NCBI GenBank assembly: GCA_944320495.1
Contig: CALUHR010000013.1
Coordinates: 487,931-551,930 of the forward strand
Origin: Candidatus Methanomethylophilaceae archaeon
GTDB lineage: Archaea; Thermoplasmatota; Thermoplasmata; Methanomassiliicoccales; Methanomethylophilaceae
Length of the DNA stretch: 64,000 nt
Reading direction: 5' to 3'
The position numbers were made by a program, and so were the translations under genes. Positions 1-64,000 of the stretch are shown in pieces. How positions within the stretch are numbered: the stretch's first letter is position 1; every line of letters begins with the position of its first letter. Below the pieces are notes generated by a model. The model did no database searches and was not told the DNA's origin. It was given only the letters and a program-made list of their open reading frames with translations.

Positions 1-5
1 CCCCT

Positions 6-659
6 TCGGTCCTTCTCGAACATGTGCTTCGGGGAGGTCAGCGGACGGGTCCAGAGCGGGTCGTCCTCCAGCCTCTCCAGGTCGAGTGCCAGATTGCGGA
101 GGCTCCCGCCGTACGACGGGTCCCCGGCAATCCTGCGGATGGTCTTCGAGTCATCGCCGGAGCGCGTCTCCAGGCCCGACATCCTCAGGGCGCCGTCCAT
201 GAGGTCCGCCGCGCGGAGGAGGAGCGTCTGCGCCTCGCGTAGCATGCCTATGCGGGTGTCCGGGTCGACCTTCGCCCTCCTGCCGATCTCGTACCGGGCG
301 GGCTTGGTCTCCGTACCTTTGGCTATGTATCCGCATCTCCTGCAGGACCTGCTCATCTCCACGGTCCCCCCGTCGAGGGTGCGGTTGCGGACCGATGTCA
401 TCGGGTTGCCGCACACGGGGCACAGGTCGCCGACGGGGCGGTCGCTGGACGCGTAGCTGATCTCCAGGTTGATGAGCCCCCTCTCGATCCCGATGCGCCT
501 GACGCGGTCGGCCCCGACCCTGAAGAGCGGGTCGCGGTACGCCAGGTCGGCGGCGACGGCGTCGCAGAGCTCCCTCTGGGAGCGCATGCGCGGACACCGG
601 ACGAGGCAGTCGTCGATGGACCTGGCCACCTCGTCGTCGCTGGGGATCCTGTAGGCCAT
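6..659 (-). CDS. Hypothetical protein with Zn-ribbon (CPVC...CRRC)
   Basis: ATG at 659 (MAYRIPSDDEVARSIDDCLVR...DLCPVCGNPM...RSCRRCGY). Host-like codon bias. No canonical stop before the window edge; first in-frame CGA at 8-6. Confidence 0.6.
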
Positions 660-712
660 GCGGCCTGGATGTGCATTCCCGTTTATATTCTCGGTGCGCA
701 TCGGTCAGACGA

Positions 713-795
713 GCGGGGGTAGCCGAGTCGGACAAAGGCGCGGGACTTAAGATCCCGTCCGCAGAGGTTCAGGGGTTCGAATCCCCTTCCCCGCA
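713..795 (+). tRNA. tRNA-Leu (anticodon TAA)
   Basis: GCGGGGG/TCCCCGC acceptor stem, CGGGA-CTTAAGA-TCCCG anticodon arm, long variable arm, GGTTCGAATCC T-loop. TATA-like TTTATAT upstream at about 682. Confidence 0.95.
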
Positions 796-839
796 CCTTC
801 TCAGAAAATAGTATACGGGCGTCGTCCGATACGAACCCC

Positions 840-1112
840 ATGTCTGAGAAAAGCGACGAATTCAAGGTCCAGCTCCTGGAGACCTTCGCCTCCCTCATCA
901 CCGCCGCGTTCGGTCTCGTGGCCGCGCTGGCGTGGAACGAGGCGATCAAGCAGGCCGTGGCCGTGGTCTTCCAGTCATCTGACGACCTGGTCGGGCTCAC
1001 CGTCTACGCGGTCATCGTGACCGTCCTGGCGGTCATCATGACCCTGCTCATCGCCCGTTCGCTGAGCAAGGCGAAGAAGGCCCTCCACCTCGCCAAGGAG
1101 GACAAGGAGTGA
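840..1112 (+). CDS. Small two-TM membrane protein (DUF5654-like)
   Basis: LITAAFGLVAALAWNEAIKQ motif and two hydrophobic helices; TGA stop. Confidence 0.75.
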   Translation: MSEKSDEFKVQLLETFASLITAAFGLVAALAWNEAIKQAVAVVFQSSDDLVGLTVYAVIVTVLAVIMTLLIARSLSKAKKALHLAKEDKE

Positions 1113-1114
1113 CC

Positions 1115-2287
1115 TCGGGTCCGGGTCCTGCGCCCGGGCCCGCGAAACATCTTTTTGAGCACTATCCCGCGGCTGGTCAGGTAGCTGAGCAGCGCGTTCC
1201 CGGTGAGCTCCTCGGTCTGGGGCCCCTTTCTGACATAGAATATCTCTATCTTCCCGTCCTTCAGGAACACCGGCTTGGGGCAGCTCTCGCAGTGCACGTG
1301 GATGACGGCCTTCCCGTCGATGTCCACGATCCTCGAGGTTATGAACGGCAGGAACCCCGACCCTATCTGGGACGAAATCAGGTTCCCGAGGTGGAGTCCC
1401 ATCTTGTCCCTGCTCCCGTCGAACGAGTCCACGTCGGCGCCTATGACCGAGCCGTCGTCGGCGACCCCCACGAGGAGGTCCCCTCCGTCCGAGTTGAGGA
1501 AGGCCACGATGGTCTTCAACACGGCCTTCTCCATCCTCTTGTCGTTCTCGCCTGTGGCCAGGTTGGTCCTGAGGGTGGACTTGTACTCCGTCCATTCGGA
1601 CTCGCCCTCCTCGATGATGCGGCGGATCGCCGCCTCCTCCGCGCCCTCCAGCCCTATGGTCTCGGAGTTCTCCTCCAGGAACGTGTTGACGATGCCGTCG
1701 AACACGCTGTCCCTGCGCTGGAACGTGTGCAGGGCGGCCACCACGAGCGCTCCGATCAGGATGTAGGTGAGGTCCTCCATGAAGACGCCCAGGCTCAGGC
1801 CGTCTCTGTAGGGCGCGATCTGCGCGATCCAGTACTGGAGCATCCTCGTGAGGGTGTACGCGGAGAGGGCGATGCAGATCGAGATGAACGACACGGTCGC
1901 ACGGCTCCCGTCGCGGTCCTTCGGCAGCGTGCGCAGGACCGAGTAGACGAGGATCATCCCCAGGAGGCCCAGGTTCATCCCCGTGACCAGGTTCGTCATG
2001 ATCAGCAGGGCCCCGCCGTCGGCGGCCAGGCGTCCGAAGAACGCCAGGAAGAACGCCAGGACGACCAAGACGATGAGCTCCGGCGGGACGTGGATGGCCT
2101 TGCGGTCGGTGAACACGGCCAGCCCGAAGATGATGACCATAGGTATGCCGGTCAGGCCGGCGGTCATCTCCCCCACGGCGAAGCTGATCGCCGTGAACAC
2201 GACGATTATCGCGAAGGAGATGCAGTAGAACGCATACGCGCCGCGCTTCAGCCTGTGCTGCCCGATTGGGCCACCGTGTTCGGCCAT
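1115..2287 (-). CDS. Multi-pass membrane protein fused to a C-terminal Schlafen/AlbA_2 domain
   Basis: ATG 2287; about 6-7 hydrophobic segments, then IIEEGESEWTEYKSTLR...LKTIVAFLNSDGGDLLVGVADDGSVIG...FYVRKGPQTEEL (AlbA_2 pattern). In-frame CGA at 1117-1115; canonical stop only at 1004, inside the convergent gene. Confidence 0.8.
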
Positions 2288-2413
2288 GTCCGTAGAACGG
2301 AGTGGCCGACTTAACGGCTTCGGGGGTCCCCAGTCTCCCCCTACGTACGTATACATACGCCGTACCTCGGATACCGAGGACGGGTTTAAGCCACGTCCGC
2401 GCATCCACGTATC

Positions 2414-3040
2414 ATGGACAGGATCATCACAGTCACGGGTGCAGGCGTCGCGACGGCAAAGCCGGACCAGGTCAGGATAGACGGGACCATAAGCGGACAC
2501 CGCACGGACTACGCCTCCGCCGTCGAGGCCTCCGCCTCGTCGGTCGCCGAGCTCAGGAAGATCATCGGGGAGGCCGGGTTCGACATGGACCTCCTCAAGA
2601 CGACCGGGTTCTCGGTCTCCGCCTCGTACAAACAGGTGGAGAGGGACGGGGCCAGGGTCATGGCCTTCGACGGGTTCAGCTACAGCCACGGGGTCAGGAT
2701 AACCGTCGACGCCGGGGAGGACGGCCTCGGGAGGCTCCTGGAAGCGATGCTCGGATGCGCCAACGCGCCGGAGTTCCGCGTCTCCTACACGGTCAGCGAT
2801 CCCACGGAGCCCATGGCCCGCGCCAGGGCGGAGGCCGTGAGGGACGCCAGGCACAGGGCCAAGGACCTGGCCGAGGCCGCCGGTGTCAGGCTCGGGTCGC
2901 TGGTGTCGATATCCTACGTCTCCAGCCCGTGCAACGTCGCCACCCCCAGGATGAGGGCGATGTCGATGGACATGGGGAGCATCGTCCCCGAGGACGCGGA
3001 GTTCCACGACTCGGTCACGATGGAGTGGGAGATCCTCTGA
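2414..3040 (+). CDS. SIMPL domain (DUF541) protein
   Basis: ITVTGAGVATAKPDQVRI N-terminus, ARAEAVRDARHRAKDLAEAAGVRLG, and SVTMEWEI C-terminus. Confidence 0.85.
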   Translation: MDRIITVTGAGVATAKPDQVRIDGTISGHRTDYASAVEASASSVAELRKIIGEAGFDMDLLKTTGFSVSASYKQVERDGARVMAFDGFSYSHGVRITVDAGEDGLGRLLEAMLGCANAPEFRVSYTVSDPTEPMARARAEAVRDARHRAKDLAEAAGVRLGSLVSISYVSSPCNVATPRMRAMSMDMGSIVPEDAEFHDSVTMEWEIL

Positions 3041-3092
3041 CGTCAGTCCCGGAAACGCTTCAATCATAAGGGGGGACTCCATCCCCCATGCC

Positions 3093-4241
3093 ATGAAGGA
3101 CCTCCTCGCCGGGATAGGGGCCAGGGAGCCCCGCGCGAAGATCGCGCTGATAGTTCTGATCATAGCGGTGGCATCCACGGCGGGGGTCCTGACATACTCC
3201 GTCCTCTCGTCGGACCATCCGGAGCTGGAGCTTGTCAGAGGGGACCTCACCGTGAAGGGGTCCATCGCACAGGAGGGCGTCGAGGCCGACGAGTACGCCG
3301 GCGTGGCCACGCTCACTTACGAGCTGTCCGGTTCGGATATAGAGTGGCGCGTACTGGACCTGGACGACACGGCCTTCGTCCGCGACATCGGAGGCGGGTA
3401 CTCGGAGCGCGGGTACACGACGGCATCCAACGGCCGCACGCTGACCATCGACGAGCCCGGCCGCTACTCCGTCAGGCTCTATGTGGATGGGGACCTCGAC
3501 CGCAGCGGCACCGCCGTTCTCGACGGACCGGTCGACAGGACGTTCTCATGGAAGCAGACGCTCGCCTCCGGGTCATCCCACAGCTACTCCGTGTCCGTCC
3601 GCTACATGTACTCCGACTACCTGGGCTATTGCCAGGACGATGTCGTCCGCCATCAGAACGAGGACTCGGATGCCAGGTTCGTCGTGATCGACGACACCAT
3701 CAGGATGCTGGAGTCCGCCCTGGAGGCCGAGTACAGGGAGGTGCGCGGGAGCGCTGCCGTCATCGGCGGCCAGGACTACGCGGACTACTTGCTGTCCTTC
3801 GTCCAGTGCTGCATCTCGTACCCCGATCCGATATCGTCCGCGGACGGCGGATACGTCCTCGACACGGAGGAGGGCAGCGGGGACATGTTCCTCCACGGCG
3901 AGTGGGAACGCTGGTCGTATCCACTGGAGACGATCCACACGGGCTACGGGGACTGCGAGGACACCGCGTTCCTCGCCGCATCCCTGTTCTCCGCCGCCGG
4001 ATACGGCGCGGCCATAGCAACGATCCCCAACCACATGGTGACGGCTGTGGTGCTCGCGGACTTCACCCCGCATTCCGCGGTCACAGGCCTGGAGCTGGCC
4101 GAGAAGAGGGTCACATCCACAGGGGAGAACCTGTTCTTCTGCGAGACGACGACGGATCTGGCCGTCCCGTGCGGATACGTCACGAAGGAGGTCCTGGACG
4201 GCATCGATGCCCTGGACAGCGTCACGATGGTGGTGCCGTGA
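3093..4241 (+). CDS. Membrane-anchored transglutaminase-like (Cys-His) protein
   Basis: N-terminal TM helix; YPLETIHTGYGDCEDTAFLAASL...NHMVTAV motif. Confidence 0.7.
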   Translation: MKDLLAGIGAREPRAKIALIVLIIAVASTAGVLTYSVLSSDHPELELVRGDLTVKGSIAQEGVEADEYAGVATLTYELSGSDIEWRVLDLDDTAFVRDIGGGYSERGYTTASNGRTLTIDEPGRYSVRLYVDGDLDRSGTAVLDGPVDRTFSWKQTLASGSSHSYSVSVRYMYSDYLGYCQDDVVRHQNEDSDARFVVIDDTIRMLESALEAEYREVRGSAAVIGGQDYADYLLSFVQCCISYPDPISSADGGYVLDTEEGSGDMFLHGEWERWSYPLETIHTGYGDCEDTAFLAASLFSAAGYGAAIATIPNHMVTAVVLADFTPHSAVTGLELAEKRVTSTGENLFFCETTTDLAVPCGYVTKEVLDGIDALDSVTMVVP

Positions 4242-5404
4242 GCCTCCGTGCGATGGGGCTCCTGGCCCTCATCGCGGCGATCGCCGTGGCGACCGTCGCG
4301 ATCCTCAGCCTCGGGGGAGGCCAGACCGCCGACGAGCATCCGTCGTACGATTATCCGGACGGGGTCGCGGTCGACGGGGAGGCCGGGACGGTCTCCATGG
4401 AGGGCGCGGGCACCTGGTACGTCCTGGACCTGACCGCACCCTACGGCACCGCTACCGACGGGGGCCTGGAGGTCGCCGGATGGGAGACGATGCATGGGGA
4501 CACGATACACCTGGACCCGGGGATCTACACGCTCAGGACCGGGGACCTCGAGTTCGACGCCGTGATGGACGGCGAGATCCGCAGGGAGGCCTCCTGGCAG
4601 TACGACCTCGACGGGGCAGTCCTCACGGTCACGGTGGCCTACGGAATCGACCCCCACGACCTCTACGCGGAGTACCTTGTAGCCGAGGCCTATAACGAGG
4701 GGAGCTCCGCGGGCGGAGAGGACACCCGCCGCTTCTCGGACCTGCCTGGTCTCGCGATGGGGTCGGACACCGTCGATTCGCTGGTGGGTTCCCTGGTATC
4801 CGAGTTCTCCAGGATAGGAGGCGATGCCGGCGACCGTCAGGCCCTGGCCGACTTCCTGGCCTCGTTCCCGCAGCTCGCGATAGAGTATCCCGACCGTGTG
4901 TACGAGGACGGTTCGATGGCTGGAGAGGACATGGAGATCTATGGCGCCGACGAGTACTGGGCGGCACCGCTCCAGACGCTGGCCATGATGAAGGGCGACT
5001 GCGAGGACACCGCCGTCCTCCTGGCCGCGATGTACGCCTCCGCAGGATACGACGCGGCGGTAGGAGGGACGAACGGGCACGTGTTCGCAGGGGTCGCGAT
5101 CCCGGGTTTCGAGGAGGTCCCCGCCGATCGTCTGGACGATCTCGGATACGGGTACTTCCGCCTGGCCGCGTCCGTGCCGGTGGAGGGCACCTGCGAGGGC
5201 GGGACAGCGTCCACGGTGTTCTACGCGGCGGAGACGACGAGGGACCAGGTGCCGGTGGGCTACATGTCCGGCGGCTCCTCCCAGTTCGGACGCGGGACCC
5301 AGTGGGGCACCGCGGGCTTCTATCCTCTGGATGCGGCGGCTGGGCTTTCGTCCTCTCAGATGTCCGGGTCCGGCGCCGAGTCGGGGATCCACGGCTCGTC
5401 GTGA
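4238..5404 (+). CDS. Second membrane-anchored transglutaminase-like protein (paralog)
   Basis: GTGA overlap with the upstream stop (alternative ATG 4253); TM anchor; PLQTLAMMKGDCEDTAVLLAAM...GHVFAGV; TGA at 5404 overlaps the convergent gene by 49 nt. Confidence 0.65.
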   Translation: MSLRAMGLLALIAAIAVATVAILSLGGGQTADEHPSYDYPDGVAVDGEAGTVSMEGAGTWYVLDLTAPYGTATDGGLEVAGWETMHGDTIHLDPGIYTLRTGDLEFDAVMDGEIRREASWQYDLDGAVLTVTVAYGIDPHDLYAEYLVAEAYNEGSSAGGEDTRRFSDLPGLAMGSDTVDSLVGSLVSEFSRIGGDAGDRQALADFLASFPQLAIEYPDRVYEDGSMAGEDMEIYGADEYWAAPLQTLAMMKGDCEDTAVLLAAMYASAGYDAAVGGTNGHVFAGVAIPGFEEVPADRLDDLGYGYFRLAASVPVEGTCEGGTASTVFYAAETTRDQVPVGYMSGGSSQFGRGTQWGTAGFYPLDAAAGLSSSQMSGSGAESGIHGSS

Positions 5405-6201
5405 GCCTCGGCGTCCCCCACCGCGATCTCGTCGCCGACATCGATCGTCATGAGGTCCCTGGCCGCGATCGTCCTGATCCCGGTGGCCCTCTCGGCCATG
5501 CGGGCCTGGTCGTCCGCCCCCTTCCTGAGGATGACGATCCCCAGGTGGACGAACACCGCGAGCTCCGGCCTGACGCGGTCTATGAACGTTATCGCGTCGT
5601 CGGTGCAGAGGTGGAAGTGGATGCGGTTCCCCATAGGGGTCGTGACCGGCAGGAGCAGCACCCTGCTTCCGACGTACTGGTCGGCTATCTCGTCGGAGTA
5701 CGCCGTATCGCTGACGTAGGAGAGTATCCCGTGCCCGGTGTCGAACCTGAACCCGACGTTGGTGGGGTCGCTGTGGTCCGCCCGGCAGACCTCGGTCCGC
5801 AAGCCGTCGATGTCGAGGACGTCCCCGGGATGGAACACGGACACGTGCTCCGGCCTGCTCAGGTGGTAGGCGGAAACCGCCGGTCCCAGCCCGTCCTTCC
5901 CGTCGATCACGGTCTCCGAGCCGTACAGGGACCCGCGCCTCTCCCATCCTCCGCGGGTCATGCCCTCGATGACGCTCTCCGCGTCGGAATAATGGTCGGG
6001 GTGGCAGTGCGAGATGACGACCGACTCGGTGCGGGTCAGGTCGTACCTGATCCTCTGCATGTTGGTCAGGGCCCCCGGTCCGGGGTCTATGTGCAGAAAG
6101 CGGCCGTCGTGCTCCACCAGGAACCCGCCGGTGCTGCGGGTCTGGTACATGGTGGTGTGACGCCCACCGCCGGTCCCCAGGAAGGTCATGCGGAAGCCCA
6201 T
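5356..6201 (-). CDS. MBL-fold metallo-hydrolase
   Basis: MTFLGTGGG...IDPGPG...SHCHPDHYSD (HxHxDH-like), ADHSD, YVSDT. Confidence 0.85.
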   Translation of the reverse strand: MGFRMTFLGTGGGRHTTMYQTRSTGGFLVEHDGRFLHIDPGPGALTNMQRIRYDLTRTESVVISHCHPDHYSDAESVIEGMTRGGWERRGSLYGSETVIDGKDGLGPAVSAYHLSRPEHVSVFHPGDVLDIDGLRTEVCRADHSDPTNVGFRFDTGHGILSYVSDTAYSDEIADQYVGSRVLLLPVTTPMGNRIHFHLCTDDAITFIDRVRPELAVFVHLGIVILRKGADDQARMAERATGIRTIAARDLMTIDVGDEIAVGDAEAHDEPWIPDSAPDPDI

Positions 6202-6323
6202 GCTTGCGGGAAGCACTTCGTCTTATTTCGTATTGGCGAACGACCCCTCCCCAGGAGACCTGGATGCATATGCCGACCTTCCGAACGAAACCTATTCACG
6301 ATGCGTCCTGCATCCGCCCCCTC

Positions 6324-7613
6324 ATGATCACAGCCATCCGCAACGCCTGGATCGTCACCCAGGACGCCCAGCGCAGGGTCCTGAAGGGGGACGTCGTCAT
6401 AGACGGCGAGAGGATCGTCTCCGTGGGCCCGGCGTACGACGGCACCGCAGACAGGGAGATCGACGCCACCGGCGACATCGTGATGCCGGGGATGATCAAC
6501 ACCCACACCCACATCTCGATGTCCGTCATGAAGGGGGTCGTGGACGACCTGGCATTCCCGGACTTCCTGGACAGGACGTTCAAGATCGACTCCGACCGCA
6601 CCGACGACGACCTCGAGGTCGGCACCAAGCTCGGATGCATGGAGATGATGCGCGGTGGCACGACCACGTTCATGGACCTCTACTACTCGGAGGACGTCAT
6701 CGCGAAGGCCACGCAGGAAGCGGGCATCCGCGGAGTGCTCTGCTGGTGCGTCCTCGACGAGGACAAGACCACCCAGAAGGGCAACCCCCTGGACAACTGC
6801 CGCAGGTTCATCGAGACCCACAGGGGCAGGAGGAAGATCGTCCCCGGCGTGGGGCTCCAGGGCGTGTACGTTTGCGATGAGGACACCTGCGTCGGCGCGA
6901 AGGCCCTCTCGGACGAGATGCAGGCGCCCATGAACTTCCACCTGTCGGAGACGCAGGGCGAGGTCAACGAGCACAAGCGCAAGACCGGCCAGCGTCCCGC
7001 CGAGTGGCTGTCGGGCATCGGGGTCCTCGGACCCAGAGGCGTCGCGGCGCATTCCGCCTACCTCACCATGAGGGAGGTCAGGCTCATGGGCGAGGCAGGG
7101 ATGTCCATATCCAGCTGTCCCGCGTCCAACATGAAGCTCGCCACCTCCGGCCTCGCCCCCGTCCCGCAGTTCCAGCAGAGCGGGGTCAACGTGACCATCG
7201 GCACCGATGGGAGCACCACAAACAACACCCTCGACATGTTCGCCGAGATGAGGCTCCTGGGGCTCCTGCAGAAGTTCGGCAACTGGGACGCGACCGTCGC
7301 CCCCGCCCAGGATCTCCTGGACTTCGCCACCATCAACGGCGCGAAGGCGGTCGGCATGGCCGACTCCATCGGATCCATCGAGCCCGGCAAGTACGCCGAC
7401 CTTGTGATCCTGGACGGGAAGGCCCCCAACCTGAGGCCGCTGCTCCCCGAGAACATCATCGCCAACATAGTCTACTCCGGCAACAGCCTGAACGTGAAGA
7501 CCGTGATGTGCCAGGGCGACGTCGTCGTCGAGGACGGACGCATCACCACCCTGGACACCGAGGACGTCCTGGCCAGGTCCGAGGACGCCTGGCGCTACCT
7601 CTGCCTGAGATGA
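6324..7613 (+). CDS. Amidohydrolase, MTA/SAH (5'-deoxyadenosine) deaminase family
   Basis: PGMINTHTH, FHLSET, AAHS, CPASNMKLA, IGTDGSTTNNTLDMF, GSIEPGKYADLVI. ATG 6324. Confidence 0.85.
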   Translation: MITAIRNAWIVTQDAQRRVLKGDVVIDGERIVSVGPAYDGTADREIDATGDIVMPGMINTHTHISMSVMKGVVDDLAFPDFLDRTFKIDSDRTDDDLEVGTKLGCMEMMRGGTTTFMDLYYSEDVIAKATQEAGIRGVLCWCVLDEDKTTQKGNPLDNCRRFIETHRGRRKIVPGVGLQGVYVCDEDTCVGAKALSDEMQAPMNFHLSETQGEVNEHKRKTGQRPAEWLSGIGVLGPRGVAAHSAYLTMREVRLMGEAGMSISSCPASNMKLATSGLAPVPQFQQSGVNVTIGTDGSTTNNTLDMFAEMRLLGLLQKFGNWDATVAPAQDLLDFATINGAKAVGMADSIGSIEPGKYADLVILDGKAPNLRPLLPENIIANIVYSGNSLNVKTVMCQGDVVVEDGRITTLDTEDVLARSEDAWRYLCLR

Positions 7614-8434
7614 GAGCGGAGTTCGAGGTGCCGGACATACCGGCGATCAGGTCCGAGGGCCTGACGCCGGTGGACATGCACTACCACACCAGCTGCTCGG
7701 ACTCGGACACGGACCCCGTCGCCGCCCTCCGCCTGGCCGAGCGCATGGGCGTGGGGTTCGCGGTCACCGACCACAACCTGATCCAGTCGGTGCTGAGGCT
7801 GAAGGAGGTACGCTCCTCCGTCCCCGTCGTCCCGGGGATGGAGGTCAGCACCACCGACGGCCCGCACATACTGGTCTACTTCCCCACCTCCAGGTCCCTG
7901 GAGAGGTTCTGGTACACGCGCATCCGCCCCCGCATCCAGGAGAACCCGTGGCTGGCCCTCAGGGACTGCACCACCGAGAGGCTCCTGGACATGTGCGAGA
8001 TGGAGGACTGCGTCGTCTCCGCCGCCCACCCCTCGGGATACTTCAACACCAACAAGGGCGTCGAGATCTGCATCCGCAAGGGCATCCTCATGCCGTCGGT
8101 GGCAAGGCGTCTCGACGCATACGAGGTGATCTCCGGGGGAATGACCCGCGAGTCCAACGAGAACTCCATAGCCGCCGCCAAGGAGTACGGGCTGGGGTTC
8201 ACAGGGGGCACCGACTCCCACGTCCTCAACGGCCTCGGAGGCGTCGTCACCGTGTGCCAGTCGTCCACCGTGGAGGGGATCCTGGAGGACGTGAGGCACC
8301 ATCGGGTGGACGTGATCGGACAGGAGAAGAACATCCGCGAGAAGGTCGTCACCGGCTCCGCCTCCGCCATGAAGTTCGCCCTCCACGTGCCCTCGACCGT
8401 ATCGGTGAAGGCTCGCGGGATGGTCCGGAGACGA
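7610..8434 (+). CDS. PHP-domain metal-dependent phosphoesterase
   Basis: ATGA overlap with the deaminase; DMHYHT, AVTDHN, AAHP, GGTDSH motifs. In-frame CGA at 8432-8434 abuts the convergent stop; the canonical ORF would run to 9940. Confidence 0.8.
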
Positions 8435-10240
8435 TCACTGGTCGTCTTCCTGCTCCTGCTCCGCCATCTCGGCCCTTGTCTGGCGGCGCTTCCTCACGTA
8501 AAGGACGAGTATCGCCAGCGCGGCCACCGCTATGATCGCCGCATAGTACCACAGCTCCACCTCGACGGCGTTGGGGACGATCAGGATTATCAGGAAGTCG
8601 ATCAGCACGATCAGGAGGTACGTGTTGATGTCCAGGAAGTTCAGGAACCTCTCGTATATGGCGACGGGGTTCGAGTCGCGCCCCTCCCTGTTGGCGATGC
8701 GCTTGGCCCCGCCGATGATGATCTCGTCCAGGAACTTCACGTTGTTGATCATGTAGTACGTGGGGATCGTCAGGAACAGGAAGTTCATGCCGAGGATCAT
8801 CAGGACCCATCCGGTCTGATTCCATCCGAAGGACTCCAGCAGCCATTCGCTCAGCGGAGGCGTGAGGAAGTAGAAGGCGATCTCTATCGCCGCGATGACC
8901 AGGATGTTGATGTACGCATGGGTCATGCTGCGGTAGACGGCCTTCTGGGACTTCTTCGAGGACGCGGAGAGGCGGTCGTAGGTCCTGGACCTGGCGTCGT
9001 TGAGCGAGCAGCATGCCGCGTAGATGGGGCGGGGGCACTTGGACACGACCCCGTCCCAGATGCTCCCCGCATAGCGCGACACGATCGGGAGGGTTATCAT
9101 CGAGAGCAGGGCCGCGCCGATGACCGAGGTGTAGAACCCGTCGTCTATGACCCCGTCAGCCAGCGCCTCGGCGGCGATGATGAACGCGAACTCCCCCATG
9201 GCGCAGAGGTTGATCGCCGAAAGGAACCCGTTCCTGCAGGTCTCGTTCCCGATCCAGTACGCCAGGAACCCGTTGCAGGTCATCAGGACGAAGTAGATGA
9301 CGAAGAAGATCAGGATGGTGCCGATGTTGTCCACCAGGATGGACGCTGGATAGACCTCCGCACCTATGCTGATGAAGAACACGGCCATGAACAGGTCCCT
9401 CATGGGGCCGATCTTGCTGTTCACGTCCTTGGCCTTCCTGCTGCTGGCCACCATCATGCCCATCAGGAACGCTCCGATGGCCATGGACAGGCCGGCGTAT
9501 GTGGCCAGCAGGGCCATGAGGAACGCCAGTCCGACGGATGCGACCGTGAGGATCTCGTCGGACACGTTGTCGGAGATCCAGTTGATGATCCTCGGCACGA
9601 CCCTCAGGCCCACGACGATGCTGATGACCATGAACACGAGGATCTTGACGATCAGGACGATGATCTCGTTGATGTCCATCCCGCCCATCTCCCCGGCGGA
9701 GTAGTTCGCCATCAGCGGCGTGATCATGGAAAGGATGATGACCTGGCCGATGTCCTCCATGATGGCGACGAGGATGAGCATGTCCACGTGGTCGCGGTCG
9801 AGCTTGTTCTGCGTCTTCAGCACGGCGAGCAGCACGGCGGACGAGGATCCGGAGATTATGGCGCCCAGCACGAGGGACTGGGTCATGTCGTAGCCGAGGA
9901 GCGTCCCGGCCACGAATCCCCCTGTGAGCATGAGGGGTAGCAGGATGACCACCACGAGGATGGCGAAGGACCCCTGCTTGCGGATCTTCTTGATGTTGAT
10001 CTCCAGCCCTATGCAGAACATCAGCAGGACCAGTCCGAAGTCCTTCAGGAAGGAGATGATCTCCTCTTCGGCGAGGATCGTCCCCTTGTCCTGGAAGAGG
10101 AACATGACGTTGACCAGGACGATGCCCGCGATGATGTATCCGATGAGCGGGGGCAGCTTGAACTTGTTGAAGACGATGGAACAGACCGCGGCGAGCAGCG
10201 AGAACAGCGCCAGCGCCGTCAGCATCACCGTCTCTTCCAT
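8435..10240 (-). CDS. CPA2 family cation:proton antiporter (KefB-like)
   Basis: About 13 TM segments; GLVLLMFCIGLEIN, SSSAVLL, ILVAIMEDI, GAFLMG, RDLFMAVFFISIG motifs; extra C-terminal TM domain. Confidence 0.85.
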   Translation of the reverse strand: MEETVMLTALALFSLLAAVCSIVFNKFKLPPLIGYIIAGIVLVNVMFLFQDKGTILAEEEIISFLKDFGLVLLMFCIGLEINIKKIRKQGSFAILVVVILLPLMLTGGFVAGTLLGYDMTQSLVLGAIISGSSSAVLLAVLKTQNKLDRDHVDMLILVAIMEDIGQVIILSMITPLMANYSAGEMGGMDINEIIVLIVKILVFMVISIVVGLRVVPRIINWISDNVSDEILTVASVGLAFLMALLATYAGLSMAIGAFLMGMMVASSRKAKDVNSKIGPMRDLFMAVFFISIGAEVYPASILVDNIGTILIFFVIYFVLMTCNGFLAYWIGNETCRNGFLSAINLCAMGEFAFIIAAEALADGVIDDGFYTSVIGAALLSMITLPIVSRYAGSIWDGVVSKCPRPIYAACCSLNDARSRTYDRLSASSKKSQKAVYRSMTHAYINILVIAAIEIAFYFLTPPLSEWLLESFGWNQTGWVLMILGMNFLFLTIPTYYMINNVKFLDEIIIGGAKRIANREGRDSNPVAIYERFLNFLDINTYLLIVLIDFLIILIVPNAVEVELWYYAAIIAVAALAILVLYVRKRRQTRAEMAEQEQEDDQ

Positions 10241-10344
10241 CTTCCCTCCGTGGCCGGTGATTTGGCGGTTATTTATATAATGTTTCGAGCCCCGGGTCTC
10301 CGTCGCAAGAGGGTTTATTAATGCGATTCCGATGGCCTTCCGAC

Positions 10345-10420
10345 GCTCCGGTAGTGTAGCGGCCAATCATTCGGCCCTTTCGAGGCCGACACACGGGTTC
10401 GAATCCCGTCCGGAGCACCA
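10345..10420 (+). tRNA. tRNA-Glu (anticodon TTC), CCA encoded
   Basis: GCTCCGG/CCGGAGC acceptor, CGGCC-CTTTCGA-GGCCG anticodon arm, GGTTCGAATCCC T-arm, terminal ACCA; TTTATTAA promoter at about 10314. Confidence 0.95.
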
Positions 10421-10440
10421 TTTCCTCAATCACGACCGCA

Positions 10441-11553
10441 TCGGCGGCCGAGCATCATCTTCCTTCTGAACTCGGCGCTCCTCTTCGCGACCTCGTCCAC
10501 GTTGTGCCTGTCCACCACCTGAACCTCCGGCAGCCTGCGCGGGTTGGCCGCGAGCATCCTGTCCAGGAGGTTCCTGTCGGAGAACTCGCACTTCTTCAGG
10601 TACGGCCTCTCCCAGTTCGACGCCAGGTCCATCATGGCCTCGATCCCGCGGTCGTAGAACAGCGAGGCGAACACGGCGCCGACGGTGGACTCCTTGGACA
10701 TGATGGCGATGTTGCACCCGCGCACGGCGAAGTCGGTCCCGTTGAACGAGACCGCCGCCCCGCCCGCGTCTCTCACGAGGTCCAGGCACTGGTAGTCCGT
10801 GTCGTCCCCTCCGATGTACATGGTGCAGTCCAGGTCGATGTTGGTCTGCTTCCTGATGTCCAGGAGCTGGTACGCCTTGCGGTGGGACGTCACAGGCACC
10901 GAGGACTCCATGAGGCTCATGGCCGGGAGCTCGGGTATCTGGTTCTGGAGGATGTCGTCCAGGGTCCTGATGATCTTGACGTCCCACTCGTCGATCTCCA
11001 TGGGGACGTTGAGCTCGTACTCCACCTTCGGGATGCGCAGGGACGTCACCGTCTCGCACATCTCGCGCATCCTGCGGGCGTCCGCGCGACCGAACTGCAT
11101 GTGGTCGAGGTCGGTCTGGGAGCAGAACACCTCGCACAGCGGCACGTCGATCCTGTCGGCGACGGTCATCCATCCGTGATTGTAGATTGAGGTGGACACG
11201 AAGGTGGGGAGCATCCGGGATATGAAGCGGAGCGCGTCCTCGGAGCCGGGCATGAACCTGAGCGTCTCCTCGTACGCCTTCTTCAGGAGATGGTCGGTGG
11301 CGCCGTTGGCCTTCAGGAAAGGGATGACCCATTTGGCGGTGTTGCCGGCCGTGGCCTCCTCCCTGCCCAGCACATAGGCGGTGAGATGGTCGTACCTCCT
11401 CACCACGTCGTAGAAGTGGGCGCCGTTGCGGATGAAGCGGGCGCAGACGTCGCGGAGGGGGTCGTTCTGAAGGACGAAGCCGCAGAGGTTCGTCACGAGG
11501 ATCCTGTCGGGGAAGAGCCCGAGCTCCTCCGCGGGGTCGTACTCTCCCGGCAT
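10441..11553 (-). CDS. HAD-like protein resembling EhaR/COG4030
   Basis: LQNDPLRDVCARFIRNGAHFYDVVRRYD...AGNTAKWVIPFLKANG...MPG...STS, late YIGGDDTDYQC and SFNG motifs, recalled as COG4030-like. In-frame CGA at 10443-10441; canonical TGA at 10426. Confidence 0.6.
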
Positions 11554-12380
11554 CGCTGGTCCTCCAGCGCCCTGTCGACCATCTCGGAGAGGTCCACGGG
11601 TCCGCGGACGGTTCCGTCCGAGGTCACAGGCCTCTTGTCCTCTATCCTGACCCTGCCGTCGGCGAAGGCCCTGATGGTCTCGGTTATGAGGGGGAGCTCG
11701 CGCTTGGCACCATCCTCCCTGATCCTCTTGAACAGGGGCTCCTCCAGCCCCTCGGATGCCTTGATCTGGTCGAGGGTGGACGATTCCAGCTTCCTCGCCA
11801 TCTGCTCCCACAGGGCGTCGTAGTTGCCTCCGCGGATGGGGAACCCGCAGTATGTGATGGCCGCCCCGCGGTCCCACTCCTTGGTGCACACGTGCATCAT
11901 GGCGCCCTGTCTCTCCGCGTTCTCGGAGATGAGCTGCCAGATGACCTCCTGCCAGGTGCCTTTTGGTCCGTCCGGCAGAGCGGGGTGGAGGTTGAGCATG
12001 TCGAACTCGTCGCAGGTCTCGTCGTCCATCCAGAGCATGTATCCGGCGAGGATCCCCAGGTCGAACTCGTACGGGGAGACGGCCTCGCGGAGCACCTTGC
12101 CGTACTCCACGCGCCATGCGGCCTCGTCGGCCTCCCTCAGCTCGGGCATGAACTCCTTCCAGGATGCGGTTACGAGCGGGATGCCGTAGCCCTCGACCAT
12201 GTCGAAGAACATCTGCCGCTGTTCGCGCTTGGGGTTGTCGGTCTCCTCGTTGGACCAGTTGCAGAAGACGAATGCAATCTCGACGTCCAGGTCGCCCGCG
12301 AGCTTTCTGTCCATGACAGCCTTCAGGAGGTTGCGGGACCCCGGGCCCCTTCCGGTGGAGAACCAGCCGAGTCTGAGCAT
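11553..12380 (-). CDS. purN: Formyltransferase, PurN-like (phosphoribosylglycinamide formyltransferase)
   Basis: LGWFSTGRG, LAGYMLW, NLHPALP, GAMMH, WDRG motifs. CGA at 11555-11553 overlaps the next ATG (CGATG); canonical stop at 11493. Confidence 0.7.
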
Positions 12381-12575
12381 GGGTCGCGCCTATGCGCGCG
12401 CTCGTTAATTAAGGGTTCTTCGAGAACCGGGGGGCTGACGGACGGATGCGTTTTGGACGCATAATCGCATGTCGATTTTACCGAGATGCTGTTTTCGATA
12501 ATAGTCGGGGATAGAATGAAACTATCATTTTGACAATGTTGTGATCAACCCACATGGGCTTGTACGGAATCCCCT

Positions 12576-12983
12576 TCAGACGTCGAACAGGACCGTGACC
12601 GACGGAGCGTCCCTGTCGATCTGCATCATGTGGTATGTCACGGCCTTGACCTCCGATCTCACACGGTGCTTCGAGCGGTCCAGCCTCTCGCCCCTCGCTG
12701 TGCAGACCACGTCGTTCCCCTCGAAGCGGACGTCGAACTCCCTCAGGATGAGGTTGTCGGCGTCCTCGATGAACAGCATCTCGGAGAGGAACGAGAACAG
12801 CCTGTCCTCGTCGTCGATGCCGGTGACGCGGATGTCGACGGACTCGGACGTCCCGACGTTGGAGAGGTCCACGGTCTGGTCGAACAGCGCATAGGCGGCG
12901 TTGCCGAAGCATTCCTCAAGAGTGGAGCCGAAGGCGCGGACCATCATGTCGGCTGTGTGGTCGATGAGGACGTATCTCTCCAT
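12576..12983 (-). CDS. Archease
   Basis: IDHTADMMVRAFGSTLEECFGNAA...EVKAVTYH...VLFDV. Confidence 0.9.
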   Translation of the reverse strand: MERYVLIDHTADMMVRAFGSTLEECFGNAAYALFDQTVDLSNVGTSESVDIRVTGIDDEDRLFSFLSEMLFIEDADNLILREFDVRFEGNDVVCTARGERLDRSKHRVRSEVKAVTYHMMQIDRDAPSVTVLFDV

Positions 12984-13053
12984 GTGGCGGGCATCGGGCA
13001 CGGTCGATAACTACGTTCCGTTGGGATTCGATAGAAATTAACGGGAGCTCATC

Positions 13054-13281
13054 ATGCGGATGGTCATGGAATCCCCCTGCGTCGCGGTCACCGTCAACGG
13101 GAAGGTCATCGAGGTCCCTGAGGGGACGACGCTGGCGGATCTGCTGGGTTCCGAGGGGTACGACCGGTCCCGCATCGCGGTGGAGGTCGACGGGGACATC
13201 TGTCCCCGCGCGGATCTCGGCTCCCGTGTCATCAGAGGCGGTGAGACGGTCGAGGTCGTCTCCTTCGTCGGAGGCGGATGA
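13054..13281 (+). CDS. thiS: Sulfur carrier protein ThiS
   Basis: VTVNGK...IAVEVDG...[11 protein letters not shown]-terminus. Start could also be 13060 or 13066. Confidence 0.9.
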   Translation: MRMVMESPCVAVTVNGKVIEVPEGTTLADLLGSEGYDRSRIAVEVDGDICPRADLGSRVIRGGETVEVVSFVGGG

Positions 13282-13841
13282 TGGGCCGCGGCGTGCGCAT
13301 AGGGATCGCCGGGCTGGGTGGCATGGGCTCCAACGTGGCCGTTATGCTGGTCCGCTCCGGGTTCCGCGACCTCGTGGTGGCGGACTTCGACACGGTGGAC
13401 GAATCGAACATAGCCAGACAGGCGTATCTGCCGTGCCATCTGGGCATGTCCAAGACGGACGCTCTGGCATCCGTCCTGCACGACATCGATCCCGGGGCAT
13501 CGGTGGAGGTCCACGATACGAGGCTCGACGCCTCCAACGCCGCCGGGATATTCTCCGCATGCGACGTGGTGTGCGAGGCCCTGGACGACCCGGAGTCGAA
13601 GGCGATGCTCGTCGAGACCCTGCTGGAGGCCGGGTTCACGGTGGTCGCATGCTCCGGGATGGCCGGCGACGGGGATGCCAACTCCATAGTCACGCGCAGG
13701 GCGATGGGGCGTCTCTGGGTCTGCGGCGACGGGGTGTCCGACGTTGCGTCCGAGGGGAGGCTGAACGCCGCCCGCGTGTCCGTGTGCGCGGGTCACATGG
13801 CGCTTGCGGCCATGCATCTGGCACAGGGGGAGGAACCCCGA
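13278..13841 (+). CDS. thiF: ThiS adenylyltransferase ThiF
   Basis: [41 protein letters not shown] overlap with thiS. In-frame CGA at 13839-13841; canonical TGA at 13862. Confidence 0.85.
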
Positions 13842-13863
13842 TTTTGCATTCAAGGTGATTGAT

Positions 13864-14637
13864 ATGAGTGATGAGCTGGTTCTGGGAGGTCGCAGGTTCA
13901 ACTCGAGGTTCATCCTCGGGTCCGGGAAGTTCTCGCTGGAGATGACCCGCAGGGTCATCGAGGAGGGGGGCGTGGAGATGGCGACCCTCGCCGTGAGGAG
14001 GGCCAACGCCGCCGGGGAGGGGAACGTCCTGGACAGCATGCCCGAGGGCATAACGCTGCTCCCGAACACCTCCGGTGCCCGCACCGCCGAGGAGGCCGTG
14101 AGGATAGCCAGGCTCGCCCGCGAGCTCGGGTGCGGGGACTTCGTCAAGGTGGAGATCATCCGCGACACCAAGTACCTCCTGCCGGACAACCGCGAGACGG
14201 TCAGGGCCGTCGGGATGCTCGCCGACGAGGGATTCATCCCGATGCCGTACATGATGCCGGACCTGACCGCCGCAAGGGACATGGCGGACGCCGGCGCCGC
14301 GGCCGTCATGCCGCTCGGCGCCCCGATAGGGTCCAACAGGGGGCTCCTGACGAGGGACTTCGTCCGCATGATGGTGGAGGAGCTCGACGTCCCCGTCATC
14401 GTGGACGCGGGCATCGGGAAGCCGTCCCAGGCCTGCGAGGCGATGGAGCTGGGATGCGCTGCCGTAATGGCGAACACGGCCATCGCCACCGCCCGTGACG
14501 TCCCGATGATGGCCCGCGCCTTCCGCACAGCCATAGAGGCGGGCCGCATGGCCTATCTGGCGGGGACCGGCAGGGTCCTCGAGGGGCGCGCGGAGGCCTC
14601 CAGCCCGCTGACCGGGTTCCTGGGGGGATCCGATTGA
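13864..14637 (+). CDS. thiG: Thiazole synthase ThiG
   Basis: [69 protein letters not shown]. Confidence 0.95.
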
Positions 14638-15770
14638 GGGACCCCCTCCCATGGATGGAGGACATAGGAACAGACATCATGGACCGCGTCCTCGCCGCCC
14701 GCGAGGCTTACGATCCCTCATCGTACACCGAGTCGGACGTCCGCAGGGCGATGTGCGCCGAGCCGTCCGTCGAGGGATTCGCAGCGCTCCTGTCGCCGGC
14801 CGCGGAGCCTCTCCTCGAGGAGATCGCCGCACGTGCGAGGGAGGTCACCCGCGCGCACTTCGGGAACTCCGTCTGCATGTTCACCCCGCTGTACGTCTCC
14901 AACTACTGCATCAACGGATGCGTCTACTGCGGGTTCCACAAGGGGAACAGGATCGAGCGTCTCAAGCTCGGTCTGGACGACGTCGCCCGCGAGCTCGACG
15001 CCATCGCCGCCACCGGTCTGGAGGACATCCTCCTGCTCACAGGGGAGACCCACTCCGAGGAGGATGTGAGGTACGTCTGCGACTGTGTCTCCCTCGCCGC
15101 CGAGTGCTTCGCCGAGGTGGGCATCGAGGTCTTCCCGATGAACTCGGGAGACTACGCGAGGGTCCAGGCGGCAGGCGCCGACTACGTCACGGTGTTCCAG
15201 GAGACATATGACACCGGGAGGTACGACGAGCTCCATCCGTTCGGTCCCAAGTCCGTGTTCTCGTACAGGTTCAACGCCCAGGAGAGGGCGCTCATGGGAG
15301 GCATGCGCGGGGTGGCCTTCGGCGCCCTGCTGGGTCTGGCCGATTTCAGGAGGGACGCGTTCGCCTGCGGGCTCCACGCGATGGAGATACAGCGCAGATA
15401 TCCCGCCGCGGAGATCTCCATGTCGCTCCCGAGGCTGAGGCCGGCCGCTCACATGGACCAGTCCTCCGGCGTGAGCGAGGCCCAGCTCCTCCAGGTCTCC
15501 ATGGCGTACCGCCTGTTCCTGCCATATGCGGGGCAGACCATCTCCACCAGGGAGCGCCCCGGGTTCAGGGACGGGATCGTCGGGATATCGGCCACCAAGA
15601 TCTCGGCCGGGGTCAGCGTCGGCATCGGGGAGCACAGCGGGACGGGCCACGGCGAGGGCCAGTTCGTGATATCGGACCCGAGGGGCGTGGACGACGTGGT
15701 CTCGGCGCTGAGGTCCAACGGCCTCCAGCCCGTCATGGCCGACTATGTCCGCACGGGGCCCAGGGAATGA
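14634..15770 (+). CDS. thiH: 2-iminoacetate synthase ThiH (radical SAM)
   Basis: TTG start overlapping the thiG stop; [52 protein letters not shown]. Confidence 0.92.
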
Positions 15771-16348
15771 TCGCCGTCACGTCCCGCTCGCTGTGCGGGG
15801 AGCCGTTCCTGACGAGGGTCGCCAGGCTGGCCGAGGCCCGTCCGGAGATGATCATCCTGAGGGAGAAGGACCTCACGGAGGGCGAGTACCTGGCACTGGC
15901 GGCTGGATGCAAGCGCATCTGCGACCCTCTAGGCGTGCCTCTGGTCGTCAACCACTTCGTGTGGGTGGCCGGCATGCTGGGGATCAGAAGGATCCACCTG
16001 CCGATGCCGGACCTCCGCGAGGAGGACGTGTCGGGGTTCGACCTCGTGGGCGCGTCCGTGCACTCCGTGGAGGAGGCCAGGGAGGCCGTGTCGCTCGGGG
16101 CGGATTATCTCATAGCGGGGCACGTTTTCGGAACCGCCTGCAAGCCTACCGAGCCGAGGGGGCTCGGATTTCTTCGCGACGTCTGCTCGGCCGTGGACGT
16201 CCCCGTGTACGCCATCGGGGGCGTGGGCCCCGACAACTACCGGAGCGTCCTCGAGGCCGGTGCGCACGGCGCCGCGGTGATGTCGTCGGCCATGACCTGC
16301 GACGATCCCGAGGCTCTCGTTGACGCGATGCCCTCTCGCAAAGGTCGA
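15767..16348 (+). CDS. thiE: Thiamine phosphate synthase ThiE/TenI-like
   Basis: IILREKDL, IHLP, GASVHSVEEA, GADYLIAGHVFGTACK, VYAIGGV. In-frame CGA at 16346-16348; canonical TGA at 16366. Confidence 0.8.
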
Positions 16349-16372
16349 TATCCCCCGAGCCGTTGACCCCGC

Positions 16373-17008
16373 ATGGACGAGGCGACCTTCGACCGCGCCA
16401 AGGCATTCATCCGCGACCTCTTCGAGGGCGACAGCGGCGGTCACGACTACTGGCATTCGATTCGCGTCCACGACCTCGCCGTCTCCATCTGCGGCAGGGA
16501 GGGAGGCGACATGGACGTCGTCCGTCTGGCGGCGCTCCTGCACGATGCGGACGACCGCAAGCTCTTCGGACAGGGGAGCCGCAACGCCAGGGGATTCATG
16601 GACTCCGAGGGCATACCCTCAGACGTCCAGGACGAGGTCGTGGAGATCATATCGAAGATATCGTTCAAGGGAGCCGACACCGAGGTGCCCGCATCGCTGG
16701 AGGGGAGGATAGTCCAGGACGCCGACAGGCTGGACGCCATAGGTGCCGTCGGCATAGCCAGGGCCTTCGCCTACGGCGGGAGCAGGGGCCGTCCGATGCA
16801 CGATCCGGAGGTCCCGCCGTGCGAGGGCATGGGCGAGGCCGCCTACTTCGCCAATCGCGGGACGACGGTCAACCACTTCCACGAGAAGCTGCTCCTGCTG
16901 AAGGACATGATGAACACCCCGACCGCCCGCGCCATGGCGGAGTCCCGCCACCGCTACATGGAGGGCTTCCTGGAGGAGTTCCTGGACGAGTGGGAGGGCC
17001 GCAGGCGA
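16373..17008 (+). CDS. HD-domain phosphohydrolase (YedJ-like)
   Basis: GHDYWHSIRV, LAALLHDADD, VQDADRLDAIGAVGIARAFAYGG, HFHEKLL, FLDEWEG. CGA at 17006-17008 gives 211 aa; canonical stop at 17305. Confidence 0.85.
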
Positions 17009-17668
17009 TCGCAGGAGCTCGAACCGGTTCTTGGAGAACTTCAGGACGCCGTCGGCCTGCATCCTTCCGAGCTCGGCCGACAGGGCGCTCCTGTCCACGC
17101 CCAGGTGGTCGGCCATCTGCTGCCTGTTCAGCGGTATGGAGAACTCGTTGCTCCCCGCGATCCTGGCCTGGTCGGACAGATAGGCGCACACCTTCTCGCG
17201 GATGCTCCGCTTCGACATCTGCCCCAGCCTCCTGTCGCGCTCCACGGTGCTGCGGGCGAGGGCCTGGACCAGATTTCTGACGACTCTCGAATGGAACTGG
17301 CATGATGACGGGCAGGTCGTCGTCACCCTGGAGATCTCGAAGAACATGATCTCGGACCGATCGCTGGTGACGAAGCTCGTGTCCGCCCGCTCGCCCATCG
17401 AGCACGCGTACTCTGCGAAGATCACATCGCCCGGTCCGTGAGAGGAGACCAGGGTCCTGTTCCCCCACCAATCCTGTTTTATGACGTCGACGCGGCCGTC
17501 GAGGACGACACCCAGGCAGTCGACGGGGTCCCCGCTGCGAAGCACGAACTCCCCCTTGGGATACTTCTCCCTGCGGGCGTTCAGGCATTCGCACATCGCT
17601 GTAATCTCATCATCAGACGTCCCCAGGAAGATCCCGGTGTTCCTGAGGATGGGGATTGGGCTTCTCAT
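17009..17668 (-). CDS. Crp/Fnr family transcriptional regulator (HcpR-like by context)
   Basis: cNMP-binding fold, then SIREKVCAYL...LNRQQMADHLGVDRSALSAELGRMQADG...NRFELL HTH. CGA at 17011-17009 gives 219 aa; canonical stop at 16619. Confidence 0.88.
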
Positions 17669-17673
17669 AGAAT

Positions 17674-17689
17674 CGTTGTGATAACAACG
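17674..17689. promoter_or_regulatory. Palindrome CGTTGT-N4-ACAACG, candidate operator of the Crp/Fnr regulator
   Basis: Perfect 6-bp inverted repeat between the divergent crp and hcp genes, just upstream of the hcp TATA (TTTATAT at about 17698). Confidence 0.55.
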
Positions 17690-17745
17690 TTTCCGATTTA
17701 TATCCTACGTAACCTCGATCGACCGAAGAACAGAGGTGACTCGAA

Positions 17746-19275
17746 ATGTCGGAAGAGATGTTCTGCTATCAGTGCGAGCAGACCGCCGGAGGCCGCGCAT
17801 GCGTGGGCAGGTCAGGGGTCTGCGGCAAGACCTCCGAGGTGGCCATGCTCCAGGACGAGCTCACGGGCGCCCTCGTGGGCCTCGCCGATACCGTGGAAAC
17901 CCCCACGCCCGGAATCGACTCCCTCGTCAGGAGGGCGCTCTTCGCCACCCTGACCAACGTGGACTTTGATGCCGACAGCATCAGGGCTCTGACGGACGGG
18001 GTCAGGAAGGCGTCCGGAGGGGAGGGCGAGATACAGATGTCGTCGGTCTGGTGCGCCCAGGAGGACGTTCGCTCGCTGAAGTCCCTGATCCTGTTCGGGG
18101 TCCGTGGCATGGCGGCCTACGCGTACCACGCCGAGGTCCTGGGCGAGACCGACCCCGAGGTCGATTCGATGATGTACGAGGCCCTCCGCGCCGTGGGGTC
18201 GGACATGGGCGCCGACGGTCTCCTTGACGTCGCCCTGAGGCTGGGGAAGGCGAATCTCGCCTGCATGGCGATGCTGGACTGTGCGAACACCGCCAGATTC
18301 GGCATGCCCTCCCCTGCCACCGTATCCCGCGACGTGGCCGCCGGACCTGCGATCATCGTCACCGGGCACGACCTGGAGGACCTCCGTTTGATCCTCGAGC
18401 AGACCGAGGGCAAGGGGATCAACGTCTACACCCACGGGGAGATGCTCCCGGCCTTCGGATATCCCGAGCTCAGGAAGTACACACATCTGAAGGGCAACTT
18501 CGGAACAGCCTGGCAGAACCAGAGGGACGAGTTCGACGGGGTCCCCGCGGCTATCGTGTACACGACAAACTGCCTCATGCCGCCCAAGGATTCGTACAGG
18601 GACAGGGTGTTCACCACCGGACCCGTGGCCTTCCCAGGAACGGTCCACATCGGGGACGGTAAGGACTTCGCGCCCGTCATCGAGAAGGCCCTGGAGTTGG
18701 GAGGCTTCGCCGAGCCCACGAGCACCGGAGCGACGCTCACTACCGGGTTCGGACACGGGTTCGTGCTCTCCGTCGCCGACAAGGTCGTCGAGGCCGTCAA
18801 GTCGGGCCAGATCAACCACTTCTTCCTCGTGGGCGGATGCGACGGCGCCAAGCCCGGACGCGGATACTTCAGGGAGTTCGTCGAGAAGACCCCGGAGGAT
18901 TCGGTCGTCCTCACGCTGGCCTGTGGGAAGTACAGGTTCAACGACCTGGACCTGGGGACGGTCGCCGGACTCCCCCGTCTCATGGACATGGGCCAGTGCA
19001 ACGATGCCTACGGAGCGGTGCAGGTGGCCGTGGCGCTGGCCGACGCGTTCGGATGCGGGGTCAACGACCTGCCCCTGTCGATGGTCATCTCGTGGTACGA
19101 GCAGAAGGCGGTGTGCATCCTCCTGACGCTGCTCCATCTGGGGATCAGGGGCATATACCTCGGACCATCGCTCCCGGCGTTCGTGTCCCCTGCCGTGCTC
19201 GACATCCTGGTACGGGAGTTCGACGTCCACGCCATCTCGGACGTCGATTCCGACATGGCCGCGATGCTCCGCTGA
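17746..19275 (+). CDS. hcp: Hydroxylamine reductase / hybrid cluster protein
   Basis: MFCYQCEQTA..C...GVCGK, TGHDL, YTHGEMLP, GTAWQNQ, TTNC, GGCDG, LDMGQCNDAY-like, SWYEQKAV. RBS GAGGTGA. Confidence 0.95.
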   Translation: MSEEMFCYQCEQTAGGRACVGRSGVCGKTSEVAMLQDELTGALVGLADTVETPTPGIDSLVRRALFATLTNVDFDADSIRALTDGVRKASGGEGEIQMSSVWCAQEDVRSLKSLILFGVRGMAAYAYHAEVLGETDPEVDSMMYEALRAVGSDMGADGLLDVALRLGKANLACMAMLDCANTARFGMPSPATVSRDVAAGPAIIVTGHDLEDLRLILEQTEGKGINVYTHGEMLPAFGYPELRKYTHLKGNFGTAWQNQRDEFDGVPAAIVYTTNCLMPPKDSYRDRVFTTGPVAFPGTVHIGDGKDFAPVIEKALELGGFAEPTSTGATLTTGFGHGFVLSVADKVVEAVKSGQINHFFLVGGCDGAKPGRGYFREFVEKTPEDSVVLTLACGKYRFNDLDLGTVAGLPRLMDMGQCNDAYGAVQVAVALADAFGCGVNDLPLSMVISWYEQKAVCILLTLLHLGIRGIYLGPSLPAFVSPAVLDILVREFDVHAISDVDSDMAAMLR

Positions 19276-19414
19276 GCATCCACCCGACGGGTTCTACGGA
19301 ATCCGTCGGGAAACATTCGGATACCGCAATTATTCCGCGAAATCCGAACGATTACCAGCGGGATTCCTGCAAAGTCTGCAAACCTTATTATCCGAAGCCG
19401 TCGGTCGGCCATCC

Positions 19415-20221
19415 ATGCGCATAACGATAGTGGGCTGCGGGTCCATCGGTTCCAAGCTGGCCAGCGCCGCCGATGAGATGCCCGAGGTCAAGAGGATCTA
19501 CCTCGTCGACATGGAGAGGCATCTCGCCGAGGATCTCGCCGCCAGGCTCAAGAAGGCAATCGTTGTCGACAGCGTGGAGGAGGAGCTCTACCACTGCGAC
19601 CTCGTCATCGAGGCCGCCTCCCAGGCAGCCGCCAGGGACATCGCCCCCCGCGTCGTGTCCCGCGGTGTCGACATGATGATAATGTCCGTCGGAGCCCTCG
19701 TGGACGACGACTTCCGTATGATGGTCAAGGACAAGGCCAAGAACTCCGAGGCCAAGATCTTCATCCCCTCCGGTGCGATCTGTGGCACCGACGGCCTGAG
19801 GGCGTCCGCCGTGGGTAGGCTCGACGAGGTCGAGCTCATCACCACCAAGGGCCCCAAGAGCCTGGAGGGGGTCCCGTACATCATCGACCACGGGATCGAC
19901 GTGGACAAGGTGAAGGAGCCCACGGTCATCTTCTCCGGAACGGCCAGGGACGCGGTCAGGTTCTTCCCCAGGAACATCAACGTGGCCGCCACCGTCTCGC
20001 TCCTCGGAGTCGGGTTCGACAGGACCAAGGTCAAGATCGTCCTCGACCCGGGCAGCCACAGCAACTCCCACGAGCTCAGGATCAAGGGCGAGTTCGGGGA
20101 GATGACCTGTCACACCTACAACGTGCCGTCCCCGGACAACCCGAAGACGTCCTATCTCGCATCCCTCTCCGCCATCGCCGCCCTCCACAGGATCGTCGGC
20201 AACGAGTGGATCGGGATCTGA
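19415..20221 (+). CDS. nadX: L-aspartate dehydrogenase
   Basis: IVGCGSIG, VIEAAS, MSVGAL, PSGAICGTD, ARDAVRFFPRNINVAAT, NPKTSYLA. Confidence 0.9.
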   Translation: MRITIVGCGSIGSKLASAADEMPEVKRIYLVDMERHLAEDLAARLKKAIVVDSVEEELYHCDLVIEAASQAAARDIAPRVVSRGVDMMIMSVGALVDDDFRMMVKDKAKNSEAKIFIPSGAICGTDGLRASAVGRLDEVELITTKGPKSLEGVPYIIDHGIDVDKVKEPTVIFSGTARDAVRFFPRNINVAATVSLLGVGFDRTKVKIVLDPGSHSNSHELRIKGEFGEMTCHTYNVPSPDNPKTSYLASLSAIAALHRIVGNEWIGI

Positions 20222-20309
20222 TAATCAAACCCTGGCGGGCGCATGCCCGCCGACCTCCGGGATTCCGGAGGACATTCCATTATCATTACTGTACGCGTTC
20301 CGTCTCCGC

Positions 20310-20822
20310 ATGGAAGAGCGTCGGCATCTCGGCATGGAGGACATCCTCGGCCTGCTAAGGTCCAGAGGCATAGCATTCGAGGAGGCGCATCACCCTCCGG
20401 TGTTCACCATCGAGGAGATGCTGGAGCAGGATCTCCCGCATCCCGAGCTAATCGCCAAGAACCTGTTCCTGAGGGACGACAAGAAGCGCAGGTACTATCT
20501 CGTGGTCGCCAGGGAGGATCAGAGGGTGGACCTGAAGGCCCTCCGCACGGTCATCGGTTCCAGGCCCCTCAGCATGGCCTCCGAGGAGGACCTGATGTCG
20601 CACCTCGGGCTAACGCGCGGGTCCGTCACGCCGTTCGGCATACTCAACGACCCGGACCGTTCGGTGGACGTGGTGGTCGACTCCAGCTTCCGCGGGTCCC
20701 GCATGGGCGTCCATCCCAACGACAACATGTGCACCGTCTGGGTCGGCACGGAGGACCTGGAGTCGCTCATCTCGGACGGATGCGCGTCCTTCGCCTACGC
20801 GGACCTGCCCACATCCGACCGA
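20310..20822 (+). CDS. Prolyl-tRNA editing protein, YbaK/ProX family
   Basis: HPPVFTIEE, KNLFLRD, LSMASEE, GSVTPFGILND, HPNDN. In-frame CGA at 20820-20822; canonical TAA at 20858. Confidence 0.85.
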
Positions 20823-20867
20823 TGGGTCCATCGCCATTCCTATCTATGGCATCCCTAATACGGGGGC

Positions 20868-21956
20868 ATGCAGAAATCAAGGGCCGAGAGGCTCATGGAG
20901 AACGCCGAGGGCATGGACGCCGTCGTCATCGCGAACGACGGCGAGCCGTTCCTCGATTCGGCATTCTGGTACCTCACCGAGCAGACCTCCGGGACGTTCG
21001 AGGGTAGCTTCGCCATCGCCGGACCCGGCGGGAAGCTGGACGTCATCGTCAGCATCCTCGAGGAGGAGGGCGCCCGCCAGGGGGCGGGGGATGTGCACGT
21101 CTACCACACCGGGAAGGAGCGCGACGAGTTCATCCGCGAGGCGCTGAAGGGCTGCACCAAGGTCGGGTTCAACGTGAACAACGCCACGTACGCGGCCGTC
21201 GAGTACGTGAAGAAGGTCGCGGAGGGGATCGAGGTTGTCAACGCATCCGACGCCATCGGGGACACCGTCTCCGTGAAGGACGAGAAGGAGATCGCCGCCA
21301 CCCGCGAGGCTTGCAGGATATCGTCCATCGTCGCCGGGGAGATCCCGGACATGCTGTCCGAGGGCGTCACCGAGAAGCAGGTGGCCGCCAGGATGGACAA
21401 CAGGATGCGCGAGCTCGGCGGGACCGGGAACGCCTTCGACACCATCGCCGCGTTCGGCCCCTGGTCCTCTCAGCCCCACCACATGCCCTGCGACTACTCC
21501 CTGAGGAAGGGGGACACAGCCCTATTCGACTTCGGCACCAAGTACGACAGGTACTGCTCCGACATGACGAGGACCGTGTTCCTCGGAAGGCCCCCGGAAG
21601 TCCTCGAGAGGGCCTACGAGGTCGTCCTGGAGGCGCAGAGGGCCGGGATCGAGGCGTACCGCGCCGGGATCAAGGCGTGCGAACCGGACCTCGCGGCCAG
21701 GAAGGTCATCGACGAGTCCGAGTTCAAGGGGAAGTTCATCCACTCGTTCGGGCACGGCATCGGCATGGACGTGCACCAGCACATCTCCGTGTCTCCGAGG
21801 TCCGAGCAGATACTCAAGGCCGGCAACATCGTATCCGCCGAGCCCGGCGTGTACATACCCGGGGTCGGAGGCATAAGGATCGAGGACACGATACTCGTGA
21901 CCGAGGACGGATGCGAGGTGCTCACGTCCTTCGACCACTCGTTCACGGTGGTATGA
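20868..21956 (+). CDS. pepQ: Xaa-Pro dipeptidase/aminopeptidase (M24B)
   Basis: AFDTIAAFG, LFDFG, YCSDMTRT, HSFGHGIG, SAEPGVY, GIRIEDT. Confidence 0.88.
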   Translation: MQKSRAERLMENAEGMDAVVIANDGEPFLDSAFWYLTEQTSGTFEGSFAIAGPGGKLDVIVSILEEEGARQGAGDVHVYHTGKERDEFIREALKGCTKVGFNVNNATYAAVEYVKKVAEGIEVVNASDAIGDTVSVKDEKEIAATREACRISSIVAGEIPDMLSEGVTEKQVAARMDNRMRELGGTGNAFDTIAAFGPWSSQPHHMPCDYSLRKGDTALFDFGTKYDRYCSDMTRTVFLGRPPEVLERAYEVVLEAQRAGIEAYRAGIKACEPDLAARKVIDESEFKGKFIHSFGHGIGMDVHQHISVSPRSEQILKAGNIVSAEPGVYIPGVGGIRIEDTILVTEDGCEVLTSFDHSFTVV

Positions 21957-23362
21957 TGGAGGCGGTTCTGATGAGGGCCGAGGAGGCCCAGGACGTCCTC
22001 CACCAGGCCGTGGACCGTATGCGCGACCTCGGCGCCGTGTTCGCGGATGCCAGGTCCCAGACGGTCCGCGTCGCCGGGGCCACCACGATCAACGGCAACC
22101 TGAAGCAGCTGGTGGAGAAGAGCACGGGCGGCGTGTGCCTCAGGGCATGGGGAGGCTCCCGCTGGGGCTACGGAACCGCCACCTCCTTCGACAGGGACGC
22201 GGTCCTGAGGGCCGCAGAGGAGGCCGTCTCCAACTCGAGGGACGACTCCGCCGTCAGGCTGGACCTGGAGCCCGCGGTCTCCCGCGGGGACCACCGCGCG
22301 GACGTGAGGGTCCATCCCGACTCAGTCGACCTGGACGAGAAGATCCAGGCCGCGCTCGACCTGGACAGGGCCCAGGCGATCGACGACAGGGTCATCAACC
22401 GCACCGGGGCCTACTCCGAGGAGGTCAAGACCAACGCCCTCGTGAACTCCGCCGGCTCCGACGTGAGCTGGGAGGAGGTCCGCACCATCTGCCGCGCCAT
22501 GTCCATCGCGGCCGACGGCCAGAGGATGGAGCAGTACTACGACGGTCCGGACAGCACCCGCGGGTTCGAGGTCGTGAGGGACGCGGACCTGGAGGAGATA
22601 GGCAGGAACGCCGCCCGCGAGGCCATCGTCACGCTCTCCGCGGACCGCGCCCCGTCCGGCAACATGACCGTCATCTCCGACCCCATGGTCTCCGGCCTCC
22701 TGGCCCACGAGGCCATGGGACACGCGTCGGAGGGCGACGAGATCACCAAGAGGCGCTCGTTCCTTACGGACGCCGTCGGCAGGAAGGTCGCCTCCGATCT
22801 GATAACGATGTACGACGACGGCACGGTCCCCGGGGCGCACGGGTCCATACGCTTCGATGACGAGGGGACACCGGCGTCCAAGGTCACGATAATCGACCAC
22901 GGGGTCTACCAGGGCTACATGCACAGCCTCGAGACCGCCTCCCGCCTGGGGGTCCACCCAACCGGCAACGGCAGGGCGGAGAACGCCGGCAAGAGGGTCT
23001 GGGTCAGGATGACCAACACGTTCTTCGGACCGGGCGACTGGGACAGAGACGAGCTCATCGCCGACACGAAGGAGGGCATCCTCTGCGACAAGATGCTCAA
23101 CGGCATGGAGGACCCCGTGGGCGGATGCTTCGAGGCCAAGTGCCTGCGCGGATACCTGGTGAGGAACGGGGAGATAGTGAAGCCGGTGCAGTCGTTCACG
23201 CTCACGGGCAAGTCGATAGACATCCTGTCCTCGGTGGACGCCCTGTCCAAGGAGGTCCTCTTGGACGGGGGGATGTGCGGCAAGGGCATAGAGGACTGGG
23301 TCCGCGTATCGACGGGAGGCCCTTACATGCGCGCCAGGATGATCGTGGGGGGAGGCCAGTGA
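21956..23362 (+). CDS. tldD: TldD family metalloprotease
   Basis: TGATG overlap; LLAHEAMGHASEGD, FDDEGT, GNGRA, VRMTNT, GMCGKG, STGGP. Confidence 0.88.
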   Translation: MEAVLMRAEEAQDVLHQAVDRMRDLGAVFADARSQTVRVAGATTINGNLKQLVEKSTGGVCLRAWGGSRWGYGTATSFDRDAVLRAAEEAVSNSRDDSAVRLDLEPAVSRGDHRADVRVHPDSVDLDEKIQAALDLDRAQAIDDRVINRTGAYSEEVKTNALVNSAGSDVSWEEVRTICRAMSIAADGQRMEQYYDGPDSTRGFEVVRDADLEEIGRNAAREAIVTLSADRAPSGNMTVISDPMVSGLLAHEAMGHASEGDEITKRRSFLTDAVGRKVASDLITMYDDGTVPGAHGSIRFDDEGTPASKVTIIDHGVYQGYMHSLETASRLGVHPTGNGRAENAGKRVWVRMTNTFFGPGDWDRDELIADTKEGILCDKMLNGMEDPVGGCFEAKCLRGYLVRNGEIVKPVQSFTLTGKSIDILSSVDALSKEVLLDGGMCGKGIEDWVRVSTGGPYMRARMIVGGGQ

Positions 23363-24681
23363 GCGACCTCGAAGTCAACGTGGAGAGCGCGCTCCGCGCC
23401 CTCGAGGGATACGGCCAGGCGGAGGCCTACGGTCTGGAGTCCGTGATCCACACCGTCTACGTGGACGGCACCCGCATCAGCAACATAGAGACCAAGCGCG
23501 AGTCCGGCCTCATGGTCAGGATGGCCGACGGCGGCCGCCAGGGCAAGTCCTCGGTCACCATCGGCGGCGACAGCTCCGTCAAGGAGTGCGTGAGGATGGC
23601 CGAGGCGGTCATCAGGCACTCTCCGGAGGGTCCCGCGGTCAGGTACGCCGAACCGGGCAGCGCCAGGATATCCGATCCCGGGGTCTGGGACGGGAGGGTC
23701 GAGGACGTGACCCCCGACGTCCTGAGGGAGATGGCCCAGCGCCTCATAGATTCATGCGGTGTGGACATCCCCAGGGCGCAGATACGTGTGTCGACTAACG
23801 TCAGCAGGGTGATGAACTCCAACGGCGTCGACGTCGGCCACAGGAGCACCCTGGTGTACGGTCACTTCACGTCGATGTTCAGGGGCGAGCAGCCGGGCGA
23901 GGGCGTGGAGACCTTCCACGGCACCCATCTGGACATCCCGATCGAGGACATCGGTGCATCCCTTGCCAGGCAGGCGAGGGACTCTGCGTCGGCGAAGGGG
24001 TTCGAGGGCCACGAGTCGCTCTCGATGATCCTTCCGCCGGGCCAGCTCGGGGACATGCTCATGTCCTCCGTCGGGGCCGCGGTCAACGGCGAGAACGTGA
24101 AGTACGGCAGGAGCCTCTGGAAGGACTCCGTCGGACAGGAGGTCGCGTCGGATTGCGTGAGCATGACCGATGATCCGACCGTTCCCGCCCCGCTCTCATG
24201 CGTGTTCGACGACGAGGGCACCCCGGCCTGCAGGAAGCCCGTCATAGAGGGAGGCGTCCTCCGCACGTTCCTGAGGGATTCGTTCTGCGGCGACAGCACC
24301 GGCAACGGCATGCGCAGGTCCAGCGTCGAGGCTATGGGCGCCTACGAGAGGACGCCCATCGTCAAGCCGCTCAACCTGGTGGTCTCCCCCGGGAACCTGA
24401 CGAGGGAGCGGATGATCGAGCAGACCGACAGGGGGATCCTCGTGGAGAGGTTCGCCAATCCGGAGGCCGACGAGCTGTCCGGCAGGTTCGGTCTGAACGT
24501 CAGGTGTGGTTACCTGATCAGGAACGGCGAGGTCGTCGGAGTGGTGAACAACTCGCTCCTCATGGGCAACATGTTCGACGCGATCCGCTCGGTCGAGATG
24601 ATCGGGTCCGACCTCACGCAGACGGGCGTGATCAGCACGCCCACCATGTCGTTCTCCGGCGCCGAGCTCGTCGGGAATTGA
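23359..24681 (+). CDS. pmbA: TldE/PmbA family protein
   Basis: GTGA overlap; TldD partner lacking HExxH; FDDEGT, STGNG, GNMFDAI. Confidence 0.82.
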   Translation: MSDLEVNVESALRALEGYGQAEAYGLESVIHTVYVDGTRISNIETKRESGLMVRMADGGRQGKSSVTIGGDSSVKECVRMAEAVIRHSPEGPAVRYAEPGSARISDPGVWDGRVEDVTPDVLREMAQRLIDSCGVDIPRAQIRVSTNVSRVMNSNGVDVGHRSTLVYGHFTSMFRGEQPGEGVETFHGTHLDIPIEDIGASLARQARDSASAKGFEGHESLSMILPPGQLGDMLMSSVGAAVNGENVKYGRSLWKDSVGQEVASDCVSMTDDPTVPAPLSCVFDDEGTPACRKPVIEGGVLRTFLRDSFCGDSTGNGMRRSSVEAMGAYERTPIVKPLNLVVSPGNLTRERMIEQTDRGILVERFANPEADELSGRFGLNVRCGYLIRNGEVVGVVNNSLLMGNMFDAIRSVEMIGSDLTQTGVISTPTMSFSGAELVGN

Positions 24682-24878
24682 AACCCCGGGCCCCTCCGGA
24701 CTCTCAACAGCGGGTCGGGCATGTCCCGGCCCGCGAATCCGGCCATATGGTACGGGAGTGCGCCACCGCCGGGTGACCGCAGGGGTCTTACCGTCATGTC
24801 GGCCGTGAGGGGAGACCGCTGACGAGCCCCGCGGCCAAGGGCGTTCGCTGATATATCCCGCAGGACGATACAGCCCCC

Positions 24879-26309
24879 ATGGCCAAGTACCGCTGCAGCC
24901 TCTGCGGAGAGATCTACGACGAGGAATACGAGGGAGTGAAGTTCGCCGACCTCCCGGACGATTGGGTCTGCCCAATGTGCCATTCGCCGAAATCCGCGTT
25001 CTTCCTCATGGAAGAGGACGGGAGCGCTATCCAGTCGACCGTTATCAGGGAGGCTGCAAGCGCGGAAGTCCCCTCCGAGGAGCGTTCGGAGGACATCAGG
25101 GTCGATCCCGCTCTCGTGAGACGCGACGGCGGTGTCATGGACGACATCCACGCCATGGCCGAGACCGGCAGGAGCGTGGACGGCGCGATGGAGACCCTCG
25201 AGCCCGTGCCGGATTTCCGGGACATACTCTTCCTCGGGGCCCAGCTGGCCCCAATGCCCTGCGACACCGATGCGGACGTCAGCATCAGGACCGTCATCGG
25301 GAAGGGAGCGAAGCGTCCGATGGAGCTGGAATCCCCCGTTTTCGTCAGCCACATGAGCTTCGGTGCGCTGTCCGGAAGGGCGAAGATCGCCCTCGCGAAG
25401 GGCAGTGCCATGGCCGGTACCGCCATGTGCAGCGGGGAGGGCGGGGCGCTGTGGGACGAGATGGTCGCATCCCATCGCTACATCTTCGAGTTCATTCCCA
25501 ACAGGTACAGCTTCAACGACCTCACGCTGGAGCACTGCAGCGCCATAGAGATCAAGATCGGCCAGGGCACGAAGCCCGGCATGGGCGGTCACCTGCCCGG
25601 CGAGAAGGTCACGGACATCATCGCCGTCATGAGGGGGAAGGATCGCGGGCAGGACATCCAGAGCCCCTCGAGGTTCCCAGGCATCGATTCACCCGAGGAC
25701 CTGAGGGCGATGGTGGAGATGCTCCGCGAGAGGAGCAGGGGCCTGCCCATAGGTGTCAAGATCGCGGCCGGACACATCGAGGAGGACCTCGAGTTCATCT
25801 CCCGCTCCGGTTGCGACTTCATAACCATCGACGGGCGTGGAGGTGCCACGGGGTCCTCGCCCAAGTTCCTGAGGGACGCCTCGTCCGTCCCCACGGTCTA
25901 TGCGCTCTCCCGTGCCAGGAGGTACATGGACGGGCACGGCATGACCCAGGACCTCATCATAACCGGAGGGTTCCGCACCAGTGGGGACTGTATCAAGGCC
26001 CTCGCGATGGGGGCGGACGCCGTGGCGATGGCATCCGCACCGCTGATGGCTCTTGGGTGCCAGAGGTACAGGATATGCAACTCGGGGATGTGCCCGATGG
26101 GCATCGCGACCCAGAACCCGGAGCTGGAGCGCCGTCTCGACCAGGAGGCGGGTGCGAAGCGCGTTGGGAACTTCCTCAACGCGTTGAATTTCGAGCTCAG
26201 GACTTTCCTGAGGATCTCAGGTCACACGGACCTCGCCCAGCTGTCGCTGGACGACCTCTGCACCACGAGCTCCGAGATCTCGGAGCACACAGGCATCAGG
26301 CACGCCTGA
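24879..26309 (+). CDS. Rubredoxin domain fused to FMN-binding glutamate synthase domain (GltB domain 2)
   Basis: [11 protein letters not shown]...[17 protein letters not shown], then [60 protein letters not shown]. Confidence 0.85.
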
Positions 26310-26316
26310 GACCTGG

Positions 26317-26338
26317 CGGGGGCGGTCTTCCGCCCCCG
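26317..26338. terminator. GC-rich hairpin between convergent genes
   Basis: CGGGGGCGG-TCTT-CCGCCCCCG, perfect 9-bp stem. Confidence 0.55.
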
Positions 26339-26347
26339 ATGAAAACC

Positions 26348-27175
26348 TCAGATCAGGGGCTGCGGCGGCTCCTCAGGCACCGAGGGGTCCCAGGCCTTCC
26401 TTCCGAGCTCGTCGAGCTTCGCCTGGACCATGGCCCTGCCGATCTCGGAGACGCCGTAGACGGGGACCTTGTTGCCAGCAACCAGCGTCTCCGGACGCCT
26501 GCGGCATTCCTCCCTCAGATGCTTGGACGCGCAGGCGGTTATGATGTCGAAGACGTCGAACGCGTTCTTCGCATCGTCCTCGGACATGCCTGTGGTGTGG
26601 ACCCCGATCAGGACCACGGAATCGCCGTACCTTGCGCGGAGTCTTCTCGCCACATCGACGGATGGGGTGGTCAGGGCGAACCTGCGGTATCCCCTGGAAT
26701 GCGCCAGGTCGGCACCGGCCTCCATGTCTATGCGGGCGGTGTCCGGATCCACCATGTTCTCAGCCCCGACGGCCTTCACGACCTTCGGTATGGGCTCGGT
26801 CTCGATGATCCCCGAGATCCTCCCCCCGAGGCCTTGCACTATCCTTGGATCGGTCACAACGGCGGTGCCGCAGCCGTCCGCGGCCAGCACGACTGCGTCG
26901 ATCCTGCCGTCGCGGAGTGCGCGGCTCATGGTCTCGGATATCCCGAACGACAGGACGTCGTCCATCTCGGTCTCGCGGTCTTCGCTGCACATCCCGAACG
27001 AATCGATGCGGAACTCGATGTTCTCGCGGATGGCGTCCTCATCGAGCTCCTCTATCCCGCGAAGCTTCGCGAACAGGGGGCAGAACCTCACACGGGGCTC
27101 GGTGACCTCCGTGACCTTGCCATCCTCGATCGTCACACGGCTCATCCCGAGGCATTCCATGACATGTCTGGACAT
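26348..27175 (-). CDS. Methanogenesis marker protein 8 (DUF2099-like)
   Basis: HVMECLGMSRVTIEDGKV...FCPLF...ENIEFRIDSFGMC...FGISE...ADGCGT...GRISG...GVHTTG...ITACASK. Confidence 0.85.
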   Translation of the reverse strand: MSRHVMECLGMSRVTIEDGKVTEVTEPRVRFCPLFAKLRGIEELDEDAIRENIEFRIDSFGMCSEDRETEMDDVLSFGISETMSRALRDGRIDAVVLAADGCGTAVVTDPRIVQGLGGRISGIIETEPIPKVVKAVGAENMVDPDTARIDMEAGADLAHSRGYRRFALTTPSVDVARRLRARYGDSVVLIGVHTTGMSEDDAKNAFDVFDIITACASKHLREECRRRPETLVAGNKVPVYGVSEIGRAMVQAKLDELGRKAWDPSVPEEPPQPLI

Positions 27176-27223
27176 ATGTCGCACCAGTCGAAGGTATGGG
27201 CGGGGCCGAGATAACGGTTCGGT

Positions 27224-27604
27224 TCAGTACGGGGGCAGGAGGACGATCCTCTGTCTGTCGCCGGTGCCGTCCAGCTCGGAGCAGTCGCCGGTGAACATGC
27301 CTATCCTTATGACCGGGTACGGTGAGACCGGTTTACCGTCTTCGCCGCTGAGGGGCGTCGGCCCGAAGAAGAAGCACAGTGCGCCCGGGCCAGGCCAGTA
27401 CGCGATGTCGCCGACCTCGAGCTCGGTGACCCTGCCCTCCTTGGGCATGACCGCGCTCAGGGGGCACTCGCAGTAGATCATCCCCCCGAGCATGTTGGAG
27501 GTGAGCTCGAGGGGAAGTGAGAGCCAGATGGCGTTCGAGATGTCCGAGTCGTCCAGCTCCGCCGGGAACACTCCCGACCTCGTCCTGACGCTCAGACCGC
27601 TCAT
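27224..27604 (-). CDS. Cyclophilin-like fold protein (DUF369-like)
   Basis: AIWLSLPL, VGDIAYWPGPGALCFFFGPTP, PVSPYPVIRIG. Confidence 0.75.
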   Translation of the reverse strand: MSGLSVRTRSGVFPAELDDSDISNAIWLSLPLELTSNMLGGMIYCECPLSAVMPKEGRVTELEVGDIAYWPGPGALCFFFGPTPLSGEDGKPVSPYPVIRIGMFTGDCSELDGTGDRQRIVLLPPY

Positions 27605-27627
27605 GACGCCACCCGACCCGTGAAGTT

Positions 27628-28617
27628 TCAGTTCTTCCTCTGGAAGAGGGAGCGGATCTCCTTTCCGACGGCCTCGAGCTGGAGGGCCTTCTCGTCGGCC
27701 TCCATCTCGTGGAGTCTCTTCAGACCGGCGTCGTAGTCGGCCCTCCACTCGTTCTTGAAGGTGCCGTCGTGGATGTCGTCCAGGATGGACTGCATGCCCT
27801 TCTTGGACTCCTCGGTGATGACCCTGTCCCTCCTGGTCAGTCCACCGAACTCGGCGGTGTTGGAGACGACGTGCCACATGAGCTCGAATCCGCCCGCGTA
27901 GAGCAGGTCGTCGATGAGCTTGGTCTCGTGGAAGACCTCGAAGTAGGCCATCTGCGGGGGGTAGCCGGCGTCGACGAGGGTCTGGAACCCGGCCTTGATC
28001 ATGGCGGTCATTCCACCGCAGAGGACGGCTTGCTCGCCGAAGAGGTCGGTGTAGGTCTCGTTGTCGAAGGTGGTCTCGAAGACGCCGGCGCGGGTGGATC
28101 CGAGTCCCTTGGCGAGGGCCAGGGCGACGTTCTTGGCGTTGCCGGTGTAGTCCTGGTAGACGCAGATGAGGGCGGGGACACCGAATCCTGCGACGAACTC
28201 GTCCCTCTCTTTGTCTCCGGGGGACTTGGGGGCCATCATGATGACGTCGACGTCCTCCGGGGGAACGATGAGCTTGTAGGTGATGTTGAACCCGTGGGCG
28301 AACTCGAGGGCGGCACCCTTCTTGAGGTTGGGCTTGACGTACTGCTCGTAGATCTCGGGCTGGATCTCGTCGGGGAGCAGGATCATGACGACGTCCGCGT
28401 CCTTGACGGCATCGGCGAACTCGGCGACCTTGAGTCCGTCCTCCTTCGCCTTGTTCCAGGATTTTCCGTCCTTCCTGACACCGACGGTGACGTCGATCCC
28501 GGAGTCGTGGAAGCAGAGGGCCTGGGCCCTTCCCTGGGCGCCGTATCCGAGGACGGCGACCTTCTTTCCGTCGAGGACCTTCAGGTCCACATCGTTGTCG
28601 TGGTAAAGCTGCATCAT
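27628..28617 (-). CDS. ilvC: Ketol-acid reductoisomerase
   Basis: VAVLGYGAQGRAQA, LLPDE, FAHGFNI, APKSPG, ETYTDLFGEQAVLCGG, VSNTAEFG. Confidence 0.95.
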   Translation of the reverse strand: MMQLYHDNDVDLKVLDGKKVAVLGYGAQGRAQALCFHDSGIDVTVGVRKDGKSWNKAKEDGLKVAEFADAVKDADVVMILLPDEIQPEIYEQYVKPNLKKGAALEFAHGFNITYKLIVPPEDVDVIMMAPKSPGDKERDEFVAGFGVPALICVYQDYTGNAKNVALALAKGLGSTRAGVFETTFDNETYTDLFGEQAVLCGGMTAMIKAGFQTLVDAGYPPQMAYFEVFHETKLIDDLLYAGGFELMWHVVSNTAEFGGLTRRDRVITEESKKGMQSILDDIHDGTFKNEWRADYDAGLKRLHEMEADEKALQLEAVGKEIRSLFQRKN

Positions 28618-28767
28618 AGTTTGCACCTTGACTGATGCGGCCCATCGAATCGTTCCGTTTATACTTTATTAGGGAGGTGCGCGCGTGAGCACGGGGCGTC
28701 CGGACCGGTCGGGAAGGCCTTCCGGGACCCATATCCAATTATATGGCGTAACGTCTGGGCGGTCCTT

Positions 28768-30138
28768 ATGGAGACCGCCGAGACCCGTGGCGGGTTCTCG
28801 AGCAGGCTGGGGTTCATCCTGGCCACCGCCGGCGCCGCCGTCGGACTCGGTAACCTGTGGCGCTTCCCGTATCTTGCAGAGGAGTACGGAGGGGGAATCT
28901 TCCTTCTGGTTTACCTCATCCTCGTGGTGACGTTCGGAGTCGCCATGCTCATCACCGAGCTGGCGGTCGGGAGGCGCACGGGGAAGTCGTGCTTCGACGC
29001 CCTGATGGAGCTGGCAGGCAAGCACCCGATAATCGGATGGGTCGCAACCCTGGTCCCGCTGATCATCGTGTCATACTACTGCGTCATCGGCGGCTGGGTC
29101 ACCAAGTACTTCGCCGACTACGTCGTCGGATCCGGGTCCGATCTGGCCAGTTCGGGCTTCTTCGGCGATTTCTCCGCCGCGGCCCTGCCCGGACTCTTCG
29201 ACAGTCCCGTCCCCTGGTTCCTGATCTATGCCGGACTGACCATCGTGGTCGTCCTGTTCGGGGTCGAGAAGGGGATCGAGAGGATCAGCAAGATCCTCAT
29301 GCCGGCGCTGTTCGTCATCCTCATTGCGATCTGCGCCTACGTCCTGACGCTGCCCGGCATCTCCGAGGGTCTGTCGTACTATCTGACGCCTGATTTCGAC
29401 AAGCTGTCGTTCAAGACCATCGCCGGGGCCATGGGCCAGCTGTTCTACTCCCTGTCCATCGCTATGGGCATAACCATCGCCTACGGGTCGTACATGCGCA
29501 AGCAGGAGAACATCGAGAAGTCCGCCTACACCATCGCTCTGACGGACACTTCCGTCGCGTTCCTCGCCGGCCTGATGGTCGTGCCGACCGTCGTCGTGTT
29601 CGGCGGAGGGAACATAACAAGCGGACCAGGCCTGATGTTCCAGACAATGCCGATAGTGTTCGAGAGCATGCCCGCCGGGGACGCCGTCGGGGCCGCGTTC
29701 TTCCTGCTGACGTTCATCGCCGCGCTGACGTCCTCGATAGCCCTGCTGGAGGCGGTCGTCGCCGTCCTGAAGGACCGCTGGAACATCCAGCGCGTGAGGG
29801 CCTGTCTAATCGTGGGGCTGCTCATAATCGCCCTGGGCATGCTGTCCTGCCTCGGCTACGGTCCGCTGGACATGATCCAGATCCTCGGCATGCCGTTCCT
29901 CGACTTCTTCGACTTCATCACCAACTCCGTGATGATGCCGCTGGTCGCGCTGATAACCTGCATCCTGGTGGGATGGGTGGTCAAGACGCGTTATGTCACC
30001 GAGGAGGTCGAATCGTCCGGGTGCAGGTTCAGGACCAAGCCCCTGTACCACATCATGGTCAGGTACGTGTGCCCGATCTTCATGGTGCTGATCCTGATCG
30101 TCGGTGTCACCGGGGCCTTCGGGATATACACGATATGA
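28768..30138 (+). CDS. Sodium-dependent transporter, NSS/SNF family
   Basis: SRLGFILATAGAAVGLGNLWRFPY, QLFYSLS, GPGLMF, ALTSSI. Confidence 0.9.
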   Translation: METAETRGGFSSRLGFILATAGAAVGLGNLWRFPYLAEEYGGGIFLLVYLILVVTFGVAMLITELAVGRRTGKSCFDALMELAGKHPIIGWVATLVPLIIVSYYCVIGGWVTKYFADYVVGSGSDLASSGFFGDFSAAALPGLFDSPVPWFLIYAGLTIVVVLFGVEKGIERISKILMPALFVILIAICAYVLTLPGISEGLSYYLTPDFDKLSFKTIAGAMGQLFYSLSIAMGITIAYGSYMRKQENIEKSAYTIALTDTSVAFLAGLMVVPTVVVFGGGNITSGPGLMFQTMPIVFESMPAGDAVGAAFFLLTFIAALTSSIALLEAVVAVLKDRWNIQRVRACLIVGLLIIALGMLSCLGYGPLDMIQILGMPFLDFFDFITNSVMMPLVALITCILVGWVVKTRYVTEEVESSGCRFRTKPLYHIMVRYVCPIFMVLILIVGVTGAFGIYTI

Positions 30139-30231
30139 TGCGGGAGGCCGGCGGGACGGCATGTCCCGACGCCCCGCATCCATCCCTATTTAGACCCAAT
30201 CCATATATAGCCACCAATCCTGGGCCAGCGC

Positions 30232-31602
30232 ATGGAACACGCAGCATCGCGCGGCGGGTTCTCGGGGAAGATGGGATTCATCCTCGCCGCCGCCGGTTCG
30301 GCGGTGGGCCTCGGGAATCTGTGGCGCTTCCCCTATCTCGCAGAACAGTACGGCGGAGGAATCTTCCTCCTCGTATACCTCATACTGGTGATCGTATGCG
30401 GCGTATCCCTGATGATCACGGAGCTGGCCATAGGGAGGCGCACGGGCAAGTCATGCATCGATGCGTTCCTGGACCTCGGTGAGAGGAACAAGTATGTCGG
30501 ATGGTTCATCGCCCTGATCCCGATCATCATCCTCCCGTACTACTGCGTCATCGGAGGCTGGGTCACCAAGTACTTCGTGGAGTACGCCATCGGTGCCGGT
30601 TCCGATCTCGCCAGCGGCTCCTACTTCAACGACTTCATGTCCGCGTCCATGGGCGGCGTGTTCGACAGCCCGCTGACATGGTTCCTGATCTATGCGCTCC
30701 TGACGATCCTCGTCGTCGCATTCAGCGTCGAGAAGGGTGTGGAGAGGGTCAGCAAGTTCATGATGCCCGCCCTGCTCATCCTGCTCGTCGGCATGTGCGT
30801 CTATATGCTCACCCTGCCTGGCATCATGGACGGGCTCGGATTCTACCTAGTCCCCAACTTCGATGACTTCTCCATGAAGACCGTTCTAGGTGCGATGGGC
30901 CAGCTGTTCTACTCGCTCTCGCTCGCCATGGGGATCATGATCACATACGGTTCGTACATGAGGAAGCACGTCAACATCGAGCGCTCGTCGCAGACCATCT
31001 GTCTGATGGACACCTCCGTGGCGTTCCTCTCCGGTCTCATGATCGTCCCGGCCGTCGTCATCTTCAGCGACGTCGGGCTCTCCAGCGGGCCCGGCCTGAT
31101 GTTCAACACCATGCCCCTGGTCTTCGACAGCATGCCAGCCGGGCACATCATCGGCGCGGCGTTCTTCCTGCTGGCCATGTTCGCGGCACTCACGTCGTCG
31201 ATATCCCTGGCGGAGACCGTCGTGTCCATCTTCAAGGACAGATGGAAGTGGAAGCGCCTGATCGCGTGCGGCGCATGCTTCGCCATCATGATCTGCCTCG
31301 GGGTGCTCTCGGTGTTCGGATACGGTCCGCTCAGCGGCATCCAGCCCCTCGGCATGGCGTTCCTGGACTTCTTCGACTTCATCACCAACTCCGTGATGAT
31401 GCCGATATCCGCCCTGGCGATCTGCCTGATCGTCGGATACATCATCAAGCCCCGGTTCATCATCGAGGAGATCGAGGCTGAGGGCAACAGGTTCCAGATG
31501 GCGAGAATCTATCCAGTGATGGTGAAGGTCGTCTGCCCGATATTCATGGCCGTGGTCCTGGTCACGGGGCTGCTGTCGTACTTCGGCATCTACTCCATCT
31601 GA
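30232..31602 (+). CDS. Second NSS/SNF family transporter (tandem paralog)
   Basis: GKMGFILAAAGSAVGLGNLWRFPY; colinear with the upstream paralog. Confidence 0.9.
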   Translation: MEHAASRGGFSGKMGFILAAAGSAVGLGNLWRFPYLAEQYGGGIFLLVYLILVIVCGVSLMITELAIGRRTGKSCIDAFLDLGERNKYVGWFIALIPIIILPYYCVIGGWVTKYFVEYAIGAGSDLASGSYFNDFMSASMGGVFDSPLTWFLIYALLTILVVAFSVEKGVERVSKFMMPALLILLVGMCVYMLTLPGIMDGLGFYLVPNFDDFSMKTVLGAMGQLFYSLSLAMGIMITYGSYMRKHVNIERSSQTICLMDTSVAFLSGLMIVPAVVIFSDVGLSSGPGLMFNTMPLVFDSMPAGHIIGAAFFLLAMFAALTSSISLAETVVSIFKDRWKWKRLIACGACFAIMICLGVLSVFGYGPLSGIQPLGMAFLDFFDFITNSVMMPISALAICLIVGYIIKPRFIIEEIEAEGNRFQMARIYPVMVKVVCPIFMAVVLVTGLLSYFGIYSI

Positions 31603-31612
31603 GGTCGGTGGA

Positions 31613-32074
31613 ATGGGCGGTATCGACAACGAGGCCCTGGCGAAGACGCTGGTATCGTTCCCGCGCAAGGTGAACCAGTGCATGAGGCTCATGACCGCCA
31701 GGTACCTGAAGGACACCAGGATCCGCCCCCACTACCTAGTCTTCATATCCACGATCGGATGCAACGACGGGATATCACAGAAGGAGCTCAACGAGCACAT
31801 CGCGTACGACAAGTCGTTCGTCTCCACCGTGGTCAGGGAGCTGATCGAGCTCGGGTTCGTCACCAACGACGGCTCGGGCAAGACCCACTCCCTCCATCTC
31901 ACGGACAGCGGGAGGGACGTCTTCGCCATGAGCGGGATGATGTTCGCCCTGCTGGACAAGAGCCTCTTCGATGCGCTGACCGAAGAGGAGAAGGAGGTCC
32001 TCAGCAGGATCATGGAGAAGATAGACACCCGTATCGACGAGATCATCGCGGAATACTCCAAGGAAGATAGTTGA
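31613..32074 (+). CDS. MarR family transcriptional regulator
   Basis: ISQKELNE...DKSFVSTVVRELIELGFV...LHLTDSGR...LTEEEKEVL. Confidence 0.85.
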   Translation: MGGIDNEALAKTLVSFPRKVNQCMRLMTARYLKDTRIRPHYLVFISTIGCNDGISQKELNEHIAYDKSFVSTVVRELIELGFVTNDGSGKTHSLHLTDSGRDVFAMSGMMFALLDKSLFDALTEEEKEVLSRIMEKIDTRIDEIIAEYSKEDS

Positions 32075-32271
32075 GTACAGAACTATCGTCAAACGAGGCC
32101 TATTTCATCGGTCTCTTCTAAACTATTTATAAATTATTTCGAATAATGTATAGAATTATTCTACTACATGAACTCCATCTGATTCTGTTTAGTTGATTAG
32201 GCAAACCCGAAATTTGATATACAACATCTTTCTCAAGGGAGTTTTTGTAAAGAATCCTGGGAGGGATTCAC

Positions 32272-33876
32272 ATAGCTGAACAGATAACCTACAAGAACAT
32301 CGATCCGAGGGTGCGCAACACCATCATGATCGGTCTGTGCGTCGCCATGCTGGGCGCATGCTTCGACGGGACCATCGTGGGCACCATCGGAACCAAACTC
32401 GCCGAGGACCTCGGAGGCCTCAGCCTCTACGCGTGGATGACCACCGCGTACCTTCTCTGCGAGACCATCATGATCCCCATCGCGGGGAAGCTCTCCGACA
32501 TCTACGGTAGGAAGCCCCTGTTCCTTATCGGTCTCGGGCTGTTCGCCATCGGTTCGGTATGTGCCGGTCTATCCACCAACATGGAGATGTTCATCGCCTG
32601 CCGTGCCGTCCAGGGTATCGGCGGAGGTATTCTGATCCCGGTCGCCACCGCGGCCGTCGCCGACCTGTACTCGCCCCGTGAGAGGGCCAGGATGCAGGGC
32701 ATCCTCGGTGCGATCTTCGGTGTCGGGAGCGGAATCGGACCTCTCATAGGCGGATACATCGAGGGGGCCATCAGCTGGCACTGGTGCTTCTACATCAACA
32801 TCCCGCTGGCGCTCATCGCCTTCATCCTCACGATCAAGAAGTTCCCCACGCCCATCAGCGACGACGAGAAGCACATCGACGTCAAGGGCATAGCCTTCCT
32901 GTCCCTGCTCCTCCTGGACGTCCTGCTCCTCATCGAGTTCGGCGGCAAGGAGTTCGAGTGGGTCAGCGTCGAGTCCATCGCCATGATCGTCATCGCGATC
33001 GTCCTGGCCGCGGTGTTCGTCAAGATCGAGCACAAGGCCATCGATCCCATCCTGGCGCCTCATCTGATCCACAACAAGACCGTCGTCATGGCGGCGATCT
33101 TCATGGCCATCTTCGGAATCGGAATGATCGGGGCCATGATGTTCACCAACATGCTGGCCGTCGGAGTCTTCGGACTGACGACCCTCGAGGCGGGACTCTG
33201 GTCCCTGGCCATGGTCGCCGGAATGATGATCACATCAATCTCCTCCGGAGCACTCGTCGAGAGGACCGGATACAAGGCATGGCTGATCGCTGGTCCGATC
33301 CTGTGCTTCCTCGGACTGTTCTACCTGTCCGGAATGACCGTCACCCCCGACATGGTCACGCAGATGGCCATCAATCCGGCCTACCTGCAGGAGACGTTCA
33401 TGATGAGGTACCTGTCCGGAACCTTCGTCCTCGGCCTCGGCCTCGGATGCATGATGTCCGTCGTCATGTCCGCGGTCCAGAACAGCTCCAAGCCGACCGA
33501 GATGGGAATGACCACATCCTCGGTCAACCTGATCAGGTCCATCGGAACCACGATGGGTACCGCGATCTTCACCATGATCATCAACGGGCGTATCGCCGGC
33601 GAGCTGCAGAGCTTCGTTCCCGAATCCCTGCCGCAGTGGGTCTTCGATGCCATCCCGCACGACACCGGGGTCATCGGAGCCCTGGCGGACCCCAATTTCA
33701 TGATCTATGCGCCCCAGATCATGACGGCGTTCAGCAACAGCGTCGACTTCTCCTTCCTGGCAGGAGGATGCATCATCCTCATCCTCGTCGTCGTCGGGAT
33801 CTTCTTCAAGGCTCAGAGGCCCGAGGAGGACGAGGAGCTCAAGGCCGTCATCGAGAGGATCGAGCACGGCGAGTGA
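32272..33876 (+). CDS. MFS drug:H+ antiporter, DHA2 (14-TMS) family
   Basis: GKLSDIYGRKPLF motif A, CRAVQGIGGG, GPLIGG, WCFYINIP. The ORF track starts at GTG 32311; an in-frame ATA at 32272 follows RBS GGAGGG. Confidence 0.88.
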   Translation: MAEQITYKNIDPRVRNTIMIGLCVAMLGACFDGTIVGTIGTKLAEDLGGLSLYAWMTTAYLLCETIMIPIAGKLSDIYGRKPLFLIGLGLFAIGSVCAGLSTNMEMFIACRAVQGIGGGILIPVATAAVADLYSPRERARMQGILGAIFGVGSGIGPLIGGYIEGAISWHWCFYINIPLALIAFILTIKKFPTPISDDEKHIDVKGIAFLSLLLLDVLLLIEFGGKEFEWVSVESIAMIVIAIVLAAVFVKIEHKAIDPILAPHLIHNKTVVMAAIFMAIFGIGMIGAMMFTNMLAVGVFGLTTLEAGLWSLAMVAGMMITSISSGALVERTGYKAWLIAGPILCFLGLFYLSGMTVTPDMVTQMAINPAYLQETFMMRYLSGTFVLGLGLGCMMSVVMSAVQNSSKPTEMGMTTSSVNLIRSIGTTMGTAIFTMIINGRIAGELQSFVPESLPQWVFDAIPHDTGVIGALADPNFMIYAPQIMTAFSNSVDFSFLAGGCIILILVVVGIFFKAQRPEEDEELKAVIERIEHGE

Positions 33877-33900
33877 GTCCCTCCGAATGAAACGGTTTAC

Positions 33901-33925
33901 GGCCCGCGGTCCAGTGCCGCGGGCC
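33901..33925. terminator. Hairpin between convergent MFS and flavodoxin genes
   Basis: GGCCCGCGG-TCCAGTG-CCGCGGGCC, perfect 9-bp stem. Confidence 0.55.
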
Positions 33926-33937
33926 GGTTCTCGAAGA

Positions 33938-34363
33938 TCAGGATGCTACGAGCCTTCCGAGGCTCCTGCAGTTCTCCGCGTCCTCGTTGCCCGGCGACAG
34001 GTTGGCGATGACGCCCTCGTTCACCAGATCCATGCCGTCCGCCCTGCAGCGGTCGGCCCACTCCCTCATCCACTGCCCGTCGCCCCAGTCGTAGGAGCCG
34101 AAGATCCCGACCCTCCTTCCGGACAGGCTCTTCTCCACGGATTCGAACATGGGCTCGAAGACGTCCTCCTCGAGGATCTCGTCCCCCATCGCGGGGCATC
34201 CGAACGCGAAGGCGTCGTAGCCGGTGATGTCCTCCGGTCCGAAGTCCGAGGCCTCGATGATGCTCACATCTGCTCCGGCGCCCTTCGCGCCCTCGGCCAC
34301 ATAGCCGGCCATCTCCTTCGTGTTCCCGGTGTCGCTCCAATACACAACAGCGATTCTCGCCAT
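33938..34363 (-). CDS. Flavodoxin (short chain)
   Basis: VYWSDTGNTKEMA, FGCPAMGDE, FGSYDWGDGQWM. Confidence 0.93.
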   Translation of the reverse strand: MARIAVVYWSDTGNTKEMAGYVAEGAKGAGADVSIIEASDFGPEDITGYDAFAFGCPAMGDEILEEDVFEPMFESVEKSLSGRRVGIFGSYDWGDGQWMREWADRCRADGMDLVNEGVIANLSPGNEDAENCRSLGRLVAS

Positions 34364-34367
34364 GATA

Positions 34368-34410
34368 TTAGGGATTCCTAAAATCGTATATAATATTTAG
34401 GAATGCCTAA
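34368..34410. promoter_or_regulatory. Two TTAGG-N4-CCTAA palindromes flanking the flavodoxin TATA box
   Basis: TTAGGGATTCCTAA (34368-34381) and TTAGGAATGCCTAA (34397-34410) around TATATAAT (34387-34394). Confidence 0.65.
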
Positions 34411-34447
34411 TAATAAGGATAAACAGGGTTCAGGCATACGGCTTAGC

Positions 34448-34999
34448 ATGGGATTCTTGGACAGGAGCCGTGCGGGCGTACCGACCAGCACCGAGGATGA
34501 GGACATCGACGAGTTCATCGGGGCGATGTCGCGTGCGGATTCCCTCTGCTGTCGCATCAACAGGGAGGACGACCCGGTGGTCCGCAGGGCCCTTTTGGAG
34601 GAGCTCTTCCGCAGCGACCTCGATCCCGGGACAGACGTCAGGCCGTCCTTCAGATGCGACATCGGCCAGAACATCCATCTCGGCAAGGGTGTGACGGTCA
34701 ACTACGACTGCGTCTTCCTGGATTCCGCGGAGATCTGGATCGGGGACCACACCCTCATCGGCCCCAAGGTCTGCATAGCGACGCCGAGCCACGACTTCCC
34801 CGTGGAGGAGCGCAGGAAGGTGAGGACGGTCGCCAGGCCGGTCCGCATAGGCAATGATGTATGGATCGGGGCTTCCGCGACCATACTGCCGGGGGTCACC
34901 GTCGGCGACGGCGCCGTGATCGGTGCTGGCGCAGTGGTCACGCACGACGTCCCGGCCGGGGAGAGATGGGCCGGGGTCCCCGCCAGGAGGATGCTCCGA
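34448..34999 (+). CDS. maa: Maltose/galactoside O-acetyltransferase (hexapeptide repeat)
   Basis: [64 protein letters not shown] at 34997-34999 overlaps the next ATG; canonical stop at 35065. Confidence 0.85.
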
Positions 35000-35808
35000 T
35001 GGAGCCCCTCAGGGTCACGATGGTCCCGTTGCACTCCCGCGTCGGGGACATCGAGGGGAATCTAGCAAAGATGCTGAGCCGCTGCGACGAGGCCGAGGGG
35101 AACGGGGCGGATCTGGTCTGCTTCCCGGAGCTGTCGCTCACGGGGTACGCCATGCCCCACAGCAGGAGCCTGGCGATGCCCGACGATCATCCGGCCCTGG
35201 TATCGATGTCGGAGAGGACCGAGGGCTCGGACCTCTCGATCTGCTTCGGCTACGTGGATGCGGAGGGGCACATAGTCCAGGCCGTGGCGTCGAAGGGCCG
35301 CATCATGGGGAGGTACGGCAAGACGCACCTCGGCGAGAGGGAGCAGGGCGTCATGACGCCCGGGGATTCCTTCCCTATCATGGACATCGGGAAGGCGAAG
35401 GTCGGGATCTCGATCTGCTGGGAGGCACATTTCCCGGAGATCGCGGGAATGTACGCGCTGGACGGGGCAGACATCATCCTCATGCCGTTCGCATCCGGGC
35501 TCGGCGGGGCAAGGAGACAGTCCTCATGGGACCGGTTCCTCCCGGCCCGCGCATATGACAACACGGTGTTCGTCGCCGCGGTGAACGCGTTCGGCGACAC
35601 CACCGCGGGAACGATGATGGGCGGAGGGGCGGTGGCCTACAACGTCCGCGGGGAGACGATCGGCTACTCATACGGCTCCCAGGTTCTGACGGTAGATCTA
35701 GATCCGGAGCAGATGGACCGCATACGCGCGGGGCACTACGAATCGATGAGGGATGTGTACTTCCTCGACAAGAGACGTCCGGGGCTTTACGGACGCATAA
35801 CAGAATGA
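34999..35808 (+). CDS. Carbon-nitrogen hydrolase (nitrilase superfamily)
   Basis: [13 protein letters not shown] (Glu), YGKTHL (Lys), ICWEAHFPE (Cys) catalytic triad; ARAYDN. Confidence 0.88.
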
Positions 35809-35885
35809 TGAGGTAGGCACCCGGCCGCGGATACTATGGATACGGCAGCTACCGGCCGGGCTGAGTGACTTGAGCTGTGTGGCTT

Positions 35886-35993
35886 TCAGACGAGTTCCCT
35901 GATATCGACCCCCTCGTCCGCTTCGTCCAGGTCCAGCATCGCCGGGTCGTCGTACGCGCTCCCGAGCCTTCCCACGAGCCTCCTGATGTCCAT
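35886..35993 (-). CDS. Putative 35-aa acidic small protein
   Basis: MDIRRLVGRLGSAYDDPAMLDLDEADEGVDIRELV-TGA; host-like codons (AGG, G/C third positions); GGAG upstream; own TATA at about 36058-36066. Not in the ORF track. Confidence 0.5.
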   Translation of the reverse strand: MDIRRLVGRLGSAYDDPAMLDLDEADEGVDIRELV

Positions 35994-36039
35994 CCTTCCA
36001 CTCCCTGATATCCGGTCCCCTGCTTTGCAAGGGATTGAT

Positions 36040-36081
36040 TTAGGATATCCTAAAGAGTATATAAAAATTAGGAATGACTAA
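36040..36081. promoter_or_regulatory. Second pair of TTAGG-N4-(C/A)CTAA sites flanking a TATA box
   Basis: TTAGGATATCCTAA (36040-36053) and TTAGGAATGACTAA (36068-36081) around TATATAAAAA. Confidence 0.6.
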
Positions 36082-36122
36082 ATAAAAAATGGGTAAGGCG
36101 AGGGGGCTGATCCCCCCGTTTG

Positions 36123-36494
36123 TCATTCGGCCTTCTTCTCGGCCGGTTTCTCCCTTTCGGGGACGGTGAAGGTGTCGACGGTCTTCGTCGAATCCGGTGC
36201 CGTGTATCCAGGCGCCATGGACAGGCAGCTCTTGGGGCAGGAGTCGGCGCAGTAGGAGCACTGGATGCAGTCCATCCTGTCTATCGTCACCGTCCTCGAG
36301 GCCTTGTCGGCGCGGATGGCGCCCGTCGGACACTTCTTCCCGCAGATGTTGCACAGGATGCAGTCCGACGGATCGAACTCCAGGTGGCCGCGGCTCGCCG
36401 AGGGATATTCCCTCGGGGCGGCTGGGTAGGCCTCCGTCGCAGGCTTGTGGAACAGGTTGGACCACAGCTTCCCGCTCGCTTTGAGGACGCCCAT
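36123..36494 (-). CDS. echF: Ech hydrogenase 2x[4Fe-4S] subunit F
   Basis: CILCNICGKKCP and CIQCSYCADSCP; last gene of the operon. Confidence 0.88.
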   Translation of the reverse strand: MGVLKASGKLWSNLFHKPATEAYPAAPREYPSASRGHLEFDPSDCILCNICGKKCPTGAIRADKASRTVTIDRMDCIQCSYCADSCPKSCLSMAPGYTAPDSTKTVDTFTVPEREKPAEKKAE

Positions 36495-36498
36495 GATA

Positions 36499-37578
36499 TC
36501 ACCGCTCCGTGCAGCTGATGCAGGGGTCGATGGTGATGATGATCATCGATACATCCTGCATGCCGCATCCCTGCAGCATCCTGGTCATCGTCGGGATGTT
36601 GATGTTCGTCGGGGTCCTGACCCTGGCGCGGTCAAGGAACTTGGTCCCGTTGCCCTTCACATAGTAGTACGCCTCGCCGCGAGGCTGCTCCACCCTGAAG
36701 GCGAACTGTCCCGCGGGCGGATTGCCCTTGACTGGGACGCGCCACTCGCCCTCCGGCAGGTCACCGAGGGCCTTCCTGATCAGCTCTATGGACTGGGAGA
36801 CCTCGTCCACGCGGACCTTGCACCGGGCGTAGCAGTCACCCTCATCATAGAGGATGGGTTCGAACCCGAGGGCCTGATAGGCCTCGTCCGCGCTGCGGGC
36901 GTCGTTGTCCACGCCGGATCCGCGGGCGGTCGGTCCGACCCCGCAGAGCTCCACCATCTCGTCCTTGGAGATCTGACCGACCCCGATGAGCCTGTTCCTG
37001 ACCGACGAGTCCAGGAAGAACACCCTGCGGACCCAGTCCATCTCCTTCTCCACCTCGTCGCACACCTTCAGGATCATGGAGATGTGCTCGGGGGTGAGGT
37101 CGCAGGCGACGCCGCCGATCCTGCAGTAGGAGACGATGACCCTGCCGCCTGTGACGGTCTCGAAGACGTCGAGGACCTTCTCGCGGATCCTCCAGCACTG
37201 CATGAACAGGCTGTCGAAGCCCATGCCGTCGGCGAGGAGGCCGAGCCACAGCAGATGGCTGTGGACCCTGGAGAGCTCGTGGAACACCACCCTCAGGACC
37301 TTGGCCCTGTCCGGCACCTCCACGCCCATCAGCCCCTCGACGGCGTTGACGTAGCCGTAACCGTGGCCCATGCTGCAGATTCCGCAGACCCTCTCCATGA
37401 TGTAGGTCATCTGCTGGTAGTCGCGAGTCTCCACGAGCTTCTCCAGACCGCGATGGACGTACCCGATGGACGGCACCGCTCTGACCACGGTCTCGCCGTC
37501 GAGCTCCAGGTCCAGATGCACCGGCTCCGGGAGGGCGGGATGCTGTGGGCCGAACGGGACTATCGTTCTCTTTCCCAT
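36499..37578 (-). CDS. echE: Ech [NiFe] hydrogenase large subunit E
   Basis: PFGPQHPAL, YVHRGLEK, ERVCGICS, EQPRGE, IDPCISCTER. Confidence 0.93.
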   Translation of the reverse strand: MGKRTIVPFGPQHPALPEPVHLDLELDGETVVRAVPSIGYVHRGLEKLVETRDYQQMTYIMERVCGICSMGHGYGYVNAVEGLMGVEVPDRAKVLRVVFHELSRVHSHLLWLGLLADGMGFDSLFMQCWRIREKVLDVFETVTGGRVIVSYCRIGGVACDLTPEHISMILKVCDEVEKEMDWVRRVFFLDSSVRNRLIGVGQISKDEMVELCGVGPTARGSGVDNDARSADEAYQALGFEPILYDEGDCYARCKVRVDEVSQSIELIRKALGDLPEGEWRVPVKGNPPAGQFAFRVEQPRGEAYYYVKGNGTKFLDRARVRTPTNINIPTMTRMLQGCGMQDVSMIIITIDPCISCTER

Positions 37579-37940
37579 CGCTCCGCCTCCTTCGCCTCAG
37601 GCCCCTTCCAAGGGGTTTTGGTGCTGGTCCTGAAGAAGTTACCCTTGTAGTCGAGTTGACTGTCCTCGAACTCCACGTCGAACAGGTCGTGGATCTCGTT
37701 CTCGTAGACGAACGCCGCCCAGTATGTCGGCGTGATGCTCTTGACCACCGTGCCGAACGGGACGGTCACGTTGTAGTTCACCAAGGAATGGTCCTTGTCG
37801 AAGCTGTACACGAGCTCGGTGGACCCCTCGCCCGTTATCCCGCAGATCTGCACCATGCGGTAGCCCTCGGCCTTCAGCTCCTCGGCCTTGCCGGGGACGG
37901 CCTCGGGGCTCAGCTTCTTGAACCTCTGCTCCTGGAACAT
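37578..37940 (-). CDS. echD: Ech subunit D (NuoC-like)
   Basis: ELVYSF, SITPTYWAAFVYENEIHDLF. CGA at 37580-37578 overlaps the echE ATG; canonical TAG at 37560. Confidence 0.85.
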
Positions 37941-38374
37941 CGCTTCTCCCCCTCCATCTTGGCGCGCTTCTCCTCGAGGACGGCGACGCCCTTCACTATG
38001 CCGTCTATTATCGATTCCGGCCGGGCGGCGCATCCGGGGACGTAGACGTCCACCGGGATGACCTTGTCCGCCCCGCCCAGTATGTTGTAGCAGTCGCGGA
38101 AGATCCCGCCGCTGCAGGCGCATATGCCCACGGCGACGACGACCTTCGGCTCTGGCATCTGGTCGTATAGCTGCCTCACGACCTCCTTGTTCTGGTCGTT
38201 GACGGCTCCGGTGATCAGGAAGATGTCCGCCTGCTTCGGGTCCCCAGTGTTGATGACCCCGAACCGCTCGGCGTCATAGATCGGGGTGAGACAGGCCAGC
38301 ACTTCTATGTCGCACCCGTTGCAGCTGGATGCGTCGTAATGCAGTATCCACGGTGACTTCGATGTGCAGCTCAT
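37940..38374 (-). CDS. echC: Ech small subunit C (NuoB-like)
   Basis: SSCNGCDIE, VVAVGICACSGG, VYVPGCAARPESI. CGA at 37942-37940 overlaps the echD ATG; canonical stop at 37910. Confidence 0.9.
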
Positions 38375-39258
38375 GCTATCACCAGCAGCGCGATGATGTT
38401 GCCCATGCCGAGGACCAGGGAGACGATCCATCCGCTCTTCAGGGCGGTCTGCCACTTCATGCGGGCGAATCCGTTGTCGATCCAGATCTCCAGGATGTAG
38501 GCGAGGACCGCCACGACGGCGCCGATCACGACACCCGTCCATTCACCGTTCTGGAAAAACAGCGCCACCATGCCCAGGAGCATGATATTCTCGTACCAGT
38601 GAGAGACCTCCATCATCGCATAGGTGCGACCGGAGAACTCGGTGGCGACCCCGCGGACTATGTCCTGATGGGCGTGATGGGACATGCTGAGGTCGAACGG
38701 CGACTTCCTGAGCTTCATGGTGAGGATGAACAGGAATCCGAGGAAGATCCCAAGCATGGGGAGGATCGCCATGTCGCCGAATCCAGCTATGTCCCTGACG
38801 GCGAACGAGCCGCCGTCCTCCCCTCCGGTGAACAGGTAGTAGGCAACGGCCATAATCAGAATCATCGGCTCGTAGGCCATGGCGACGTAGATCTCCCTCT
38901 GGGCCCCGACCTGTGCGAACGGGGATCCGGAGCAGTACGCCGCCAGGACCAGGAACGTCTCGCCCAGCGTCAGGGTGAAGACGATCAGCAGCAGGTCCAT
39001 GCCCGCGAAGAACATGGCCCCAGTGACGACTATCCAGAACAGGTAGCACGCCACATAGAAGTCCTGGACGCGGTTGGACGTCCTGCGCTCCTTGGCGAGC
39101 AGCTTGCGGACGTCGTACAGGGGCTGCATGACGGGCGGTCCCTGCCTGCCCTGCATCCTGGCGGAGATCTTCCTGTCGATACCGGCGAGGATGCATCCGG
39201 CGACAGGCGCCAGAGCAACGAAGATCACGGCGAACAGCAGGAGTGTCCAGTTGCTCAT
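38371..39258 (-). CDS. echB: Ech membrane subunit B (NuoH-like)
   Basis: GIDRKISARMQGRQGPPVMQPLYDVRKLL, KSPFDLS, HQDIVRG. Confidence 0.9.
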   Translation of the reverse strand: MSNWTLLLFAVIFVALAPVAGCILAGIDRKISARMQGRQGPPVMQPLYDVRKLLAKERRTSNRVQDFYVACYLFWIVVTGAMFFAGMDLLLIVFTLTLGETFLVLAAYCSGSPFAQVGAQREIYVAMAYEPMILIMAVAYYLFTGGEDGGSFAVRDIAGFGDMAILPMLGIFLGFLFILTMKLRKSPFDLSMSHHAHQDIVRGVATEFSGRTYAMMEVSHWYENIMLLGMVALFFQNGEWTGVVIGAVVAVLAYILEIWIDNGFARMKWQTALKSGWIVSLVLGMGNIIALLVIA

Positions 39259-41174
39259 CGCAGCCACCCCCCGCAGGCCAGGACGATGCAGGCGACGATG
39301 ACGACCGCGGTCACGGCCTCCCCGACCTTCCTTATCCTGTCCTCGCCGAACCAGTCCTCCATGTACCAGTTCCTGAGAGTCACGTTCACCGGTGCCCCCA
39401 TGGACCCGGTGTAGCTCAGGTCGTCGATGTTGACTCCGGACATGTAGTTGGGCACCTCCTTTGTTTTGGATCTGCCGAAGAACGGCACGAAGATCAGCAC
39501 CAGCGCGACCAGCATTATCAGCAGGAGGTACAGGTTGTTGGTCTCCATCAGGGCCAGGTCCGCGTGCTCGGGGAAGAATGCGATGTCCATCCACGGCACC
39601 ACGAGCCAGTCGGAGAGCAGCGGATAGCCAAGGCAGACGATGACCACGAGGGCGGCCAGCGATCCGAGCACGGTCCACTCCTGAGGCCTGACGGTGTCCT
39701 CGATGTCCTTCGCATCCCTGACCACGCACGCGAGCTTGCCGAGCCACTTGGTCCAGTAGAACCCGGTGACGGCGCTCCCGAACGCGATGCACGCGACGAG
39801 GATGACGCTCATGGCCTCCTCGGTGTCGACGAAGGCAGTCAGGGCGGCCCACTTGGATATCAGCATGCCGAACGGCACCAGGAACATGGCCGCTATGCCG
39901 AGCATCATGATCAAGGCGAGCTTGGGCATGCGGGCGAACAGCCCGTCCATGTCCTCTATGTTCCTGCTGCCTATGTGATGCTCCGCGGTCCCGACGCAGA
40001 GGAAGAGCAGGGACTTGGTGATCGCGTGGAACACCATCAGCATGACGCCTGCCCAGGCGGCCTCCGGTGTGCCGACCCCGGCGCACGCGACGATGAGGCC
40101 CAGGTTGGCTATGGTCGAATAGGCCAGCACGCGCTTGGCGTTGCTCTGGGATATGGCGGCCATCGATGCCAGGAGGAATGTCAGTCCTCCGACGGCCATG
40201 ACCATGTCGCCTCCGATGTTCCCGTAGAGCAGGGGCGACAGCTTGAGCAGCATGAACACCCCGGCCTTGACCATGGTGGACGAGTGCAGCAGCGCGGATG
40301 TGGGCGTAGGCGCGACCATCGCTCCGAGCAGCCACGTGTGGAACGGCATCTGGGCGGACTTCACGATGCCCGCCAGGGCCATCAGCATGACCGCCACGAG
40401 CAGCCAGTCCGCGACGAGGGCGTCGGGTGTCGCCAGGAGCCTGTCCAGGGCGAGGAAGCCTTCCTGGTCGGCCAGGAGGATCAGCGCCGCGAGGAACGCT
40501 ATGCCTCCGATCAGGTTCAGGATCAGCTGGCGGAACGAGTTGTTGACCGCCTCCTCCGTCCTGGTGAATCCGATGAGGGCGAAGGAGCACAGTGTCGTTA
40601 TCTCCCAGAAGAAGAACATCCATACGAGGTTGTTCGACAGGACGACGCCGTACATGGCGCTGAGGAAGACGAACAGCAGGAAGAAGAACCAGCGCCTGCG
40701 GTCCTTCTCGTCGGCGTGATGCTCCTGGAAGTCCCTCATGTAGCCCACGGCGTACACGCAGATCAGGCTACCGATGATTCCGATGATCAGGATCATCACG
40801 ATGCTCAGGTCATCGATGTAGAGCCCGTTCTCGACCTCGATGCCTTCCTTGAAGACGAATTCGAAGCAGACGGACATCACCAGCTGCACCAGTCCGAGGA
40901 CCGATGCGATCGGCTTCTTGTGTTTGATACCTAGATAGATGATGACCAGGCCCAGGATCGCCTCTATGGCGAACATGAGCAGGTCGATGGACTCCCCCGA
41001 GACCTCGAACGTCTGAGGATCGCCGTGATAGTTCCAAGCCACCCAGATGGAGGTTGCGATGATCAGGGCGGCGCCGATATAGGATATCGGACCCCTGGCC
41101 CTGTCGTTCTTCACCACCAGGAGGATGCATGCGACGATGAATGGGATGACCATCATCAGCAGTATGTCGTTCAT
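39255..41174 (-). CDS. echA: Ech membrane subunit A (NuoL/MrpA-like)
   Basis: FFWEITTLCSF, KSAQMPFHTWLLGAMVAPTPTSALLHSSTMVKAGV, KRVLAYST, FHAITKSLLFL. Ends CGA-TGA over the echB ATG. GTG 41180 is an alternative start. Confidence 0.9.
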   Translation of the reverse strand: MNDILLMMVIPFIVACILLVVKNDRARGPISYIGAALIIATSIWVAWNYHGDPQTFEVSGESIDLLMFAIEAILGLVIIYLGIKHKKPIASVLGLVQLVMSVCFEFVFKEGIEVENGLYIDDLSIVMILIIGIIGSLICVYAVGYMRDFQEHHADEKDRRRWFFFLLFVFLSAMYGVVLSNNLVWMFFFWEITTLCSFALIGFTRTEEAVNNSFRQLILNLIGGIAFLAALILLADQEGFLALDRLLATPDALVADWLLVAVMLMALAGIVKSAQMPFHTWLLGAMVAPTPTSALLHSSTMVKAGVFMLLKLSPLLYGNIGGDMVMAVGGLTFLLASMAAISQSNAKRVLAYSTIANLGLIVACAGVGTPEAAWAGVMLMVFHAITKSLLFLCVGTAEHHIGSRNIEDMDGLFARMPKLALIMMLGIAAMFLVPFGMLISKWAALTAFVDTEEAMSVILVACIAFGSAVTGFYWTKWLGKLACVVRDAKDIEDTVRPQEWTVLGSLAALVVIVCLGYPLLSDWLVVPWMDIAFFPEHADLALMETNNLYLLLIMLVALVLIFVPFFGRSKTKEVPNYMSGVNIDDLSYTGSMGAPVNVTLRNWYMEDWFGEDRIRKVGEAVTAVVIVACIVLACGGWLR

Positions 41175-41464
41175 GAGCACCTCTCCGTACCCTTCCGAGA
41201 GGGTATCTGAGGTGTGCCTCGGGAATCCGTATTAAAAAAATTTGTCAAAACCGCCTCAAAGAGGAGCGAAACTTCACTGCGGGCGGGGCGTTTTCAAGAT
41301 GCATGATTACACATCATAACGAGATGACATTCGTTTGGAATGGATTCGATACGAAATCAGGCGTCCAAGCGACTTATATATCAAGTTATCGAGTTGTTTT
41401 ATAAATCGACGAATTTATCTATCTGTTTTAACAGCCGTTCCGCCAAACCACCGATATTTGTAGT

Positions 41465-41971
41465 TCACCTGGTCCATCTCTTCACTGAGGAGTTGCTGAG
41501 CACCGCCGACTCCTCCTCTTCCGAATCGAACTCCAGCTCGTATGGGCGGACTTGCCTGAGCCCAAGCGATCTCAGGCGGACCGCCACCTGCTTCGAGGAG
41601 TAGTCCACGCCGTACTTCCGCCTGATGTACTCCCTGGCCTCGGCGGTGGTCATCCTCTCGGAGGCTATCACCTCCCCCGCCTTTGCCATGTCGTCCTGGC
41701 TCAGCAGGTACCTCCTTCCGCCGCCGTATCTGGGGAACACGGAGTCCATGCCGTCCCTTTCCCAGGCATCCTTCCAGGTGTAGCCGGTCGGCAGCGATAT
41801 GTCGACCATGCGGCACGACTCCCTCATGTCGTATCCGAGCATCAGGAGGCGTATGAAGAGCAGCCTCTCGACGGCACGGATCTCGGTCTTCTCAGAGAAG
41901 CGTGCCCTGAGGCTGTAGAGCATGGCCTCAACCTCCTCGAGCGAGGGTTTCGGGATCCTGTCCGAGGTCAT
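41465..41971 (-). CDS. Helix-turn-helix protein resembling the DNA-binding half of IS630 transposases, without a DDE domain
   Basis: TGYTWKDAWERDG..SVFPRYGGGR...TTAEAREYIRRKYGVDYS...LRSLGLRQVRPY, followed by an acidic tail and TGA. Confidence 0.65.
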   Translation of the reverse strand: MTSDRIPKPSLEEVEAMLYSLRARFSEKTEIRAVERLLFIRLLMLGYDMRESCRMVDISLPTGYTWKDAWERDGMDSVFPRYGGGRRYLLSQDDMAKAGEVIASERMTTAEAREYIRRKYGVDYSSKQVAVRLRSLGLRQVRPYELEFDSEEEESAVLSNSSVKRWTR

Positions 41972-42075
41972 GGGACGACATGATGCCGGGGATATATATC
42001 GAGAGGAGGGTAACCTTCGGTAAGAATCCGAGCATCTGGCACATTCGTTTTTATCCCGTACTTCGATACGCTTCT

Positions 42076-43407
42076 ATGGATGTCTGTGTCGGCCGCGAGG
42101 AGGAGCTCTGCTATCTGAACGACCTGTGGGAGAAGGTCCCCGTGTCGTGTGCGGTGTGCGGGCGCCGCCATCTGGGCAAGACAACCCTGCTGAAGGAGTT
42201 CACCAAGGACAAGCCCTTCATCTACATCACCGGCACCGAAGGCCTCCGTTCCGACAATCTCGAGGAGATCAACCGCGCCCTCTCGAAGTTCAGCGGTGAG
42301 CAGGAGAGGATAACGGACGTCATCGACCTGTTCCCCCGCATCAAGAAGATCTGCGGCAAGCGCAAGGCCGTCGTGATAATCGACAGGCTCAGCGACCTGG
42401 TGGACAACTTCGACGAGATAAACGCGTACATCCGCGGCTTCATGAGCAGGGAGCTCGGGAACACCAGGATCATGCTGGTGGTCTGCGACAACGACAGCTC
42501 CGTCTTCGGGCGCTTCTACTACACCCTGGAGCTGAAGCCTATGAGCTACATCGACTGCAAGGGATTCCATCCGAGCTACACCCCGATCCAGCACCTGAAG
42601 GCGTACGCCATGGTCGGGGGCACCCCGGCGTACCAGCACCTGTTCGGCGACATGGATCCCGATGAGGTGATCCGCAAGCAGATGTTCTACCACATGTCGG
42701 TGTTCTCCCTCGAGGCGGAGGGCATGGTCGCATCCGAGACGATAGCCCCCAACAGCTGTACGAAGGTCCTGTCCGCGATAGCCGGCGGGGCAGAGAGCAT
42801 TCGCGAGATCTCGTCGCGCACGGGAATGAGCTCGTCTTTCTGCACCAAGGTCGTGGAGGACATGGAGCACAAGGGGATCCTCCAGAAGGAGGTCTCGTCA
42901 GGCATGTCCCGCAGGGCGGTGTACTCGATCAACAGCAACATCATCCGCTTCTACTACCAGGTGGTCCATCGTTACACCCACATGGTCGAGTTCGAATCCC
43001 CCCAGAAGGCCTACGAGGAGGCGAGGGAGGACATAGACCGCTACATGGAGAACGCGTTCAAGACGGTCTGCATGGAGTACGTGACCCGGAGCTTCGACTA
43101 CAAGTTCGTGGGCAGACTCAGGAAGTGGGACGACAGCGTCGACAAGGTCATCGACTTCCTGGCGTCGGTGAACGTCAACAGGTCCGAGAAGGTCCTCATC
43201 GCCAGGTGCAGGCTCTACGGCGCCCCGTTCGGGGAGAGGGAGCTGGAGGAGCTCATGGAGAGGGCGAAGAAGGTGGAGGGGTCCTCGCACAAGGTCTACC
43301 TGATGTTCTCAGGCACCGGATTCACGCCGGAGCTCGTCAAGGCCGCCCACAACATGGGCGAGAGGGTGAGGCTGCTCACGCTGGCCGACATCTACGGTGA
43401 CCGTTGA
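42076..43407 (+). CDS. Archaeal ATPase (COG1672-like) with wHTH and C-terminal nuclease-like domain
   Basis: VGREEEL, GRRHLGKT Walker A, VGGTPAY, central HTH, C-terminal DFLA...LIARC...YLMFSGTGFT. Confidence 0.75.
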   Translation: MDVCVGREEELCYLNDLWEKVPVSCAVCGRRHLGKTTLLKEFTKDKPFIYITGTEGLRSDNLEEINRALSKFSGEQERITDVIDLFPRIKKICGKRKAVVIIDRLSDLVDNFDEINAYIRGFMSRELGNTRIMLVVCDNDSSVFGRFYYTLELKPMSYIDCKGFHPSYTPIQHLKAYAMVGGTPAYQHLFGDMDPDEVIRKQMFYHMSVFSLEAEGMVASETIAPNSCTKVLSAIAGGAESIREISSRTGMSSSFCTKVVEDMEHKGILQKEVSSGMSRRAVYSINSNIIRFYYQVVHRYTHMVEFESPQKAYEEAREDIDRYMENAFKTVCMEYVTRSFDYKFVGRLRKWDDSVDKVIDFLASVNVNRSEKVLIARCRLYGAPFGERELEELMERAKKVEGSSHKVYLMFSGTGFTPELVKAAHNMGERVRLLTLADIYGDR

Positions 43408-44906
43408 TGAGGACGGTCCTCGCCATAGACGCGGGAACCACCAGCATCCGCGCCATGCTGTTCGGCACAGGCGGGGAGGTCCTCGCCGTGTCCCAGAGGC
43501 CGCTCAGGCAGATCTACCCCGAGCCGGGCATGGTGGAGCACGATCCGTCGGAGATATGGGTGCTGTGCCGTGAGACCGTGAGGGATGTCCTGTCCAGGCC
43601 GGGAGTGGAACCCTCGTCGTGTGCCGCGTTCGCGGTGACGAACCAGAGGGAGACGGCGGTCGCCTGGGACCGCGACACCGGGTCCCCGCTGTGCAACGCC
43701 ATCGTTTGGCAGGACAGGAGGACGTCGGGATTCTGCGACGGCCTCTCCTCGAAGGGGCTGGATGGCGAGATATACCGCAGGACGGGGCTCCATGTGGATC
43801 CCTACTTCTCCGGGACCAAGTTCCGCTGGATGCTCGACCATGTGCCTGCGGTGCGCGAGAGGGCGGCGTCAGGGAGGCTCGCCCTGGGCACCGTGGACTC
43901 GTGGATCGTCTGGAAGCTCACAGGGGGCCGCGTGCACGCGACGGATCATTCGAACGCGTCCCGCACCATGCTCATGGACATCCGTGCCCTCGAATGGGAT
44001 CCCGATTTTGCGGAGATCCTGGGGGTTCCGATGGATGCCCTGCCCGAGATCCGCCCCACGGGGTGCTTGTTCGGGACCACCGATCCCGCCGAGGTGGGCG
44101 TGTCGGTGCCCATAGCCGGGTCCATCGGGGACCAGCAGGCCGCCCTGTTCGGCCAGCAGTGCACATCCGACGGAGATGTGAAGGTCACGTTCGGCACCGG
44201 CGGGTTCATGCTGATGAACGCAGGGGCCATGGCCCCAGTGTCCTCGAACGGGCTCCTCACCACCGTGGCATGGACCCACGGGGGCAGACCGGTCTATGCG
44301 GTCGAGGGCTCGGTGTACATAGCGGGGGCGGCGATCCAGTGGCTCAGGGACGAGCTCCAGATCGTGGAGGCCTCCGCGGAGACGGAGAGGATGGCGACGA
44401 GCGTCCAGGACACGGGAGGATGCACCCTGGTGCCCGCCTTCACCGGGCTCGGCGCGCCGCACTGGGATCCAGGTGCCCGCGGAATGATAATGGGGCTGAC
44501 CAGGGGGACCAACAGGAACCATCTGGCCAGGGCTGCTCTCGAATCGATAGCGTTCCAGGCGTGCGACGTGGTCCGTGCCATGTCCTCTGACACGGGGAAA
44601 CGCGTGGCCGAGGTGAAGGTCGACGGAGGGGCCAGCGCCAACGGTTTCCTCTGCCAGTTCATGGCGGACATATCGGGCACCAGGGTCCTGAGGCCGAAGG
44701 TCATAGAGTCCACCGCTCTCGGCGCCGCCTATCAGGCCGGGCTGACCGTGGGGCTGTGGTCGTCGGAGGACGATCTGAGAGGCAACTGGGTCCTGGATCG
44801 GGAGTTCGTGCCTTCGATGTCCGAGGACGAGCGCCTCCGTCGCCTGGATTCCTGGTCCAAGGCCGTGGAATGCGCCAAGGCCTGGTCCCGCATCTGCGGA
44901 GACTGA
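43407..44906 (+). CDS. glpK: Glycerol kinase
   Basis: AIDAGTTSIRA, VEHDP, TNQRET, NAIVWQDRRT, DPYFSGTK, TDHSNASRT, GDQQAALFGQ, APHWDP, VDGGASAN. TGATG overlap. Confidence 0.92.
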   Translation: MRTVLAIDAGTTSIRAMLFGTGGEVLAVSQRPLRQIYPEPGMVEHDPSEIWVLCRETVRDVLSRPGVEPSSCAAFAVTNQRETAVAWDRDTGSPLCNAIVWQDRRTSGFCDGLSSKGLDGEIYRRTGLHVDPYFSGTKFRWMLDHVPAVRERAASGRLALGTVDSWIVWKLTGGRVHATDHSNASRTMLMDIRALEWDPDFAEILGVPMDALPEIRPTGCLFGTTDPAEVGVSVPIAGSIGDQQAALFGQQCTSDGDVKVTFGTGGFMLMNAGAMAPVSSNGLLTTVAWTHGGRPVYAVEGSVYIAGAAIQWLRDELQIVEASAETERMATSVQDTGGCTLVPAFTGLGAPHWDPGARGMIMGLTRGTNRNHLARAALESIAFQACDVVRAMSSDTGKRVAEVKVDGGASANGFLCQFMADISGTRVLRPKVIESTALGAAYQAGLTVGLWSSEDDLRGNWVLDREFVPSMSEDERLRRLDSWSKAVECAKAWSRICGD

Positions 44907-44939
44907 ACCGTTATTACAGCATCCCCGGATACCCTGACC

Positions 44940-46628
44940 ATGAAGGTCATCATCGTCGGAGGAGTCGCTGGAGGCGCCTCCACCGCAGCCAGGCTGAGGA
45001 GGCTCGATGAGAGCGCCGAGATCGTGATGTTCGAGCGCACGGGGTACGTGTCGTACGCCAACTGCGGCCTCCCGTACTATGTCGGAGGCGTGATCACCGA
45101 CAAAGCTAAGCTCACCCTCCAGACCCCCGCGTCATTCGGATCCAGGTTCGATGTGGACGCCCGCGTGAACAGCGAGGTCGTGTCCATAGACCGTGTTACC
45201 AAGAGCGTGAGGGTCAGGAGCACCATCACCGGGGACGAGTACGACGAGCCGTACGATGTGCTGGTCCTCTCGCCGGGCGCCAAGGCAATCCGTCCCGACA
45301 TCCCAGGCATCGACGACCCCCGCGTCATGTCCATGCGCACCGTGGAGGACACGCTGGCCATGCGCAGGTTCGTGGAGGAGGAGAGGCCGAAGCGCGCTGT
45401 GGTCTGCGGTGCCGGATACATAGGTCTGGAGATCGCGGAGAACCTCATCGGACTGGGCATCGAGGTCACCGTGGTGCAGAGGCCGGACCATGTCCTGCCT
45501 CCTCTGGACAGGGACATGGCCGCCGACGTGCATCACTGCCTCAGGGCCAACGGTGTCAGGCTGGTCCTGTCCGACGCGCTCGCGTCCTTCGAGACAGACG
45601 GGCCGCTCCGCGCCGTTCTCAGGGACGGCGAGGTGATTGAGACCGACATGGCCGTCGTCGCGCTCGGTGTCACCCCCGATACGCATCTGGCGAAGGATGC
45701 GGGGCTCGAGCTCGGCGTGAAGGGCACGATCGTCGTGGACTCGCACATGAGGACGTCCGATCCGAGCATATACGCTGTCGGCGACGCGGTCCAGGTCCAG
45801 AACTACGTGACCGGTCAGCCGGCGAACATCGCCCTCGCCGGTCCCGCCAACAGGCAGGGCAGGATCGCAGCCGAGAACATCGCCGGAGGGGACTCCGAGT
45901 ACCGCGGGTCTCTGGGATCCTCGGTGATCAAGGTGTTCGACATGACCGTCGCCACCACCGGGATCAACGAGAGGCAGGCCAAGGACGCCGGCATCCCCTA
46001 CGACAAGGTCTACACCTTCTCGGCGCCGCACGCCACGTACTATCCCGGCGGGAGGAACATGTCAGTCAAGACCCTGTTCGACCCCGTGACCGGCACCGTG
46101 CTCGGCGCCCAGATCGTCGGATACGAGGGTGTGGAGAAGCGTGCGGACGTGATCGCCACGGCGATACACGCGGGGATGACCGTCGAGGACCTGGCCGAGC
46201 TGGACCTGACGTATGCGCCGCCGTACTCGTCCGCCAAGGACCCTGTGAACTACGTCGGATTCGTGGCCACCAACGTCATGAACGGCCTGGTCAGGCAGTT
46301 CTTCTGGGACGAGGTGGACTCCGTCAGGGAGGACCCCTCCTCGTACCTGGTGGACGTCCGCACCCCGGAGGAGTTCGCCAGAGGGCACATAGAGGGATCC
46401 GTCAACATCCCCGTGGACGAGCTCAGGGACAGGTTGGACGAGGTCCCGAGTGACAGGCACATCCGCCTGATCTGCCAGAGCGCGCTCAGGAGCTACATAG
46501 CCGCAAGGATCCTGGAGCAGCGCGGATACGAGTGCAGCCATCTCGCCGGAGGGTACAGGCTGTACGCCTCGGTCATGAGGGACACCCCGGGGCCCGCGGA
46601 TGCCATGCCCTGCGGGGTCAGTCGCTGA
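44940..46628 (+). CDS. CoA-disulfide reductase-like flavoprotein with rhodanese domain
   Basis: IIVGGVAGGASTAARLRR, SYANCGLPY, GAGYIGLE, YAPPYSSAKDPVN, C-terminal DVRT...CQSALRS. Confidence 0.88.
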   Translation: MKVIIVGGVAGGASTAARLRRLDESAEIVMFERTGYVSYANCGLPYYVGGVITDKAKLTLQTPASFGSRFDVDARVNSEVVSIDRVTKSVRVRSTITGDEYDEPYDVLVLSPGAKAIRPDIPGIDDPRVMSMRTVEDTLAMRRFVEEERPKRAVVCGAGYIGLEIAENLIGLGIEVTVVQRPDHVLPPLDRDMAADVHHCLRANGVRLVLSDALASFETDGPLRAVLRDGEVIETDMAVVALGVTPDTHLAKDAGLELGVKGTIVVDSHMRTSDPSIYAVGDAVQVQNYVTGQPANIALAGPANRQGRIAAENIAGGDSEYRGSLGSSVIKVFDMTVATTGINERQAKDAGIPYDKVYTFSAPHATYYPGGRNMSVKTLFDPVTGTVLGAQIVGYEGVEKRADVIATAIHAGMTVEDLAELDLTYAPPYSSAKDPVNYVGFVATNVMNGLVRQFFWDEVDSVREDPSSYLVDVRTPEEFARGHIEGSVNIPVDELRDRLDEVPSDRHIRLICQSALRSYIAARILEQRGYECSHLAGGYRLYASVMRDTPGPADAMPCGVSR

Positions 46629-47103
46629 GAAACCGTCGGCGGAGTCCCCGTCCATCGCGGCGAGGGCCTCTGCTATCCTTATGCCGAGGGACGTGAGCGT
46701 AAGCGTCACGGCTCTCGTGAATCCGTCCGCGTCTGTATGATGGATCCCGTACATCGAGGATGGACGATCCCGCTGATGGCGGGGCTCAGAGAGGTGGTAT
46801 GGGTGTCAGCCTTGGGGCCGTCGGATGGATTCACGCATCCAGGTGGACACTTGTCACGGCGGTGTTCCTGACAATCAGCTGTTCCTCGTTTCGAAGGCAT
46901 CGGACCGTGGACTCCCTGTGGGCGGTGCGTATCCGTCTAGGTGGGCACAGGGGCGCTCAGGACGGTTATGGTAAGCGCCATTCTGAGGATGGAGCATTTC
47001 ACGCTGTCGGACTCATGGCCTTCGTGCTGATTGTCGTGTAGGGGTTATAGGTCTAAAGGCCACGGGCAAGGAACACGGAGGAGGGGGCGAAGGTCGCATG
47101 TCA

Positions 47104-47155
47104 GAAAAATCCTCAATGAAACATCCGAAAAATCCTCAATGAAACATCCGAAAAA
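47104..47155 (+). repeat. 23-bp tandem direct repeat, two copies plus a partial
   Basis: GAAAAATCCTCAATGAAACATCC at 47104-47126 and 47127-47149, then GAAAAA. Confidence 0.85.
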
Positions 47156-47199
47156 ATATAAGTGCTGTAACGTATACGATATGTTGAGGTGAAAATCAT

Positions 47200-48510
47200 C
47201 TGACCCCCGCCGGTTACAGACCGCGTGCTATGGATTCGGAGATGGAGGCCATGCTGAGGTCATTCGGGGCTGTATGCGTCGAGGGTCCCAAAGCCTGCGG
47301 TAAGACATGGATGTCAATGAGGCATGCTAACAGCGCATTCTTCGTATCGGATCCGAAGAACAACTTCAACAACAGGGCGGTGGCGGCCATGAATCCGGAG
47401 TTCTCACTCAGGGGCGAGGCACCGCATCTGGTAGATGAATGGCAGGAGGTGCCGGAGATATGGGATGCCGTTCGTTTTCAGGTGGACTGCGATCAGGCGG
47501 TCGGACGGTTGATTCTGACTGGTTCATCGACCCCTCAGTTCAAAGGGGTGCTTCATAGCGGCACCGGACGCATCGGGAAGCTTCGTATGCGTCCGATGTC
47601 CCTTTTCGAGTCAGGAGATTCCACCGGTGAGGTCACGCTGTCCTCGATGTTCGATGGAACGATGGGTACAGTGGAGGTGGAAGGTCCTGATCTGGAGGGA
47701 CTAATTGGGATGACAGTGCGCGGCGGATGGCCGATGGTGCAGGGTCGTGGCATCCAGGAAGCCATCAGATTCAACCGCGGATATCTGAAAAGCATACTCG
47801 ATGATGACCTGCCTCGTTTGGACAGGGTCGATCGCAACAGGGGGAAGATGGAGGCCCTGATAAGATCGCTCGCCCGCAACGAGAGCACGATGGCCAGCAA
47901 TTCGAAGCTGATGGATGACATGAAGGAGTTCGACAACGAGACTGTGTCGGAGAACACTTTCGGAATCTACATGGACGTGCTGAACCGCATGTTCATTCTG
48001 GATCCGCAGAAGGCGTTCGATCCCAATGTCCGTTCCTCTATCCGTGTGGGCAAGAAGCCTAAGAGGCATCTGGCGGATCCTTCGCTGGCGATTGCAGCCA
48101 TGGGGCTCACGCCACGTATGCTCCTGGAGGACCTGAACACCTATGGGTTCATGTTCGAGTCCATGTGTATGAGGGATCTCCGCGTGTACGCACAGGCATC
48201 CGGAGGGGAGGTCTACCACTACCGTGACGACAGCGGCATGGAGGTCGATGCTATAGTCGAGATGCCAGACGGTCAATGGGGGGCCTTCGAGATAAAACTG
48301 GGGCAAAACCAGGTAGATGCCGCTGCCGAGGGCCTCTTGGCATTCAGGGACAAGATGGCCGCCCGGACGGCCAGGGGCGCTCCGAGCGTCCTATGCGTGA
48401 TCGTGGGGATGGCGTCATACGCATACCGCCGCACGGATGGGGTGTTCGTGGTTCCGATCACAGCCCTCGGTTGCAGGGATTCGATGATGGATGTCGAGGC
48501 TTCCGAATGA
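47200..48510 (+). CDS. AAA_14 + DUF4143-like ATP-binding protein
   Basis: EGPKACGKT, DEWQEVP, ILTGS, LRMRPMSL, KRHLADPSLA, GFMFES, EVDAIVE, AFEIKLG. First ATG at 47230, but LTPAGYRPR is encoded from a CTG at 47200 after RBS GAGGTG. More T-ending codons than flanking genes. Confidence 0.8.
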   Translation: MTPAGYRPRAMDSEMEAMLRSFGAVCVEGPKACGKTWMSMRHANSAFFVSDPKNNFNNRAVAAMNPEFSLRGEAPHLVDEWQEVPEIWDAVRFQVDCDQAVGRLILTGSSTPQFKGVLHSGTGRIGKLRMRPMSLFESGDSTGEVTLSSMFDGTMGTVEVEGPDLEGLIGMTVRGGWPMVQGRGIQEAIRFNRGYLKSILDDDLPRLDRVDRNRGKMEALIRSLARNESTMASNSKLMDDMKEFDNETVSENTFGIYMDVLNRMFILDPQKAFDPNVRSSIRVGKKPKRHLADPSLAIAAMGLTPRMLLEDLNTYGFMFESMCMRDLRVYAQASGGEVYHYRDDSGMEVDAIVEMPDGQWGAFEIKLGQNQVDAAAEGLLAFRDKMAARTARGAPSVLCVIVGMASYAYRRTDGVFVVPITALGCRDSMMDVEASE

Positions 48511-48558
48511 CCGTGTGGCGAGGCAGGTTTCCAATACACGTTGTATCATGTGATATGG

Positions 48559-48843
48559 ATGAGGTTCGCATTCATCTTCATGAACACCGCCCTGCCGGGC
48601 ATCGAGAGGACCACCGTGAGAGGAGGCGACAGCGAGTTCGTAGGCGTCCGCTCGCTCGATGAGGCATGCTCCGTCGCATCATCCCTCGTCGGCGAGGGCG
48701 TCGGATGCATCGAGCTCTGCGGGGCGTTCGGGGAGGACGGTGCCAGGGCGGTGATGGAGGCCACGGGCAGGAGCGTCCCCGTCGGCTATGTGGTGCACCT
48801 GCCCGAGATGGACGACGTCTACGCCAGGACGTTCGGCGGCTAG
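48559..48843 (+). CDS. Small protein, DUF6506-like
   Basis: FAFIFM...VGV...EAC...GVGCIELCGAFG...VPVGYV. Ends TAG immediately followed by CGA. Confidence 0.65.
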   Translation: MRFAFIFMNTALPGIERTTVRGGDSEFVGVRSLDEACSVASSLVGEGVGCIELCGAFGEDGARAVMEATGRSVPVGYVVHLPEMDDVYARTFGG

Positions 48844-48999
48844 CGAGGGCATCCTCGAGGAGGGCGGTCAGCGGACCGCCCCTTCCATGAGGGGAGGGTC
48901 GTTCCGCAGATGACACTGCCGGTACTGGACGGTTTTTCGGCTGTATGGCCCATGGTCGAGATAGCAGTCCTTCCTCGACATCGTTTCAATCCACCTGGG

Positions 49000-49654
49000 A
49001 AACGTTCGGCAGTAATCGGAGGGGCACCATCAGTTCGATTGGCCGATTCTTCTCCTACGGTTTTTCTGTTCCTGTTGAACGGGTCCGATACGTCGATCCC
49101 GAACAAATCCAGTATCCTGGACGACTTCATCCCTATCGAGGATCTGAACGTCTTGTCCCATATGACTGCGATGGAATATGACGATGCGATGTTCAGGGCC
49201 ATGTCAACGGTGTACTTCGACCAGAGCCCACGTCTCGATCAGCGGATTGGACTTCCTGCTGGACGACGGCCCCTCGGAGATCGTGGACGGGTCGTTCATC
49301 CCTGCCGCTATGGTGGTTCTGGGCATCATCTCCCTGGGCGTCTGCATATTCGCCCGCTATCACAGGAACGTCGTCGGAACCGTCGTGATATTCATCGTTC
49401 TGGCGGGTGGTGCACTGGTTCTGTCCGATCTGGTCGGAAGCGGTGCCGTGATAACGAACGTGGAGAACCCTCCGTTCGAGGGCATGACGGAAGTCACCCT
49501 CTGGCTTCAAGGCCTGTTCCCTCTGGAGATCCTCCATGGGAACATCACGGGCGGGGCCGGGAGACTGGTTGCGACCGCGGGACTGATCATCGCATTCCTC
49601 GGAGCAGCGATCATGCAATACCATAATCCGAACAGGGCAGCCGGTCCGCAATGA
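49000..49654 (+). pseudogene. Frameshifted membrane protein remnant
   Basis: Protein-like segments switch frames (…MEYDDAMFRAMSTVYF in one frame, HVSISGLDFLLD...three TM helices in another). Boundaries are approximate. Confidence 0.4.
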
Positions 49655-49694
49655 AGTGATTCCAGAACATCCGATGTCGGAAACAAACCCTACA

Positions 49695-49735
49695 GTGGCC
49701 ACCGGCCTCCATCGACGATGGAGGCCGGTGGCCAC
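49695..49735. repeat. Perfect 19-bp inverted repeat with a 3-nt loop
   Basis: GTGGCCACCGGCCTCCATC-GAC-GATGGAGGCCGGTGGCCAC. Confidence 0.9.
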
Positions 49736-49776
49736 AAACCAGTTTTGTGATTCCTATCTCAGTCAGATTGCCCCCA

Positions 49777-49912
49777 TCACGAGCAGGTGTTGCGACGATG
49801 TCTGAATCTACGAGCACTACGATCGACTCATTGTTCTCGATCTGGGCGAAGATGCGGTAGCCAATCGCTATGTGGCCTTATATTCCCGTGAATCTCCTTT
49901 GGGAGCTTTGCC
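49777..49912 (-). pseudogene. RelE/ParE-type toxin remnant
   Basis: Across three frames: GKAPKGDSREY / GYRIFAQIENNESIVVLV / HRRN, matching the RelE pattern GKxLKGDL...YRI...I.D..VLV..GHRR. Confidence 0.5.
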
Positions 49913-50031
49913 CGTGCATCCCACGTCGTATCAGTCGTGGAACGGAGCCATCTGAGAGGTCTCGACGAGAATCGCCCCATCCGAACGTGAGGTGAACAGA
50001 GGGATCACAGAACATCGCCGGCCGAGGGAGG

Positions 50032-50107
50032 TGGTGGGCCTGCCCGGATTTGAACCGGGGTCAATGGCTCCCAAAGCCACAAGTATACCAAGCTAGCCCA
50101 CAGGCCC
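50032..50107 (-). tRNA. tRNA-Pro (anticodon TGG), CCA encoded
   Basis: GGGCCTG/CAGGCCC acceptor, GTGGC-TTTGGGA-GCCAT anticodon arm, GGTTCAAATCC T-loop; TTTAACTA promoter at about 50141-50134. Confidence 0.95.
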
Positions 50108-50149
50108 ACTGGGACGTCCGATTGCTTGACGATAGTTAAAGGTTCGCCG

Positions 50150-51469
50150 TCGGTTCTCCCACGGCATCCTCGGGTCGAGGAGCTCCGTCAGGAGCAGTGG
50201 GTCGACGGTGTCTATCGTCGCTTCGGAGTCCAGGATCTCCATGGTTTTCGTGTCCAGCTCCTTCCCGATCCCGGAGATCGGCCCCTCGCGCTCCAACATG
50301 GCGGCGGCGGTTGCGTACTGTCTGTCCGCGACGACCACCCAGTGCCCGTTTTCGATGAACGGCTCGCCGTGAGGATTCCCCTTCCATCTCTCGAGGAACG
50401 GCGCGGAGTCCACCCATACGGGCGGGCCGATGTGCCTGTGCGTCGCCGGCAGGACGTCGCACTCCAGCTCGAAGGCCACGGTCATGTGCGTGTCGTCCAT
50501 CGCGTGCTCCGCCCTGAGGACGCTGAACCCGAAGGAGTCCAGCCTCTTGGCGAGGGCGTTCTGGGTCTTCCACAGCTGGGACTGCAGGTTGTCTTCGATC
50601 GCATCCGGTCTCGGGAAGCGTACGGCGGTCAGCCTGGAACCGTGCGATGCGATCCTGGCCTCCAGCACCCCGCGGTCCATGGGGGCCCTCGCATTGGGGA
50701 AGAAGAACTCCATCCTCGGCTCCCTCAGGTACTCCCTGGCGGCCTGGATGAACAGGCACATGGTGTCCAGGTGGACAGCCGATGCGACGTTGCGCCTGTT
50801 GTCCACCGGGTCGTACACCACCAGCGGGGCATCCATCTTCGGACCTCTGCCGCGGACCTCGATGACGTTGTGCTCGCGCCATCTCGACGCGGCCTCCAGC
50901 ACCCCGCGGAAGCTTCCGAACCTCACTACGAGGACCTCGCACAGGTACCCGGAGAAACCCCTGGAGTCCTGCTCCGCGCCGTAGGTGCCGATGCCCTTCA
51001 TGAACTTCTTGAGCAGGCGGACCTGGTTGCATCCGGCCTCATCCAGGCTGGATTTGATGAATGCGGTGTGGAACGGGGTGCGGTCGACGGCGCTCTTCAG
51101 ATGCTCGGTGCTGTCGATGCGGAAGCACGGCACCATGTCCACCTCGATGCCCTCGAAGACCCCCCTGGTGTAGGGGTGGTCGGAGAACATCCTCTCGCCG
51201 TGCAGTATGTCCTCGCCGGCCTGCAGCCCGATCCTCCTGAGGTCCTCGGGGCTGACCTCCGGAGGAAACATCAGGAACAGGTCGAGGTCCGGATCGGCCA
51301 GGAACGTGTTCTTGGAGAAGGACCCGGCGAACCTGGCCTCGGCAGTGATGCCGTGGGAGGCGACGTAATCCTCCACGAGGGCCTTCAGGCGGTCCGCGCG
51401 CTCCCGTATCGATGCGACGGTCTCCGGCGAAGGAACGATCCTCTCAAGCACCACATCCTCGAGTTCCAT
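50150..51469 (-). CDS. cca: CCA-adding enzyme (archaeal class I)
   Basis: GSFSKNTFLADPDLDLF, HPY, DMVPC, SAVDRTPFH, VRLLKKFMKGIGTYGAE, GFSGYLCE, DPVDNRRNVASAV. CGA at 50152-50150 gives 439 aa; canonical stop at 50093 lies inside tRNA-Pro. Confidence 0.92.
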
Positions 51470-51582
51470 GGCCTCACGGATGCGGATGTGTAATATAAAA
51501 CTGGGTCGGGTAAACCCGGAGCGGACGGGGGATCGAACCACCATGGGTACAATGAGGGGCGTCGCCCCTCATTGAAACGGTT

Positions 51583-53250
51583 TCAGCACCTGTAGGCGCA
51601 ACGGCCCATGACCATGGCCGCGTTGGGGTCCGCGGGGACCATCGGGAGCACGTGCTCGTTCGGGTCGCACATGATCTCGACGATGCAGCTCCTTCCGCAG
51701 TCCCTCGCGTGGAGCAGGGCGTCCCGGATCTCGCCGGGCCTCTCCACGCGGATCCCCTCGGCCCCGAAGGCCTCGGCCATCTTCACGAAGTCGGGATCGC
51801 ACTTCAGGGTGGTGGCGGAGTATCTCTCGTTCCAGAAGAGCTTCTGCCACTGCCTGACCATGCCCAGGGTGCCGTTGTTCAGCAGGACGACGGTGACGGG
51901 CAGGTCCTCGGCCATGGTTGTGGCCATCTCCTGCATGACCATCTGGAACCCTCCGTCGCCGGTGATGGCGATGACGTGCTTGTCGGGCTTGGCGGCCTTG
52001 GCGCCGATGGCGGCGGGGAGGCCGTACCCCATGGTCCCGAAGGTACCGGAGGAGAGCAGCTGACGGGGGCGCTCGATGTCGAGGAAGTGCATCGCCCACA
52101 TCTGGTTCTGTCCGACGTCGGTGGTGACGATGGTGTCCTCGTCGATGATGGAGTTCAGCTCGTGCATCACGGTCTGGGGCTTGATGGGCGTCCCGTCGAT
52201 CACGGGGTCGCAGCAGCACCTGACCTTCGCATCCCTGGCCCTCTGGGTCCAGTCGTCGGCGACGCTGTTGGAGCCGAGGCGCTCGAGGATCATGCGCAGA
52301 GCCCTGCCGCAATCGCTCAGGAGGTTGACGCACGGGTGCTTGTGCTTGCCGAACTCGACCGGGTCGACGTCGATGTGGACGACGCGTCCGTTCGGGTTCT
52401 GCATCCTGCATCTCTTGCCGTAGGTCCTGTCGGAGAACCTGCTGCCTACGGAGATGATAAGGTCCGCGTCGTTCATCATCTCGAGGGCGGCCATCCTCCC
52501 GTGCATCCCCAGGGGGCCCATGCAGAGCTCGTAGGATGACGGGACGATCCCCATGCCCATGAGGGTGGTGTCAACCGGTGCGCCGAGGCGTCTGGAGAGG
52601 GCCATGACCTCGTCGGAGGCGTTGACAGCCCCTCCGCCGCAGAGTATGACGGGGTTCTTGGCGTCCCTGATCCACTGGACCGCCTCGTCGAGGCCGCTGA
52701 GGTCCTCGACTATCGGCTTGATGCCGTACTCCTCGTCCAGGAGCGCTGGGTCGATGGAGGCGTTCATCTGGTCCACGGGCAGGTCGATGTGGACTGGTCC
52801 GGGGCGGCCGGTCTGGCAGATCTCCCATGCCTCCTTGATGGCATGGGGGAGCCTGTTCACGTCCAGGACCCTGAAGTTGTGCTTGGTGATGGGCATCAGC
52901 AGGCTGTACGCGTCGACCTCCTGGAAGGCTCCGAGCCCGAGGGACCCGACGCCGACCTGTCCGGTCAGGGCGATCATCGGGACCGAGTCGGCGTAGGCGG
53001 TGGCGACGCCGGTGACCAGGTTGGTGGCACCGGGTCCGCTGGTGGCGATGCAGACGCCCGGCCTTCCGCTGGCGCGGGCGTACCCGTCCGCCATGTGGGC
53101 GGCGCACTGTTCGTGCCTCACGAGGATGTGCCTGAGGTTCGCATCGTAGATCTCGTCGTAGATGGGGATGACGCTTCCGCCCGGATATCCGAAGATGGTG
53201 TCCACGCCCTTGCGCTCGAGCATCGTGACCAGTGCCTTCGTGCCCTTCAT
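51583..53250 (-). CDS. ilvB: Acetolactate synthase large subunit (paralog 1)
   Basis: FGYPGG, VRHEQCAAHMADGYAR, TSGPGATN, TDVGQNQMW, GTMGYGLPAAIG, GDGGFQM, LNNGTLGMVRQWQ. Confidence 0.92.
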   Translation of the reverse strand: MKGTKALVTMLERKGVDTIFGYPGGSVIPIYDEIYDANLRHILVRHEQCAAHMADGYARASGRPGVCIATSGPGATNLVTGVATAYADSVPMIALTGQVGVGSLGLGAFQEVDAYSLLMPITKHNFRVLDVNRLPHAIKEAWEICQTGRPGPVHIDLPVDQMNASIDPALLDEEYGIKPIVEDLSGLDEAVQWIRDAKNPVILCGGGAVNASDEVMALSRRLGAPVDTTLMGMGIVPSSYELCMGPLGMHGRMAALEMMNDADLIISVGSRFSDRTYGKRCRMQNPNGRVVHIDVDPVEFGKHKHPCVNLLSDCGRALRMILERLGSNSVADDWTQRARDAKVRCCCDPVIDGTPIKPQTVMHELNSIIDEDTIVTTDVGQNQMWAMHFLDIERPRQLLSSGTFGTMGYGLPAAIGAKAAKPDKHVIAITGDGGFQMVMQEMATTMAEDLPVTVVLLNNGTLGMVRQWQKLFWNERYSATTLKCDPDFVKMAEAFGAEGIRVERPGEIRDALLHARDCGRSCIVEIMCDPNEHVLPMVPADPNAAMVMGRCAYRC

Positions 53251-53332
53251 CGTAATCGTGTGTCGGAAAGTGGGATAGGATAAAAGGGGTTGCACGGGGG
53301 TGTGGGGCGGCGGGGTCTCCCCCGCCTTGGTT

Positions 53333-54991
53333 TCAGAAGTGGCAGTCTCCCTTGATGATCGGGATCTTGGGGTCGTTGGGCAACATCGGGAGGATGTCCT
53401 CCTCGGGGTCGATCATGATCTCGACGATGGTCGTGACATCGGACTCCATCGCGTCCTTGAGGGCGTCGTATATCTCTCCGGGCCTCTCGACCCTGATGCC
53501 CTTCGCGCGGTAGCCCTTGGCGATGGTGACGAAGTCGGGGTCGTCTCCGAGCTCCTGGGCGGAGTACCTCTTGCCCCAGTAGTGCTTCTGCATCTGCCTG
53601 ATCATGCCGAGGCATCCGTTGTTCAGCAGGACGATGGTGACCGGCAGGTCCTCCGCGACCGACGTGGCGAGCTCCTGGATGACCATCTGGAGTCCGCCGT
53701 CCCCTGTGACGGTGACGACCTTCTTGTCCTTCATGGCGGCCTTCGCGCCGATGGCGGAAGGGAGGCCGAACCCCATGGTGCCGAACGTCCCGGACGATAT
53801 GAACTGGCGCGGGTGCTCGATGTTCAGGTAGTGCATCGCCCACATCTGGTTCTGTCCGACGTCGGTGGTGATGATGGTGTCGTCATCGATGAGCCTGTTG
53901 AGCTCCTGCATGATCCTCTGGGGCTTGATCGGGACGGCGTCGTTGTCGGGGGTGATGTACGAGTCCGCCTTCAGCTGCCTGGCGTGGCTGTTCCAGGACT
54001 CCCATCTCAGCGGGGCGGAGCCGAGGGCGCAGATGAGGCCGCGGATCGCCTTGCGGGCATCGGCCTGCAGATTGACGCACTGGTGCCCGTGCTTCCTGAA
54101 CTCGGTGGGGTCGACGTCGATGTGGATGACCCTCCCCTGGGACATGCGGTCGTGGGGGCTGTAGGTCCTGTCCGAGAACCTGCTGCCTATCGATATGATG
54201 AGATCGGCCTCGGCCGAGAGCTGGATGGCTGCGAGTCTCCCATGGAGGCCCAGTGGTCCCATGTTCATCTCGTACGAGGACGGGACGACGCCCATGCCCA
54301 TCAGCGTGTTGACGACAGGGGCGCCCATGAGCCTCGCGAGCTCCATGACCTCCGCGGAGGCGTTCATCGCCCCTCCGCCGACGAGGATCAGCGGCCTCTG
54401 GCTCTCGCGTATCCACTGGACGGCCTCGTGCATACCGGAGAGGTCCTCGGTCAGTGGCTTGACCCCGTACTCCTCGTGTAGCAGCGCCGGGTCCAGGTCC
54501 TTCCCCATCTGGTCGACGGGGAGGTCGATGTGGACCGGTCCCCTCCTGCCCATCTGGCATATGTCCCAGGCCTCGCTGATCGCGTGGGGGAGCCTCTCGA
54601 CGTCCAGGACCCTGAAGCTGTGCTTGGTGATCGGCATCAGCAGGCTGTAGGCGTCGACCTCCTGGAACGCCCCCTGTCCGAGGGATCCGGCGGCGACCTG
54701 CCCGGTGAGCGCTATCATCGGCACGGAGTCCGCGTAAGCCGTGGCGATTCCGGTGACGAGGTTCGTGGTGCCGGGTCCGCTGGTAGCCAGGCAGACGCCG
54801 GGTACGTTCTTAGCCCTCGCGTATCCGTCCGCCATGTGGGCGGCGCACTGCTCGTGCCTGACCAGGATGTGCCTGATGTCGGAGTCGAGCAGCTCGTTGT
54901 AGATGGACAGGACGCTTCCACCGGGGTATCCGAATATGGTGTCGGCGCCTCTCTCCTCCAGCATGCCAAGGAGCGCTTCCGTGCCTCTCAT
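53333..54991 (-). CDS. ilvB: Acetolactate synthase large subunit (paralog 2)
   Basis: Same motif set; RBS GGAGG before ATG 54991. Confidence 0.9.
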   Translation of the reverse strand: MRGTEALLGMLEERGADTIFGYPGGSVLSIYNELLDSDIRHILVRHEQCAAHMADGYARAKNVPGVCLATSGPGTTNLVTGIATAYADSVPMIALTGQVAAGSLGQGAFQEVDAYSLLMPITKHSFRVLDVERLPHAISEAWDICQMGRRGPVHIDLPVDQMGKDLDPALLHEEYGVKPLTEDLSGMHEAVQWIRESQRPLILVGGGAMNASAEVMELARLMGAPVVNTLMGMGVVPSSYEMNMGPLGLHGRLAAIQLSAEADLIISIGSRFSDRTYSPHDRMSQGRVIHIDVDPTEFRKHGHQCVNLQADARKAIRGLICALGSAPLRWESWNSHARQLKADSYITPDNDAVPIKPQRIMQELNRLIDDDTIITTDVGQNQMWAMHYLNIEHPRQFISSGTFGTMGFGLPSAIGAKAAMKDKKVVTVTGDGGLQMVIQELATSVAEDLPVTIVLLNNGCLGMIRQMQKHYWGKRYSAQELGDDPDFVTIAKGYRAKGIRVERPGEIYDALKDAMESDVTTIVEIMIDPEEDILPMLPNDPKIPIIKGDCHF

Positions 54992-55219
54992 TGATTTCCT
55001 CCAGGCTGGCATCGTGCCGTCGAGTTATAACCGTGATGGCCTGTCCGGGAGGTCGGGAGCAAGCCTCCGTCCCTTTCGCGGGGACGTCCGTCGGGGACCG
55101 CGGGTCCTGGGTCACACCCAGTTCCCGGGGAAACCCGCGAGCGGCGCCGTGCGCGCGCCCGTCGCATCCCGACGCTAACCCTAATAAACGTCACGGCGAT
55201 GGCCGAGCCAGGTTATTCC

Positions 55220-56239
55220 ATGGCTAAGGTCAGGGTTGGAGTCAACGGTTACGGCACTATAGGCAAGAGGGTGGCCACGGCCATCGCCAAGCAGGACGAC
55301 ATGGAGCTCGTGGGCGTCACCAAGACCAGGCCCAACTACGAGGCTCTGGACGCGCTCTCGAAAGGATACGGCCTCTACATCCCCGAGGAGAGCGTCGAGG
55401 CCTTCGAGAAGGCCGGCGTGAAATATTCCGGCACCATCAAGGACATGCTCGGCAAGGTCGACATCGTCGTCGACTGCACCCCCGGCAACGTCGGGGAGTA
55501 CTATAGGGACATGTACAAGGCCGCCGGCGTCAAGGCCATCTTCCAGGGCGGGGAGGAGCACAGCCTCACGGGCATTTCATTCAACTCCACCGCCAACTAC
55601 GCGGAGTCCTGGGGTGCGCCCATGTCCAGGGTCGTCTCCTGCAACACCACCGCTCTCCTGAGGACCCTCTATCCCATCGACAAGGCGCTCCGCATCAAGA
55701 ACGCCTACGTCACGATCGTCAGACGCGCGGCGGATCCCGGCGACAGCAAGGGCGGCCCCATCAACGGCCTCGAGCCCTCCGTCAAGCTCCCCACGCACCA
55801 CGGCCCCGATGTGCAGAGCGTCATGCCCTGGCTCAACATCAACACCATGGCTGTGAAGGCGTCCACGACCCTCATGCATGTGCAGACGGTCGTCGCCCAG
55901 CTCTCCCAGCAGACCACCACCGAGGAGGTCCTGGACATCCTGAGGCAGGCCCCCAGGGTCAGGCTCGTGAAGAGCTCGGACGGTATCAAGTCCACCCCGC
56001 AGATCATGGAGCTGGCCCGCGACCTCGGCCGCGACCGCTCCGACATGTACGAGATCGTCGTCTGGGAGGACGGCTTCAAGGTCGTCGGCGACACGCTGTA
56101 CTACTACCAGGCGGTTCACCAGGAGTCCGACGTTGTGCCGGAGAATGTGGACTGCATCAGGTCCATGTGCAAGATGATCCAGGATCCAGCGGAGTCGGTC
56201 GCCAAGACGAACGCCTCCATGGGTATCGGGAAGAACCGA
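55220..56239 (+). CDS. gap: Glyceraldehyde-3-phosphate dehydrogenase (archaeal type II)
   Basis: VGVNGYGTIGKRVA, VVSCNTT, THHGPDV, HQESDVVPENVDCIR, KTNASMGI. CGA at 56237-56239 gives 339 aa; canonical stop at 56545 lies inside pgk. Confidence 0.93.
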
Positions 56240-56249
56240 GGTCTGGGAC

Positions 56250-57485
56250 ATGGACAAGCAGTTCAACACGCTCGAGGATTTCGACTTCAGGGACAAGACG
56301 GTCCTCCTCAGGGTGGACATCAACTGTCCTCTCGACAAGAAGACCCTGAAGATCGTCAACGACGCCAGGATCAGGAGGATAGTCCCGACGGTGCGCGAGC
56401 TCGTCGGCAAGCGCGCCCGTCTGGTCATACTCGCGCACCAGAGCCGCAAGGGCGGATGGGACTTCATCCCCCTCGAGCAGCATGCGGAGCTTCTGTCCAG
56501 ACACCTCTGCATCCCGGTCAAGTACGTCGACGACGTCATCGGTGAGAAGGCCGTGGAGGCCATCAAGGACCTCGAGCCGGGACAGGTCCTCCTGCTCGGC
56601 AACGTCAGGGAGCTGGACAGTGAGACCGCCAAGGGCGACATGGACATGCACGCCAAGGGCGAGATCGTAACCACCCTGGCGCCACTCATTGACTACTACG
56701 TCTGCGACGCGTTCGGGGCCTCCCACAGGTCGCAGTGCTCGCTCGTGGGCTTCGAGGCCCGTATCCCTTCCGCATCCGGCAGGCTGATGGCCAAGGAGCT
56801 GTACGCACTGGACGCGATCTTCGGGGATCCCCGCAGGCCGTCCGTGTTCATCCTCGGAGGGGCCAAGTTCGGCGACGTCTCCGAGATGATCGATAGGGTC
56901 CTCGGCAGCGGCATGGCGGACACCGTAATCCTTGTCGGCCTCGTGGGCAACGCGTATCTGCTCGCCCGCGGCGTCGACATCGGCGAGGCGAGCAGCAGGG
57001 TCCTCCAGGACGAGCTGACGCCCGAGAACCTCCAGGCCGCCAAGGACATAATGTCCAAGTACGGACAGAGGGTCCTCCTCCCCGTGGATGTCGCGGTCGA
57101 GAGGGACGGGAGGCGTGTCTCGGTGAACATCGGCGACCTTCCCACGGCGGAGCCGGCGCTGGACATCGGCGACGCCTCCGCGGAGAAGTTCCGCAAGGTG
57201 CTCCTCTCGTCGAAGACGTGCTTCATGTCCGGCCCCGCCGGGATGATCGAGAAGGAGGGCTTCGAGGTGGGCACCCGTGTGATCATGACCGCCATGGTCG
57301 ACAGCGGTGGGCAGTCCGTCATCGGCGGCGGTCACACCGGGGGAGCCGCGGAGAGGTTCGACCTCGCCGACAGGTTCTCCTACGTGAGTACGGGCGGAGG
57401 CGCTCTGGAGACCTTCCTTCTCGGCAAGCCACTGCCGGTCATAGAGGCGCTCAAGCGCTCGAGGACCGAGTTCGGCAAGCCGTGA
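56250..57485 (+). CDS. pgk: Phosphoglycerate kinase (archaeal)
   Basis: LRVDINCP, LAHQSR, DAFGASHRS, GGAKF, GGGHT, STGGGA. Confidence 0.93.
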   Translation: MDKQFNTLEDFDFRDKTVLLRVDINCPLDKKTLKIVNDARIRRIVPTVRELVGKRARLVILAHQSRKGGWDFIPLEQHAELLSRHLCIPVKYVDDVIGEKAVEAIKDLEPGQVLLLGNVRELDSETAKGDMDMHAKGEIVTTLAPLIDYYVCDAFGASHRSQCSLVGFEARIPSASGRLMAKELYALDAIFGDPRRPSVFILGGAKFGDVSEMIDRVLGSGMADTVILVGLVGNAYLLARGVDIGEASSRVLQDELTPENLQAAKDIMSKYGQRVLLPVDVAVERDGRRVSVNIGDLPTAEPALDIGDASAEKFRKVLLSSKTCFMSGPAGMIEKEGFEVGTRVIMTAMVDSGGQSVIGGGHTGGAAERFDLADRFSYVSTGGGALETFLLGKPLPVIEALKRSRTEFGKP

Positions 57486-57529
57486 CGTCAACGAACAATA
57501 TTTAAAAGGGAAATCAGGATGCGGACGCG

Positions 57530-57898
57530 ATGGCCAAGAAGAAGAGGCGGATCATAGAGCAGCCCGAGGAGGAGTACGAGTTCACTCCCACCGAGTTCAA
57601 CGAGAGGGAGTTCATCCTCAAGGACATCTACATGACCAAGATCTTCCTCGTCGTGATGGTCCTGGGAGTGATCGTCGGCGTCGTCGGAGCGGTCATCACC
57701 GACCTCTTCGACATGGGATGGGTCGTGGCGACGCTGATCGCGTTCGCCGTCTGCATAGGTCTCAACAAGATCCTCGCCCTGATGAAGTTCAGGATGGACA
57801 TGGTCGAGACCAAATCCATGCTCGGGAACTATCTCCTGTTCCTGTGCCTGGCCCTCGGTATCTGCATCCTGCTGATCAACGAGCCGTTCCATCTCTGA
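57530..57898 (+). CDS. Conserved hypothetical membrane protein (3 TM)
   Basis: Charged N-terminus (MAKKKRR...EEEYEF), three hydrophobic helices, host codon bias. Confidence 0.7.
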   Translation: MAKKKRRIIEQPEEEYEFTPTEFNEREFILKDIYMTKIFLVVMVLGVIVGVVGAVITDLFDMGWVVATLIAFAVCIGLNKILALMKFRMDMVETKSMLGNYLLFLCLALGICILLINEPFHL

Positions 57899-57924
57899 AC
57901 GGCGCCCTTATTTTTCAGAGGGGC

Positions 57925-58482
57925 TCAGATGAGCCCCTCATCCTTCAATGCCCCGATAAGGAGCCTGACGGCGTTCCCCCTGTGGGACACGGCGTTCTTC
58001 TCGTCCATGGGGATCTCCGCGAATGTGCGCTCGCCGTCGGGCGAGAATATGGGATCGAACCCGAATCCGTCCGTTCCGCGCTCGGAATCCGTTATGACGC
58101 CGCGGCACACCCCGGTCACGACGATGCGCTTCCCAGCGATGTCGCACCCGATGCAGCATCTGAACTCCGCTTCGCGGTCCTCCACGCCCTCCATGAGCTT
58201 CAGGATCCCGGGGTTGCCTATGGTCTTCTGGGCGTAGGCGGACCATACGCCGGGGAAGCCCTTCAGGGAGTCCACGAAGAGTCCCGAGTCGTCCACGATG
58301 AAGTCGCGGATGCCCTCGGACACGATGGCGTCCATGCCCTTGTTCACGACCTCCTCCAGATCGGACGTCTGCACCTCGTCGTAGGGATGGCGGAGATGCT
58401 CCATCTCGATGCCGAACTGCGACAGCTCCCTCTCGTACTCCCTGACCTTCCCCGGATTCGACGTTATGACCTTGAGCCTCAT
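57925..58482 (-). CDS. rdgB: Non-canonical purine NTP pyrophosphatase (RdgB/HAM1)
   Basis: TSNPGKVRE, VDDSGL, FPGVWS, GFGFDPIF, EKNAVSHRG. Confidence 0.93.
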   Translation of the reverse strand: MRLKVITSNPGKVREYERELSQFGIEMEHLRHPYDEVQTSDLEEVVNKGMDAIVSEGIRDFIVDDSGLFVDSLKGFPGVWSAYAQKTIGNPGILKLMEGVEDREAEFRCCIGCDIAGKRIVVTGVCRGVITDSERGTDGFGFDPIFSPDGERTFAEIPMDEKNAVSHRGNAVRLLIGALKDEGLI

Positions 58483-59111
58483 GTGTATCTCCCTCTGTTC
58501 CTGATGTCCTCGACCCTCTTCCTAACGGCGTCCGGATTGGACGTGTTGGTGTAGTACTCGTCCATGAGCTCCGAGAACGCGTCCTCCAGGCCGACGTGGG
58601 CCGATGAGAACGCCCTCTCGAGTAGCCTGAGGTCGACGCCGATGTCCTCCAGCTCCGAGCGGGTCTTGCCCATGGACATGTCCAGCAGGCAGATCCCCCC
58701 GTCGGGGAGGAGGATCATGTTGGATGTCGTGAGGTCGCCGTGGGTGATCCCGGCGGCGTGGAGCCTGGCGACGGTGCGGCCGATCTCCCTGCATACCTTT
58801 CCAGCATCCTCGGGGTGCGAATCCAGGTGGGCCTTGACGGTGGTCCCCGGCATGCGCTCCATGACGATAGCGCCCCCCTTCAGATCCAGGTCGTAGATGC
58901 ACGGGGTGCGGACGCCGGCGAGACGGGCCTCGTGCATGATGCGCGCTTCGCTCCTGGTCCTGGTCGAGCGGATGTGCGCATCCAGCTCCGGGAGCCTGTA
59001 TCCCTTCGGCGGTCTGATCTTGACCATCGCGGCCCTTCCGAGGAACTCCGTCTCCTCGACCTCCGCCTCGGCCCCGGCGATTCCGGCACATCCTTCCATG
59101 ACGACCCTCAT
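58479..59111 (-). CDS. bud32: KEOPS complex kinase Bud32
   Basis: GAEA, KIRPPKGYRLPELD..IR..RT..EAR, HGDLTTSN, DLRLL..AFSSAH, RGRYT. TTG 59129 is an alternative start. Confidence 0.9.
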   Translation of the reverse strand: MRVVMEGCAGIAGAEAEVEETEFLGRAAMVKIRPPKGYRLPELDAHIRSTRTRSEARIMHEARLAGVRTPCIYDLDLKGGAIVMERMPGTTVKAHLDSHPEDAGKVCREIGRTVARLHAAGITHGDLTTSNMILLPDGGICLLDMSMGKTRSELEDIGVDLRLLERAFSSAHVGLEDAFSELMDEYYTNTSNPDAVRKRVEDIRNRGRYT

Positions 59112-59173
59112 CGGGGCCGCCGTATTCAATCCTGATGGGCCGTCTTTTATTGCCAGAGCGCGATAAGGGCACG

Positions 59174-59851
59174 ATGAGATACGATATCACTGGAGACAAT
59201 CTCCAGATGCTCAACGTAGAGATCTCCCCGGGAGAGACGCTTTACTCCGTCGCCGGGGCGATGGCCTACATGACCGGAAACGTGACAATGGAGGCCAAAG
59301 CGACCGGAGGCGCCTGGGCCAGCATCAAGCGCTCGCTCACCGGCGCGTCCCTGTTCCTCGTTCAGTACAGGTCCGAGGGGACGGGGGTCATAGGTCTGGC
59401 CAACAGCGCGCCCGGGAAGGTCATGGACATCGATGTCTCCAAGGGGGCGTGGATGCTCCAGAAGACTGGATACCTCGCGTCCGAGGAGGGCGTGAACCTC
59501 GACCTGGCGTTCCAGAAGAAGCTCGGATCGATGCTCTTCGGCGGCGAGGGCCTGATCCTCCAGAGGGTCTCCGGGAACGGGATCGTCTTCATCTGCGGAT
59601 GCGGGGACTTCGTCGTCAAGGACCTGGCGCCCGGAGAGATACTGAAGGTCTCCACGGCCAACGCCGTCGCATGGGAGGAGACGGTAACCTACGACATCGC
59701 CTCCGTCGGAGGCATCAAGAACATGCTGTTCTCCGGCGAGGGCCTGTTCGTCACGACCCTCAGGGGGCCGGGCAGGGTCGTTCTCCAGTCCATGACGCTC
59801 GGTGACCTGGCCATGTCGCTGTACCCGTACATGCCGCAGAGCTCCAGCTGA
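59174..59851 (+). CDS. AIM24/TIGR00266 family protein
   Basis: YDITGDNLQML, GGEGLILQRVSG, FSGEGLFVTTLRGPGRVVLQS. Confidence 0.88.
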   Translation: MRYDITGDNLQMLNVEISPGETLYSVAGAMAYMTGNVTMEAKATGGAWASIKRSLTGASLFLVQYRSEGTGVIGLANSAPGKVMDIDVSKGAWMLQKTGYLASEEGVNLDLAFQKKLGSMLFGGEGLILQRVSGNGIVFICGCGDFVVKDLAPGEILKVSTANAVAWEETVTYDIASVGGIKNMLFSGEGLFVTTLRGPGRVVLQSMTLGDLAMSLYPYMPQSSS

Positions 59852-59857
59852 GATGAT

Positions 59858-60199
59858 ATGATGCAGGACAGAGGCATGCAGGAGAGGCGTATCGGGACCG
59901 GGAAGTCGGCACTGGCGCTGATAGCCATCGCGGTTCTCGTGGTGGCCCTCGTGGCGGTGGTCGCCTGGGCGCTGACGCAGCCCGGCGTCCTCGAGAGCGT
60001 CGCGACGATCGTGGCCATCGTCATAGTGGCCGTCGTGATAATCGCGGTCATCGCCTACATCGTATTCGCGGTGCTCGCGGTGGCATTCTACGCGGCCAAG
60101 GGAGATGTCGTGCAGACGGGCGTCGATCACAGCCTGGACGACATCAGCGCCGTCGAGGGGAACACCCTGGACGAAGGTCGCGGAGACATCCGCAACTGA
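59858..60199 (+). CDS. Small two-TM membrane protein
   Basis: Two long hydrophobic stretches followed by an acidic tail. Confidence 0.6.
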   Translation: MMQDRGMQERRIGTGKSALALIAIAVLVVALVAVVAWALTQPGVLESVATIVAIVIVAVVIIAVIAYIVFAVLAVAFYAAKGDVVQTGVDHSLDDISAVEGNTLDEGRGDIRN

Positions 60200-60268
60200 T
60201 CCAAACGGGGTCGGATCCGACCCCTCCTTTCACCACCTTATTTTAAGACGTTCGGCCTTCAGCGTGGT

Positions 60269-60928
60269 GTGGCACGCATCCCACTGAACTCTCCAAAGTT
60301 CGACCGCCTCCTGGGAGGCGGGATCGAGTCGGGCTGCGTCACGCTGCTCTACGGGGAGGCTGGCGCGGGAAAGACGAACGTCTGCCTGCAGGTCGCCCGC
60401 GAGGTCGCCCAGAAGGGGGAGAAGGTCGCCTACATCGACAACGAGGGACTCTCGTTGGAGAGGCTGTCCCAGGTCTTCGAGGGCGACGCGGACGCCGTCA
60501 GGAACCTCCTGATATTCCAGGTGCACAGCCTGGAGGAGCAGACGGACCGCATCGAGAAGATCGGGAAGCTGGCCGAGAACAAGGCCATATCCCTGGTGGT
60601 CATCGATTCCCTGACGATGTTCTACCGCCTTAGGCACGACGAGCCGAAGGCCCGCAACGAGTTCGTGAGACAGACGGAGCTGCTCCTGGAGATCGCCAGG
60701 AAGTACGATATGACGATCCTCGTGACCTCGCAGGTCTACTCCAACCTCACGAGCGGCAGGGTGGAGTTCCTCGGCGGTCATGCGCTGAACCACAACGCGA
60801 AGACCATCCTGAGGCTGGAGAAGCTGGACAACGGCAGAAGGAAGGCCGTCATAGTGAAGCACAGGAGCCTCCCCGAGGGGAGGAGCGTCTACTACCGGAT
60901 CGTCGAGACCGGGATAGAGGACGCGTGA
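60269..60928 (+). CDS. radB: DNA repair and recombination protein RadB
   Basis: LLGGGIE, YGEAGAGKT, YIDNEG, VIDSL, TSQVY, LRLEK, VKHRSLPEG. Confidence 0.9.
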   Translation: MARIPLNSPKFDRLLGGGIESGCVTLLYGEAGAGKTNVCLQVAREVAQKGEKVAYIDNEGLSLERLSQVFEGDADAVRNLLIFQVHSLEEQTDRIEKIGKLAENKAISLVVIDSLTMFYRLRHDEPKARNEFVRQTELLLEIARKYDMTILVTSQVYSNLTSGRVEFLGGHALNHNAKTILRLEKLDNGRRKAVIVKHRSLPEGRSVYYRIVETGIEDA

Positions 60929-60961
60929 GAGAGGTTTCTAAGGGGTTTAAGGGGGAGGTCC

Positions 60962-61951
60962 TCAGACCTCCCTGTCGATGGCGTACTTGGCCAGCGCGAT
61001 CATGAACTCCTTGTCCTCGCTCTCGGGCAGGAAGGAGATGGCGTCGATGGCCGCGTTGACCTTCTCGTTGGCCATGTCCATCGCGTAGTCGATGGAGCCG
61101 GCGTTGATCATGATCTGCTTGGCGCGGGCGCATTCCTCCTCGGTCGCGTCCATCTTGCCGAGGATGGATTTGAACTCCTCCAGCTTGGCGGGGTCCCTCT
61201 CGAGGGCCTGGATGGTGTGGGTGACCATGACGGTGCACTTGCCTTTCCTGATGTCGTTGCAGTTGGACTTGCCGGTCTTGGCGGGGTCGCCCATGATGCC
61301 GAGGTAGTCGTCGAAGATCTGGAATCCGAGACCGGTCTCGATGGCGTAGTCGTGGATCGCCTCGGCGGTCCTGTCGTCCGCGCCTCCGACGATGGCCCCT
61401 CCGGCCGCGGCGGCGGCGAAGAGGACGCTGGTCTTCAGCTTGATCGTCTCCAGGTAGACCTCCTCGGAGACGATCCTGCCCTCGTTGTTCACGTCCATCT
61501 GCTGTCCGCGGGCGAGGTCCCAGACGGCCTTGCTGACGTAACGGAGGGCCTTCCTCATGCTGTCGGCCGGGACGTCCAGGTCGCAGATGATCTGGTACGC
61601 CTTGGCGAACAGGGCGTCCCCCGCCAGGACGGCGGTGGGCATGCCGTAGGTGACGTGGATGGTGGGCATCCCCCTGCGTGCCTCGTCCCCGTCCATGAGG
61701 TCGTCGTGGACCAGGGTGAAGTTGTGGATGTACTCCACGGCCACGGCGAGCGGGACGGCTTTGCTCTTGTCTCCTCCGACGGCGCCGCAGCAGGCGACGG
61801 CCATCGCGGGCCTCATCCTCTTGCCACCGCGGTAGGGGTACTGCCTGGAGGCCTCCATGAGGTTCTCCGGCTCCTCGTTCCCGATGTAGCTCTTTATCGG
61901 TCCGTCGAGCTCGGCGGACATCTTCTTGAGATACTCCTTGGCGTCAATCAT
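60962..61951 (-). CDS. idsA: Geranylgeranyl diphosphate synthase
   Basis: GGKRMRP, HNFTLVHDDLMDGDEARRG, LAGDAL, GQQMD, LKTSVLF, FQIFDDYL, DIRKGK. Confidence 0.92.
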   Translation of the reverse strand: MIDAKEYLKKMSAELDGPIKSYIGNEEPENLMEASRQYPYRGGKRMRPAMAVACCGAVGGDKSKAVPLAVAVEYIHNFTLVHDDLMDGDEARRGMPTIHVTYGMPTAVLAGDALFAKAYQIICDLDVPADSMRKALRYVSKAVWDLARGQQMDVNNEGRIVSEEVYLETIKLKTSVLFAAAAAGGAIVGGADDRTAEAIHDYAIETGLGFQIFDDYLGIMGDPAKTGKSNCNDIRKGKCTVMVTHTIQALERDPAKLEEFKSILGKMDATEEECARAKQIMINAGSIDYAMDMANEKVNAAIDAISFLPESEDKEFMIALAKYAIDREV

Positions 61952-63006
61952 AGCGCATCAATCCATTGTCTGGTCTCGCCCAGCACGACGTGCCTGGCCT
62001 TGGACAGGGCCTTCAGGTCCCTGCACCCGGTCAGGAGCATGGCCGCCCTGAGCTCCTCCCTTATGATAGTGAGTTTCTGCTTCACGGCCTCCGCGGATTC
62101 GGTGGCCTCCTTCAGGACCGCGTGGGCGACTCCCCCGCAGGTCGCGCCCAGGGAGATGGCGGCGGCCACGTGGGTGCCGTCCAGCACGCCTCCCGAGGCT
62201 ATGATCGGGAGTCCGCATCCGACCGTCTCCACGACGGAGACGGGGGTCGGTATCCCCCAGTCGAAGAACGTCTCCCCCATGTTGGTGCGGATGTCGTCCC
62301 CGACCTTCATGGCCCTGTAGAGCTCGACGGCGGAGAAGCTCGTGCCTCCCATGCCCGCTACGTCGATGCCGAGGATGCCGATGCCCTTGAGTCTGTCCGC
62401 GACGTCCCTGGAGATGCCCGCGCCGGTCTCCTTGACCATGACGGGGTACTCGCGGGCCAGGGACCTTATCGCGTCCCTCACGCCGGCCCCGTTGGTGTCC
62501 CCCTCGGGCTGGACGACCTCCTGGAGGAAGTTGAGGTGGATGGCCATGACGTCGGCGTCGATCAGGTCCTTGGCCTGGCCGAACATGGCGCTGTCGAAGA
62601 GGTCCTTGCTCCCCTGCGGGACGAGCTGCGGAGCTCCGACGTTGCCGATCACGAGCGGGACGTCGTAGTCCTTGATGACCGAGTAGCTCTCGGGGCAGAC
62701 GCCCGTGGCTCCCGCCCTCTCGCTCCCGACGCCCATGCCGATGCCGAGCTCCGCGCAGGCCTCGGCGATGTTAGCGTTGATCTTCGTGGCACCCGGGAAC
62801 CCTCCGGTGATGGCGGTGACGATGAGCGGGAACTCCAATCTCTTCCCGAAGAGCCAGCAGGTGGTGTCGATGTCGTCCATGCCGATCTCCGGCAGCGCGT
62901 TGTGAACCAGCCTGACGTCGTCCCAGTAGCAGTGCCCTGGGGCGATCCTCTCGTTGACGCAGATGTCGATGTGCTCTGCCTTCCTGTTCCTGATCTGCTG
63001 CGACAT
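61948..63006 (-). CDS. fni: Type 2 isopentenyl-diphosphate isomerase
   Basis: RKAEHI, HNALPE, AITGG, HLNFLQEVVQPEGD, VKETGAG, GMGGTSF, WGIPT. Confidence 0.93.
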   Translation of the reverse strand: MSQQIRNRKAEHIDICVNERIAPGHCYWDDVRLVHNALPEIGMDDIDTTCWLFGKRLEFPLIVTAITGGFPGATKINANIAEACAELGIGMGVGSERAGATGVCPESYSVIKDYDVPLVIGNVGAPQLVPQGSKDLFDSAMFGQAKDLIDADVMAIHLNFLQEVVQPEGDTNGAGVRDAIRSLAREYPVMVKETGAGISRDVADRLKGIGILGIDVAGMGGTSFSAVELYRAMKVGDDIRTNMGETFFDWGIPTPVSVVETVGCGLPIIASGGVLDGTHVAAAISLGATCGGVAHAVLKEATESAEAVKQKLTIIREELRAAMLLTGCRDLKALSKARHVVLGETRQWIDAL

Positions 63007-63010
63007 CGGA

Positions 63011-63781
63011 TCACATCCTGGCGACCGTGCAGGTCACCTCTTCGCCCTTCAGGAGGGACAGCAGCCTCCCGGGCACGGTGCCGTTGACCAGGACGCAGTC
63101 CCTGTCCGGGGAGCACATCCTGAGCATGGCCTCCATCTTGTTGCGCACCCCTCCGGTGACGTCGTCCACGTCCTCGTCGGAGCTCACGCCGTCGAGGATC
63201 TCCTGCGTGACCTCGGGGATCATCCGGGCCTCGGGGTTCTCCTTGGGGTTGCTGTCGTAGAGCCCGTCGATGTCCGAGACGAACACGATGCGCTCGGGAT
63301 TGAAGATGCGGGCCATGACCTCCATGAGCTCGTCGCCGGAGACGATGGCGAATCCCTTCTGGCGGTCCATGACCACGTCGCCGTGGGTCACCGGCATTAT
63401 GCCGACGTGGCTCATGCGGCGGATGACCTCGTCGTCGTTCACCACCAGCCTCCCCTCGTCCATGACGAAGCAGGAACCGGGGGAGAGGGATGCCGCGGGG
63501 ATGCCCACGGCCATGAGTTCGGATGTGATGAGAAGGCCGAGCTCCATGGCGTCGTGGTGGACCATGGCCGCCGGGGACACCTGGGCGAAGTCCACGAGCC
63601 CGTTCTGTATGGCGTATCTCTTCGCGAGGACGTGCCCGTACGAACCGGCGCCGTGGACGATCATCACGGAGCGACCGGACTCCGCTATCTCGCGGCAAAG
63701 TCTCGCAGTCTGCTCCTTGTTGAACTTCTTGTACTGCGACTTGTCGGTTATGACGCTCCCGCCAAGCTTGATCAGTATCAT
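63011..63781 (-). CDS. ipk: Isopentenyl phosphate kinase
   Basis: [45 protein letters not shown]. Confidence 0.92.
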
Positions 63782-63891
63782 CGCGCCACGCAAGTGCTTG
63801 TTGTATTATATGGTTGGCGAGAGGATTTCTCGCATAGCCAGCCGTCGGAATCCGGACGGAGCTGACGCTGAAGGGATGAATGTGAAGAAGT

Positions 63892-64000
63892 GGCAGACAG
63901 CGTGTCTGAGTTCCCGTAGGCTTGCGCACTACAGTACAGGCAGATACGCGGGCGGACTTTACTTCCGGGTTCGGAATGGGACCGGGTGTTACCCCGCCGC
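63892..64000 (-). rRNA. rrf: 5S rRNA (5' end truncated by the window edge)
   Basis: Reverse complement reads GCGGCGGGGTAACACCCGGTCCCATTCCGAACCCGGAAGTAAAGTCCGCCCGCG...GTACTGTAGTGCGCAAGCCTACGGGAAC, typical of archaeal 5S. Confidence 0.93.

Follow-up and report, generated by a model that had tools for sequence, protein, structure and literature searches.

The window analysed in this work, a stretch of 64,000 nucleotides, comes from the 1.77 Mb genome (G000) of a chicken-gut methanogen, which belongs to the Methanomethylophilaceae and to the genus of Ca. Methanoprimaticola. An earlier note on this DNA had listed 17 genes that appeared to end at an in-frame CGA codon. All 17 coordinates do carry CGA (TCG in the plus strand for minus-strand genes), and 15 of the gene ends proved real: here a strong coding stretch runs up to the CGA without meeting an earlier stop-like codon, and beyond the CGA either the coding potential of the same frame falls or a gene starts in another frame. 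The other two were uninformative, one (16346..16348, +) belonging to a weakly scoring ORF (15767-16366) that reaches its TGA six codons later, the other (48844..48846, +) directly following the TAG that already closes ORF 48550-48843.

At the left edge of the window the minus-strand genes 6..665 and 1115..2266 end on CGA at 6-8 and 1115-1117, the next standard stop being 296 codons on, beyond the window, in the first and 37 codons on in the second. The PHP / RNase RNM-like gene at 7607..8434 (+) has its CGA at 8432-8434, immediately beside the TGA of a convergent gene (8435-10261), the two codons together reading CGATCA; the product up to the CGA has 275 aa and weakly matches a profile of 275 positions, whereas the standard frame is 502 codons longer. 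Both the gene at 10441..11544 (-, CGA end 10441-10443, standard stop 5 codons on) and the formyltransferase-like gene at 11553..12371 (-, CGA end 11553-11555, with a profile match) terminate in a CGATG context, and in the latter the coding potential carries on in the frame of the ATG. Gene 13278..13841 (+) ends at 13839-13841, seven codons ahead of a standard stop, and is followed by a gene in another frame. The HD phosphohydrolase gene 16373..17008 (+, CGA end 17006-17008) and the Crp/Fnr-type regulator gene 17009..17656 (-, CGA end 17009-17011, profile match) converge, their ends sharing the palindrome CGATCG. The family match of the hydrolase stops at residue 212, standard read-through giving 310 aa. 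The YbaK-like deacylase gene 20328..20822 (+, profile match) ends at 20820-20822, again in a CGATG context.

In the hexapeptide-repeat acetyltransferase gene at 34484..34999 (+, CGA end 34997-34999), residues 25-169 correspond to positions 35-179 of the 183 positions of the maltose O-acetyltransferase profile, and CGA is codon 172. Then follow, all on the minus strand, an Fpo/Nuo-like operon gene (37578..37943, CGA end 37578-37580), a NuoB-like gene with a profile match (37940..38347, CGA end 37940-37942), a 657-codon gene (39258..41231) whose CGA at 39258-39260 lies at its extreme end, with a TGA directly after it as an immediate backup stop, and the gene of the archaeal CCA-adding enzyme (50150..51487, CGA end 50150-50152, standard stop 19 codons on). 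The last in the series is the archaeal GAPDH gene at 55199..56239 (+, CGA end 56237-56239). Its 346-aa product corresponds to solved homologs end to end, the alignment reaching 2-3 residues before the CGA, and reading on to the standard stop would lengthen it by 102 residues, through the next gene. The matches of the acetyltransferase, HD hydrolase, Crp/Fnr and PHP-family proteins likewise stop at or near the CGA and not at the standard stop. We could also reproduce the overlaps that disappear when CGA is taken as the gene end: 1506 nt (502 codons) at 8432, 687 nt (99 + 130 codons) for the convergent pair at 17006/17009, and a 296-nt overlap with the next gene at 56237, where the standard stop is 102 codons away.

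By coding-potential calls the genes of the window end on TGA in 41 cases, on CGA in 16, on TAG in 4 and on TAA in none; one of the 16 CGA ends belongs to a probable shadow ORF. The claim that in-frame CGA is missing from gene interiors held for the window, where no CGA has coding potential on both sides, but it has exceptions in the whole genome, in which a handful of real internal CGAs occur (in the genes of aRF1, L18e and a flavodoxin-like protein).

Genome-wide, CGA is met before any standard stop in 321 of 1487 confidently coding frames, i.e. in about one in five genes (~22%). Of these CGAs 203 are clear ends, 98 lie at most 10 codons from a standard stop and 7 are apparently internal. When 15 control codons were subjected to the same test, with the score of CGA itself neutralised, all 15 were, unlike CGA, mostly internal; the counts for end, near a standard stop and internal were 66, 52 and 320 for CGG, 37, 43 and 604 for CGT, and 16, 23 and 103 for CAA. 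The gene-end pattern of CGA is far beyond chance. The genome-wide count proposed in the earlier note showed CGA to be nearly absent from gene interiors: among in-frame codons of true-frame ORFs, a coding signal was present on both sides of only 5 of 853 CGAs, compared with 346 of 1182 CGGs and 742 of 1529 CGTs, and even a loose search yielded only 20 candidates for internal CGA, several of them gene junctions. Out of frame the triplet shows no avoidance (within genes 8324 NCG|A sites, observed/expected 0.93), and in frame +2 it is as frequent as 70 per 1000, thus the effect follows the reading frame.

Orthologous stops were compared between independent assemblies, and TGA and CGA were found to interchange at them. 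The GAPDH gene ends on CGA in G000, G018, G010, G003 and G001 while that codon is TGA in G009 and G023, an interchange repeated in named public MAGs. For gene 37578, CGA in G000 stands against TGA at exactly the same codon in ten other species of the genus, and the codon that ends gene 37940 is TGA in G009 and CGA in G018 and G126. Among relatives in which CGA is seldom the sole stop, the remaining CGAs are located 0-6 codons ahead of a standard stop.

Our comparison of these genomes showed that CGA is nearly extinct within genes, marks the apparent end of ~22% of them, is exchanged with TGA in orthologs and behaves so in a frame-dependent manner. The core reading, CGA as a stop, is supported by coding potential, homolog lengths, the TGA/CGA interchange in orthologs and frame specificity, and the same observations back the effective stop set YGA, plus rare TAA and TAG, put forward in the earlier note. 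We conclude that CGA is very probably a fourth stop codon in this methanogen and its closest relatives.

How CGA would be read as a stop is a separate question, on which the genes of the tRNA and of the release factor bear. ARAGORN called a tRNA-Arg(UCG) in G000 and in 23 sampled relatives from the genus, none being read for G006. The gene shows compensatory stem changes, and its anticodon arm is atypical, with a 4-bp anticodon stem caused by a 31-39 mismatch or, in one subclade, with C33; in other genera this tRNA is canonical. These calls and the compensatory changes refute the loss of tRNA-Arg(UCG), which had been suggested as one possible mechanism. The suggestion that CGA is an unassigned codon fails as well, since the cognate tRNA is present, 321 genes end on CGA, and conserved Arg sites of aRF1 and L18e are encoded by CGA.

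The genome has one aRF1 gene only, in which NIKS, YxCxxxF and E55 are unaltered. Beside the decoding motifs, substitutions at the human-equivalent positions 56, 66 and 68 are fixed in the genus, among them F56 to Q and R68 to M, and G000 and G018 have Ser at G31. R65 and R68 were placed at the rRNA/mRNA interface adjoining NIKS (PMC4605324, PMC4381064). According to structural work, U in the first position of the stop codon is needed for the U-turn geometry, C being unable to make the same contacts (PMC4605324), which, like the unaltered motifs, speaks against the reading of CGA by this factor. It must be noted that no substitution in the N-domain separates, within the genus, heavy users of CGA stops from non-users, and that R68 is replaced by M or L also in three genera still using CGA at 0.9-1.6 per 1000 codons. 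The aRF1 gene itself contains one in-frame CGA, at an Arg position, in 25 of 25 genomes of the genus, at codon 68 but in G005 at codon 15. Most genera of the family also have an in-frame CGA in this gene (codon 1, 15, 17, 40, 68 or 113); it is lacking in four sampled family genomes representing three genera.

Our best guess, based on gene sequences, is that aRF1 has release activity on CGA, i.e. that it tolerates C in the first position, as was also considered in the earlier note. The single aRF1 would accept C as well as U there if GA follows, and would compete at CGA with the retained, atypical tRNA-Arg(UCG). We consider it rather probable that an in-frame CGA is a termination signal at which release takes place as at TGA, with aRF1 reading the codon against a weak tRNA. 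Some CGAs, at aRF1 codon ~68, at L18e codon 30 and in the flavodoxin-like gene, would still be read as Arg. Because the tRNA is evidently functional and two essential genes use CGA for Arg, the codon cannot be an absolute stop; as judged from these sites, it is a leaky, dual-use codon, mostly a stop but still Arg at a few conserved positions. It is possible that the early in-frame CGA of the aRF1 gene lets the factor sense its own activity in a prfB-like feedback.

The alternative that survives best, although we regard it as unlikely, is that CGA is a 'hungry' codon, at which ribosomes stall for want of a sufficient or good tRNA-Arg(UCG) and the peptide is released by rescue (aPelota/ABCE1 splitting followed by peptidyl-tRNA hydrolase, or drop-off) instead of codon-specific recognition by aRF1. 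The genus-specific defects in the anticodon arm of the tRNA (31-39 mismatch or C33), the unchanged core motifs of aRF1, and a CGA depletion in the family that precedes stop use are all compatible with it. It would require, however, that ~22% of the genes, including housekeeping ones such as those of GAPDH, the CCA enzyme and Fpo subunits, rely on a slow and costly process, which seems unlikely at that scale, and nearby backup stops are barely enriched (the median distance to the next one is 28 codons after CGA and 29 after TGA). Moreover, rescue factors of the aPelota/ABCE1 type prefer ribosomes that have reached the 3' end of an mRNA, whereas many CGA ends sit within operons, in CGATG overlaps. 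The same tRNA must also read CGA in L18e, a high-output gene.

Quite improbable, in our estimate, is site-specific C-to-U editing of the mRNA, which would convert the terminal CGA to UGA and thus create the stop after transcription under a standard code. A single C/T difference separates CGA from the dominant stop TGA, the two are swapped between orthologs, and CGA-to-UGA editing that creates stops occurs in plant organelles. To explain the purge of CGA from gene interiors, editing would have to act on all in-frame CGAs. The enzyme responsible would be blind to the reading frame, yet CGA is special in that frame only, and the lack of avoidance of the out-of-frame NCG|A sites mentioned above disfavours this explanation. 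The 321 CGA sites share no surrounding motif beyond a preference for T at +4, and the conserved CGAs in aRF1 and L18e would have to escape the enzyme. To our knowledge, no comparable mRNA editing system exists in archaea. Site 37578 is covered by an RNA contig (X19, 37544-37786) that has 2 differences of unlisted position, the RNA data consisting of contigs only.

Even less credible is the view that CGA is plain Arg and that the genes simply carry C-terminal extensions to the next standard stop as tolerated stop losses. The conserved tRNA-Arg(UCG) and the decoding of CGA as Arg in aRF1 and L18e would agree with it. But the same-frame coding score downstream of CGA is negative in 91% of the testable cases, the extensions run antisense or out of frame through neighbour genes for up to 502 codons, and their length depends wildly on the species (80, 99, 103, 213 and >400 codons for GAPDH). 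Among the one-step mutants of TGA only CGA accumulates at gene ends, and the view offers no reason for its vanishing from gene interiors.

Errors of assembly or sequencing (T-to-C in the consensus) or contamination are effectively refuted as the cause: the same CGA ends recur in many independently assembled species and in public MAGs of several studies, Logan contigs covering sites 37578 and 50150 (chicken-gut DNA run X1; the best-matching DNA run may be the genome's own sample) have 0 differences at each, and such errors would neither purge CGA from gene interiors nor respect the reading frame.

The relatives also bear on how this use of CGA may have arisen. In Methanomethylophilus alvus CGA was found 0 times among about 9,760 sampled codons, and other Methanomethylophilaceae genera represent an intermediate stage with CGA nearly extinct in coding sequence. 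This suggests that depletion of CGA in the core Methanomethylophilaceae came first, that the codon then probably survived in aRF1, in L18e and otherwise just at extreme C-termini, and that replacement of TGA by CGA may have spread in a third stage in one GC-rich subclade of the genus. Codon 30 of L18e is CGA across the order; its conservation extends to outgroups in which CGA is used normally, so that a different constraint must lie behind it.

It is useful to compare this putative code with known systems. Sense codons became stops in vertebrate mitochondria (AGA/AGG, NCBI table 2) and in the mitochondria of Scenedesmus obliquus (TCA, table 22) and Thraustochytrium (TTA, table 23). As in these organelles, a standard sense codon is gone from gene interiors and marks gene ends. 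The organellar codes, however, operate in tiny genomes that encode roughly a dozen proteins and a reduced set of tRNAs, whereas here the change would affect about 320 genes on the chromosome of a free-living archaeon and the cognate tRNA is kept. The AGA/AGG ends of human mitochondrial genes were explained by a -1 shift onto UAG; at CGA, in contrast, no frameshift can yield a stop, since none of the codons NCG, GAN and ANN is one. Unassigned codons (CGG in Mycoplasma capricolum, AGA/AUA in Micrococcus luteus) lack their tRNA and are not used at gene ends. They resemble CGA in being nearly extinct in coding sequence, as it is in other Methanomethylophilaceae genera, but here the tRNA is kept and ~22% of the genes end on the codon. 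Bacterial prfB, encoding release factor 2, is autoregulated through an early in-frame UGA passed by +1 frameshift. The aRF1 gene similarly carries early in its sequence its proposed target codon, conserved across species and nearly absent elsewhere, but passage would occur by ordinary decoding by tRNA-Arg(UCG), and the four sampled family genomes mentioned above have no CGA in aRF1.

As far as the literature searched shows, a sense-to-stop code has never been demonstrated before in a free-living organism, which agrees with the earlier note, whose author knew of no such case. A 2026 preprint reports two Njordarchaeales MAGs in which CGG means Trp and CGA is absent from recognisable domains, and raises the possibility that CGA is a stop; it only notes the absence, its own method cannot infer stops, and it contains no mention of 'Methanomassiliicoccales' or 'Methanomethylophil' (bioRxiv 10.64898/2026.04.02.715157). 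The two cases share an archaeal host, the lack of CGA in protein interiors and the suggested stop role. They differ in that the Njordarchaeales belong to a different phylum, tRNA-UCG was reported missing there, and evidence from gene ends or orthologs is lacking, while the tRNA is retained here.

Codetta identified bacterial reassignments of CGA/CGG to Trp in Absconditabacteria, of CGG to Gln or Trp and of AGG to Met (PMC8629427). There, too, arginine CGN/AGG codons changed meaning after becoming rare, but the changes were sense-to-sense and involved altered tRNAs, while ours would be sense-to-stop. Methods of this type cannot detect sense-to-stop changes, thus the present CGA case would be left uninferred.

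The ciliates Condylostoma and Parduczia have stops with context-dependent dual meaning, and tRNAs with a 4-bp anticodon stem occur in Blastocrithidia and bacteria (PMC13092985). The likeness lies in one codon serving both as sense and as stop, and in a shortened anticodon stem accompanying the code change. In the ciliates and Blastocrithidia standard stops gained a sense meaning, whereas here a sense codon appears to have become a stop as well, and the tRNA with the 4-bp stem is, unlike in those cases, the one cognate to the changed codon itself.

The source genome (G000) is a 1.77 Mb assembly of 14 contigs with 62% GC (about 85% GC at third codon positions), in which the window corresponds to G000:C13:487931-551930. 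The public labels on its GAPDH relatives include Methanomassiliicoccales, Methanomethylophilaceae and Candidatus Methanoprimaticola, and the sequencing runs containing the sequence are chiefly chicken-gut and bird metagenomes. An earlier note had proposed that the arginine codon CGA acts as a stop codon here and had named 17 window sites where it would close a gene. Inspection of the sequence found CGA at all 17, on the strand claimed. Coding potential, estimated with a codon log-odds model trained on G000's own true-frame ORFs, indicated that genes end at CGA in 15 of these sites: the 40 codons upstream are strongly coding, and downstream the same frame is negative or a different frame is coding. 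The remaining two were uninformative, the CGA at 16346 lying six codons upstream of a TGA in a weak ORF, and that at 48844 directly after a TAG. The overlaps which the note had calculated for reading through CGA were exact: 502 codons (1506 nt) at 8432, 687 nt between the convergent genes ending at 17006 and 17009, and 296 nt between GAPDH and the next gene. By the coding-potential calls the gene ends in the window are TGA (41), CGA (16, one of them a probable shadow ORF) and TAG (4), with no TAA.

Some features of the window deserve mention in their own right. At 48841-48846 a TAG, rare as a gene end in this genome, is followed at once by CGA and closes a 97-codon ORF, possibly as a tandem stop; in methanogens of the Methanomassiliicoccales TAG encodes pyrrolysine in methyltransferase genes. 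The window carries ordinary tRNA genes for Leu-UAA (713-797), Glu-UUC (10345-10420) and Pro-UGG (50032-50107), and the standard-code frame of the CCA-enzyme gene, whose CGA is at 50150, would cross the tRNA-Pro gene.

Across the genome, in-frame CGA had coding signal on both sides in only 5 of 853 cases, compared with 346/1182 for CGG, 742/1529 for CGT and 101/510 for CAA in the same test. With CGA treated as an additional stop, the 1487 frames that scored confidently as coding ended in TGA (1048), CGA (321), TAG (76) or TAA (42), and downstream of the terminal CGA the same-frame coding score was below zero in 91% of the testable cases. In a control that gave the tested codon a score of zero, occurrences were classed as clear ends, no more than ten codons from a standard stop, ambiguous or internal. 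The counts in this order were 203, 98, 13 and 7 for CGA, whereas the internal class dominated for all 15 control codons (e.g. 66, 52, 49 and 320 for CGG; 16, 23, 25 and 103 for CAA). The most economical reading, which we consider very probable, is that CGA ends translation by some mechanism.

One such mechanism would be that ribosomes stall at CGA and are released by rescue, a route that the earlier note had raised for an unassigned codon. We regard stall-and-rescue as unlikely. Counted from the terminal CGA, the first standard stop in frame follows at a median of 28 codons (38% beyond 50), much as after TGA (median 29 codons, 36% beyond 50), which suggests that backup stops are under little selection, with a slight enrichment of standard stops within ten codons (30.5% after CGA vs 23.4% after TGA). 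A frameshift at CGA was rejected as an explanation, since a shift of one or two bases gives NCG, GAN or ANN, never a stop.

The base following the terminal CGA is T in 57% of the cases, as opposed to 29% for TGA, mainly as CGATC or CGATG, and 46 of the 321 CGA ends fall on CGATCG, where convergent genes abut without spacer (e.g. window 17006-17011). Convergent genes also abut on CGATCA/TGATCG (e.g. window 8432-8437), abutting palindromic double stops being common. No rule of nucleotide context was found that divides sense from stop CGAs; the sense CGAs of the gene for archaeal release factor 1 (aRF1) are followed by C, G or T.

Site-specific C-to-U editing of CGA to UGA, also suggested in the earlier note, appears still less probable. 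The RNA-run contigs, available as assembled contigs only, cover the CGA sites thinly. The trinucleotide itself is abundant (1730 on the plus strand of the window; 70 per 1000 in codon frame +2), and the out-of-frame NCG|A inside genes is not avoided (n=8324, observed/expected 0.93). Only in-frame CGA is thus special, and such a frame-restricted effect indicates decoding by the ribosome rather than a process directed by the sequence as such.

True read-through, by which CGA would simply be translated and the longer proteins would be real, is very improbable in our judgement. The read-through GAPDH aligns with four solved archaeal GAPDHs only to residues 343-345, CGA being codon 347, and these homologs terminate 1-4 residues beyond the aligned part. 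A maltose-acetyltransferase profile of 183 positions was matched through position 179 at residue 169, three codons before the CGA (codon 172), and by the profiles of the HD hydrolase, Crp/Fnr regulator and PHP families, too, the proteins should finish at the CGA or close to it, without a further 100-500 residues. A PDB search gave no match for the read-through product of gene 7607-9937.

Orthologous stops interchange between TGA and CGA, a check that the earlier note had proposed. The GAPDH gene ends in CGA in G000 and four relatives (G018, G010, G003 and G001) and in TGA at the identical codon in G009 and G023; other species have a TGA or TAA end within five codons of the G000 position, and the CGA end is also found in the named public MAGs UBA537, SRP313737_co1_167 and SI.A92 bin 58. 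An Fpo/Nuo-like operon includes a gene whose end at 37578 is CGA in G000; there is a CGA one codon later in G018, a CGA nearby in G010, G132 and G126, and TGA at G000's codon in ten other species. For the gene that ends at 37940 the final codon is CGA in G000, G018 and G126 and TGA in G009, and a neighbouring gene with a TGA end in G000 has one in every aligned species. Contigs of a chicken-gut DNA run (X1) covering 37578 and 50150 showed no difference. Since CGA ends recur in independent assemblies, the consensus error that the earlier note had considered is excluded, and the chance that the pattern is an artefact of any kind is negligible.

The earlier note had also envisaged that tRNA-Arg(UCG) was lost and that aRF1 tolerates C in the first codon position. 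The first part proved wrong. The arginine tRNA set of G000 is complete, with five members, among them tRNA-Arg(UCG) at C13:413317-413390. ARAGORN, whose tRNAs with very long 'introns' we treated as false positives, found tRNA-Arg(UCG) in G000 and in 23 relatives sampled from its genus (that of Ca. Methanoprimaticola); for G006 tRNA-Arg(GCG) alone was read. Compensatory changes occur in the anticodon stem between species, hence the tRNA is under selection. It is nonetheless atypical in the genus, with a short D-loop (alignment A1; loci L150-L188). Reading of the anticodon arm showed a mismatched pair 31-39 (A·A, C·A or U·C), and thus a 4-bp stem, in 19 genus genomes. A subclade (G008/G015/G019/G007/G005) instead has C33 in place of the near-universal U and a 27-43 mismatch. 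Neither the 31-39 mismatch nor C33 occurs in one outgroup or in the five further family genera examined, where the arm is otherwise canonical; the stem is fully paired in four of these genera, and G047 (g16) has a 28-42 mismatch.

G000 has a single aRF1 gene (C2:85942-87135) and also encodes Pelota. Across the genus the aRF1 gene contains just one in-frame CGA, which in 24 of 25 genomes falls on the conserved Arg of IAARLKTY (codon 68, approximately); in G005 this position is Lys and the CGA is at codon 15. Most genera of the family also have one aRF1 CGA, at codon 1, 15, 17, 40, 68 or 113, among them a genome with codon 15 that is, we assume, Methanomethylophilus alvus. The site has shifted between lineages and the presence of one CGA has persisted, which is striking in genomes that otherwise have 0 CGA per about 4,000-10,000 sampled codons. 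Among the family genomes sampled, aRF1 lacks CGA in one g22 genome, in g10 and in both g27 genomes, and the basal g20 has four. In the protein, NIKS, YxCxxxF and E55 are unchanged, and the differences from outgroups that are fixed in the genus adjoin these motifs, namely Q at human-equivalent position 56, T at 66 and M at 68. G31 is replaced by Ser in G000 and G018, and G001 carries NIRS. R65/R68 are reported to lie at the RNA interface beside NIKS (PMC4605324, PMC4381064), which offers a lead. Among genus members, heavy users of CGA stops and non-users are not set apart by any N-domain column; the few columns that do distinguish them lie toward the C-terminus and track phylogeny. R68 to M/L was rejected as a correlate of CGA depletion across genera, because the match was partial and three M-bearing genera still use CGA.

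A loose search yielded 20 internal CGA candidates genome-wide, several of which are same-frame gene junctions (GmhA/GmhB, an ankyrin-like gene, the gene upstream of a flavin reductase). Real internal CGAs occur in aRF1, in a flavodoxin-like gene (G000:C8:55685; locus L236:593-1153) within the conserved motif GKTI-R-PFCT, where the codon may be a recent acquisition, and in the gene of ribosomal protein L18e (G000:C13:191557-191913, minus strand; locus L240:732-1088), where codon 30 specifies the Arg of IWRD. Order-wide, 29 of 30 genomes, outgroups with ordinary CGA use included, have CGA at this L18e codon, and G001 has CGT; the flanking ATC TGG ... GAY is invariant and other Arg columns vary freely, which points to a constraint at the nucleotide level or to a pause site. 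At a small number of essential sites CGA therefore keeps its Arg reading, which accounts for the retention of tRNA-Arg(UCG).

The phylogenetic survey used 10-60 kb samples and self-trained coding-potential models; counting genes by long ORFs was abandoned as misleading in the relatives because of shadow ORFs in GC-rich genomes. Per 1000 codons, CGA frequency was 0.7-3.4 in four sampled outgroup families, 1.4-2.2 in basal genera (R or K at the R68 position), 0.9-1.6 in g12, g18 and g22, and 0.26-0.44 in g10, g11, g14 and g25; g13, g15, g16, g17, g23, g24 and g26 had none in 900-9,800 sampled codons. In the sampled genus genomes internal CGA was absent outside aRF1, except in two small samples, G022 (contig C143) and G011, with 6-8 internal CGAs in ~2,000-2,500 codons; foreign DNA or a CGA-using species are possibilities. 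Frequent CGA gene ends were seen only in the neighbourhood of G000 (G018, G010, G003 and G001, and less markedly G013 and G009). G013, which matching coordinates identify as Ca. Methanoprimaticola sp. MG2, has gene ends of the CGATG type. Elsewhere the surviving CGAs are mostly 0-6 codons upstream of a standard stop, as would be expected if CGA were harmful only where premature termination matters.

As to how CGA ends translation, we moderately favour a scheme in which aRF1 would read YGA, so that CGA as well as UGA triggers release, in competition with a weakened tRNA-Arg(UCG); the CGA inside the aRF1 gene could provide feedback on aRF1, this being the least certain part. More tentatively, CGA might have a dual meaning in a free-living archaeon, closing some 320 genes and specifying Arg at a handful of conserved positions, with the balance set by aRF1 against a deliberately weakened tRNA and sensed through aRF1's own CGA. 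If so, the family would preserve a path from normal use (basal genera) through extinction (core genera, e.g. Methanomethylophilus alvus) to stop capture (the Methanoprimaticola subclade), and thus let intermediate stages relevant to the codon-capture and ambiguous-intermediate theories be studied in living organisms. A CGA stop would be the first sense-to-stop code change in a cellular, free-living organism, affecting hundreds of genes. As standard gene callers read through CGA, about one fifth of the database proteins of these genomes would carry false C-terminal extensions, overlaps or fusions. The lineage comprises gut methanogens, including cultured or enriched strains, so the idea is directly testable, and the Methanomethylophilaceae are a source of the PylRS/tRNA-Pyl pairs in wide use for code expansion, which gives an odd decoding apparatus practical interest.

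It is instructive to compare these results with known systems. U in the first position is reported to be required for the U-turn of the stop codon (PMC4605324, PMC4381064), likewise a lead, and a CGA stop would be an exception to the structural rule for eRF1/aRF1 that stops begin with U. In the literature searched we found no description of a stop function for CGA in Methanomassiliicoccales or Methanomethylophilus, and with Codetta stops cannot be inferred (PMC8629427). For two Njordarchaeales MAGs, in which CGA and tRNA-UCG are reported absent, the possibility of a stop has been raised (2026 preprint, bioRxiv 10.64898/2026.04.02.715157). New here are the retained atypical tRNA and the CGA conserved within aRF1 and within L18e; the test of frame specificity, the control codons and the series across the family are new as well.

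Follow-up and report, generated by a model that had tools for sequence, protein, structure and literature searches.

The convergent gene pair

The window analysed here is the whole stretch of 64,000 nucleotides at G000:C13:487931-551930, where G000 denotes the 1.77-Mb genome (14 contigs, 62% GC) of a Candidatus Methanomethylophilaceae archaeon. Two genes converge in it on a palindromic hexamer, and the features at this locus are as follows.

16373-17008, plus strand: HD-domain phosphohydrolase gene, 211 codons followed by a putative CGA terminator at 17006-17008 (Pfam, NCBIfam, homologue ends)
17009-17668, minus strand: Crp/Fnr-family regulator gene, 219 codons followed by a putative CGA terminator at 17011-17009 (Pfam domains, orthologue ends)
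17006-17011: palindrome CGATCG, read as two abutting CGA terminators, one per strand (sequence and the hexamers of relatives)
17674-17689: perfect inverted repeat CGTTGT-GATA-ACAACG between the divergently oriented Crp and presumed hcp genes (read from the sequence)
17697-17703: TATA-like TTTATAT in the same intergenic region (read from the sequence)
17746-19275, plus strand: 509-codon gene pointing away from the regulator, with TGA as its stop and without in-frame CGA (ORF)

The plus-strand product matched the Pfam HD domain (PF01966) over residues 28-122 with 37.3 bits against a cut-off of 22, and its translation carries the H...HD metal motif (...WHSIRVHD... and ...LLHDADD...). An NCBIfam model for a PRK10119-like HD-type hydrolase aligned to residues 9-212, but the score required for the equivalog PRK10119 was not reached (76 vs 286 bits), so that the protein is a relative and not PRK10119 itself. 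The minus-strand product met the Crp/Fnr architecture, with cNMP_binding (PF00027, residues 34-112, 46.9 bits) and HTH_Crp_2 (PF13545, residues 158-219, 40 bits) both above their cut-offs, and one NCBIfam match in this ORF reaches residue 225. The inverted repeat and the TATA-like element are candidates for the operator of the regulator and for a promoter. The divergent 509-codon gene is presumably a hybrid-cluster protein gene (hcp), an assignment that I base solely on its N-terminal Cys-rich CxxC motif.

The gene that precedes the HD gene (15767 onwards) has a CGA at 16346-16348, six codons ahead of its TGA at 16364-16366, and either could be its real end.

An earlier note on this DNA had read the HD protein as ...EWEGRR-CGA and the regulator as ...NRFELL-CGA, back to back, and these readings were reproduced together with every number that it gave. 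The plus strand reads GAG TGG GAG GGC CGC AGG CGA with CGA at 17006-17008, the minus strand reads AAC CGG TTC GAG CTC CTG CGA with CGA at 17011-17009, and the gap between them is zero, which forms the palindrome CGATCG. When both frames are closed at CGA, the proteins have the claimed 211 and 219 aa. Under table 11, the plus-strand ORF from 16373 stays open up to a TGA at 17303-17305 (310 aa, 99 codons past CGA), the minus-strand ORF from 17668 stays open up to a stop at 16619-16621 (349 aa, 129 codons past CGA), and the two overlap in antisense over the 687 nt that the note had stated. Neither gene contains a further in-frame CGA. Back-up stops near CGA are absent for both genes, so leakiness would yield long tails encoded in antisense.

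It has to be considered that CGA is still arginine here, in which case both genes would have lost their stops and would encode antisense-overlapping proteins of 310 and 349 aa. Both frames are open under table 11 and a tRNA-Arg(UCG) gene exists, as this account requires; against it, no family match was found in Pfam or NCBIfam for either extension past CGA, and the extensions differ wildly in length among relatives. The genome-wide evidence on this point is given below.

Ends of homologous genes

A comparison of both C-termini with their homologues had been proposed as a check; when it was run, homologue ends coincided with CGA on both sides, and no homologue with a conserved extension was found. 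For the HD protein, one genome per species was scanned (80 loci) and the codon after the last aligned residue was read in each. In Bacillus, Paenibacillus, Clostridia, Bacteroidales, Chloroflexi, Planctomycetes and archaea, the homologous proteins finish with ...EW(D/E)G.(R/K), and TAA, TAG or TGA comes immediately afterwards or a few codons later. Of the close archaeal relatives, which share 63-96% identity, 16 have TGA and 8 (L049, L050, L056, L061, L065, L067, L069 and L070) have CGA as the first terminator at this position or at most three codons from it. In the CGA-carrying relatives the next canonical stop lies between 2 and more than 100 codons further on, and the extension is never conserved. 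The close relatives ending in TGA are titled as MAGs of uncultured Methanomassiliicoccales or Candidatus Methanomethylophilaceae, with some in mis-binned 'bacterial' bins.

Several contigs with the archaeal HD gene (~70% identity; L050, L051, L054, L057 and L061) are filed under Prevotella, Firmicutes, Lachnospiraceae, Bacteroidaceae and Bifidobacteriaceae bins, which is probably a case of methanogen contigs being mis-binned.

Orthologues of the regulator were found in 9 congeners and in 3 genomes of another family by searching 41 related genomes. Congener orthologues end at the same codon or at most three codons from it, with CGA or TGA: the end is ...LL-CGA in G000, G018 and G009, ...K-CGA in G014, G004 and G016, ...K-TGA at the identical codon in G006 and G002, and ...KTQ-CGA in G013. 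Orthologues in the other family have TGA or TAA a few codons later. I judge it very likely that the HD and Crp genes both end at CGA.

The hexamer at the junction

The zero-gap convergent HD/Crp arrangement was present in this window and in 8 relatives. Across these nine junctions the hexamer was CGATCG in four (this window, L049, L056 and L065), CGATCA in one (L069) and TGATCA in four (L058, L060, L062 and L081). CGATCG also occurs at the G009, G004 and G016 loci, which are possibly from the same species as some of the L-numbered sequences. In a maximum-likelihood tree of the concatenated proteins, CGATCG fell into two separately supported clades: one comprised this window, L049 and L056, while L065 was placed among sequences with TGATCA or CGATCA. 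The suggestion that CGATCG is the CGA version of an abutting TGATCA stop pair is thus borne out, as relatives carry all three forms. Their spread over species means that the T-to-C changes on the two strands were separate and occurred more than once, and that the intermediate survives. What had seemed puzzling, namely that both strands had changed, reduces to two ordinary point substitutions that would be silent if CGA equals TGA.

The same data bear on the possibility of a sequencing or assembly artefact behind which the true sequence is TGATCA. A palindrome with GATC in it may be a site of methylation, and some base callers are misled at such sites, which gives this idea a certain basis. However, CGATCG recurs in independent assemblies of other species (at least four) and CGATCA in another, TGATCA is not depleted in the G000 genome (614 copies), and CGA ends are found in many other contexts. 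The earlier view that a single sequencing error could hardly account for the junction therefore holds, and an artefact is scarcely credible.

The junction is also not isolated within the genome. Genome-wide, 23 abutting convergent XGATCX pairs had coding signal on both sides (10 CGATCG, 12 mixed and 1 TGATCA), with CGA making up 32 of the 46 stops, a share that fits a preference for T after CGA described in the next section. Given these 23 pairs, the CGATCG junction exceeds chance. A second such pair lies in the window itself.

8432-8437: abutting convergent pair CGATCA; the plus-strand gene 7610-8434 ends in CGA and the minus-strand gene 10240-8435 ends in TGA

CGA across the genome

A codon model trained on the genome's own long ORFs was used to compare 40 strongly coding codons before a given codon with the next 40 codons after it. 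For in-frame CGA following a coding stretch, 81% of 141 instances were followed by non-coding sequence, while every other codon reached 14% at most, which makes CGA the sole outlier for a collapse of the coding signal. With CGA allowed as a fourth stop, the 1,153 high-scoring ORFs ended in TGA (867), CGA (241), TAA (33) or TAG (12). An independently seeded model applied to a 160-kb subsample of G000 gave 79 TGA ends, 30 CGA ends (30/109) and no internal CGA, and 16 of the 64 predicted genes in the window end in CGA. Four CGA ends in the window form a one-base CGATG stop/start overlap (11553, 34999, 37940 and 39258), as do many CGA ends genome-wide.

The context of CGA ends differed from that of TGA ends. 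T directly followed 141 of the 241 CGA ends vs 259 of the 867 TGA ends (Fisher p = 1e-15), and the base preceding CGA ends was rarely A or T. A canonical stop was present at most 10 codons downstream of 31.5% of CGA ends vs 22.7% of TGA ends (p = 0.007).

Only about four candidates for internal CGAs were detected in G000, one of which is in the gene for the release factor aRF1 (Arg78, see below). An in-frame CGA at C13 ~194143-194145 (minus strand) is flanked by strongly coding sequence before and after (...ERELFGS-CGA-AVFIDRDDT...), with no start codon following it; two domains may be fused here by read-through, or the start may be an unusual one. The candidates at C8 ~98213 and C5 ~178732 (plus strand) are weaker.

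TAG is very rare as a gene end, both genome-wide (12/1,153) and in the window, where it closes one of 64 genes (48550-48843). No tRNA-Pyl was detected in G000 by ARAGORN, although congeners reportedly encode pyrrolysine (PMC4824259).

CGA among relatives

In an alignment of conserved genes (rpoB, rpoA1, rpoA2, L30e and NusA, about 2,800 codons), CGA was absent from each of the 13 congeners tested. Six genomes of sister families had 4-23 CGA codons in the same alignment, mostly aligned to Arg (in two genomes, only to Arg), and the low-GC reference genome G030 had one. Together with the collapse of the coding signal after CGA throughout G000, this absence speaks strongly against CGA still being arginine at the HD/Crp junction, and I consider that account highly improbable.

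CGG, the other codon readable by tRNA-Arg(UCG), is likewise nearly missing from highly expressed genes of the genus: it occurs 0-1 times in the ~2,800 codons of congeners and 15-60 times in sister families of similar GC. The regions compared are the rpo clusters at loci L162-L173 and at G000:C13:151649-171649.

The highly expressed congener genes in this alignment avoid CGA ends and nearly all end in TGA, with one TAA exception, so that a census of gene ends in the RNA polymerase region is uninformative. Gene ends were instead counted with per-genome codon models, in samples of just 73-160 kb per genome. The first self-trained model was discarded since it called 178 'coding' CGAs in the G000 positive control, which the re-seeded model passed. 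CGA ends per scored ends were as follows.

G000: 30/109
G013: 9/71
G004: 5/74
G002: 2/44
G020: 0/32
G019: 2/55
G008 (CP115555, one of two strains cultured in PMC10804542): at most 2/81
G015 (CP013703, ISO4-G1, a cultured sheep-rumen strain): 1/49, the one being a CGATCA abutting pair

Internal CGAs numbered 0-2 in the census genomes and 28 in the outgroup G027. CGA is hence purged from gene interiors genus-wide, while its use as a terminator ranges from ~0-2% to 27% by species and is highest in the G000 species.

The cognate tRNA

G000:C13:413317-413390 (outside the window): tRNA-Arg(UCG) gene; loci of relatives L130-L161

The cognate tRNA-Arg(UCG) is retained in the genus, and the absence of a decoding tRNA, which would be one criterion for a stop codon, is therefore not met. 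Finding these genes required a covariance model, as BLAST gave only the closest copies. In the main clade, positions 31-39 of the anticodon stem are unpaired (A.A, C.A or U.C) in 10/10 genomes, while the pairs 27-43, 28-42 and 29-41 covary; among the 45 tRNAs detected in G000, tRNA-Arg(UCG) is the only one with the 31-39 defect. In the ISO4-G1-type clade the same tRNA has a CCTCGAC loop, with C at the normally invariant U33, and a 27-43 mismatch. In four outgroup tRNA-Arg(UCG), the stem is a regular one of 5 bp and the loop reads CTTCG(A/G)A. The tRNA is under selection, and two different abnormalities of one tRNA in two clades suggest that this selection is for weak decoding of CGA.

An abnormal tRNA could also mean that CGA is effectively unassigned, such that ribosomes stall at it and a rescue pathway, with no specific recognition by a release factor, sets the peptide free. 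The ISO4-G1-type genomes, in which CGA is almost gone and CGA ends are few, would agree with this, as would the modest excess of back-up stops within 10 codons of CGA ends in G000. Yet a fifth of the genes would then have to rely on a slow route, including those at CGATG operon junctions that imply coupled re-initiation; hydrolysis of peptidyl-tRNA would still require an activity like that of a release factor; and the ease with which TGA and CGA replace each other at the ends of orthologues suggests that the two have nearly equal fitness. Stalling and rescue are consequently an improbable explanation for the CGA ends.

The release factor

G000:C2:85942-87135, minus strand (outside the window): aRF1 gene

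A single CGA stands in frame in the aRF1 gene of G000, at Arg78 (numbered with Met as 1; alignment position 77). This site is CGA in 20/21 congeners, in the context (G/T)CT-CGA-CTN, while neighbouring synonymous sites are variable. All 14 outgroup aRF1s examined have Arg at the site, encoded by AGG, AGA, CGC, CGG or CGT and never by CGA (aRF1 loci L013, L025-L048). The frame is continuous across CGA, without a +1 frameshift. With CGA at a conserved Arg of the release factor, the codon must still be readable as arginine and is thus not a clean stop; its context here, T-CGA-C, is the opposite of that at gene ends.

In G005, an assembly with 8% contamination, the aRF1 site is Lys and a CGA is found instead at codon 24 of the alignment (25 with Met counted as 1).

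No aRF1 substitution that would explain the acceptance of C at codon position 1 was found: there are nine fixed differences between the genus and the outgroups, and none could be tied to recognition of the first base. The genus-specific changes include A in place of S before NIKS and M in place of R/Q four residues beyond it, for which I know of no effect. The aligned aRF1s read YRCDS.F, with Arg at the presumed equivalent of L123 in yeast eRF1, a residue that I take, by motif and numbering, to be the x of YxCxxxF. Since YRCDS.F is common to the outgroups, it may represent a predisposition but not the cause. Yeast eRF1 measurably releases at CGA against tRNA-Arg, and does so more with the UGA-biased variants L123R/F/Y (PMC7379694).

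The gene for arginyl-tRNA synthetase, argS, directly follows aRF1 (at most ~20 nt apart, in some cases overlapping) in 20/20 genomes checked, 5 of them congeners and 15 from other families (aRF1/argS loci L013-L043, L202 and L204). This adjacency was considered as a signature of the CGA trait and was rejected as it is order-wide; the pairing is ancestral and not specific to the trait.

The conserved CGA in aRF1 is also of relevance for another explanation, namely that a true UGA arises from CGA by C-to-U editing of the mRNA, with the code and aRF1 remaining unchanged. CGA where relatives have TGA is exactly the pattern that editing would leave in DNA, and the strong T bias after CGA could be the context of an editing site. 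Nevertheless, editing would leave unexplained both the two lineage-specific kinds of defect in tRNA-Arg(UCG) and the purge of CGA from gene interiors, which extends to congeners with hardly any CGA ends, and the CGA at the essential Arg of aRF1 would have to escape it. Archaea are not known to have a C-to-U editing system for mRNA, and I regard editing as unlikely to be responsible, though DNA by itself does not rule it out.

Discussion

CGA meets three of the criteria by which a stop codon can be recognised from sequence: it stands where homologues end, it swaps with canonical stops, and it is missing inside conserved genes. That the peptide is actually freed at CGA by a release factor is an inference. 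The explanation that I favour is that the HD and Crp genes both end at the CGATCG palindrome and that CGA is a termination signal equal to TGA in this genus, with aRF1 as the reader. I put the probability of this explanation as a whole at about 80%, bearing in mind that termination is inferred from DNA only and that there are no protein, ribosome or RNA data.

According to this explanation, CGA would no longer be an ordinary arginine codon in the lineage concerned, the genus of Methanomethylophilaceae (Methanomassiliicoccales) that holds ISO4-G1. The ancestral junction would have been a zero-gap TGATCA stop pair in which each strand later underwent a T-to-C change, giving first CGATCA and then CGATCG; with CGA and TGA equivalent in meaning here, neither change would have had an effect. 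The single release factor aRF1 is proposed to recognise CGA in competition with the retained but weakened tRNA-Arg(UCG), with U as the next base favouring termination. Where the context is unfavourable, as at the invariant CGA-C in the aRF1 gene, CGA would be read through as Arg, and this could sense the activity of the release factor. The mechanism in which aRF1 competes with a weak tRNA is itself inferred and not shown, and taken alone it is somewhat more probable than improbable.

A further-reaching version would make CGA a context-dependent, leaky fourth stop codon, read by aRF1 before U and by the weakened tRNA at the CGA-C of the aRF1 gene, which would act as a feedback sensor of termination capacity. 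CGA would have vanished from genes first, as in ISO4-G1-type genomes, and would then have spread as a stop under GC pressure, to 27% of ends in the G000 species, so that a codon capture would be in progress. Whether all of this applies I consider evenly balanced.

Sense-to-stop codes are known from organelles (NCBI tables 2, 22 and 23), with AGA/AGG in vertebrate mitochondria, UCA in Scenedesmus mitochondria and UUA in thraustochytrid mitochondria. As in these codes, a standard amino-acid codon is found here at gene ends and is missing inside genes. Organelle codes, however, belong to tiny genomes that hold very few genes and a reduced set of tRNAs, whereas G000 is not organellar and has the full tRNA and RNA polymerase set of an archaeal genome: a 1.8-Mb free-living archaeon has ~240 affected genes, keeps the cognate tRNA and still has Arg at one conserved site. 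CGA has not been established as a fourth stop codon for any free-living organism, and literature searches found no published account of CGA as a stop in Methanomassiliicoccales.

Bacterial RF2 (prfB) is autoregulated through an in-frame UGA, past which translation continues by +1 frameshift. The aRF1 gene is similar in that it carries its own proposed target codon at a conserved early position (CGA at Arg78, 20/21 congeners), but there is no frameshift, continuation would be plain read-through by tRNA-Arg, and the regulation is without experimental support.

The nearest reports on CGA itself differ in several respects. In two Njordarchaeales MAGs, CGA is absent from recognisable domains and a role as a stop was raised as a possibility (bioRxiv 10.64898/2026.04.02.715157). 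Those archaea belong to a different phylum, have ~50% GC and CGG reassigned to Trp, no tRNA(UCG) was found in them and no gene-end evidence was shown, while the present genus retains tRNA(UCG) and offers direct evidence at gene ends. With yeast eRF1, release at CGA happens at a low level, as a side reaction on a rarely used codon (Wada and Ito, 2018; PMC7379694), whereas here it would be the normal end for a fifth of the genes. Bacterial reassignments of arginine codons include CGA/CGG to Trp, CGG to Gln and AGG to Met (Shulgina and Eddy, 2021; PMC8629427), and here too an arginine codon of the CGN/AGR boxes would have changed meaning after becoming rare; the bacterial changes are sense-to-sense and in low-GC genomes, while the change proposed here is sense-to-stop at 62% GC.

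Should the explanation hold, the genus would provide the first case outside organelles in which a sense codon became a stop. A practical consequence is that predictions by standard gene callers are fused or too long for about one in five genes of these widespread gut methanogens, as the 310-aa and 349-aa ORFs at the HD/Crp junction illustrate. The genus holds cultured strains (ISO4-G1; CP115555, PMC10804542), so the claim is directly testable. It has a bearing on first-base discrimination at stop codons by the eRF1/aRF1 family of release factors, and as different stages are present within one genus, the order in which the codon was lost, its tRNA weakened and CGA spread as a stop is open to study.

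Follow-up and report, generated by a model that had tools for sequence, protein, structure and literature searches.

Stop/start overlaps such as TGATG and ATGA are a familiar feature of prokaryotic operons, where they bring about translational coupling through termination and re-initiation. The change of a sense codon into a stop is known from organelles, namely AGA and AGG in vertebrate mitochondria (table 2), TCA in Scenedesmus (table 22) and TTA in Thraustochytrium (table 23), and the control of a release factor by a codon within its own gene is known from bacterial prfB, in which an in-frame UGA and a +1 frameshift provide autoregulation. For CGA itself, yeast eRF1 detectably releases at this codon, and its UGA-biased mutants L123R/F/Y do so better (PMC7379694). 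Among archaea, genetic code 34, with all TAG read as pyrrolysine, was described for Methanomethylophilus and other archaea (bioRxiv 10.1101/2024.09.30.615893), and in two hydrothermal-vent archaea that read CGG as Trp, known domains lack CGA, for which a role as stop has been suggested as possible (bioRxiv 10.64898/2026.04.02.715157). This was the one preprint we found that raises CGA as a stop, in archaea other than ours; our literature search returned no paper establishing it.

In this study, we have explored the hydrogenase operon ech in a 64,000-nucleotide stretch of DNA (the window) from a Candidatus Methanomethylophilaceae archaeon (assembly GCA_944320495.1, contig CALUHR010000013.1, positions 487,931 to 551,930), together with the rest of this genome and its relatives. 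Based on our results, CGA in this archaeon very probably no longer has its ordinary arginine role but serves as a fourth termination codon, most likely with aRF1 as its reader in competition with tRNA-Arg(UCG), with the CGATG junctions of ech working like TGATG.

Results

The junctions of the ech operon

The genes form one operon for a group-4 (Ech-type) [NiFe] hydrogenase, with six subunits that resemble NuoL, NuoH, NuoB, NuoC, NuoD and NuoI by Pfam and NCBIfam (Table 1), and the translation of EchE keeps both CxxC nickel-ligand motifs, one at each end (RVCGICSMGH and DPCISCTER). The 3' end of echB (GCA-TGA) makes an ordinary ATGA overlap with echC, and echF, the final gene, has an ordinary TGA stop. 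At the ends of echA, echC and echD, a sequence-only reading of the window had noticed an in-frame CGA whose A is also the A of the next ATG. All three sites are there, as are the TGATG sites to which it had likened them (pepQ/tldD, 21954-21958, and ATPase/glpK, 43405-43409); the ech CGATG would have the same 1-nt stop/start overlap geometry, provided that CGA terminates. Shine-Dalgarno candidates (GGAGG or GGGGAG) lie upstream of the ech ATGs. As these are the only in-frame CGAs of the operon (3 in about 2000 codons) and 3 of 3 fall at junctions, their placement is beyond chance. The same reading had called echA ambiguous by itself, and rightly so: TGA comes directly after CGA, which leaves the two readings functionally indistinguishable at echA/echB.

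Under the standard code, CGA would be a rare arginine codon, the overlaps at echC/echD (32 nt) and echD/echE (19 nt) would be true ones, and the junctions would be relics of stop loss from TGA to CGA whose short extensions were tolerated. The translation-table-11 extensions in ech are indeed short, 10 codons in echC and 6 in echD, and suit this explanation.

Table 1. Genes, junctions and table-11 tails of the ech operon (positions in the window).
Feature	Position	Strand	Remarks
echA, NuoL-like membrane subunit	39258..41174	(-)	Pfam Proton_antipo_M/N
echA/echB junction, CTG-CGA-TGA	last sense CTG 39263-39261; CGA 39260-39258; echB ATG 39258-39256	(-)	echA table-11 TGA 39257-39255
echB, NuoH-like	38371..39258	(-)	Pfam NADHdh
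echC, NuoB-like small subunit, 144 aa to MEGEK	37940..38374	(-)	Pfam Oxidored_q6, residues 18-128
echC/echD junction, AAG-CGA-TG	CGA 37942-37940; echD ATG 37940-37938	(-)	echC table-11 TGA 37912-37910
echC table-11 tail, CSRSRGSRS + TGA	37910..37939	(-)	inside echD, different frame
echD, NuoC-like, 120 aa to AKEAE	37578..37940	(-)	Pfam Complex1_30kDa
echD/echE junction, GAG-CGA-TG	CGA 37580-37578; echE ATG 37578-37576	(-)	echD table-11 TAG 37562-37560; GGAGG 9-13 nt upstream of echE ATG
echD table-11 tail, WERER + TAG	37560..37577	(-)	inside echE; contains another in-frame CGA, 37565-37563
echE, [NiFe] large subunit, NuoD-like	36499..37578	(-)	Pfam Complex1_49kDa + NiFeSe_Hases
echF, 2x[4Fe-4S] ferredoxin subunit, NuoI-like	36123..36494	(-)	Pfam Fer4_7

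CGA at gene ends across the genome

Counted by decile across 1048 open reading frames, CGA gives the profile 224-115-37-23-6-8-15-29-70-242, an 18-fold enrichment at the ends, with the next codon in the ranking at 3-fold. Among 145,753 central in-frame codons, CGA occurs only 5 times (off-frame rate, 35 per 1000), and the in-frame versus off-frame log-odds place it among the stops (TGA -7.8, CGA -6.8, TAG -6.6, TAA -4.9; next sense codon -3.6). Coding signal is found on both sides of a CGA in five cases, one being the codon of a conserved arginine in aRF1 (codon 78) and two or three being same-frame gene junctions; the aRF1 codon is the one clear internal CGA that remains. CGG is still used here as a sense codon (about 1.4 per 1000 codons).

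CGA holds stop positions, and the coding signal ends there. In about 190-215 genes (16-20%), the signal breaks off precisely at CGA; 193 gene ends are on CGA beside 738 on TGA, and the CGA ends prefer the context CGA-U. GC3 is 0.84-0.88 through the codon before CGA and 0.51-0.61 immediately after it, in CGATG and other contexts alike. This sharp boundary, along with recurrence in independent assemblies, rules out a frameshift error after which the reading met its first off-frame CGA. The table-11 tails past CGA, 21 codons long at the median, show no coding signal; 81 are at least 30 codons long and 33 at least 100, and some enter the next gene in frame. In Pelota, CGA stands at the normal C-terminus and the next table-11 stop lies 425 codons on, the tail running into the next gene in frame, and in GAPDH, which also ends on CGA, the table-11 reading gives a 296-nt overlap; we take the lengths of both proteins up to CGA to be normal for their kind. 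Pfam domain ends of eight CGA-ended genes of the window fit an end at CGA, at a resolution too coarse to fix C-termini. Tails of this length and kind, and an in-frame CGA as rare within genes as true stops, speak against CGA being simply a rare arginine codon.

The geometry seen in ech recurs elsewhere in the genome, with 31 CGATG junctions beside 36 TGATG. A Shine-Dalgarno-like motif precedes 94% of the former (29 of 31) versus 83% of the latter, and read by table 11 the CGATG junctions would carry overlaps of up to 97 codons. At 54 junctions, table 11 carries the upstream frame past the ATG, and in 31 of them the codon that overlaps this ATG is CGA. In the control, the NNA codon of ATGA overlaps, CGA occurs in 10 of 119, which rules out that CGATG is merely a favoured start context.

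C-to-U editing of the mRNA might make UGA from CGA, the standard code then reading the edited message. A single C-to-U change separates the two codons, plant organelles are known to create stops by editing CGA to UGA, and the sequence tests used here do not separate editing from direct reading of CGA. To our knowledge, however, C-to-U editing of mRNA is unreported in archaea, and with CGA trinucleotides so common off frame (35 per 1000 triplets) an editor blind to the frame would cause many missense changes. The CGA of aRF1 would also have to escape it.

CGA ends span less than 1% to about 16-20% of genes among the genomes of one genus. They are commoner in its higher-GC genomes and in weakly codon-biased genes, as mutation pressure under the standard code would have it, and scarcer in strongly codon-biased genes (5% vs 36%). 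This last depletion also suits another explanation, in which CGA is an effectively unassigned "hungry" codon at which ribosomes stall and a rescue pathway replaces normal release, the junction CGA acting mainly as a pause that would aid loading at the next ATG. So does the avoidance of CGA inside genes across most of Methanomethylophilaceae, even in genera without CGA gene ends. Nevertheless, about one fifth of the genes, including Pelota, GAPDH and Ech subunits, would then rely on rescue for their normal product, and we know of no peptide-release motif in Pelota. Yeast eRF1, moreover, can itself release at CGA (PMC7379694).

Orthologous junctions in related genomes

The sequence-only reading had pointed to related ech operons as the place to look for TGATG, and at the echD/echE and echA/echB columns we found TGATG or, again, CGATG. 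At echD/echE, the column itself or one beside it holds TGA in 17 distinct relatives, and in 10 of the 17 this TGA is part of TGATG (for example, KEAE-TGA-TG in a relative and KEAE-CGA-TG here), and three further genomes also have CGA (L202, L211 and L213). With 17 relatives stopping there, the extension RWERER lacks conservation at the protein level, and the echD tail is probably untranslated. In L213, the table-11 frame of echD would overlap echE by 671 nt, a poor fit to the standard code. At echA/echB, relatives read GGW-x-TGA-TG or GGW-x-CGA-TG, and, at the same column, L205 and G031 have TGATG, whereas L211 and L213 have CGATG with no TGA beside it.

The case of echC/echD is less clean than the other two. 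Its stop columns were recounted in a MAFFT alignment of 18 distinct relatives, 15 of which have a stop 0-2 codons from the CGA column, mostly in an NNA-TGA, GTGA or TTGA overlap. No stop stands at the column in Ca. Methanoprimaticola sp. MG2, the closest relative that has a name, or in L213; their frame continues without any CGA to the same downstream TGA, which indicates that a tail of such length is translated in some relatives. Since their tail contains no CGA, the echC tail could be real protein here as well, if CGA is sometimes read as arginine, and the tail in MG2 and L213 also agrees with the standard code. In a comparison by hand with MG2, however, most substitutions in this tail were silent when read as echD and amino-acid-changing when read as echC, and the echC tail is probably untranslated here.

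At the level of the genome, a stop is aligned in the closest sampled relative (G078) at 11 of 13 of this genome's own CGA ends and at 36 of 42 of its own TGA ends; in a further relative (G070), a stop is aligned at 8 of 18 of the CGA ends.

The arginine tRNA and the release factor

All 8 genomes of the genus to which this archaeon and Ca. Methanoprimaticola belong carry a tRNA-Arg(UCG) gene, in keeping with the standard code. Its 31-39 pair is broken in 8 of 8 (A.A, U.C or C.A), which may weaken this tRNA. The mismatch is found here in tRNA-Arg(UCG) alone among 45 tRNAs, positions 32 and 38 are altered as well in this genome, and the pair is intact in other genera of the family. A tRNA that looks weakened would also be expected of a hungry codon, which we nevertheless regard as a very unlikely account of the CGA ends, given the number of genes that would depend on rescue.

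The genome has a single release factor, aRF1, plus Pelota. In all 30 of the 30 aRF1 genes examined across the family, an in-frame CGA occupies the position of a conserved arginine, in the context CGA-C in this genus. This need for CGA as arginine is again in keeping with the standard code, which we still hold to be highly improbable in view of the long, signal-free tails. The genus-wide change in the anticodon stem of tRNA-Arg(UCG) and the conserved CGA of aRF1 point to the decoding step, and we attach very little probability to editing. In the aRF1 decoding motifs NIKS and YxCxxxF, this genus showed no difference from genera that lack CGA gene ends. A change in the GT(S) loop of this genome's aRF1 (RGRST vs RGRGT) was rejected as the cause, other CGA-ending genomes of the genus keeping GT. 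Based on the human-to-yeast eRF1 numbering offset and an alignment with human eRF1, we presume that the arginine in the YRC of aRF1 falls at yeast L123; L123 was not placed in the YxCxxxF motif by Wada and Ito 2018 (PMC7379694). Aeropyrum aRF1 also has arginine at this YxC position, so it was rejected as the sole cause and can be at most a predisposition.

Several observations weigh against our reading of CGA as a stop: the tRNA gene is kept, aRF1 has its CGA, the aRF1 motifs do not set the genus apart, and MG2 and L213 have an echC tail. In particular, aRF1 is made only if its own CGA is read through, and CGA cannot be a pure stop.

Discussion

What is seen at the ech junctions is very likely one instance of a shift in the meaning of CGA, from arginine to stop, that extends across the genome; this shift has not been established in any organism that lives freely. 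Termination at CGA, as proposed from the window by itself, draws support from the orthologous stops and from the genome-wide end of the coding signal, and is qualified by the weaker echC case and by the arginine that aRF1 needs. Because the tRNA-Arg(UCG) gene is retained and the CGA of aRF1 must give arginine, CGA is probably not a clean stop but one that depends on context and is subject to competition. We infer that aRF1 is the reader of CGA, for which yeast eRF1 offers the sole precedent (PMC7379694), and that CGA would be weaker than TGA and favoured before U. In the mechanism we propose, aRF1 would compete for CGA with a tRNA-Arg(UCG) carrying the broken 31-39 pair; the ribosome would release EchA, EchC (ending MEGEK) and EchD (ending AKEAE) at CGA; and the next gene would be started on the ATG that shares its A with CGA, helped by the Shine-Dalgarno just upstream, so that re-initiation would be coupled to CGA termination. 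More tentatively, and with somewhat less than an even chance in our judgement, these elements may belong to one larger scheme: (i) a context-dependent CGA-U stop, (ii) a UGA-biased aRF1 set against a tRNA-Arg(UCG) that the genus retains with its 31-39 pair broken, (iii) self-control of aRF1, whose level would be set by its own in-frame CGA-C, (iv) GC pressure that would turn TGA stops into CGA, and (v) re-initiation at CGATG.

A sense-to-stop change has been established only in a few organelle genomes, and here it would occur in a cellular organism, with intermediate stages visible among close relatives (from less than 1% to about 16-20% CGA ends). Its mechanism would be testable, as the tRNA is kept but altered, the aRF1 gene has its in-frame CGA and TGATG can be compared with CGATG between species. 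For annotation, table 11 would give false C-terminal tails, fusions and long overlaps in about a fifth of the proteins, including EchC, EchD, Pelota and GAPDH. If the larger scheme is true, a free-living archaeon would here show a codon capture that is complete and still evolving, and the circuit that regulates it could be seen in the genome.

There are clear likenesses and differences between these data and the described systems. Code 34 belongs to the same family, and our genome has PylS, with TAG ending about 1% of genes that carry coding signal up to the stop; that code, however, is a stop-to-sense change, and its description does not mention CGA (bioRxiv 10.1101/2024.09.30.615893). The vent archaea are of another lineage, lack tRNA(UCG) and have CGG reassigned, and they were described without a gene-end analysis (bioRxiv 10.64898/2026.04.02.715157). 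As in prfB, a release-factor gene carries in frame the codon in question, although readthrough by a tRNA would take the place of the frameshift and aRF1 would exert the feedback. The ech junctions share with TGATG overlaps the terminator whose last base is the first base of ATG, a similar Shine-Dalgarno frequency and orthologous junctions that are TGATG; they differ in that the overlap is made by CGA, which all published prokaryotic codes read as sense, and in that coupling is read here from sequence. As in the organelle reassignments, a sense codon (an arginine codon, as with AGA/AGG) has left coding positions and appears at gene ends, but the organism here is a free-living gut methanogen, an archaeon whose genome of 1.8 Mb has about 200 such genes and which has kept the cognate tRNA gene and a single release factor with canonical motifs. 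Finally, the misdecoding of CGA by yeast eRF1/eRF3 involves the same codon, the same release-factor family, the same competition with tRNA-Arg(UCG) and enhancement by UGA-biased variants; what is in yeast a weak side reaction at rare codons (PMC7379694) would be, in this archaeon, the normal end of 16-20% of the genes.

Results

The minus strand of the window carries the six-gene operon of an Ech-type group-4 [NiFe] hydrogenase, and the sequence-only reading had placed at three of its junctions an in-frame CGA whose last base opens the ATG of the following gene. All three positions were confirmed on that strand (see the table), and these junction codons are the only in-frame CGA codons of the whole operon. 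Under the standard prokaryotic code (table 11), echC would run on into the next gene for 10 codons and echD for 6 codons. Within the window, coding signal also runs up to a terminal CGA in seven further genes.

Features discussed in the text (plain numbers are window positions; C, contig; L, extracted locus)
Feature	Position	Strand	Remark
echA		minus	NuoL-like
echB		minus	NuoH-like
echC		minus	NuoB-like
echD		minus	NuoC-like
echE		minus	NuoD-like large subunit, both CxxC nickel motifs present
echF		minus	2x[4Fe-4S] subunit
echA/echB junction	CGA 39260-39258	minus	overlaps echB ATG; TGA directly after
echC/echD junction	CGA 37942-37940	minus	overlaps echD ATG
echD/echE junction	CGA 37580-37578	minus	overlaps echE ATG
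GAPDH-like gene	55199-56239	plus	CGA end; table-11 overlap with next gene 296 nt
CCA-adding enzyme	51544-50150	minus	CGA end
HD-domain protein	16373-17008	plus	CGA end
ThiF-family protein	13278-13841	plus	CGA end
TMP-TENI (thiamine phosphate synthase) protein	15767-16348	plus	CGA end
tRNA_edit-domain protein	20310-20822	plus	CGA end
Formyl transferase	12380-11553	minus	CGA end, CGATG junction
aRF1 gene	C2:85936-87165 (L002:682-1911)	minus	one in-frame CGA
Pelota gene	C1:21187-22227 (L001:1486-2526)		CGA end
Frame with AVFIDRDD motif	C13:193617-194700	minus	in-frame CGA at codon 186 of 361
tRNA-Arg(UCG)	C13:413317-413390 (L103)		
PylS gene	C9:67854-68522 (L200)		261 bits, cut-off 178

The ech operon was gathered from 5 public records and from 15 family genomes, 7 belonging to the same genus. 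At echD/echE, a TGA lies at or adjoining our CGA column in all 15 family genomes, in 10 of them as the TGATG that the sequence-only reading had led us to look for (for example KEAE-TGA-TG in a congener against KEAE-CGA-TG here). Three further genomes have CGA at this junction: L202, a near-identical MAG; L211, which reads CGA-CGA-TG; and L213, which reads CGA-T-ATG and whose table-11 echD frame would go 671 nt into echE. In the echA/echB column, two relatives show GGW-x-TGA-TG and another two GGW-x-CGA-TG without an adjoining TGA. Our echA CGA therefore occupies a stop column as well, and the TGA adjoining it arises incidentally from echB's second codon. Orthology of these two junctions to TGATG junctions is well supported by the sequences.

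The expectation held only in part at echC/echD. A stop was found 0-2 codons from the CGA column in 15 of 18 distinct relatives (MAFFT recount), mostly as an NNA-TGA, GTGA or TTGA overlap; against it, the echC frame of Ca. Methanoprimaticola sp. MG2 (a congener, genome G078; MG2 below) and of L213 has no stop at the junction and extends to the same TGA as our table-11 stop. Read in the echD frame, most substitutions in this tail, the stretch from CGA to the next table-11 stop, are silent; read in the echC frame, they are not, so the likeness of the echC tails is probably imposed by echD. The echC/echD junction would not by itself carry the claim that CGA is a stop.

Two side observations concern these operons. 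In MG2 (L004/L207), the echD ATG of the others is replaced by ACG, which follows a CGA in the echD frame; the probable echD start there is a TTG ten codons downstream, in a TTGA overlap with echC, and the codons skipped by this start still appear conserved in the echD frame. Eight ech contigs (L203, L204, L206, L208-L210, L212, L214) carry the archaeal operon, with an EchE identity of 77-79%, in bins labelled as bacterial, including Bifidobacteriaceae, Bacteroides ovatus, Prevotella hominis and Dialister hominis; contamination during the binning of gut metagenomes is the probable cause.

Across the 1.77-Mb assembly (61.6% GC), CGA is near zero in the middle of 1048 confidently coding ORFs and accumulates in their last tenth, where it is enriched 18-fold, the next codon being enriched 3-fold. 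GC3 remains at 0.84-0.88 as far as the codon preceding the first late CGA and is 0.51-0.61 directly after it, in CGATG and other contexts alike. A terminal CGA could have been merely the first off-frame CGA past a frameshift; the high GC3 until the codon before it excludes this. The in-frame to off-frame ratio places CGA (-6.8) among the stops (TGA -7.8, TAG -6.6, TAA -4.9), the next sense codon standing at -3.6. Among genes with coding signal to the end, CGA terminates 193, TGA 738, TAA 26 and TAG 10; by a looser count, 216 of 1329 ORFs end on CGA. The tails have a median of 21 codons, and 33 of them reach at least 100 codons. In the Pelota gene, the usual C-terminus (...LRYRL) is followed by CGA, and under table 11 the frame stays open for another 425 codons, via a spacer and into a same-frame homocitrate/isopropylmalate-synthase-like gene. 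Aligned with the closest sampled congener, 11 of 13 CGA ends, and 36 of 42 TGA ends, meet a stop codon; opposite CGA ends, the 42 alignments hold one CGG and no other arginine codon. The base after a terminal CGA is T in 58% and A in 4% of cases (T follows 23% of CGA genome-wide), and the sequence often continues with TCG or TG.

Junctions were scanned genome-wide as sites where a strongly coding stretch of 40 codons, all in one frame, meets an equally long one that starts with an ATG. This returned 36 TGATG sites, 119 ATGA overlaps, in which the NNA codon before is CGA 10 times, and 54 apparent long overlaps, 31 of them with CGA as the codon that spans the ATG. These 31 CGATG sites, with table-11 overlaps of up to 97 codons, include two of the three ech sites and the window site 11555; a Shine-Dalgarno-like motif precedes 94% of them versus 83% of TGATG sites. 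The sequence gives good support to the view that CGA marks the end of coding in this genome.

Only 5 CGA codons in the genome have coding signal on both sides: codon 78 of the release factor aRF1, two or three same-frame gene pairs, and one further case. The aRF1 codon specifies a conserved arginine, and all 30 family aRF1 genes extracted (L033-L062 among the loci; 19 genera) likewise encode a conserved arginine by an in-frame CGA, at position 78 in all 8 genomes of the genus, always followed by C, and at 11, 25 or 122/123 in other genera. Most of these family genomes use CGA at 0-0.14 per 1000 codons. This pattern, together with the C after the aRF1 CGA where gene ends favour T, may reflect feedback control of aRF1 through its own codon. 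The frame at C13:193617-194700 has good coding signal on either side of its CGA, which lies just before an AVFIDRDD motif that, we presume, resembles a HAD-phosphatase N-terminus, with no obvious start codon after it; this is either real read-through or a fusion, or else an overlooked start.

CGA gene ends are a trait of the genus. With about 180-200 kb sampled per relative, four genera make almost no use of in-frame CGA and a fifth uses it at a low level. CGA ends account for 0.6, 2, 3, 4, 6 and 7% of sampled genes in six congeners, MG2 standing at about 7%, and 16-20% in our genome, a share that roughly rises with GC within the genus. The tRNA-Arg(UCG) gene was found throughout the family. 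Each of the 8 genomes of the genus (ours and those of L104-L107, L130, L132 and L137) has a mismatch in the 31-39 pair of this tRNA: C.A in six, U.C in MG2 and A.A in ours, where positions 32 and 38 are altered too. The pair is kept in other genera of the family; among our 45 tRNAs, this one alone has the defect.

Discussion

Our results point to CGA as a further, probably weaker, stop codon. The share of genes ending on CGA falls from 36% in the lowest codon-bias quartile to 5% in the highest, which fits a weaker or slower terminator spread by TGA-to-CGA drift under weak selection. In such a model, release at CGA would take place on the ribosome, aRF1 would be the reader, and CGATG might mediate coupled re-initiation. 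The rival proposal, that CGA is edited to UGA in the mRNA, strikes us as very improbable.

A comparison of aRF1 decoding motifs between the genus and its relatives gave no separating difference. Aligned to human eRF1, whose L126 we take to be yeast L123, the aRF1 of the family has an arginine (YRC) at the L123-equivalent site. Yeast eRF1/eRF3 gives detectable peptide release at CGA in competition with tRNA-Arg(UCG), and the UGA-biased eRF1 variants L123R/F/Y raise it (PMC7379694). Since an Aeropyrum aRF1 has arginine at the same site too, this residue would be at most a predisposition to CGA release.

We found no paper establishing a sense-to-stop change outside organelles; a 2026 preprint raises the possibility of a CGA stop for two vent archaea of no close relation (bioRxiv 10.64898/2026.04.02.715157). 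Several table-11 TAG stops of our genome, that of echD among them, lie behind a CGA. A code in which all TAG are read as pyrrolysine has been described for the family (bioRxiv 10.1101/2024.09.30.615893), and our genome agrees with it in having PylS and in the rarity of TAG termination (about 1% of genes with coding signal reaching the stop).

Follow-up and report, generated by a model that had tools for sequence, protein, structure and literature searches.

CGA as the likely terminator of a type II GAPDH gene, and as a candidate fourth stop codon, in a genus of gut archaea

Where does the GAPDH gene of this archaeon end? The gene (gap) lies immediately upstream of pgk in the window, by which we mean the whole 64,000-nucleotide stretch of Candidatus Methanomethylophilaceae archaeon DNA that was analyzed (genome G000, C13:487931-551930). 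As we read it, its coding sequence runs from 55220 to 56236 on the plus strand, comprises 339 codons without a single internal CGA, and is followed in frame by a CGA at 56237-56239. A spacer of 10 nt (56240-56249) separates this CGA from the pgk ATG at 56250, and the plus-strand letters of the junction are ...AAG AAC CGA GGT CTG GGA C ATG GAC AAG.... Under the standard code the GAPDH frame does not end here but continues to a TGA at 56543-56545, lengthening the product by 102 residues and creating an overlap of 296 nt with pgk; translation with table 11 thus gives an open frame of 441 or 448 residues. The preliminary description had placed the end of GAPDH at the CGA, 10 nt before pgk, with a product of 339 residues and a 296-nt overlap for the longer frame. 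All of these positions and lengths proved exact.

The ATG at 55220 is the true start of GAPDH, as judged from conservation across 19 congeners: the N-terminal sequence M-A/S-K-V/I-R-V-G-V is conserved in all 19 congener loci, and no such conservation is seen for the ATG further upstream, at 55199. An A/T-rich box, TAATAAA (55182-55188, plus strand), is a candidate archaeal TATA element of a gap-pgk operon, its function being inferred; such a box is found about 32-40 nt 5' of the conserved ATG in 19 of 19 congeners. A Shine-Dalgarno-like AGGT (55210-55213, plus strand) lies 6 nt 5' of the start and is kept at the same spacing in 18 of the 19 loci, the remaining one (L006, from G004) having AGGG. 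Downstream, pgk (phosphoglycerate kinase, 411 aa) occupies 56250-57485 on the plus strand and stops at TGA. It is identified by its ORF and by a PGK profile match spanning residues 6-404; its N-terminus is conserved in congeners, and GC3 in its frame is 0.90. GAGGT (56238-56242, plus strand), a Shine-Dalgarno-like motif that we assign to pgk by inference, overlaps the CGA. Folding of the gap-pgk junction revealed no special RNA structure (z = 0.15), a scan for bacterial promoters and terminators, which is unsuited to archaea, found none, and an exact look-up of the 448-, 441- and 339-residue products in a protein collection gave no match.

Homology to known GAPDHs stops at or just before the CGA. 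The region 55220-56236 is assigned to a type II (archaeal, phosphorylating) GAPDH on the basis of profile matches, the conserved start and the chain lengths of PDB entries. The NCBIfam type II GAPDH profile NF003251 scores 485.1 bits (cut-off 185) over residues 3-339 of the 441-residue reading and is covered from position 2 to 340 of its 343; TIGR01546 scores 445.7 bits (cut-off 232.9) over residues 6-336. The archaeal GAPDH chains 1cf2, 2czc, 2yyy and 1b7g, which are 334-343 aa long, align up to query residues 336-338. The translation contains VVSCNTTALLR, whose SCNTT we take to be the catalytic cysteine motif, and VNGYGTIGKR, an N-terminal dinucleotide-binding glycine motif of the GxGxxG type, which we take to bind NAD(P). 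The protein thus matches archaeal type II GAPDHs over their full length, is equal to them in size and shares both motifs; the sole difference lies in the terminator, CGA here vs TGA or TAA there. The length expected of type II enzymes (about 335-343 aa, with a C-terminus soon after KTN..(L/M)GI) is met only if the CGA ends the protein.

Of 6,289 database homologues the 120 best were compared in length, and about 115 of these have 335-349 aa. Those that do not include a 441-aa cluster (29 members, 96% identity) and, from a MAG, an NCBI protein of 367 aa. The names carried by the nearest database proteins put the organism in Methanomethylophilaceae. In the DNA of both, which come from independent public assemblies, the first CGA is at codon 340. 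The 367-aa protein (L121; NCBI GCA_017958805.1, JAGDBZ010000173.1) is annotated as overlapping the PGK gene by 83 nt, and its 28 extra residues start at the CGA of codon 340, a concrete case of misannotation caused by the code.

The continuation of the GAPDH frame beyond the CGA (56240-56545, plus strand) is considered non-coding, an artefact of standard-code annotation, from its GC3, its coding log-odds and its identity among species. In G000, GC3 drops from 0.93 to 0.32 across the CGA, and the coding log-odds per codon are -0.81 for the tail vs +0.59 for the gene. The tail is rich in Arg, Gly, Gln and Pro, with a pI of 11.8. Five species of the genus have a CGA at this place, and their standard-code tails are 101, 211, 97, 440 and 78 codons long, hold 2-25 further CGAs (8 in G000), and have a GC3 of 0.32-0.43, compared with 0.88-0.99 for the last 100 GAPDH codons and 0.88-0.97 for the pgk frame. 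Over the same 231 nt, amino acid identity to G000 is 100, 84, 78, and 79% in the pgk frame vs 87, 61, 60, and 51% in the tail frame. The pgk frame alone is under selection in the overlap, and the tail frame is not. The preliminary description had spoken of about 100 junk residues, and had stated that archaeal type II GAPDHs are about 335-340 aa long and end shortly after KTN..LG. Both statements held, the first for 102 residues found non-coding by the composition and identity tests, the second, as to length, in the PDB chains and the best homologues described above.

The same codon position was compared in congeners. The genus offers 19 species for this purpose, among which the gap-pgk junction is collinear. 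GAPDH codon 340 is CGA in five of them (G000, G018, G010, G001, and G003) and TGA in the other 14; the aligned TGA in congeners, together with the drop in GC3, is the evidence for assigning a terminator role to the CGA at 56237-56239 (plus strand). The congeners have TGAGGT or TGAGGN at this point, so a T-to-C change of the first base leaves the Shine-Dalgarno-like motif whole, and a motif of the GAGG(T) type 3' of the GAPDH end is kept with either CGA or TGA. The GAPDH tree places the CGA species in two clades, each with its own support and each shared with TGA species, so that at least three interchanges between TGA and CGA are implied. The codon is not otherwise favored in these genes. The 15 conserved Arg columns of the five GAPDH genes with this CGA comprise 75 Arg codons, not one of which is CGA, and six of the 15 columns vary in codon between the five species, whereas codon 340 is CGA in all five. 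Given this absence at conserved Arg positions, the occurrence of CGA at codon 340 exceeds chance.

Two other loci deserve mention for their own sake. In G017 (L014, G017:C11:1-3507), the pgk frame after the GAPDH TGA reads GGT GGG AAC ACG TCC AAG; it is without ATG, GTG, or TTG, and ACG stands in place of the ATG with which congeners start. In G027, a species of another genus, a bacterial-type (type I) GAPDH (MPLRVAINGFGRIGR...) is located between the type II GAPDH and pgk (L020, G027:C2:133430-137443), so that both GAPDH types are present in one cluster.

The behavior of CGA at gap recurs across the genome. We examined codons that follow 40 stop-free codons with GC3 of at least 0.85, and scored a collapse when GC3 of the next 40 codons was 0.65 or less. 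Collapse was seen behind 58% of CGA codons (390/672) and 60% of TGA codons (842/1409), compared with only 11-25% behind the other rare sense and arginine codons tested. When genes were modeled with four stops, using a codon model in which CGA was scored neutral, 1496 models were obtained in G000, ending in TGA (1088), CGA (353, or 23.6%), TAA (38), and TAG (17); the 58 gene ends in the window are 43 TGA, 14 CGA, and 1 TAG. Such models are partly circular for counting ends; the GC3 and orthologue tests are not. In nine CGA-ended genes in the window, every Pfam domain lies 5' of the CGA. In strongly coding context CGA is used at 0.24 per 1000 codons, and it occurs only twice in 37,207 well-aligned codons, one of the two being at an Arg of the release factor aRF1. 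Since TTA and CAA are also very rare, the rarity of CGA is not decisive by itself.

Orthologues support the same reading. The comparison was made with 400 kb of G024, an outgroup of another family whose 41.5% G+C makes the GC3 collapse test inapplicable to it. Of 174 genes aligned to near the outgroup C-terminus, 27 meet a CGA before the canonical stop. When these 27 are ended at the CGA, the median offset to the G024 gene end is 0 codons (IQR -1 to 2), as for genes that meet a canonical stop first; when they are ended at the canonical stop, it is +24 (IQR 8.5-111.5). Within the genus, 400 kb of G015 was compared: opposite 43 CGA-ended G000 genes, the aligned G015 codon is TGA in 21 cases and CGA in 2, the other 20 being sense codons, and opposite TGA-ended G000 genes it is a stop in 146 of 206. 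G015 has few CGA ends, yet CGA is stop-like there as well (11/19). The paucity of CGA ends in G015 indicates that replacement of TGA by CGA has gone furthest in the high-G+C lineage of G000.

The sequence that follows a terminal CGA also has a character of its own. The +4 base is T after 56% of CGA ends vs 29% of TGA ends, and is G after 20% and A after 7% of CGA ends; the GAPDH CGA, with G at +4, is thus in a minority context. A context of CGA followed by CU, of the read-through kind, is not discriminating, being rare after CGA (0.8%) and TGA (1.0%) alike.

Several genome-wide observations stand apart from the question of the GAPDH end. In G000, TCG is the next codon after 14.7% of terminal CGAs, which creates the palindrome CGATCG. 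The median gap to the next same-strand gene is about 520 nt after CGA-ended genes vs 74 nt. The second well-aligned in-frame CGA, besides that of aRF1, is in a plus-strand ORF of G000:C8 (55276-55840 in script coordinates; FTGKTI-R-PFCTNE), where it is aligned with a Val of the outgroup; it could be a second read-through site, a pseudogene or an error. TAG is rare as a gene end, both in the genome (17/1496) and in the window (1/58). The rarity would be compatible with the use of pyrrolysine in the order, which remains only a possibility; ARAGORN did not find a tRNA with a CUA anticodon in the assembly, which is 90.6% complete.

How might CGA be decoded? G000 has one aRF1 gene (C2:85942-87135, minus strand), situated outside the window; a Pelota-like paralogue was a weak second match in the same search. 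Only one codon of the aRF1 gene is CGA, and it occupies a conserved Arg position (SIAA-R-LKTYK). Of the 17 congeners from which the gene was recovered, 16 have retained this CGA and G005 has AAG, and the same position is CGC, CGT, CGG, AGA, or AGG in 12 of 12 outgroups. Beside the NIKS loop, aRF1 carries substitutions fixed in the genus, QASNIKSKTTMK vs the outgroup QSSNIKSK(S/G)TRK-like sequence. The evidence that aRF1 recognizes CGA is indirect, consisting of there being a single aRF1 and of the substitutions that flank NIKS; recognition is likely by inference and has not been demonstrated.

The cognate tRNA has been retained in altered form. All five Arg tRNAs are present in G000, including tRNA-Arg(UCG), and the latter was found in every congener searched in which there was a match. 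The search relied on a covariance model, for which a rod-like RNAalifold structure (R1) was dropped in favor of a cloverleaf (R2); a degenerate pattern search for the anticodon arm in five genomes returned only noise. The tRNAs of 12 congeners and of G017 carry a mismatch at 31:39 (A.A, C.A, or U.C) below a covarying 4-bp stem, and those of a subclade (G008, G007, G015, and G005) combine C33 with a mismatch at 27:43. The outgroup tRNA-Arg(UCG) has a normal 5-bp stem and U33. Retention of the tRNA under selection probably means that CGA is still read as Arg at some rate, and aRF1 seems to need this; both points are inferred.

Three other explanations of the locus need to be considered. The one that is hardest to set aside holds that CGA is effectively unreadable, a "hungry" codon, at which stalled ribosomes are freed by a rescue pathway rather than by aRF1; the GAPDH product would still be of 339 residues. 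The impaired look of the tRNA-Arg(UCG) anticodon arm and the presence of a Pelota-like paralogue, weak match though it is, speak for it. Against it, we infer that having to rescue ribosomes at one gene in four would carry a high cost, and that the +4 preference after CGA (T in 56% vs 29% after TGA) and the genus-specific changes by NIKS fit factor-mediated termination better. We regard this explanation as very unlikely.

A second possibility is that the code itself is standard and that CGA is converted to UGA in the mRNA at gene ends. A single C-to-U change would be enough, and changes of this type generate stop codons in plant organelles; the possibility cannot be excluded from DNA alone. An editing target set by nucleotide context, however, would be chosen irrespective of reading frame, which is not what is seen. 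Off-frame CGA is abundant and not depleted inside gene models (NCG|A 7,844, O/E 0.88-0.95; NNC|GA 31,350). Avoidance of CGA is thus specific to the frame, so an editor would have to pick some 350 sites singly or know the reading frame, and this points to the ribosome rather than to a sequence-specific C-to-U editor. That aRF1 contains an in-frame CGA, and that tRNA-Arg(UCG) is under selection, also imply that unedited CGA reaches the ribosome, at least there, and no structure stands out at the junction. Editing, too, is very unlikely.

The third is the standard code, with CGA read as Arg and GAPDH bearing a tolerated basic tail of 102 residues across the pgk start, a stop-loss allele. In its favor are the open 441/448-residue frame under table 11, the tRNA-Arg(UCG) gene, and the 441- and 367-aa GAPDH forms annotated by public pipelines. 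It is nevertheless very improbable: the tail varies from 78 to 440 codons among species and its frame is without selection, one and the same codon would have had to lose its stop on three or more occasions, each time becoming CGA, the least used Arg codon, and the same accident would be required in about 350 other genes. Sequencing or assembly error as the source of the CGA was rejected, the codon being present in five species and in independent assemblies. A 48.3-kDa protein, site-specific editing, and stalling with rescue are thus all unlikely, but sequence data do not close any of them.

The explanation we prefer is that GAPDH has 339 residues, about 37.0 kDa, and is terminated at the CGA at 56237-56239. 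This is likely but is inferred from DNA only, there being no protein, Ribo-seq or RNA evidence. More generally, this archaeon and the other species of its genus are likely to use CGA as a fourth stop codon, in addition to TGA, TAA, and the seldom used TAG; the comparative pattern has been demonstrated, the mechanism only inferred. The 441/448-residue table 11 ORF would then be an annotation artefact, which we also consider likely. In the proposed mechanism, the single class-I release factor aRF1, with its genus-specific changes by the NIKS codon-reading loop, would recognize CGA and release the chain, the retained tRNA-Arg(UCG), with its weakened anticodon arm, being a poor competitor. The ribosome would then initiate pgk 10 nt 3' at the ATG whose Shine-Dalgarno-like GAGGT overlaps the CGA. 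Some low-level read-through of CGA is possible and is not excluded, the tRNA having been retained. The preliminary description had interpreted the locus in the same way, as a GAPDH that ends at CGA and not as stop-loss, and every comparative and compositional test supports it, termination itself remaining an inference. Its suggestion that GAPDH would be a good experimental test case also held: the enzyme is well known, the candidate products differ by 11.3 kDa (37.0 kDa, pI 6.3, for 339 aa vs 48.3 kDa, pI 9.0), and the tail peptide GLGHGQAVQHAR is diagnostic of the read-through form.

Sense codons that have become stops are familiar from organelles (NCBI tables 2, 22, and 23): AGA and AGG in vertebrate mitochondria, TCA in Scenedesmus, and TTA in Thraustochytrium mitochondria. 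To our knowledge, there are no accepted sense-to-stop code changes outside organelles. As in the organelle codes, the former sense codon is gone from gene interiors and marks ends where relatives use standard stops. Two of the criteria for such a change, absence of the codon from conserved sense positions and its occurrence at gene ends where homologues have standard stops, are met here; a third, loss of the cognate tRNA, is not. Unlike the organelle cases, the organism is a free-living (gut) archaeon with a 1.8-Mb genome of 62% G+C, the codon concerned is CGA, its cognate tRNA has been altered but not lost, and one in-frame CGA persists in the release-factor gene.

In the literature searched, we found no account of CGA as a stop in Methanomethylophilaceae. 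A 2026 preprint reports that CGA is absent from recognizable domains in two hydrothermal-vent archaeal assemblies, and its author raises the possibility of an archaeal stop, with no test of gene ends (bioRxiv 10.64898/2026.04.02.715157). Those archaea are unrelated, with about 50% G+C, no tRNA(UCG), and CGG reassigned to Trp; here, by contrast, tRNA(UCG) is present and gene ends have been tested directly. A parallel for the tRNA is tRNA-Trp(CCA) with a 4-bp anticodon stem, which changes stop-codon reading in Blastocrithidia and Condylostoma (PMC13092985). In both cases a codon has changed in meaning and the tRNA associated with it has a conserved 4-bp anticodon stem. The short stem of tRNA-Trp(CCA) enables a near-cognate tRNA to read a stop codon; here it is the cognate tRNA, with its 31:39 mismatch, that would be weakened relative to the release factor, although the direction of the effect is inferred and not established. 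For aRF1, the parallel is bacterial prfB, in which a +1 frameshift at an in-frame UGA makes the synthesis of a release factor responsive to its own stop signal. The aRF1 mRNA likewise holds an in-frame copy of the codon at which the factor terminates and, by analogy, could sense the level of the factor. Unlike in prfB, the event would be read-through by a tRNA, not frameshifting, as far as can be inferred.

These points can be joined in a bolder reading: CGA would be a true fourth stop read by aRF1 throughout a genus of free-living gut methanogens, the weakened tRNA-Arg(UCG) would be kept so that the CGA in the aRF1 mRNA serves as a feedback sensor, and gap would supply the first direct proof at the protein level, given the 11.3-kDa difference between its two possible products. 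We incline to this joint reading, though only by a narrow margin. GAPDH is abundant and well understood and has two distinct candidate products, so one protein measurement could decide whether the code has changed. If it has, this would be the first cellular organism known in which one gene in four ends at an arginine codon, and the standard annotation of these genomes would be wrong for hundreds of proteins, the 367-aa GAPDH of GCA_017958805.1 among them.
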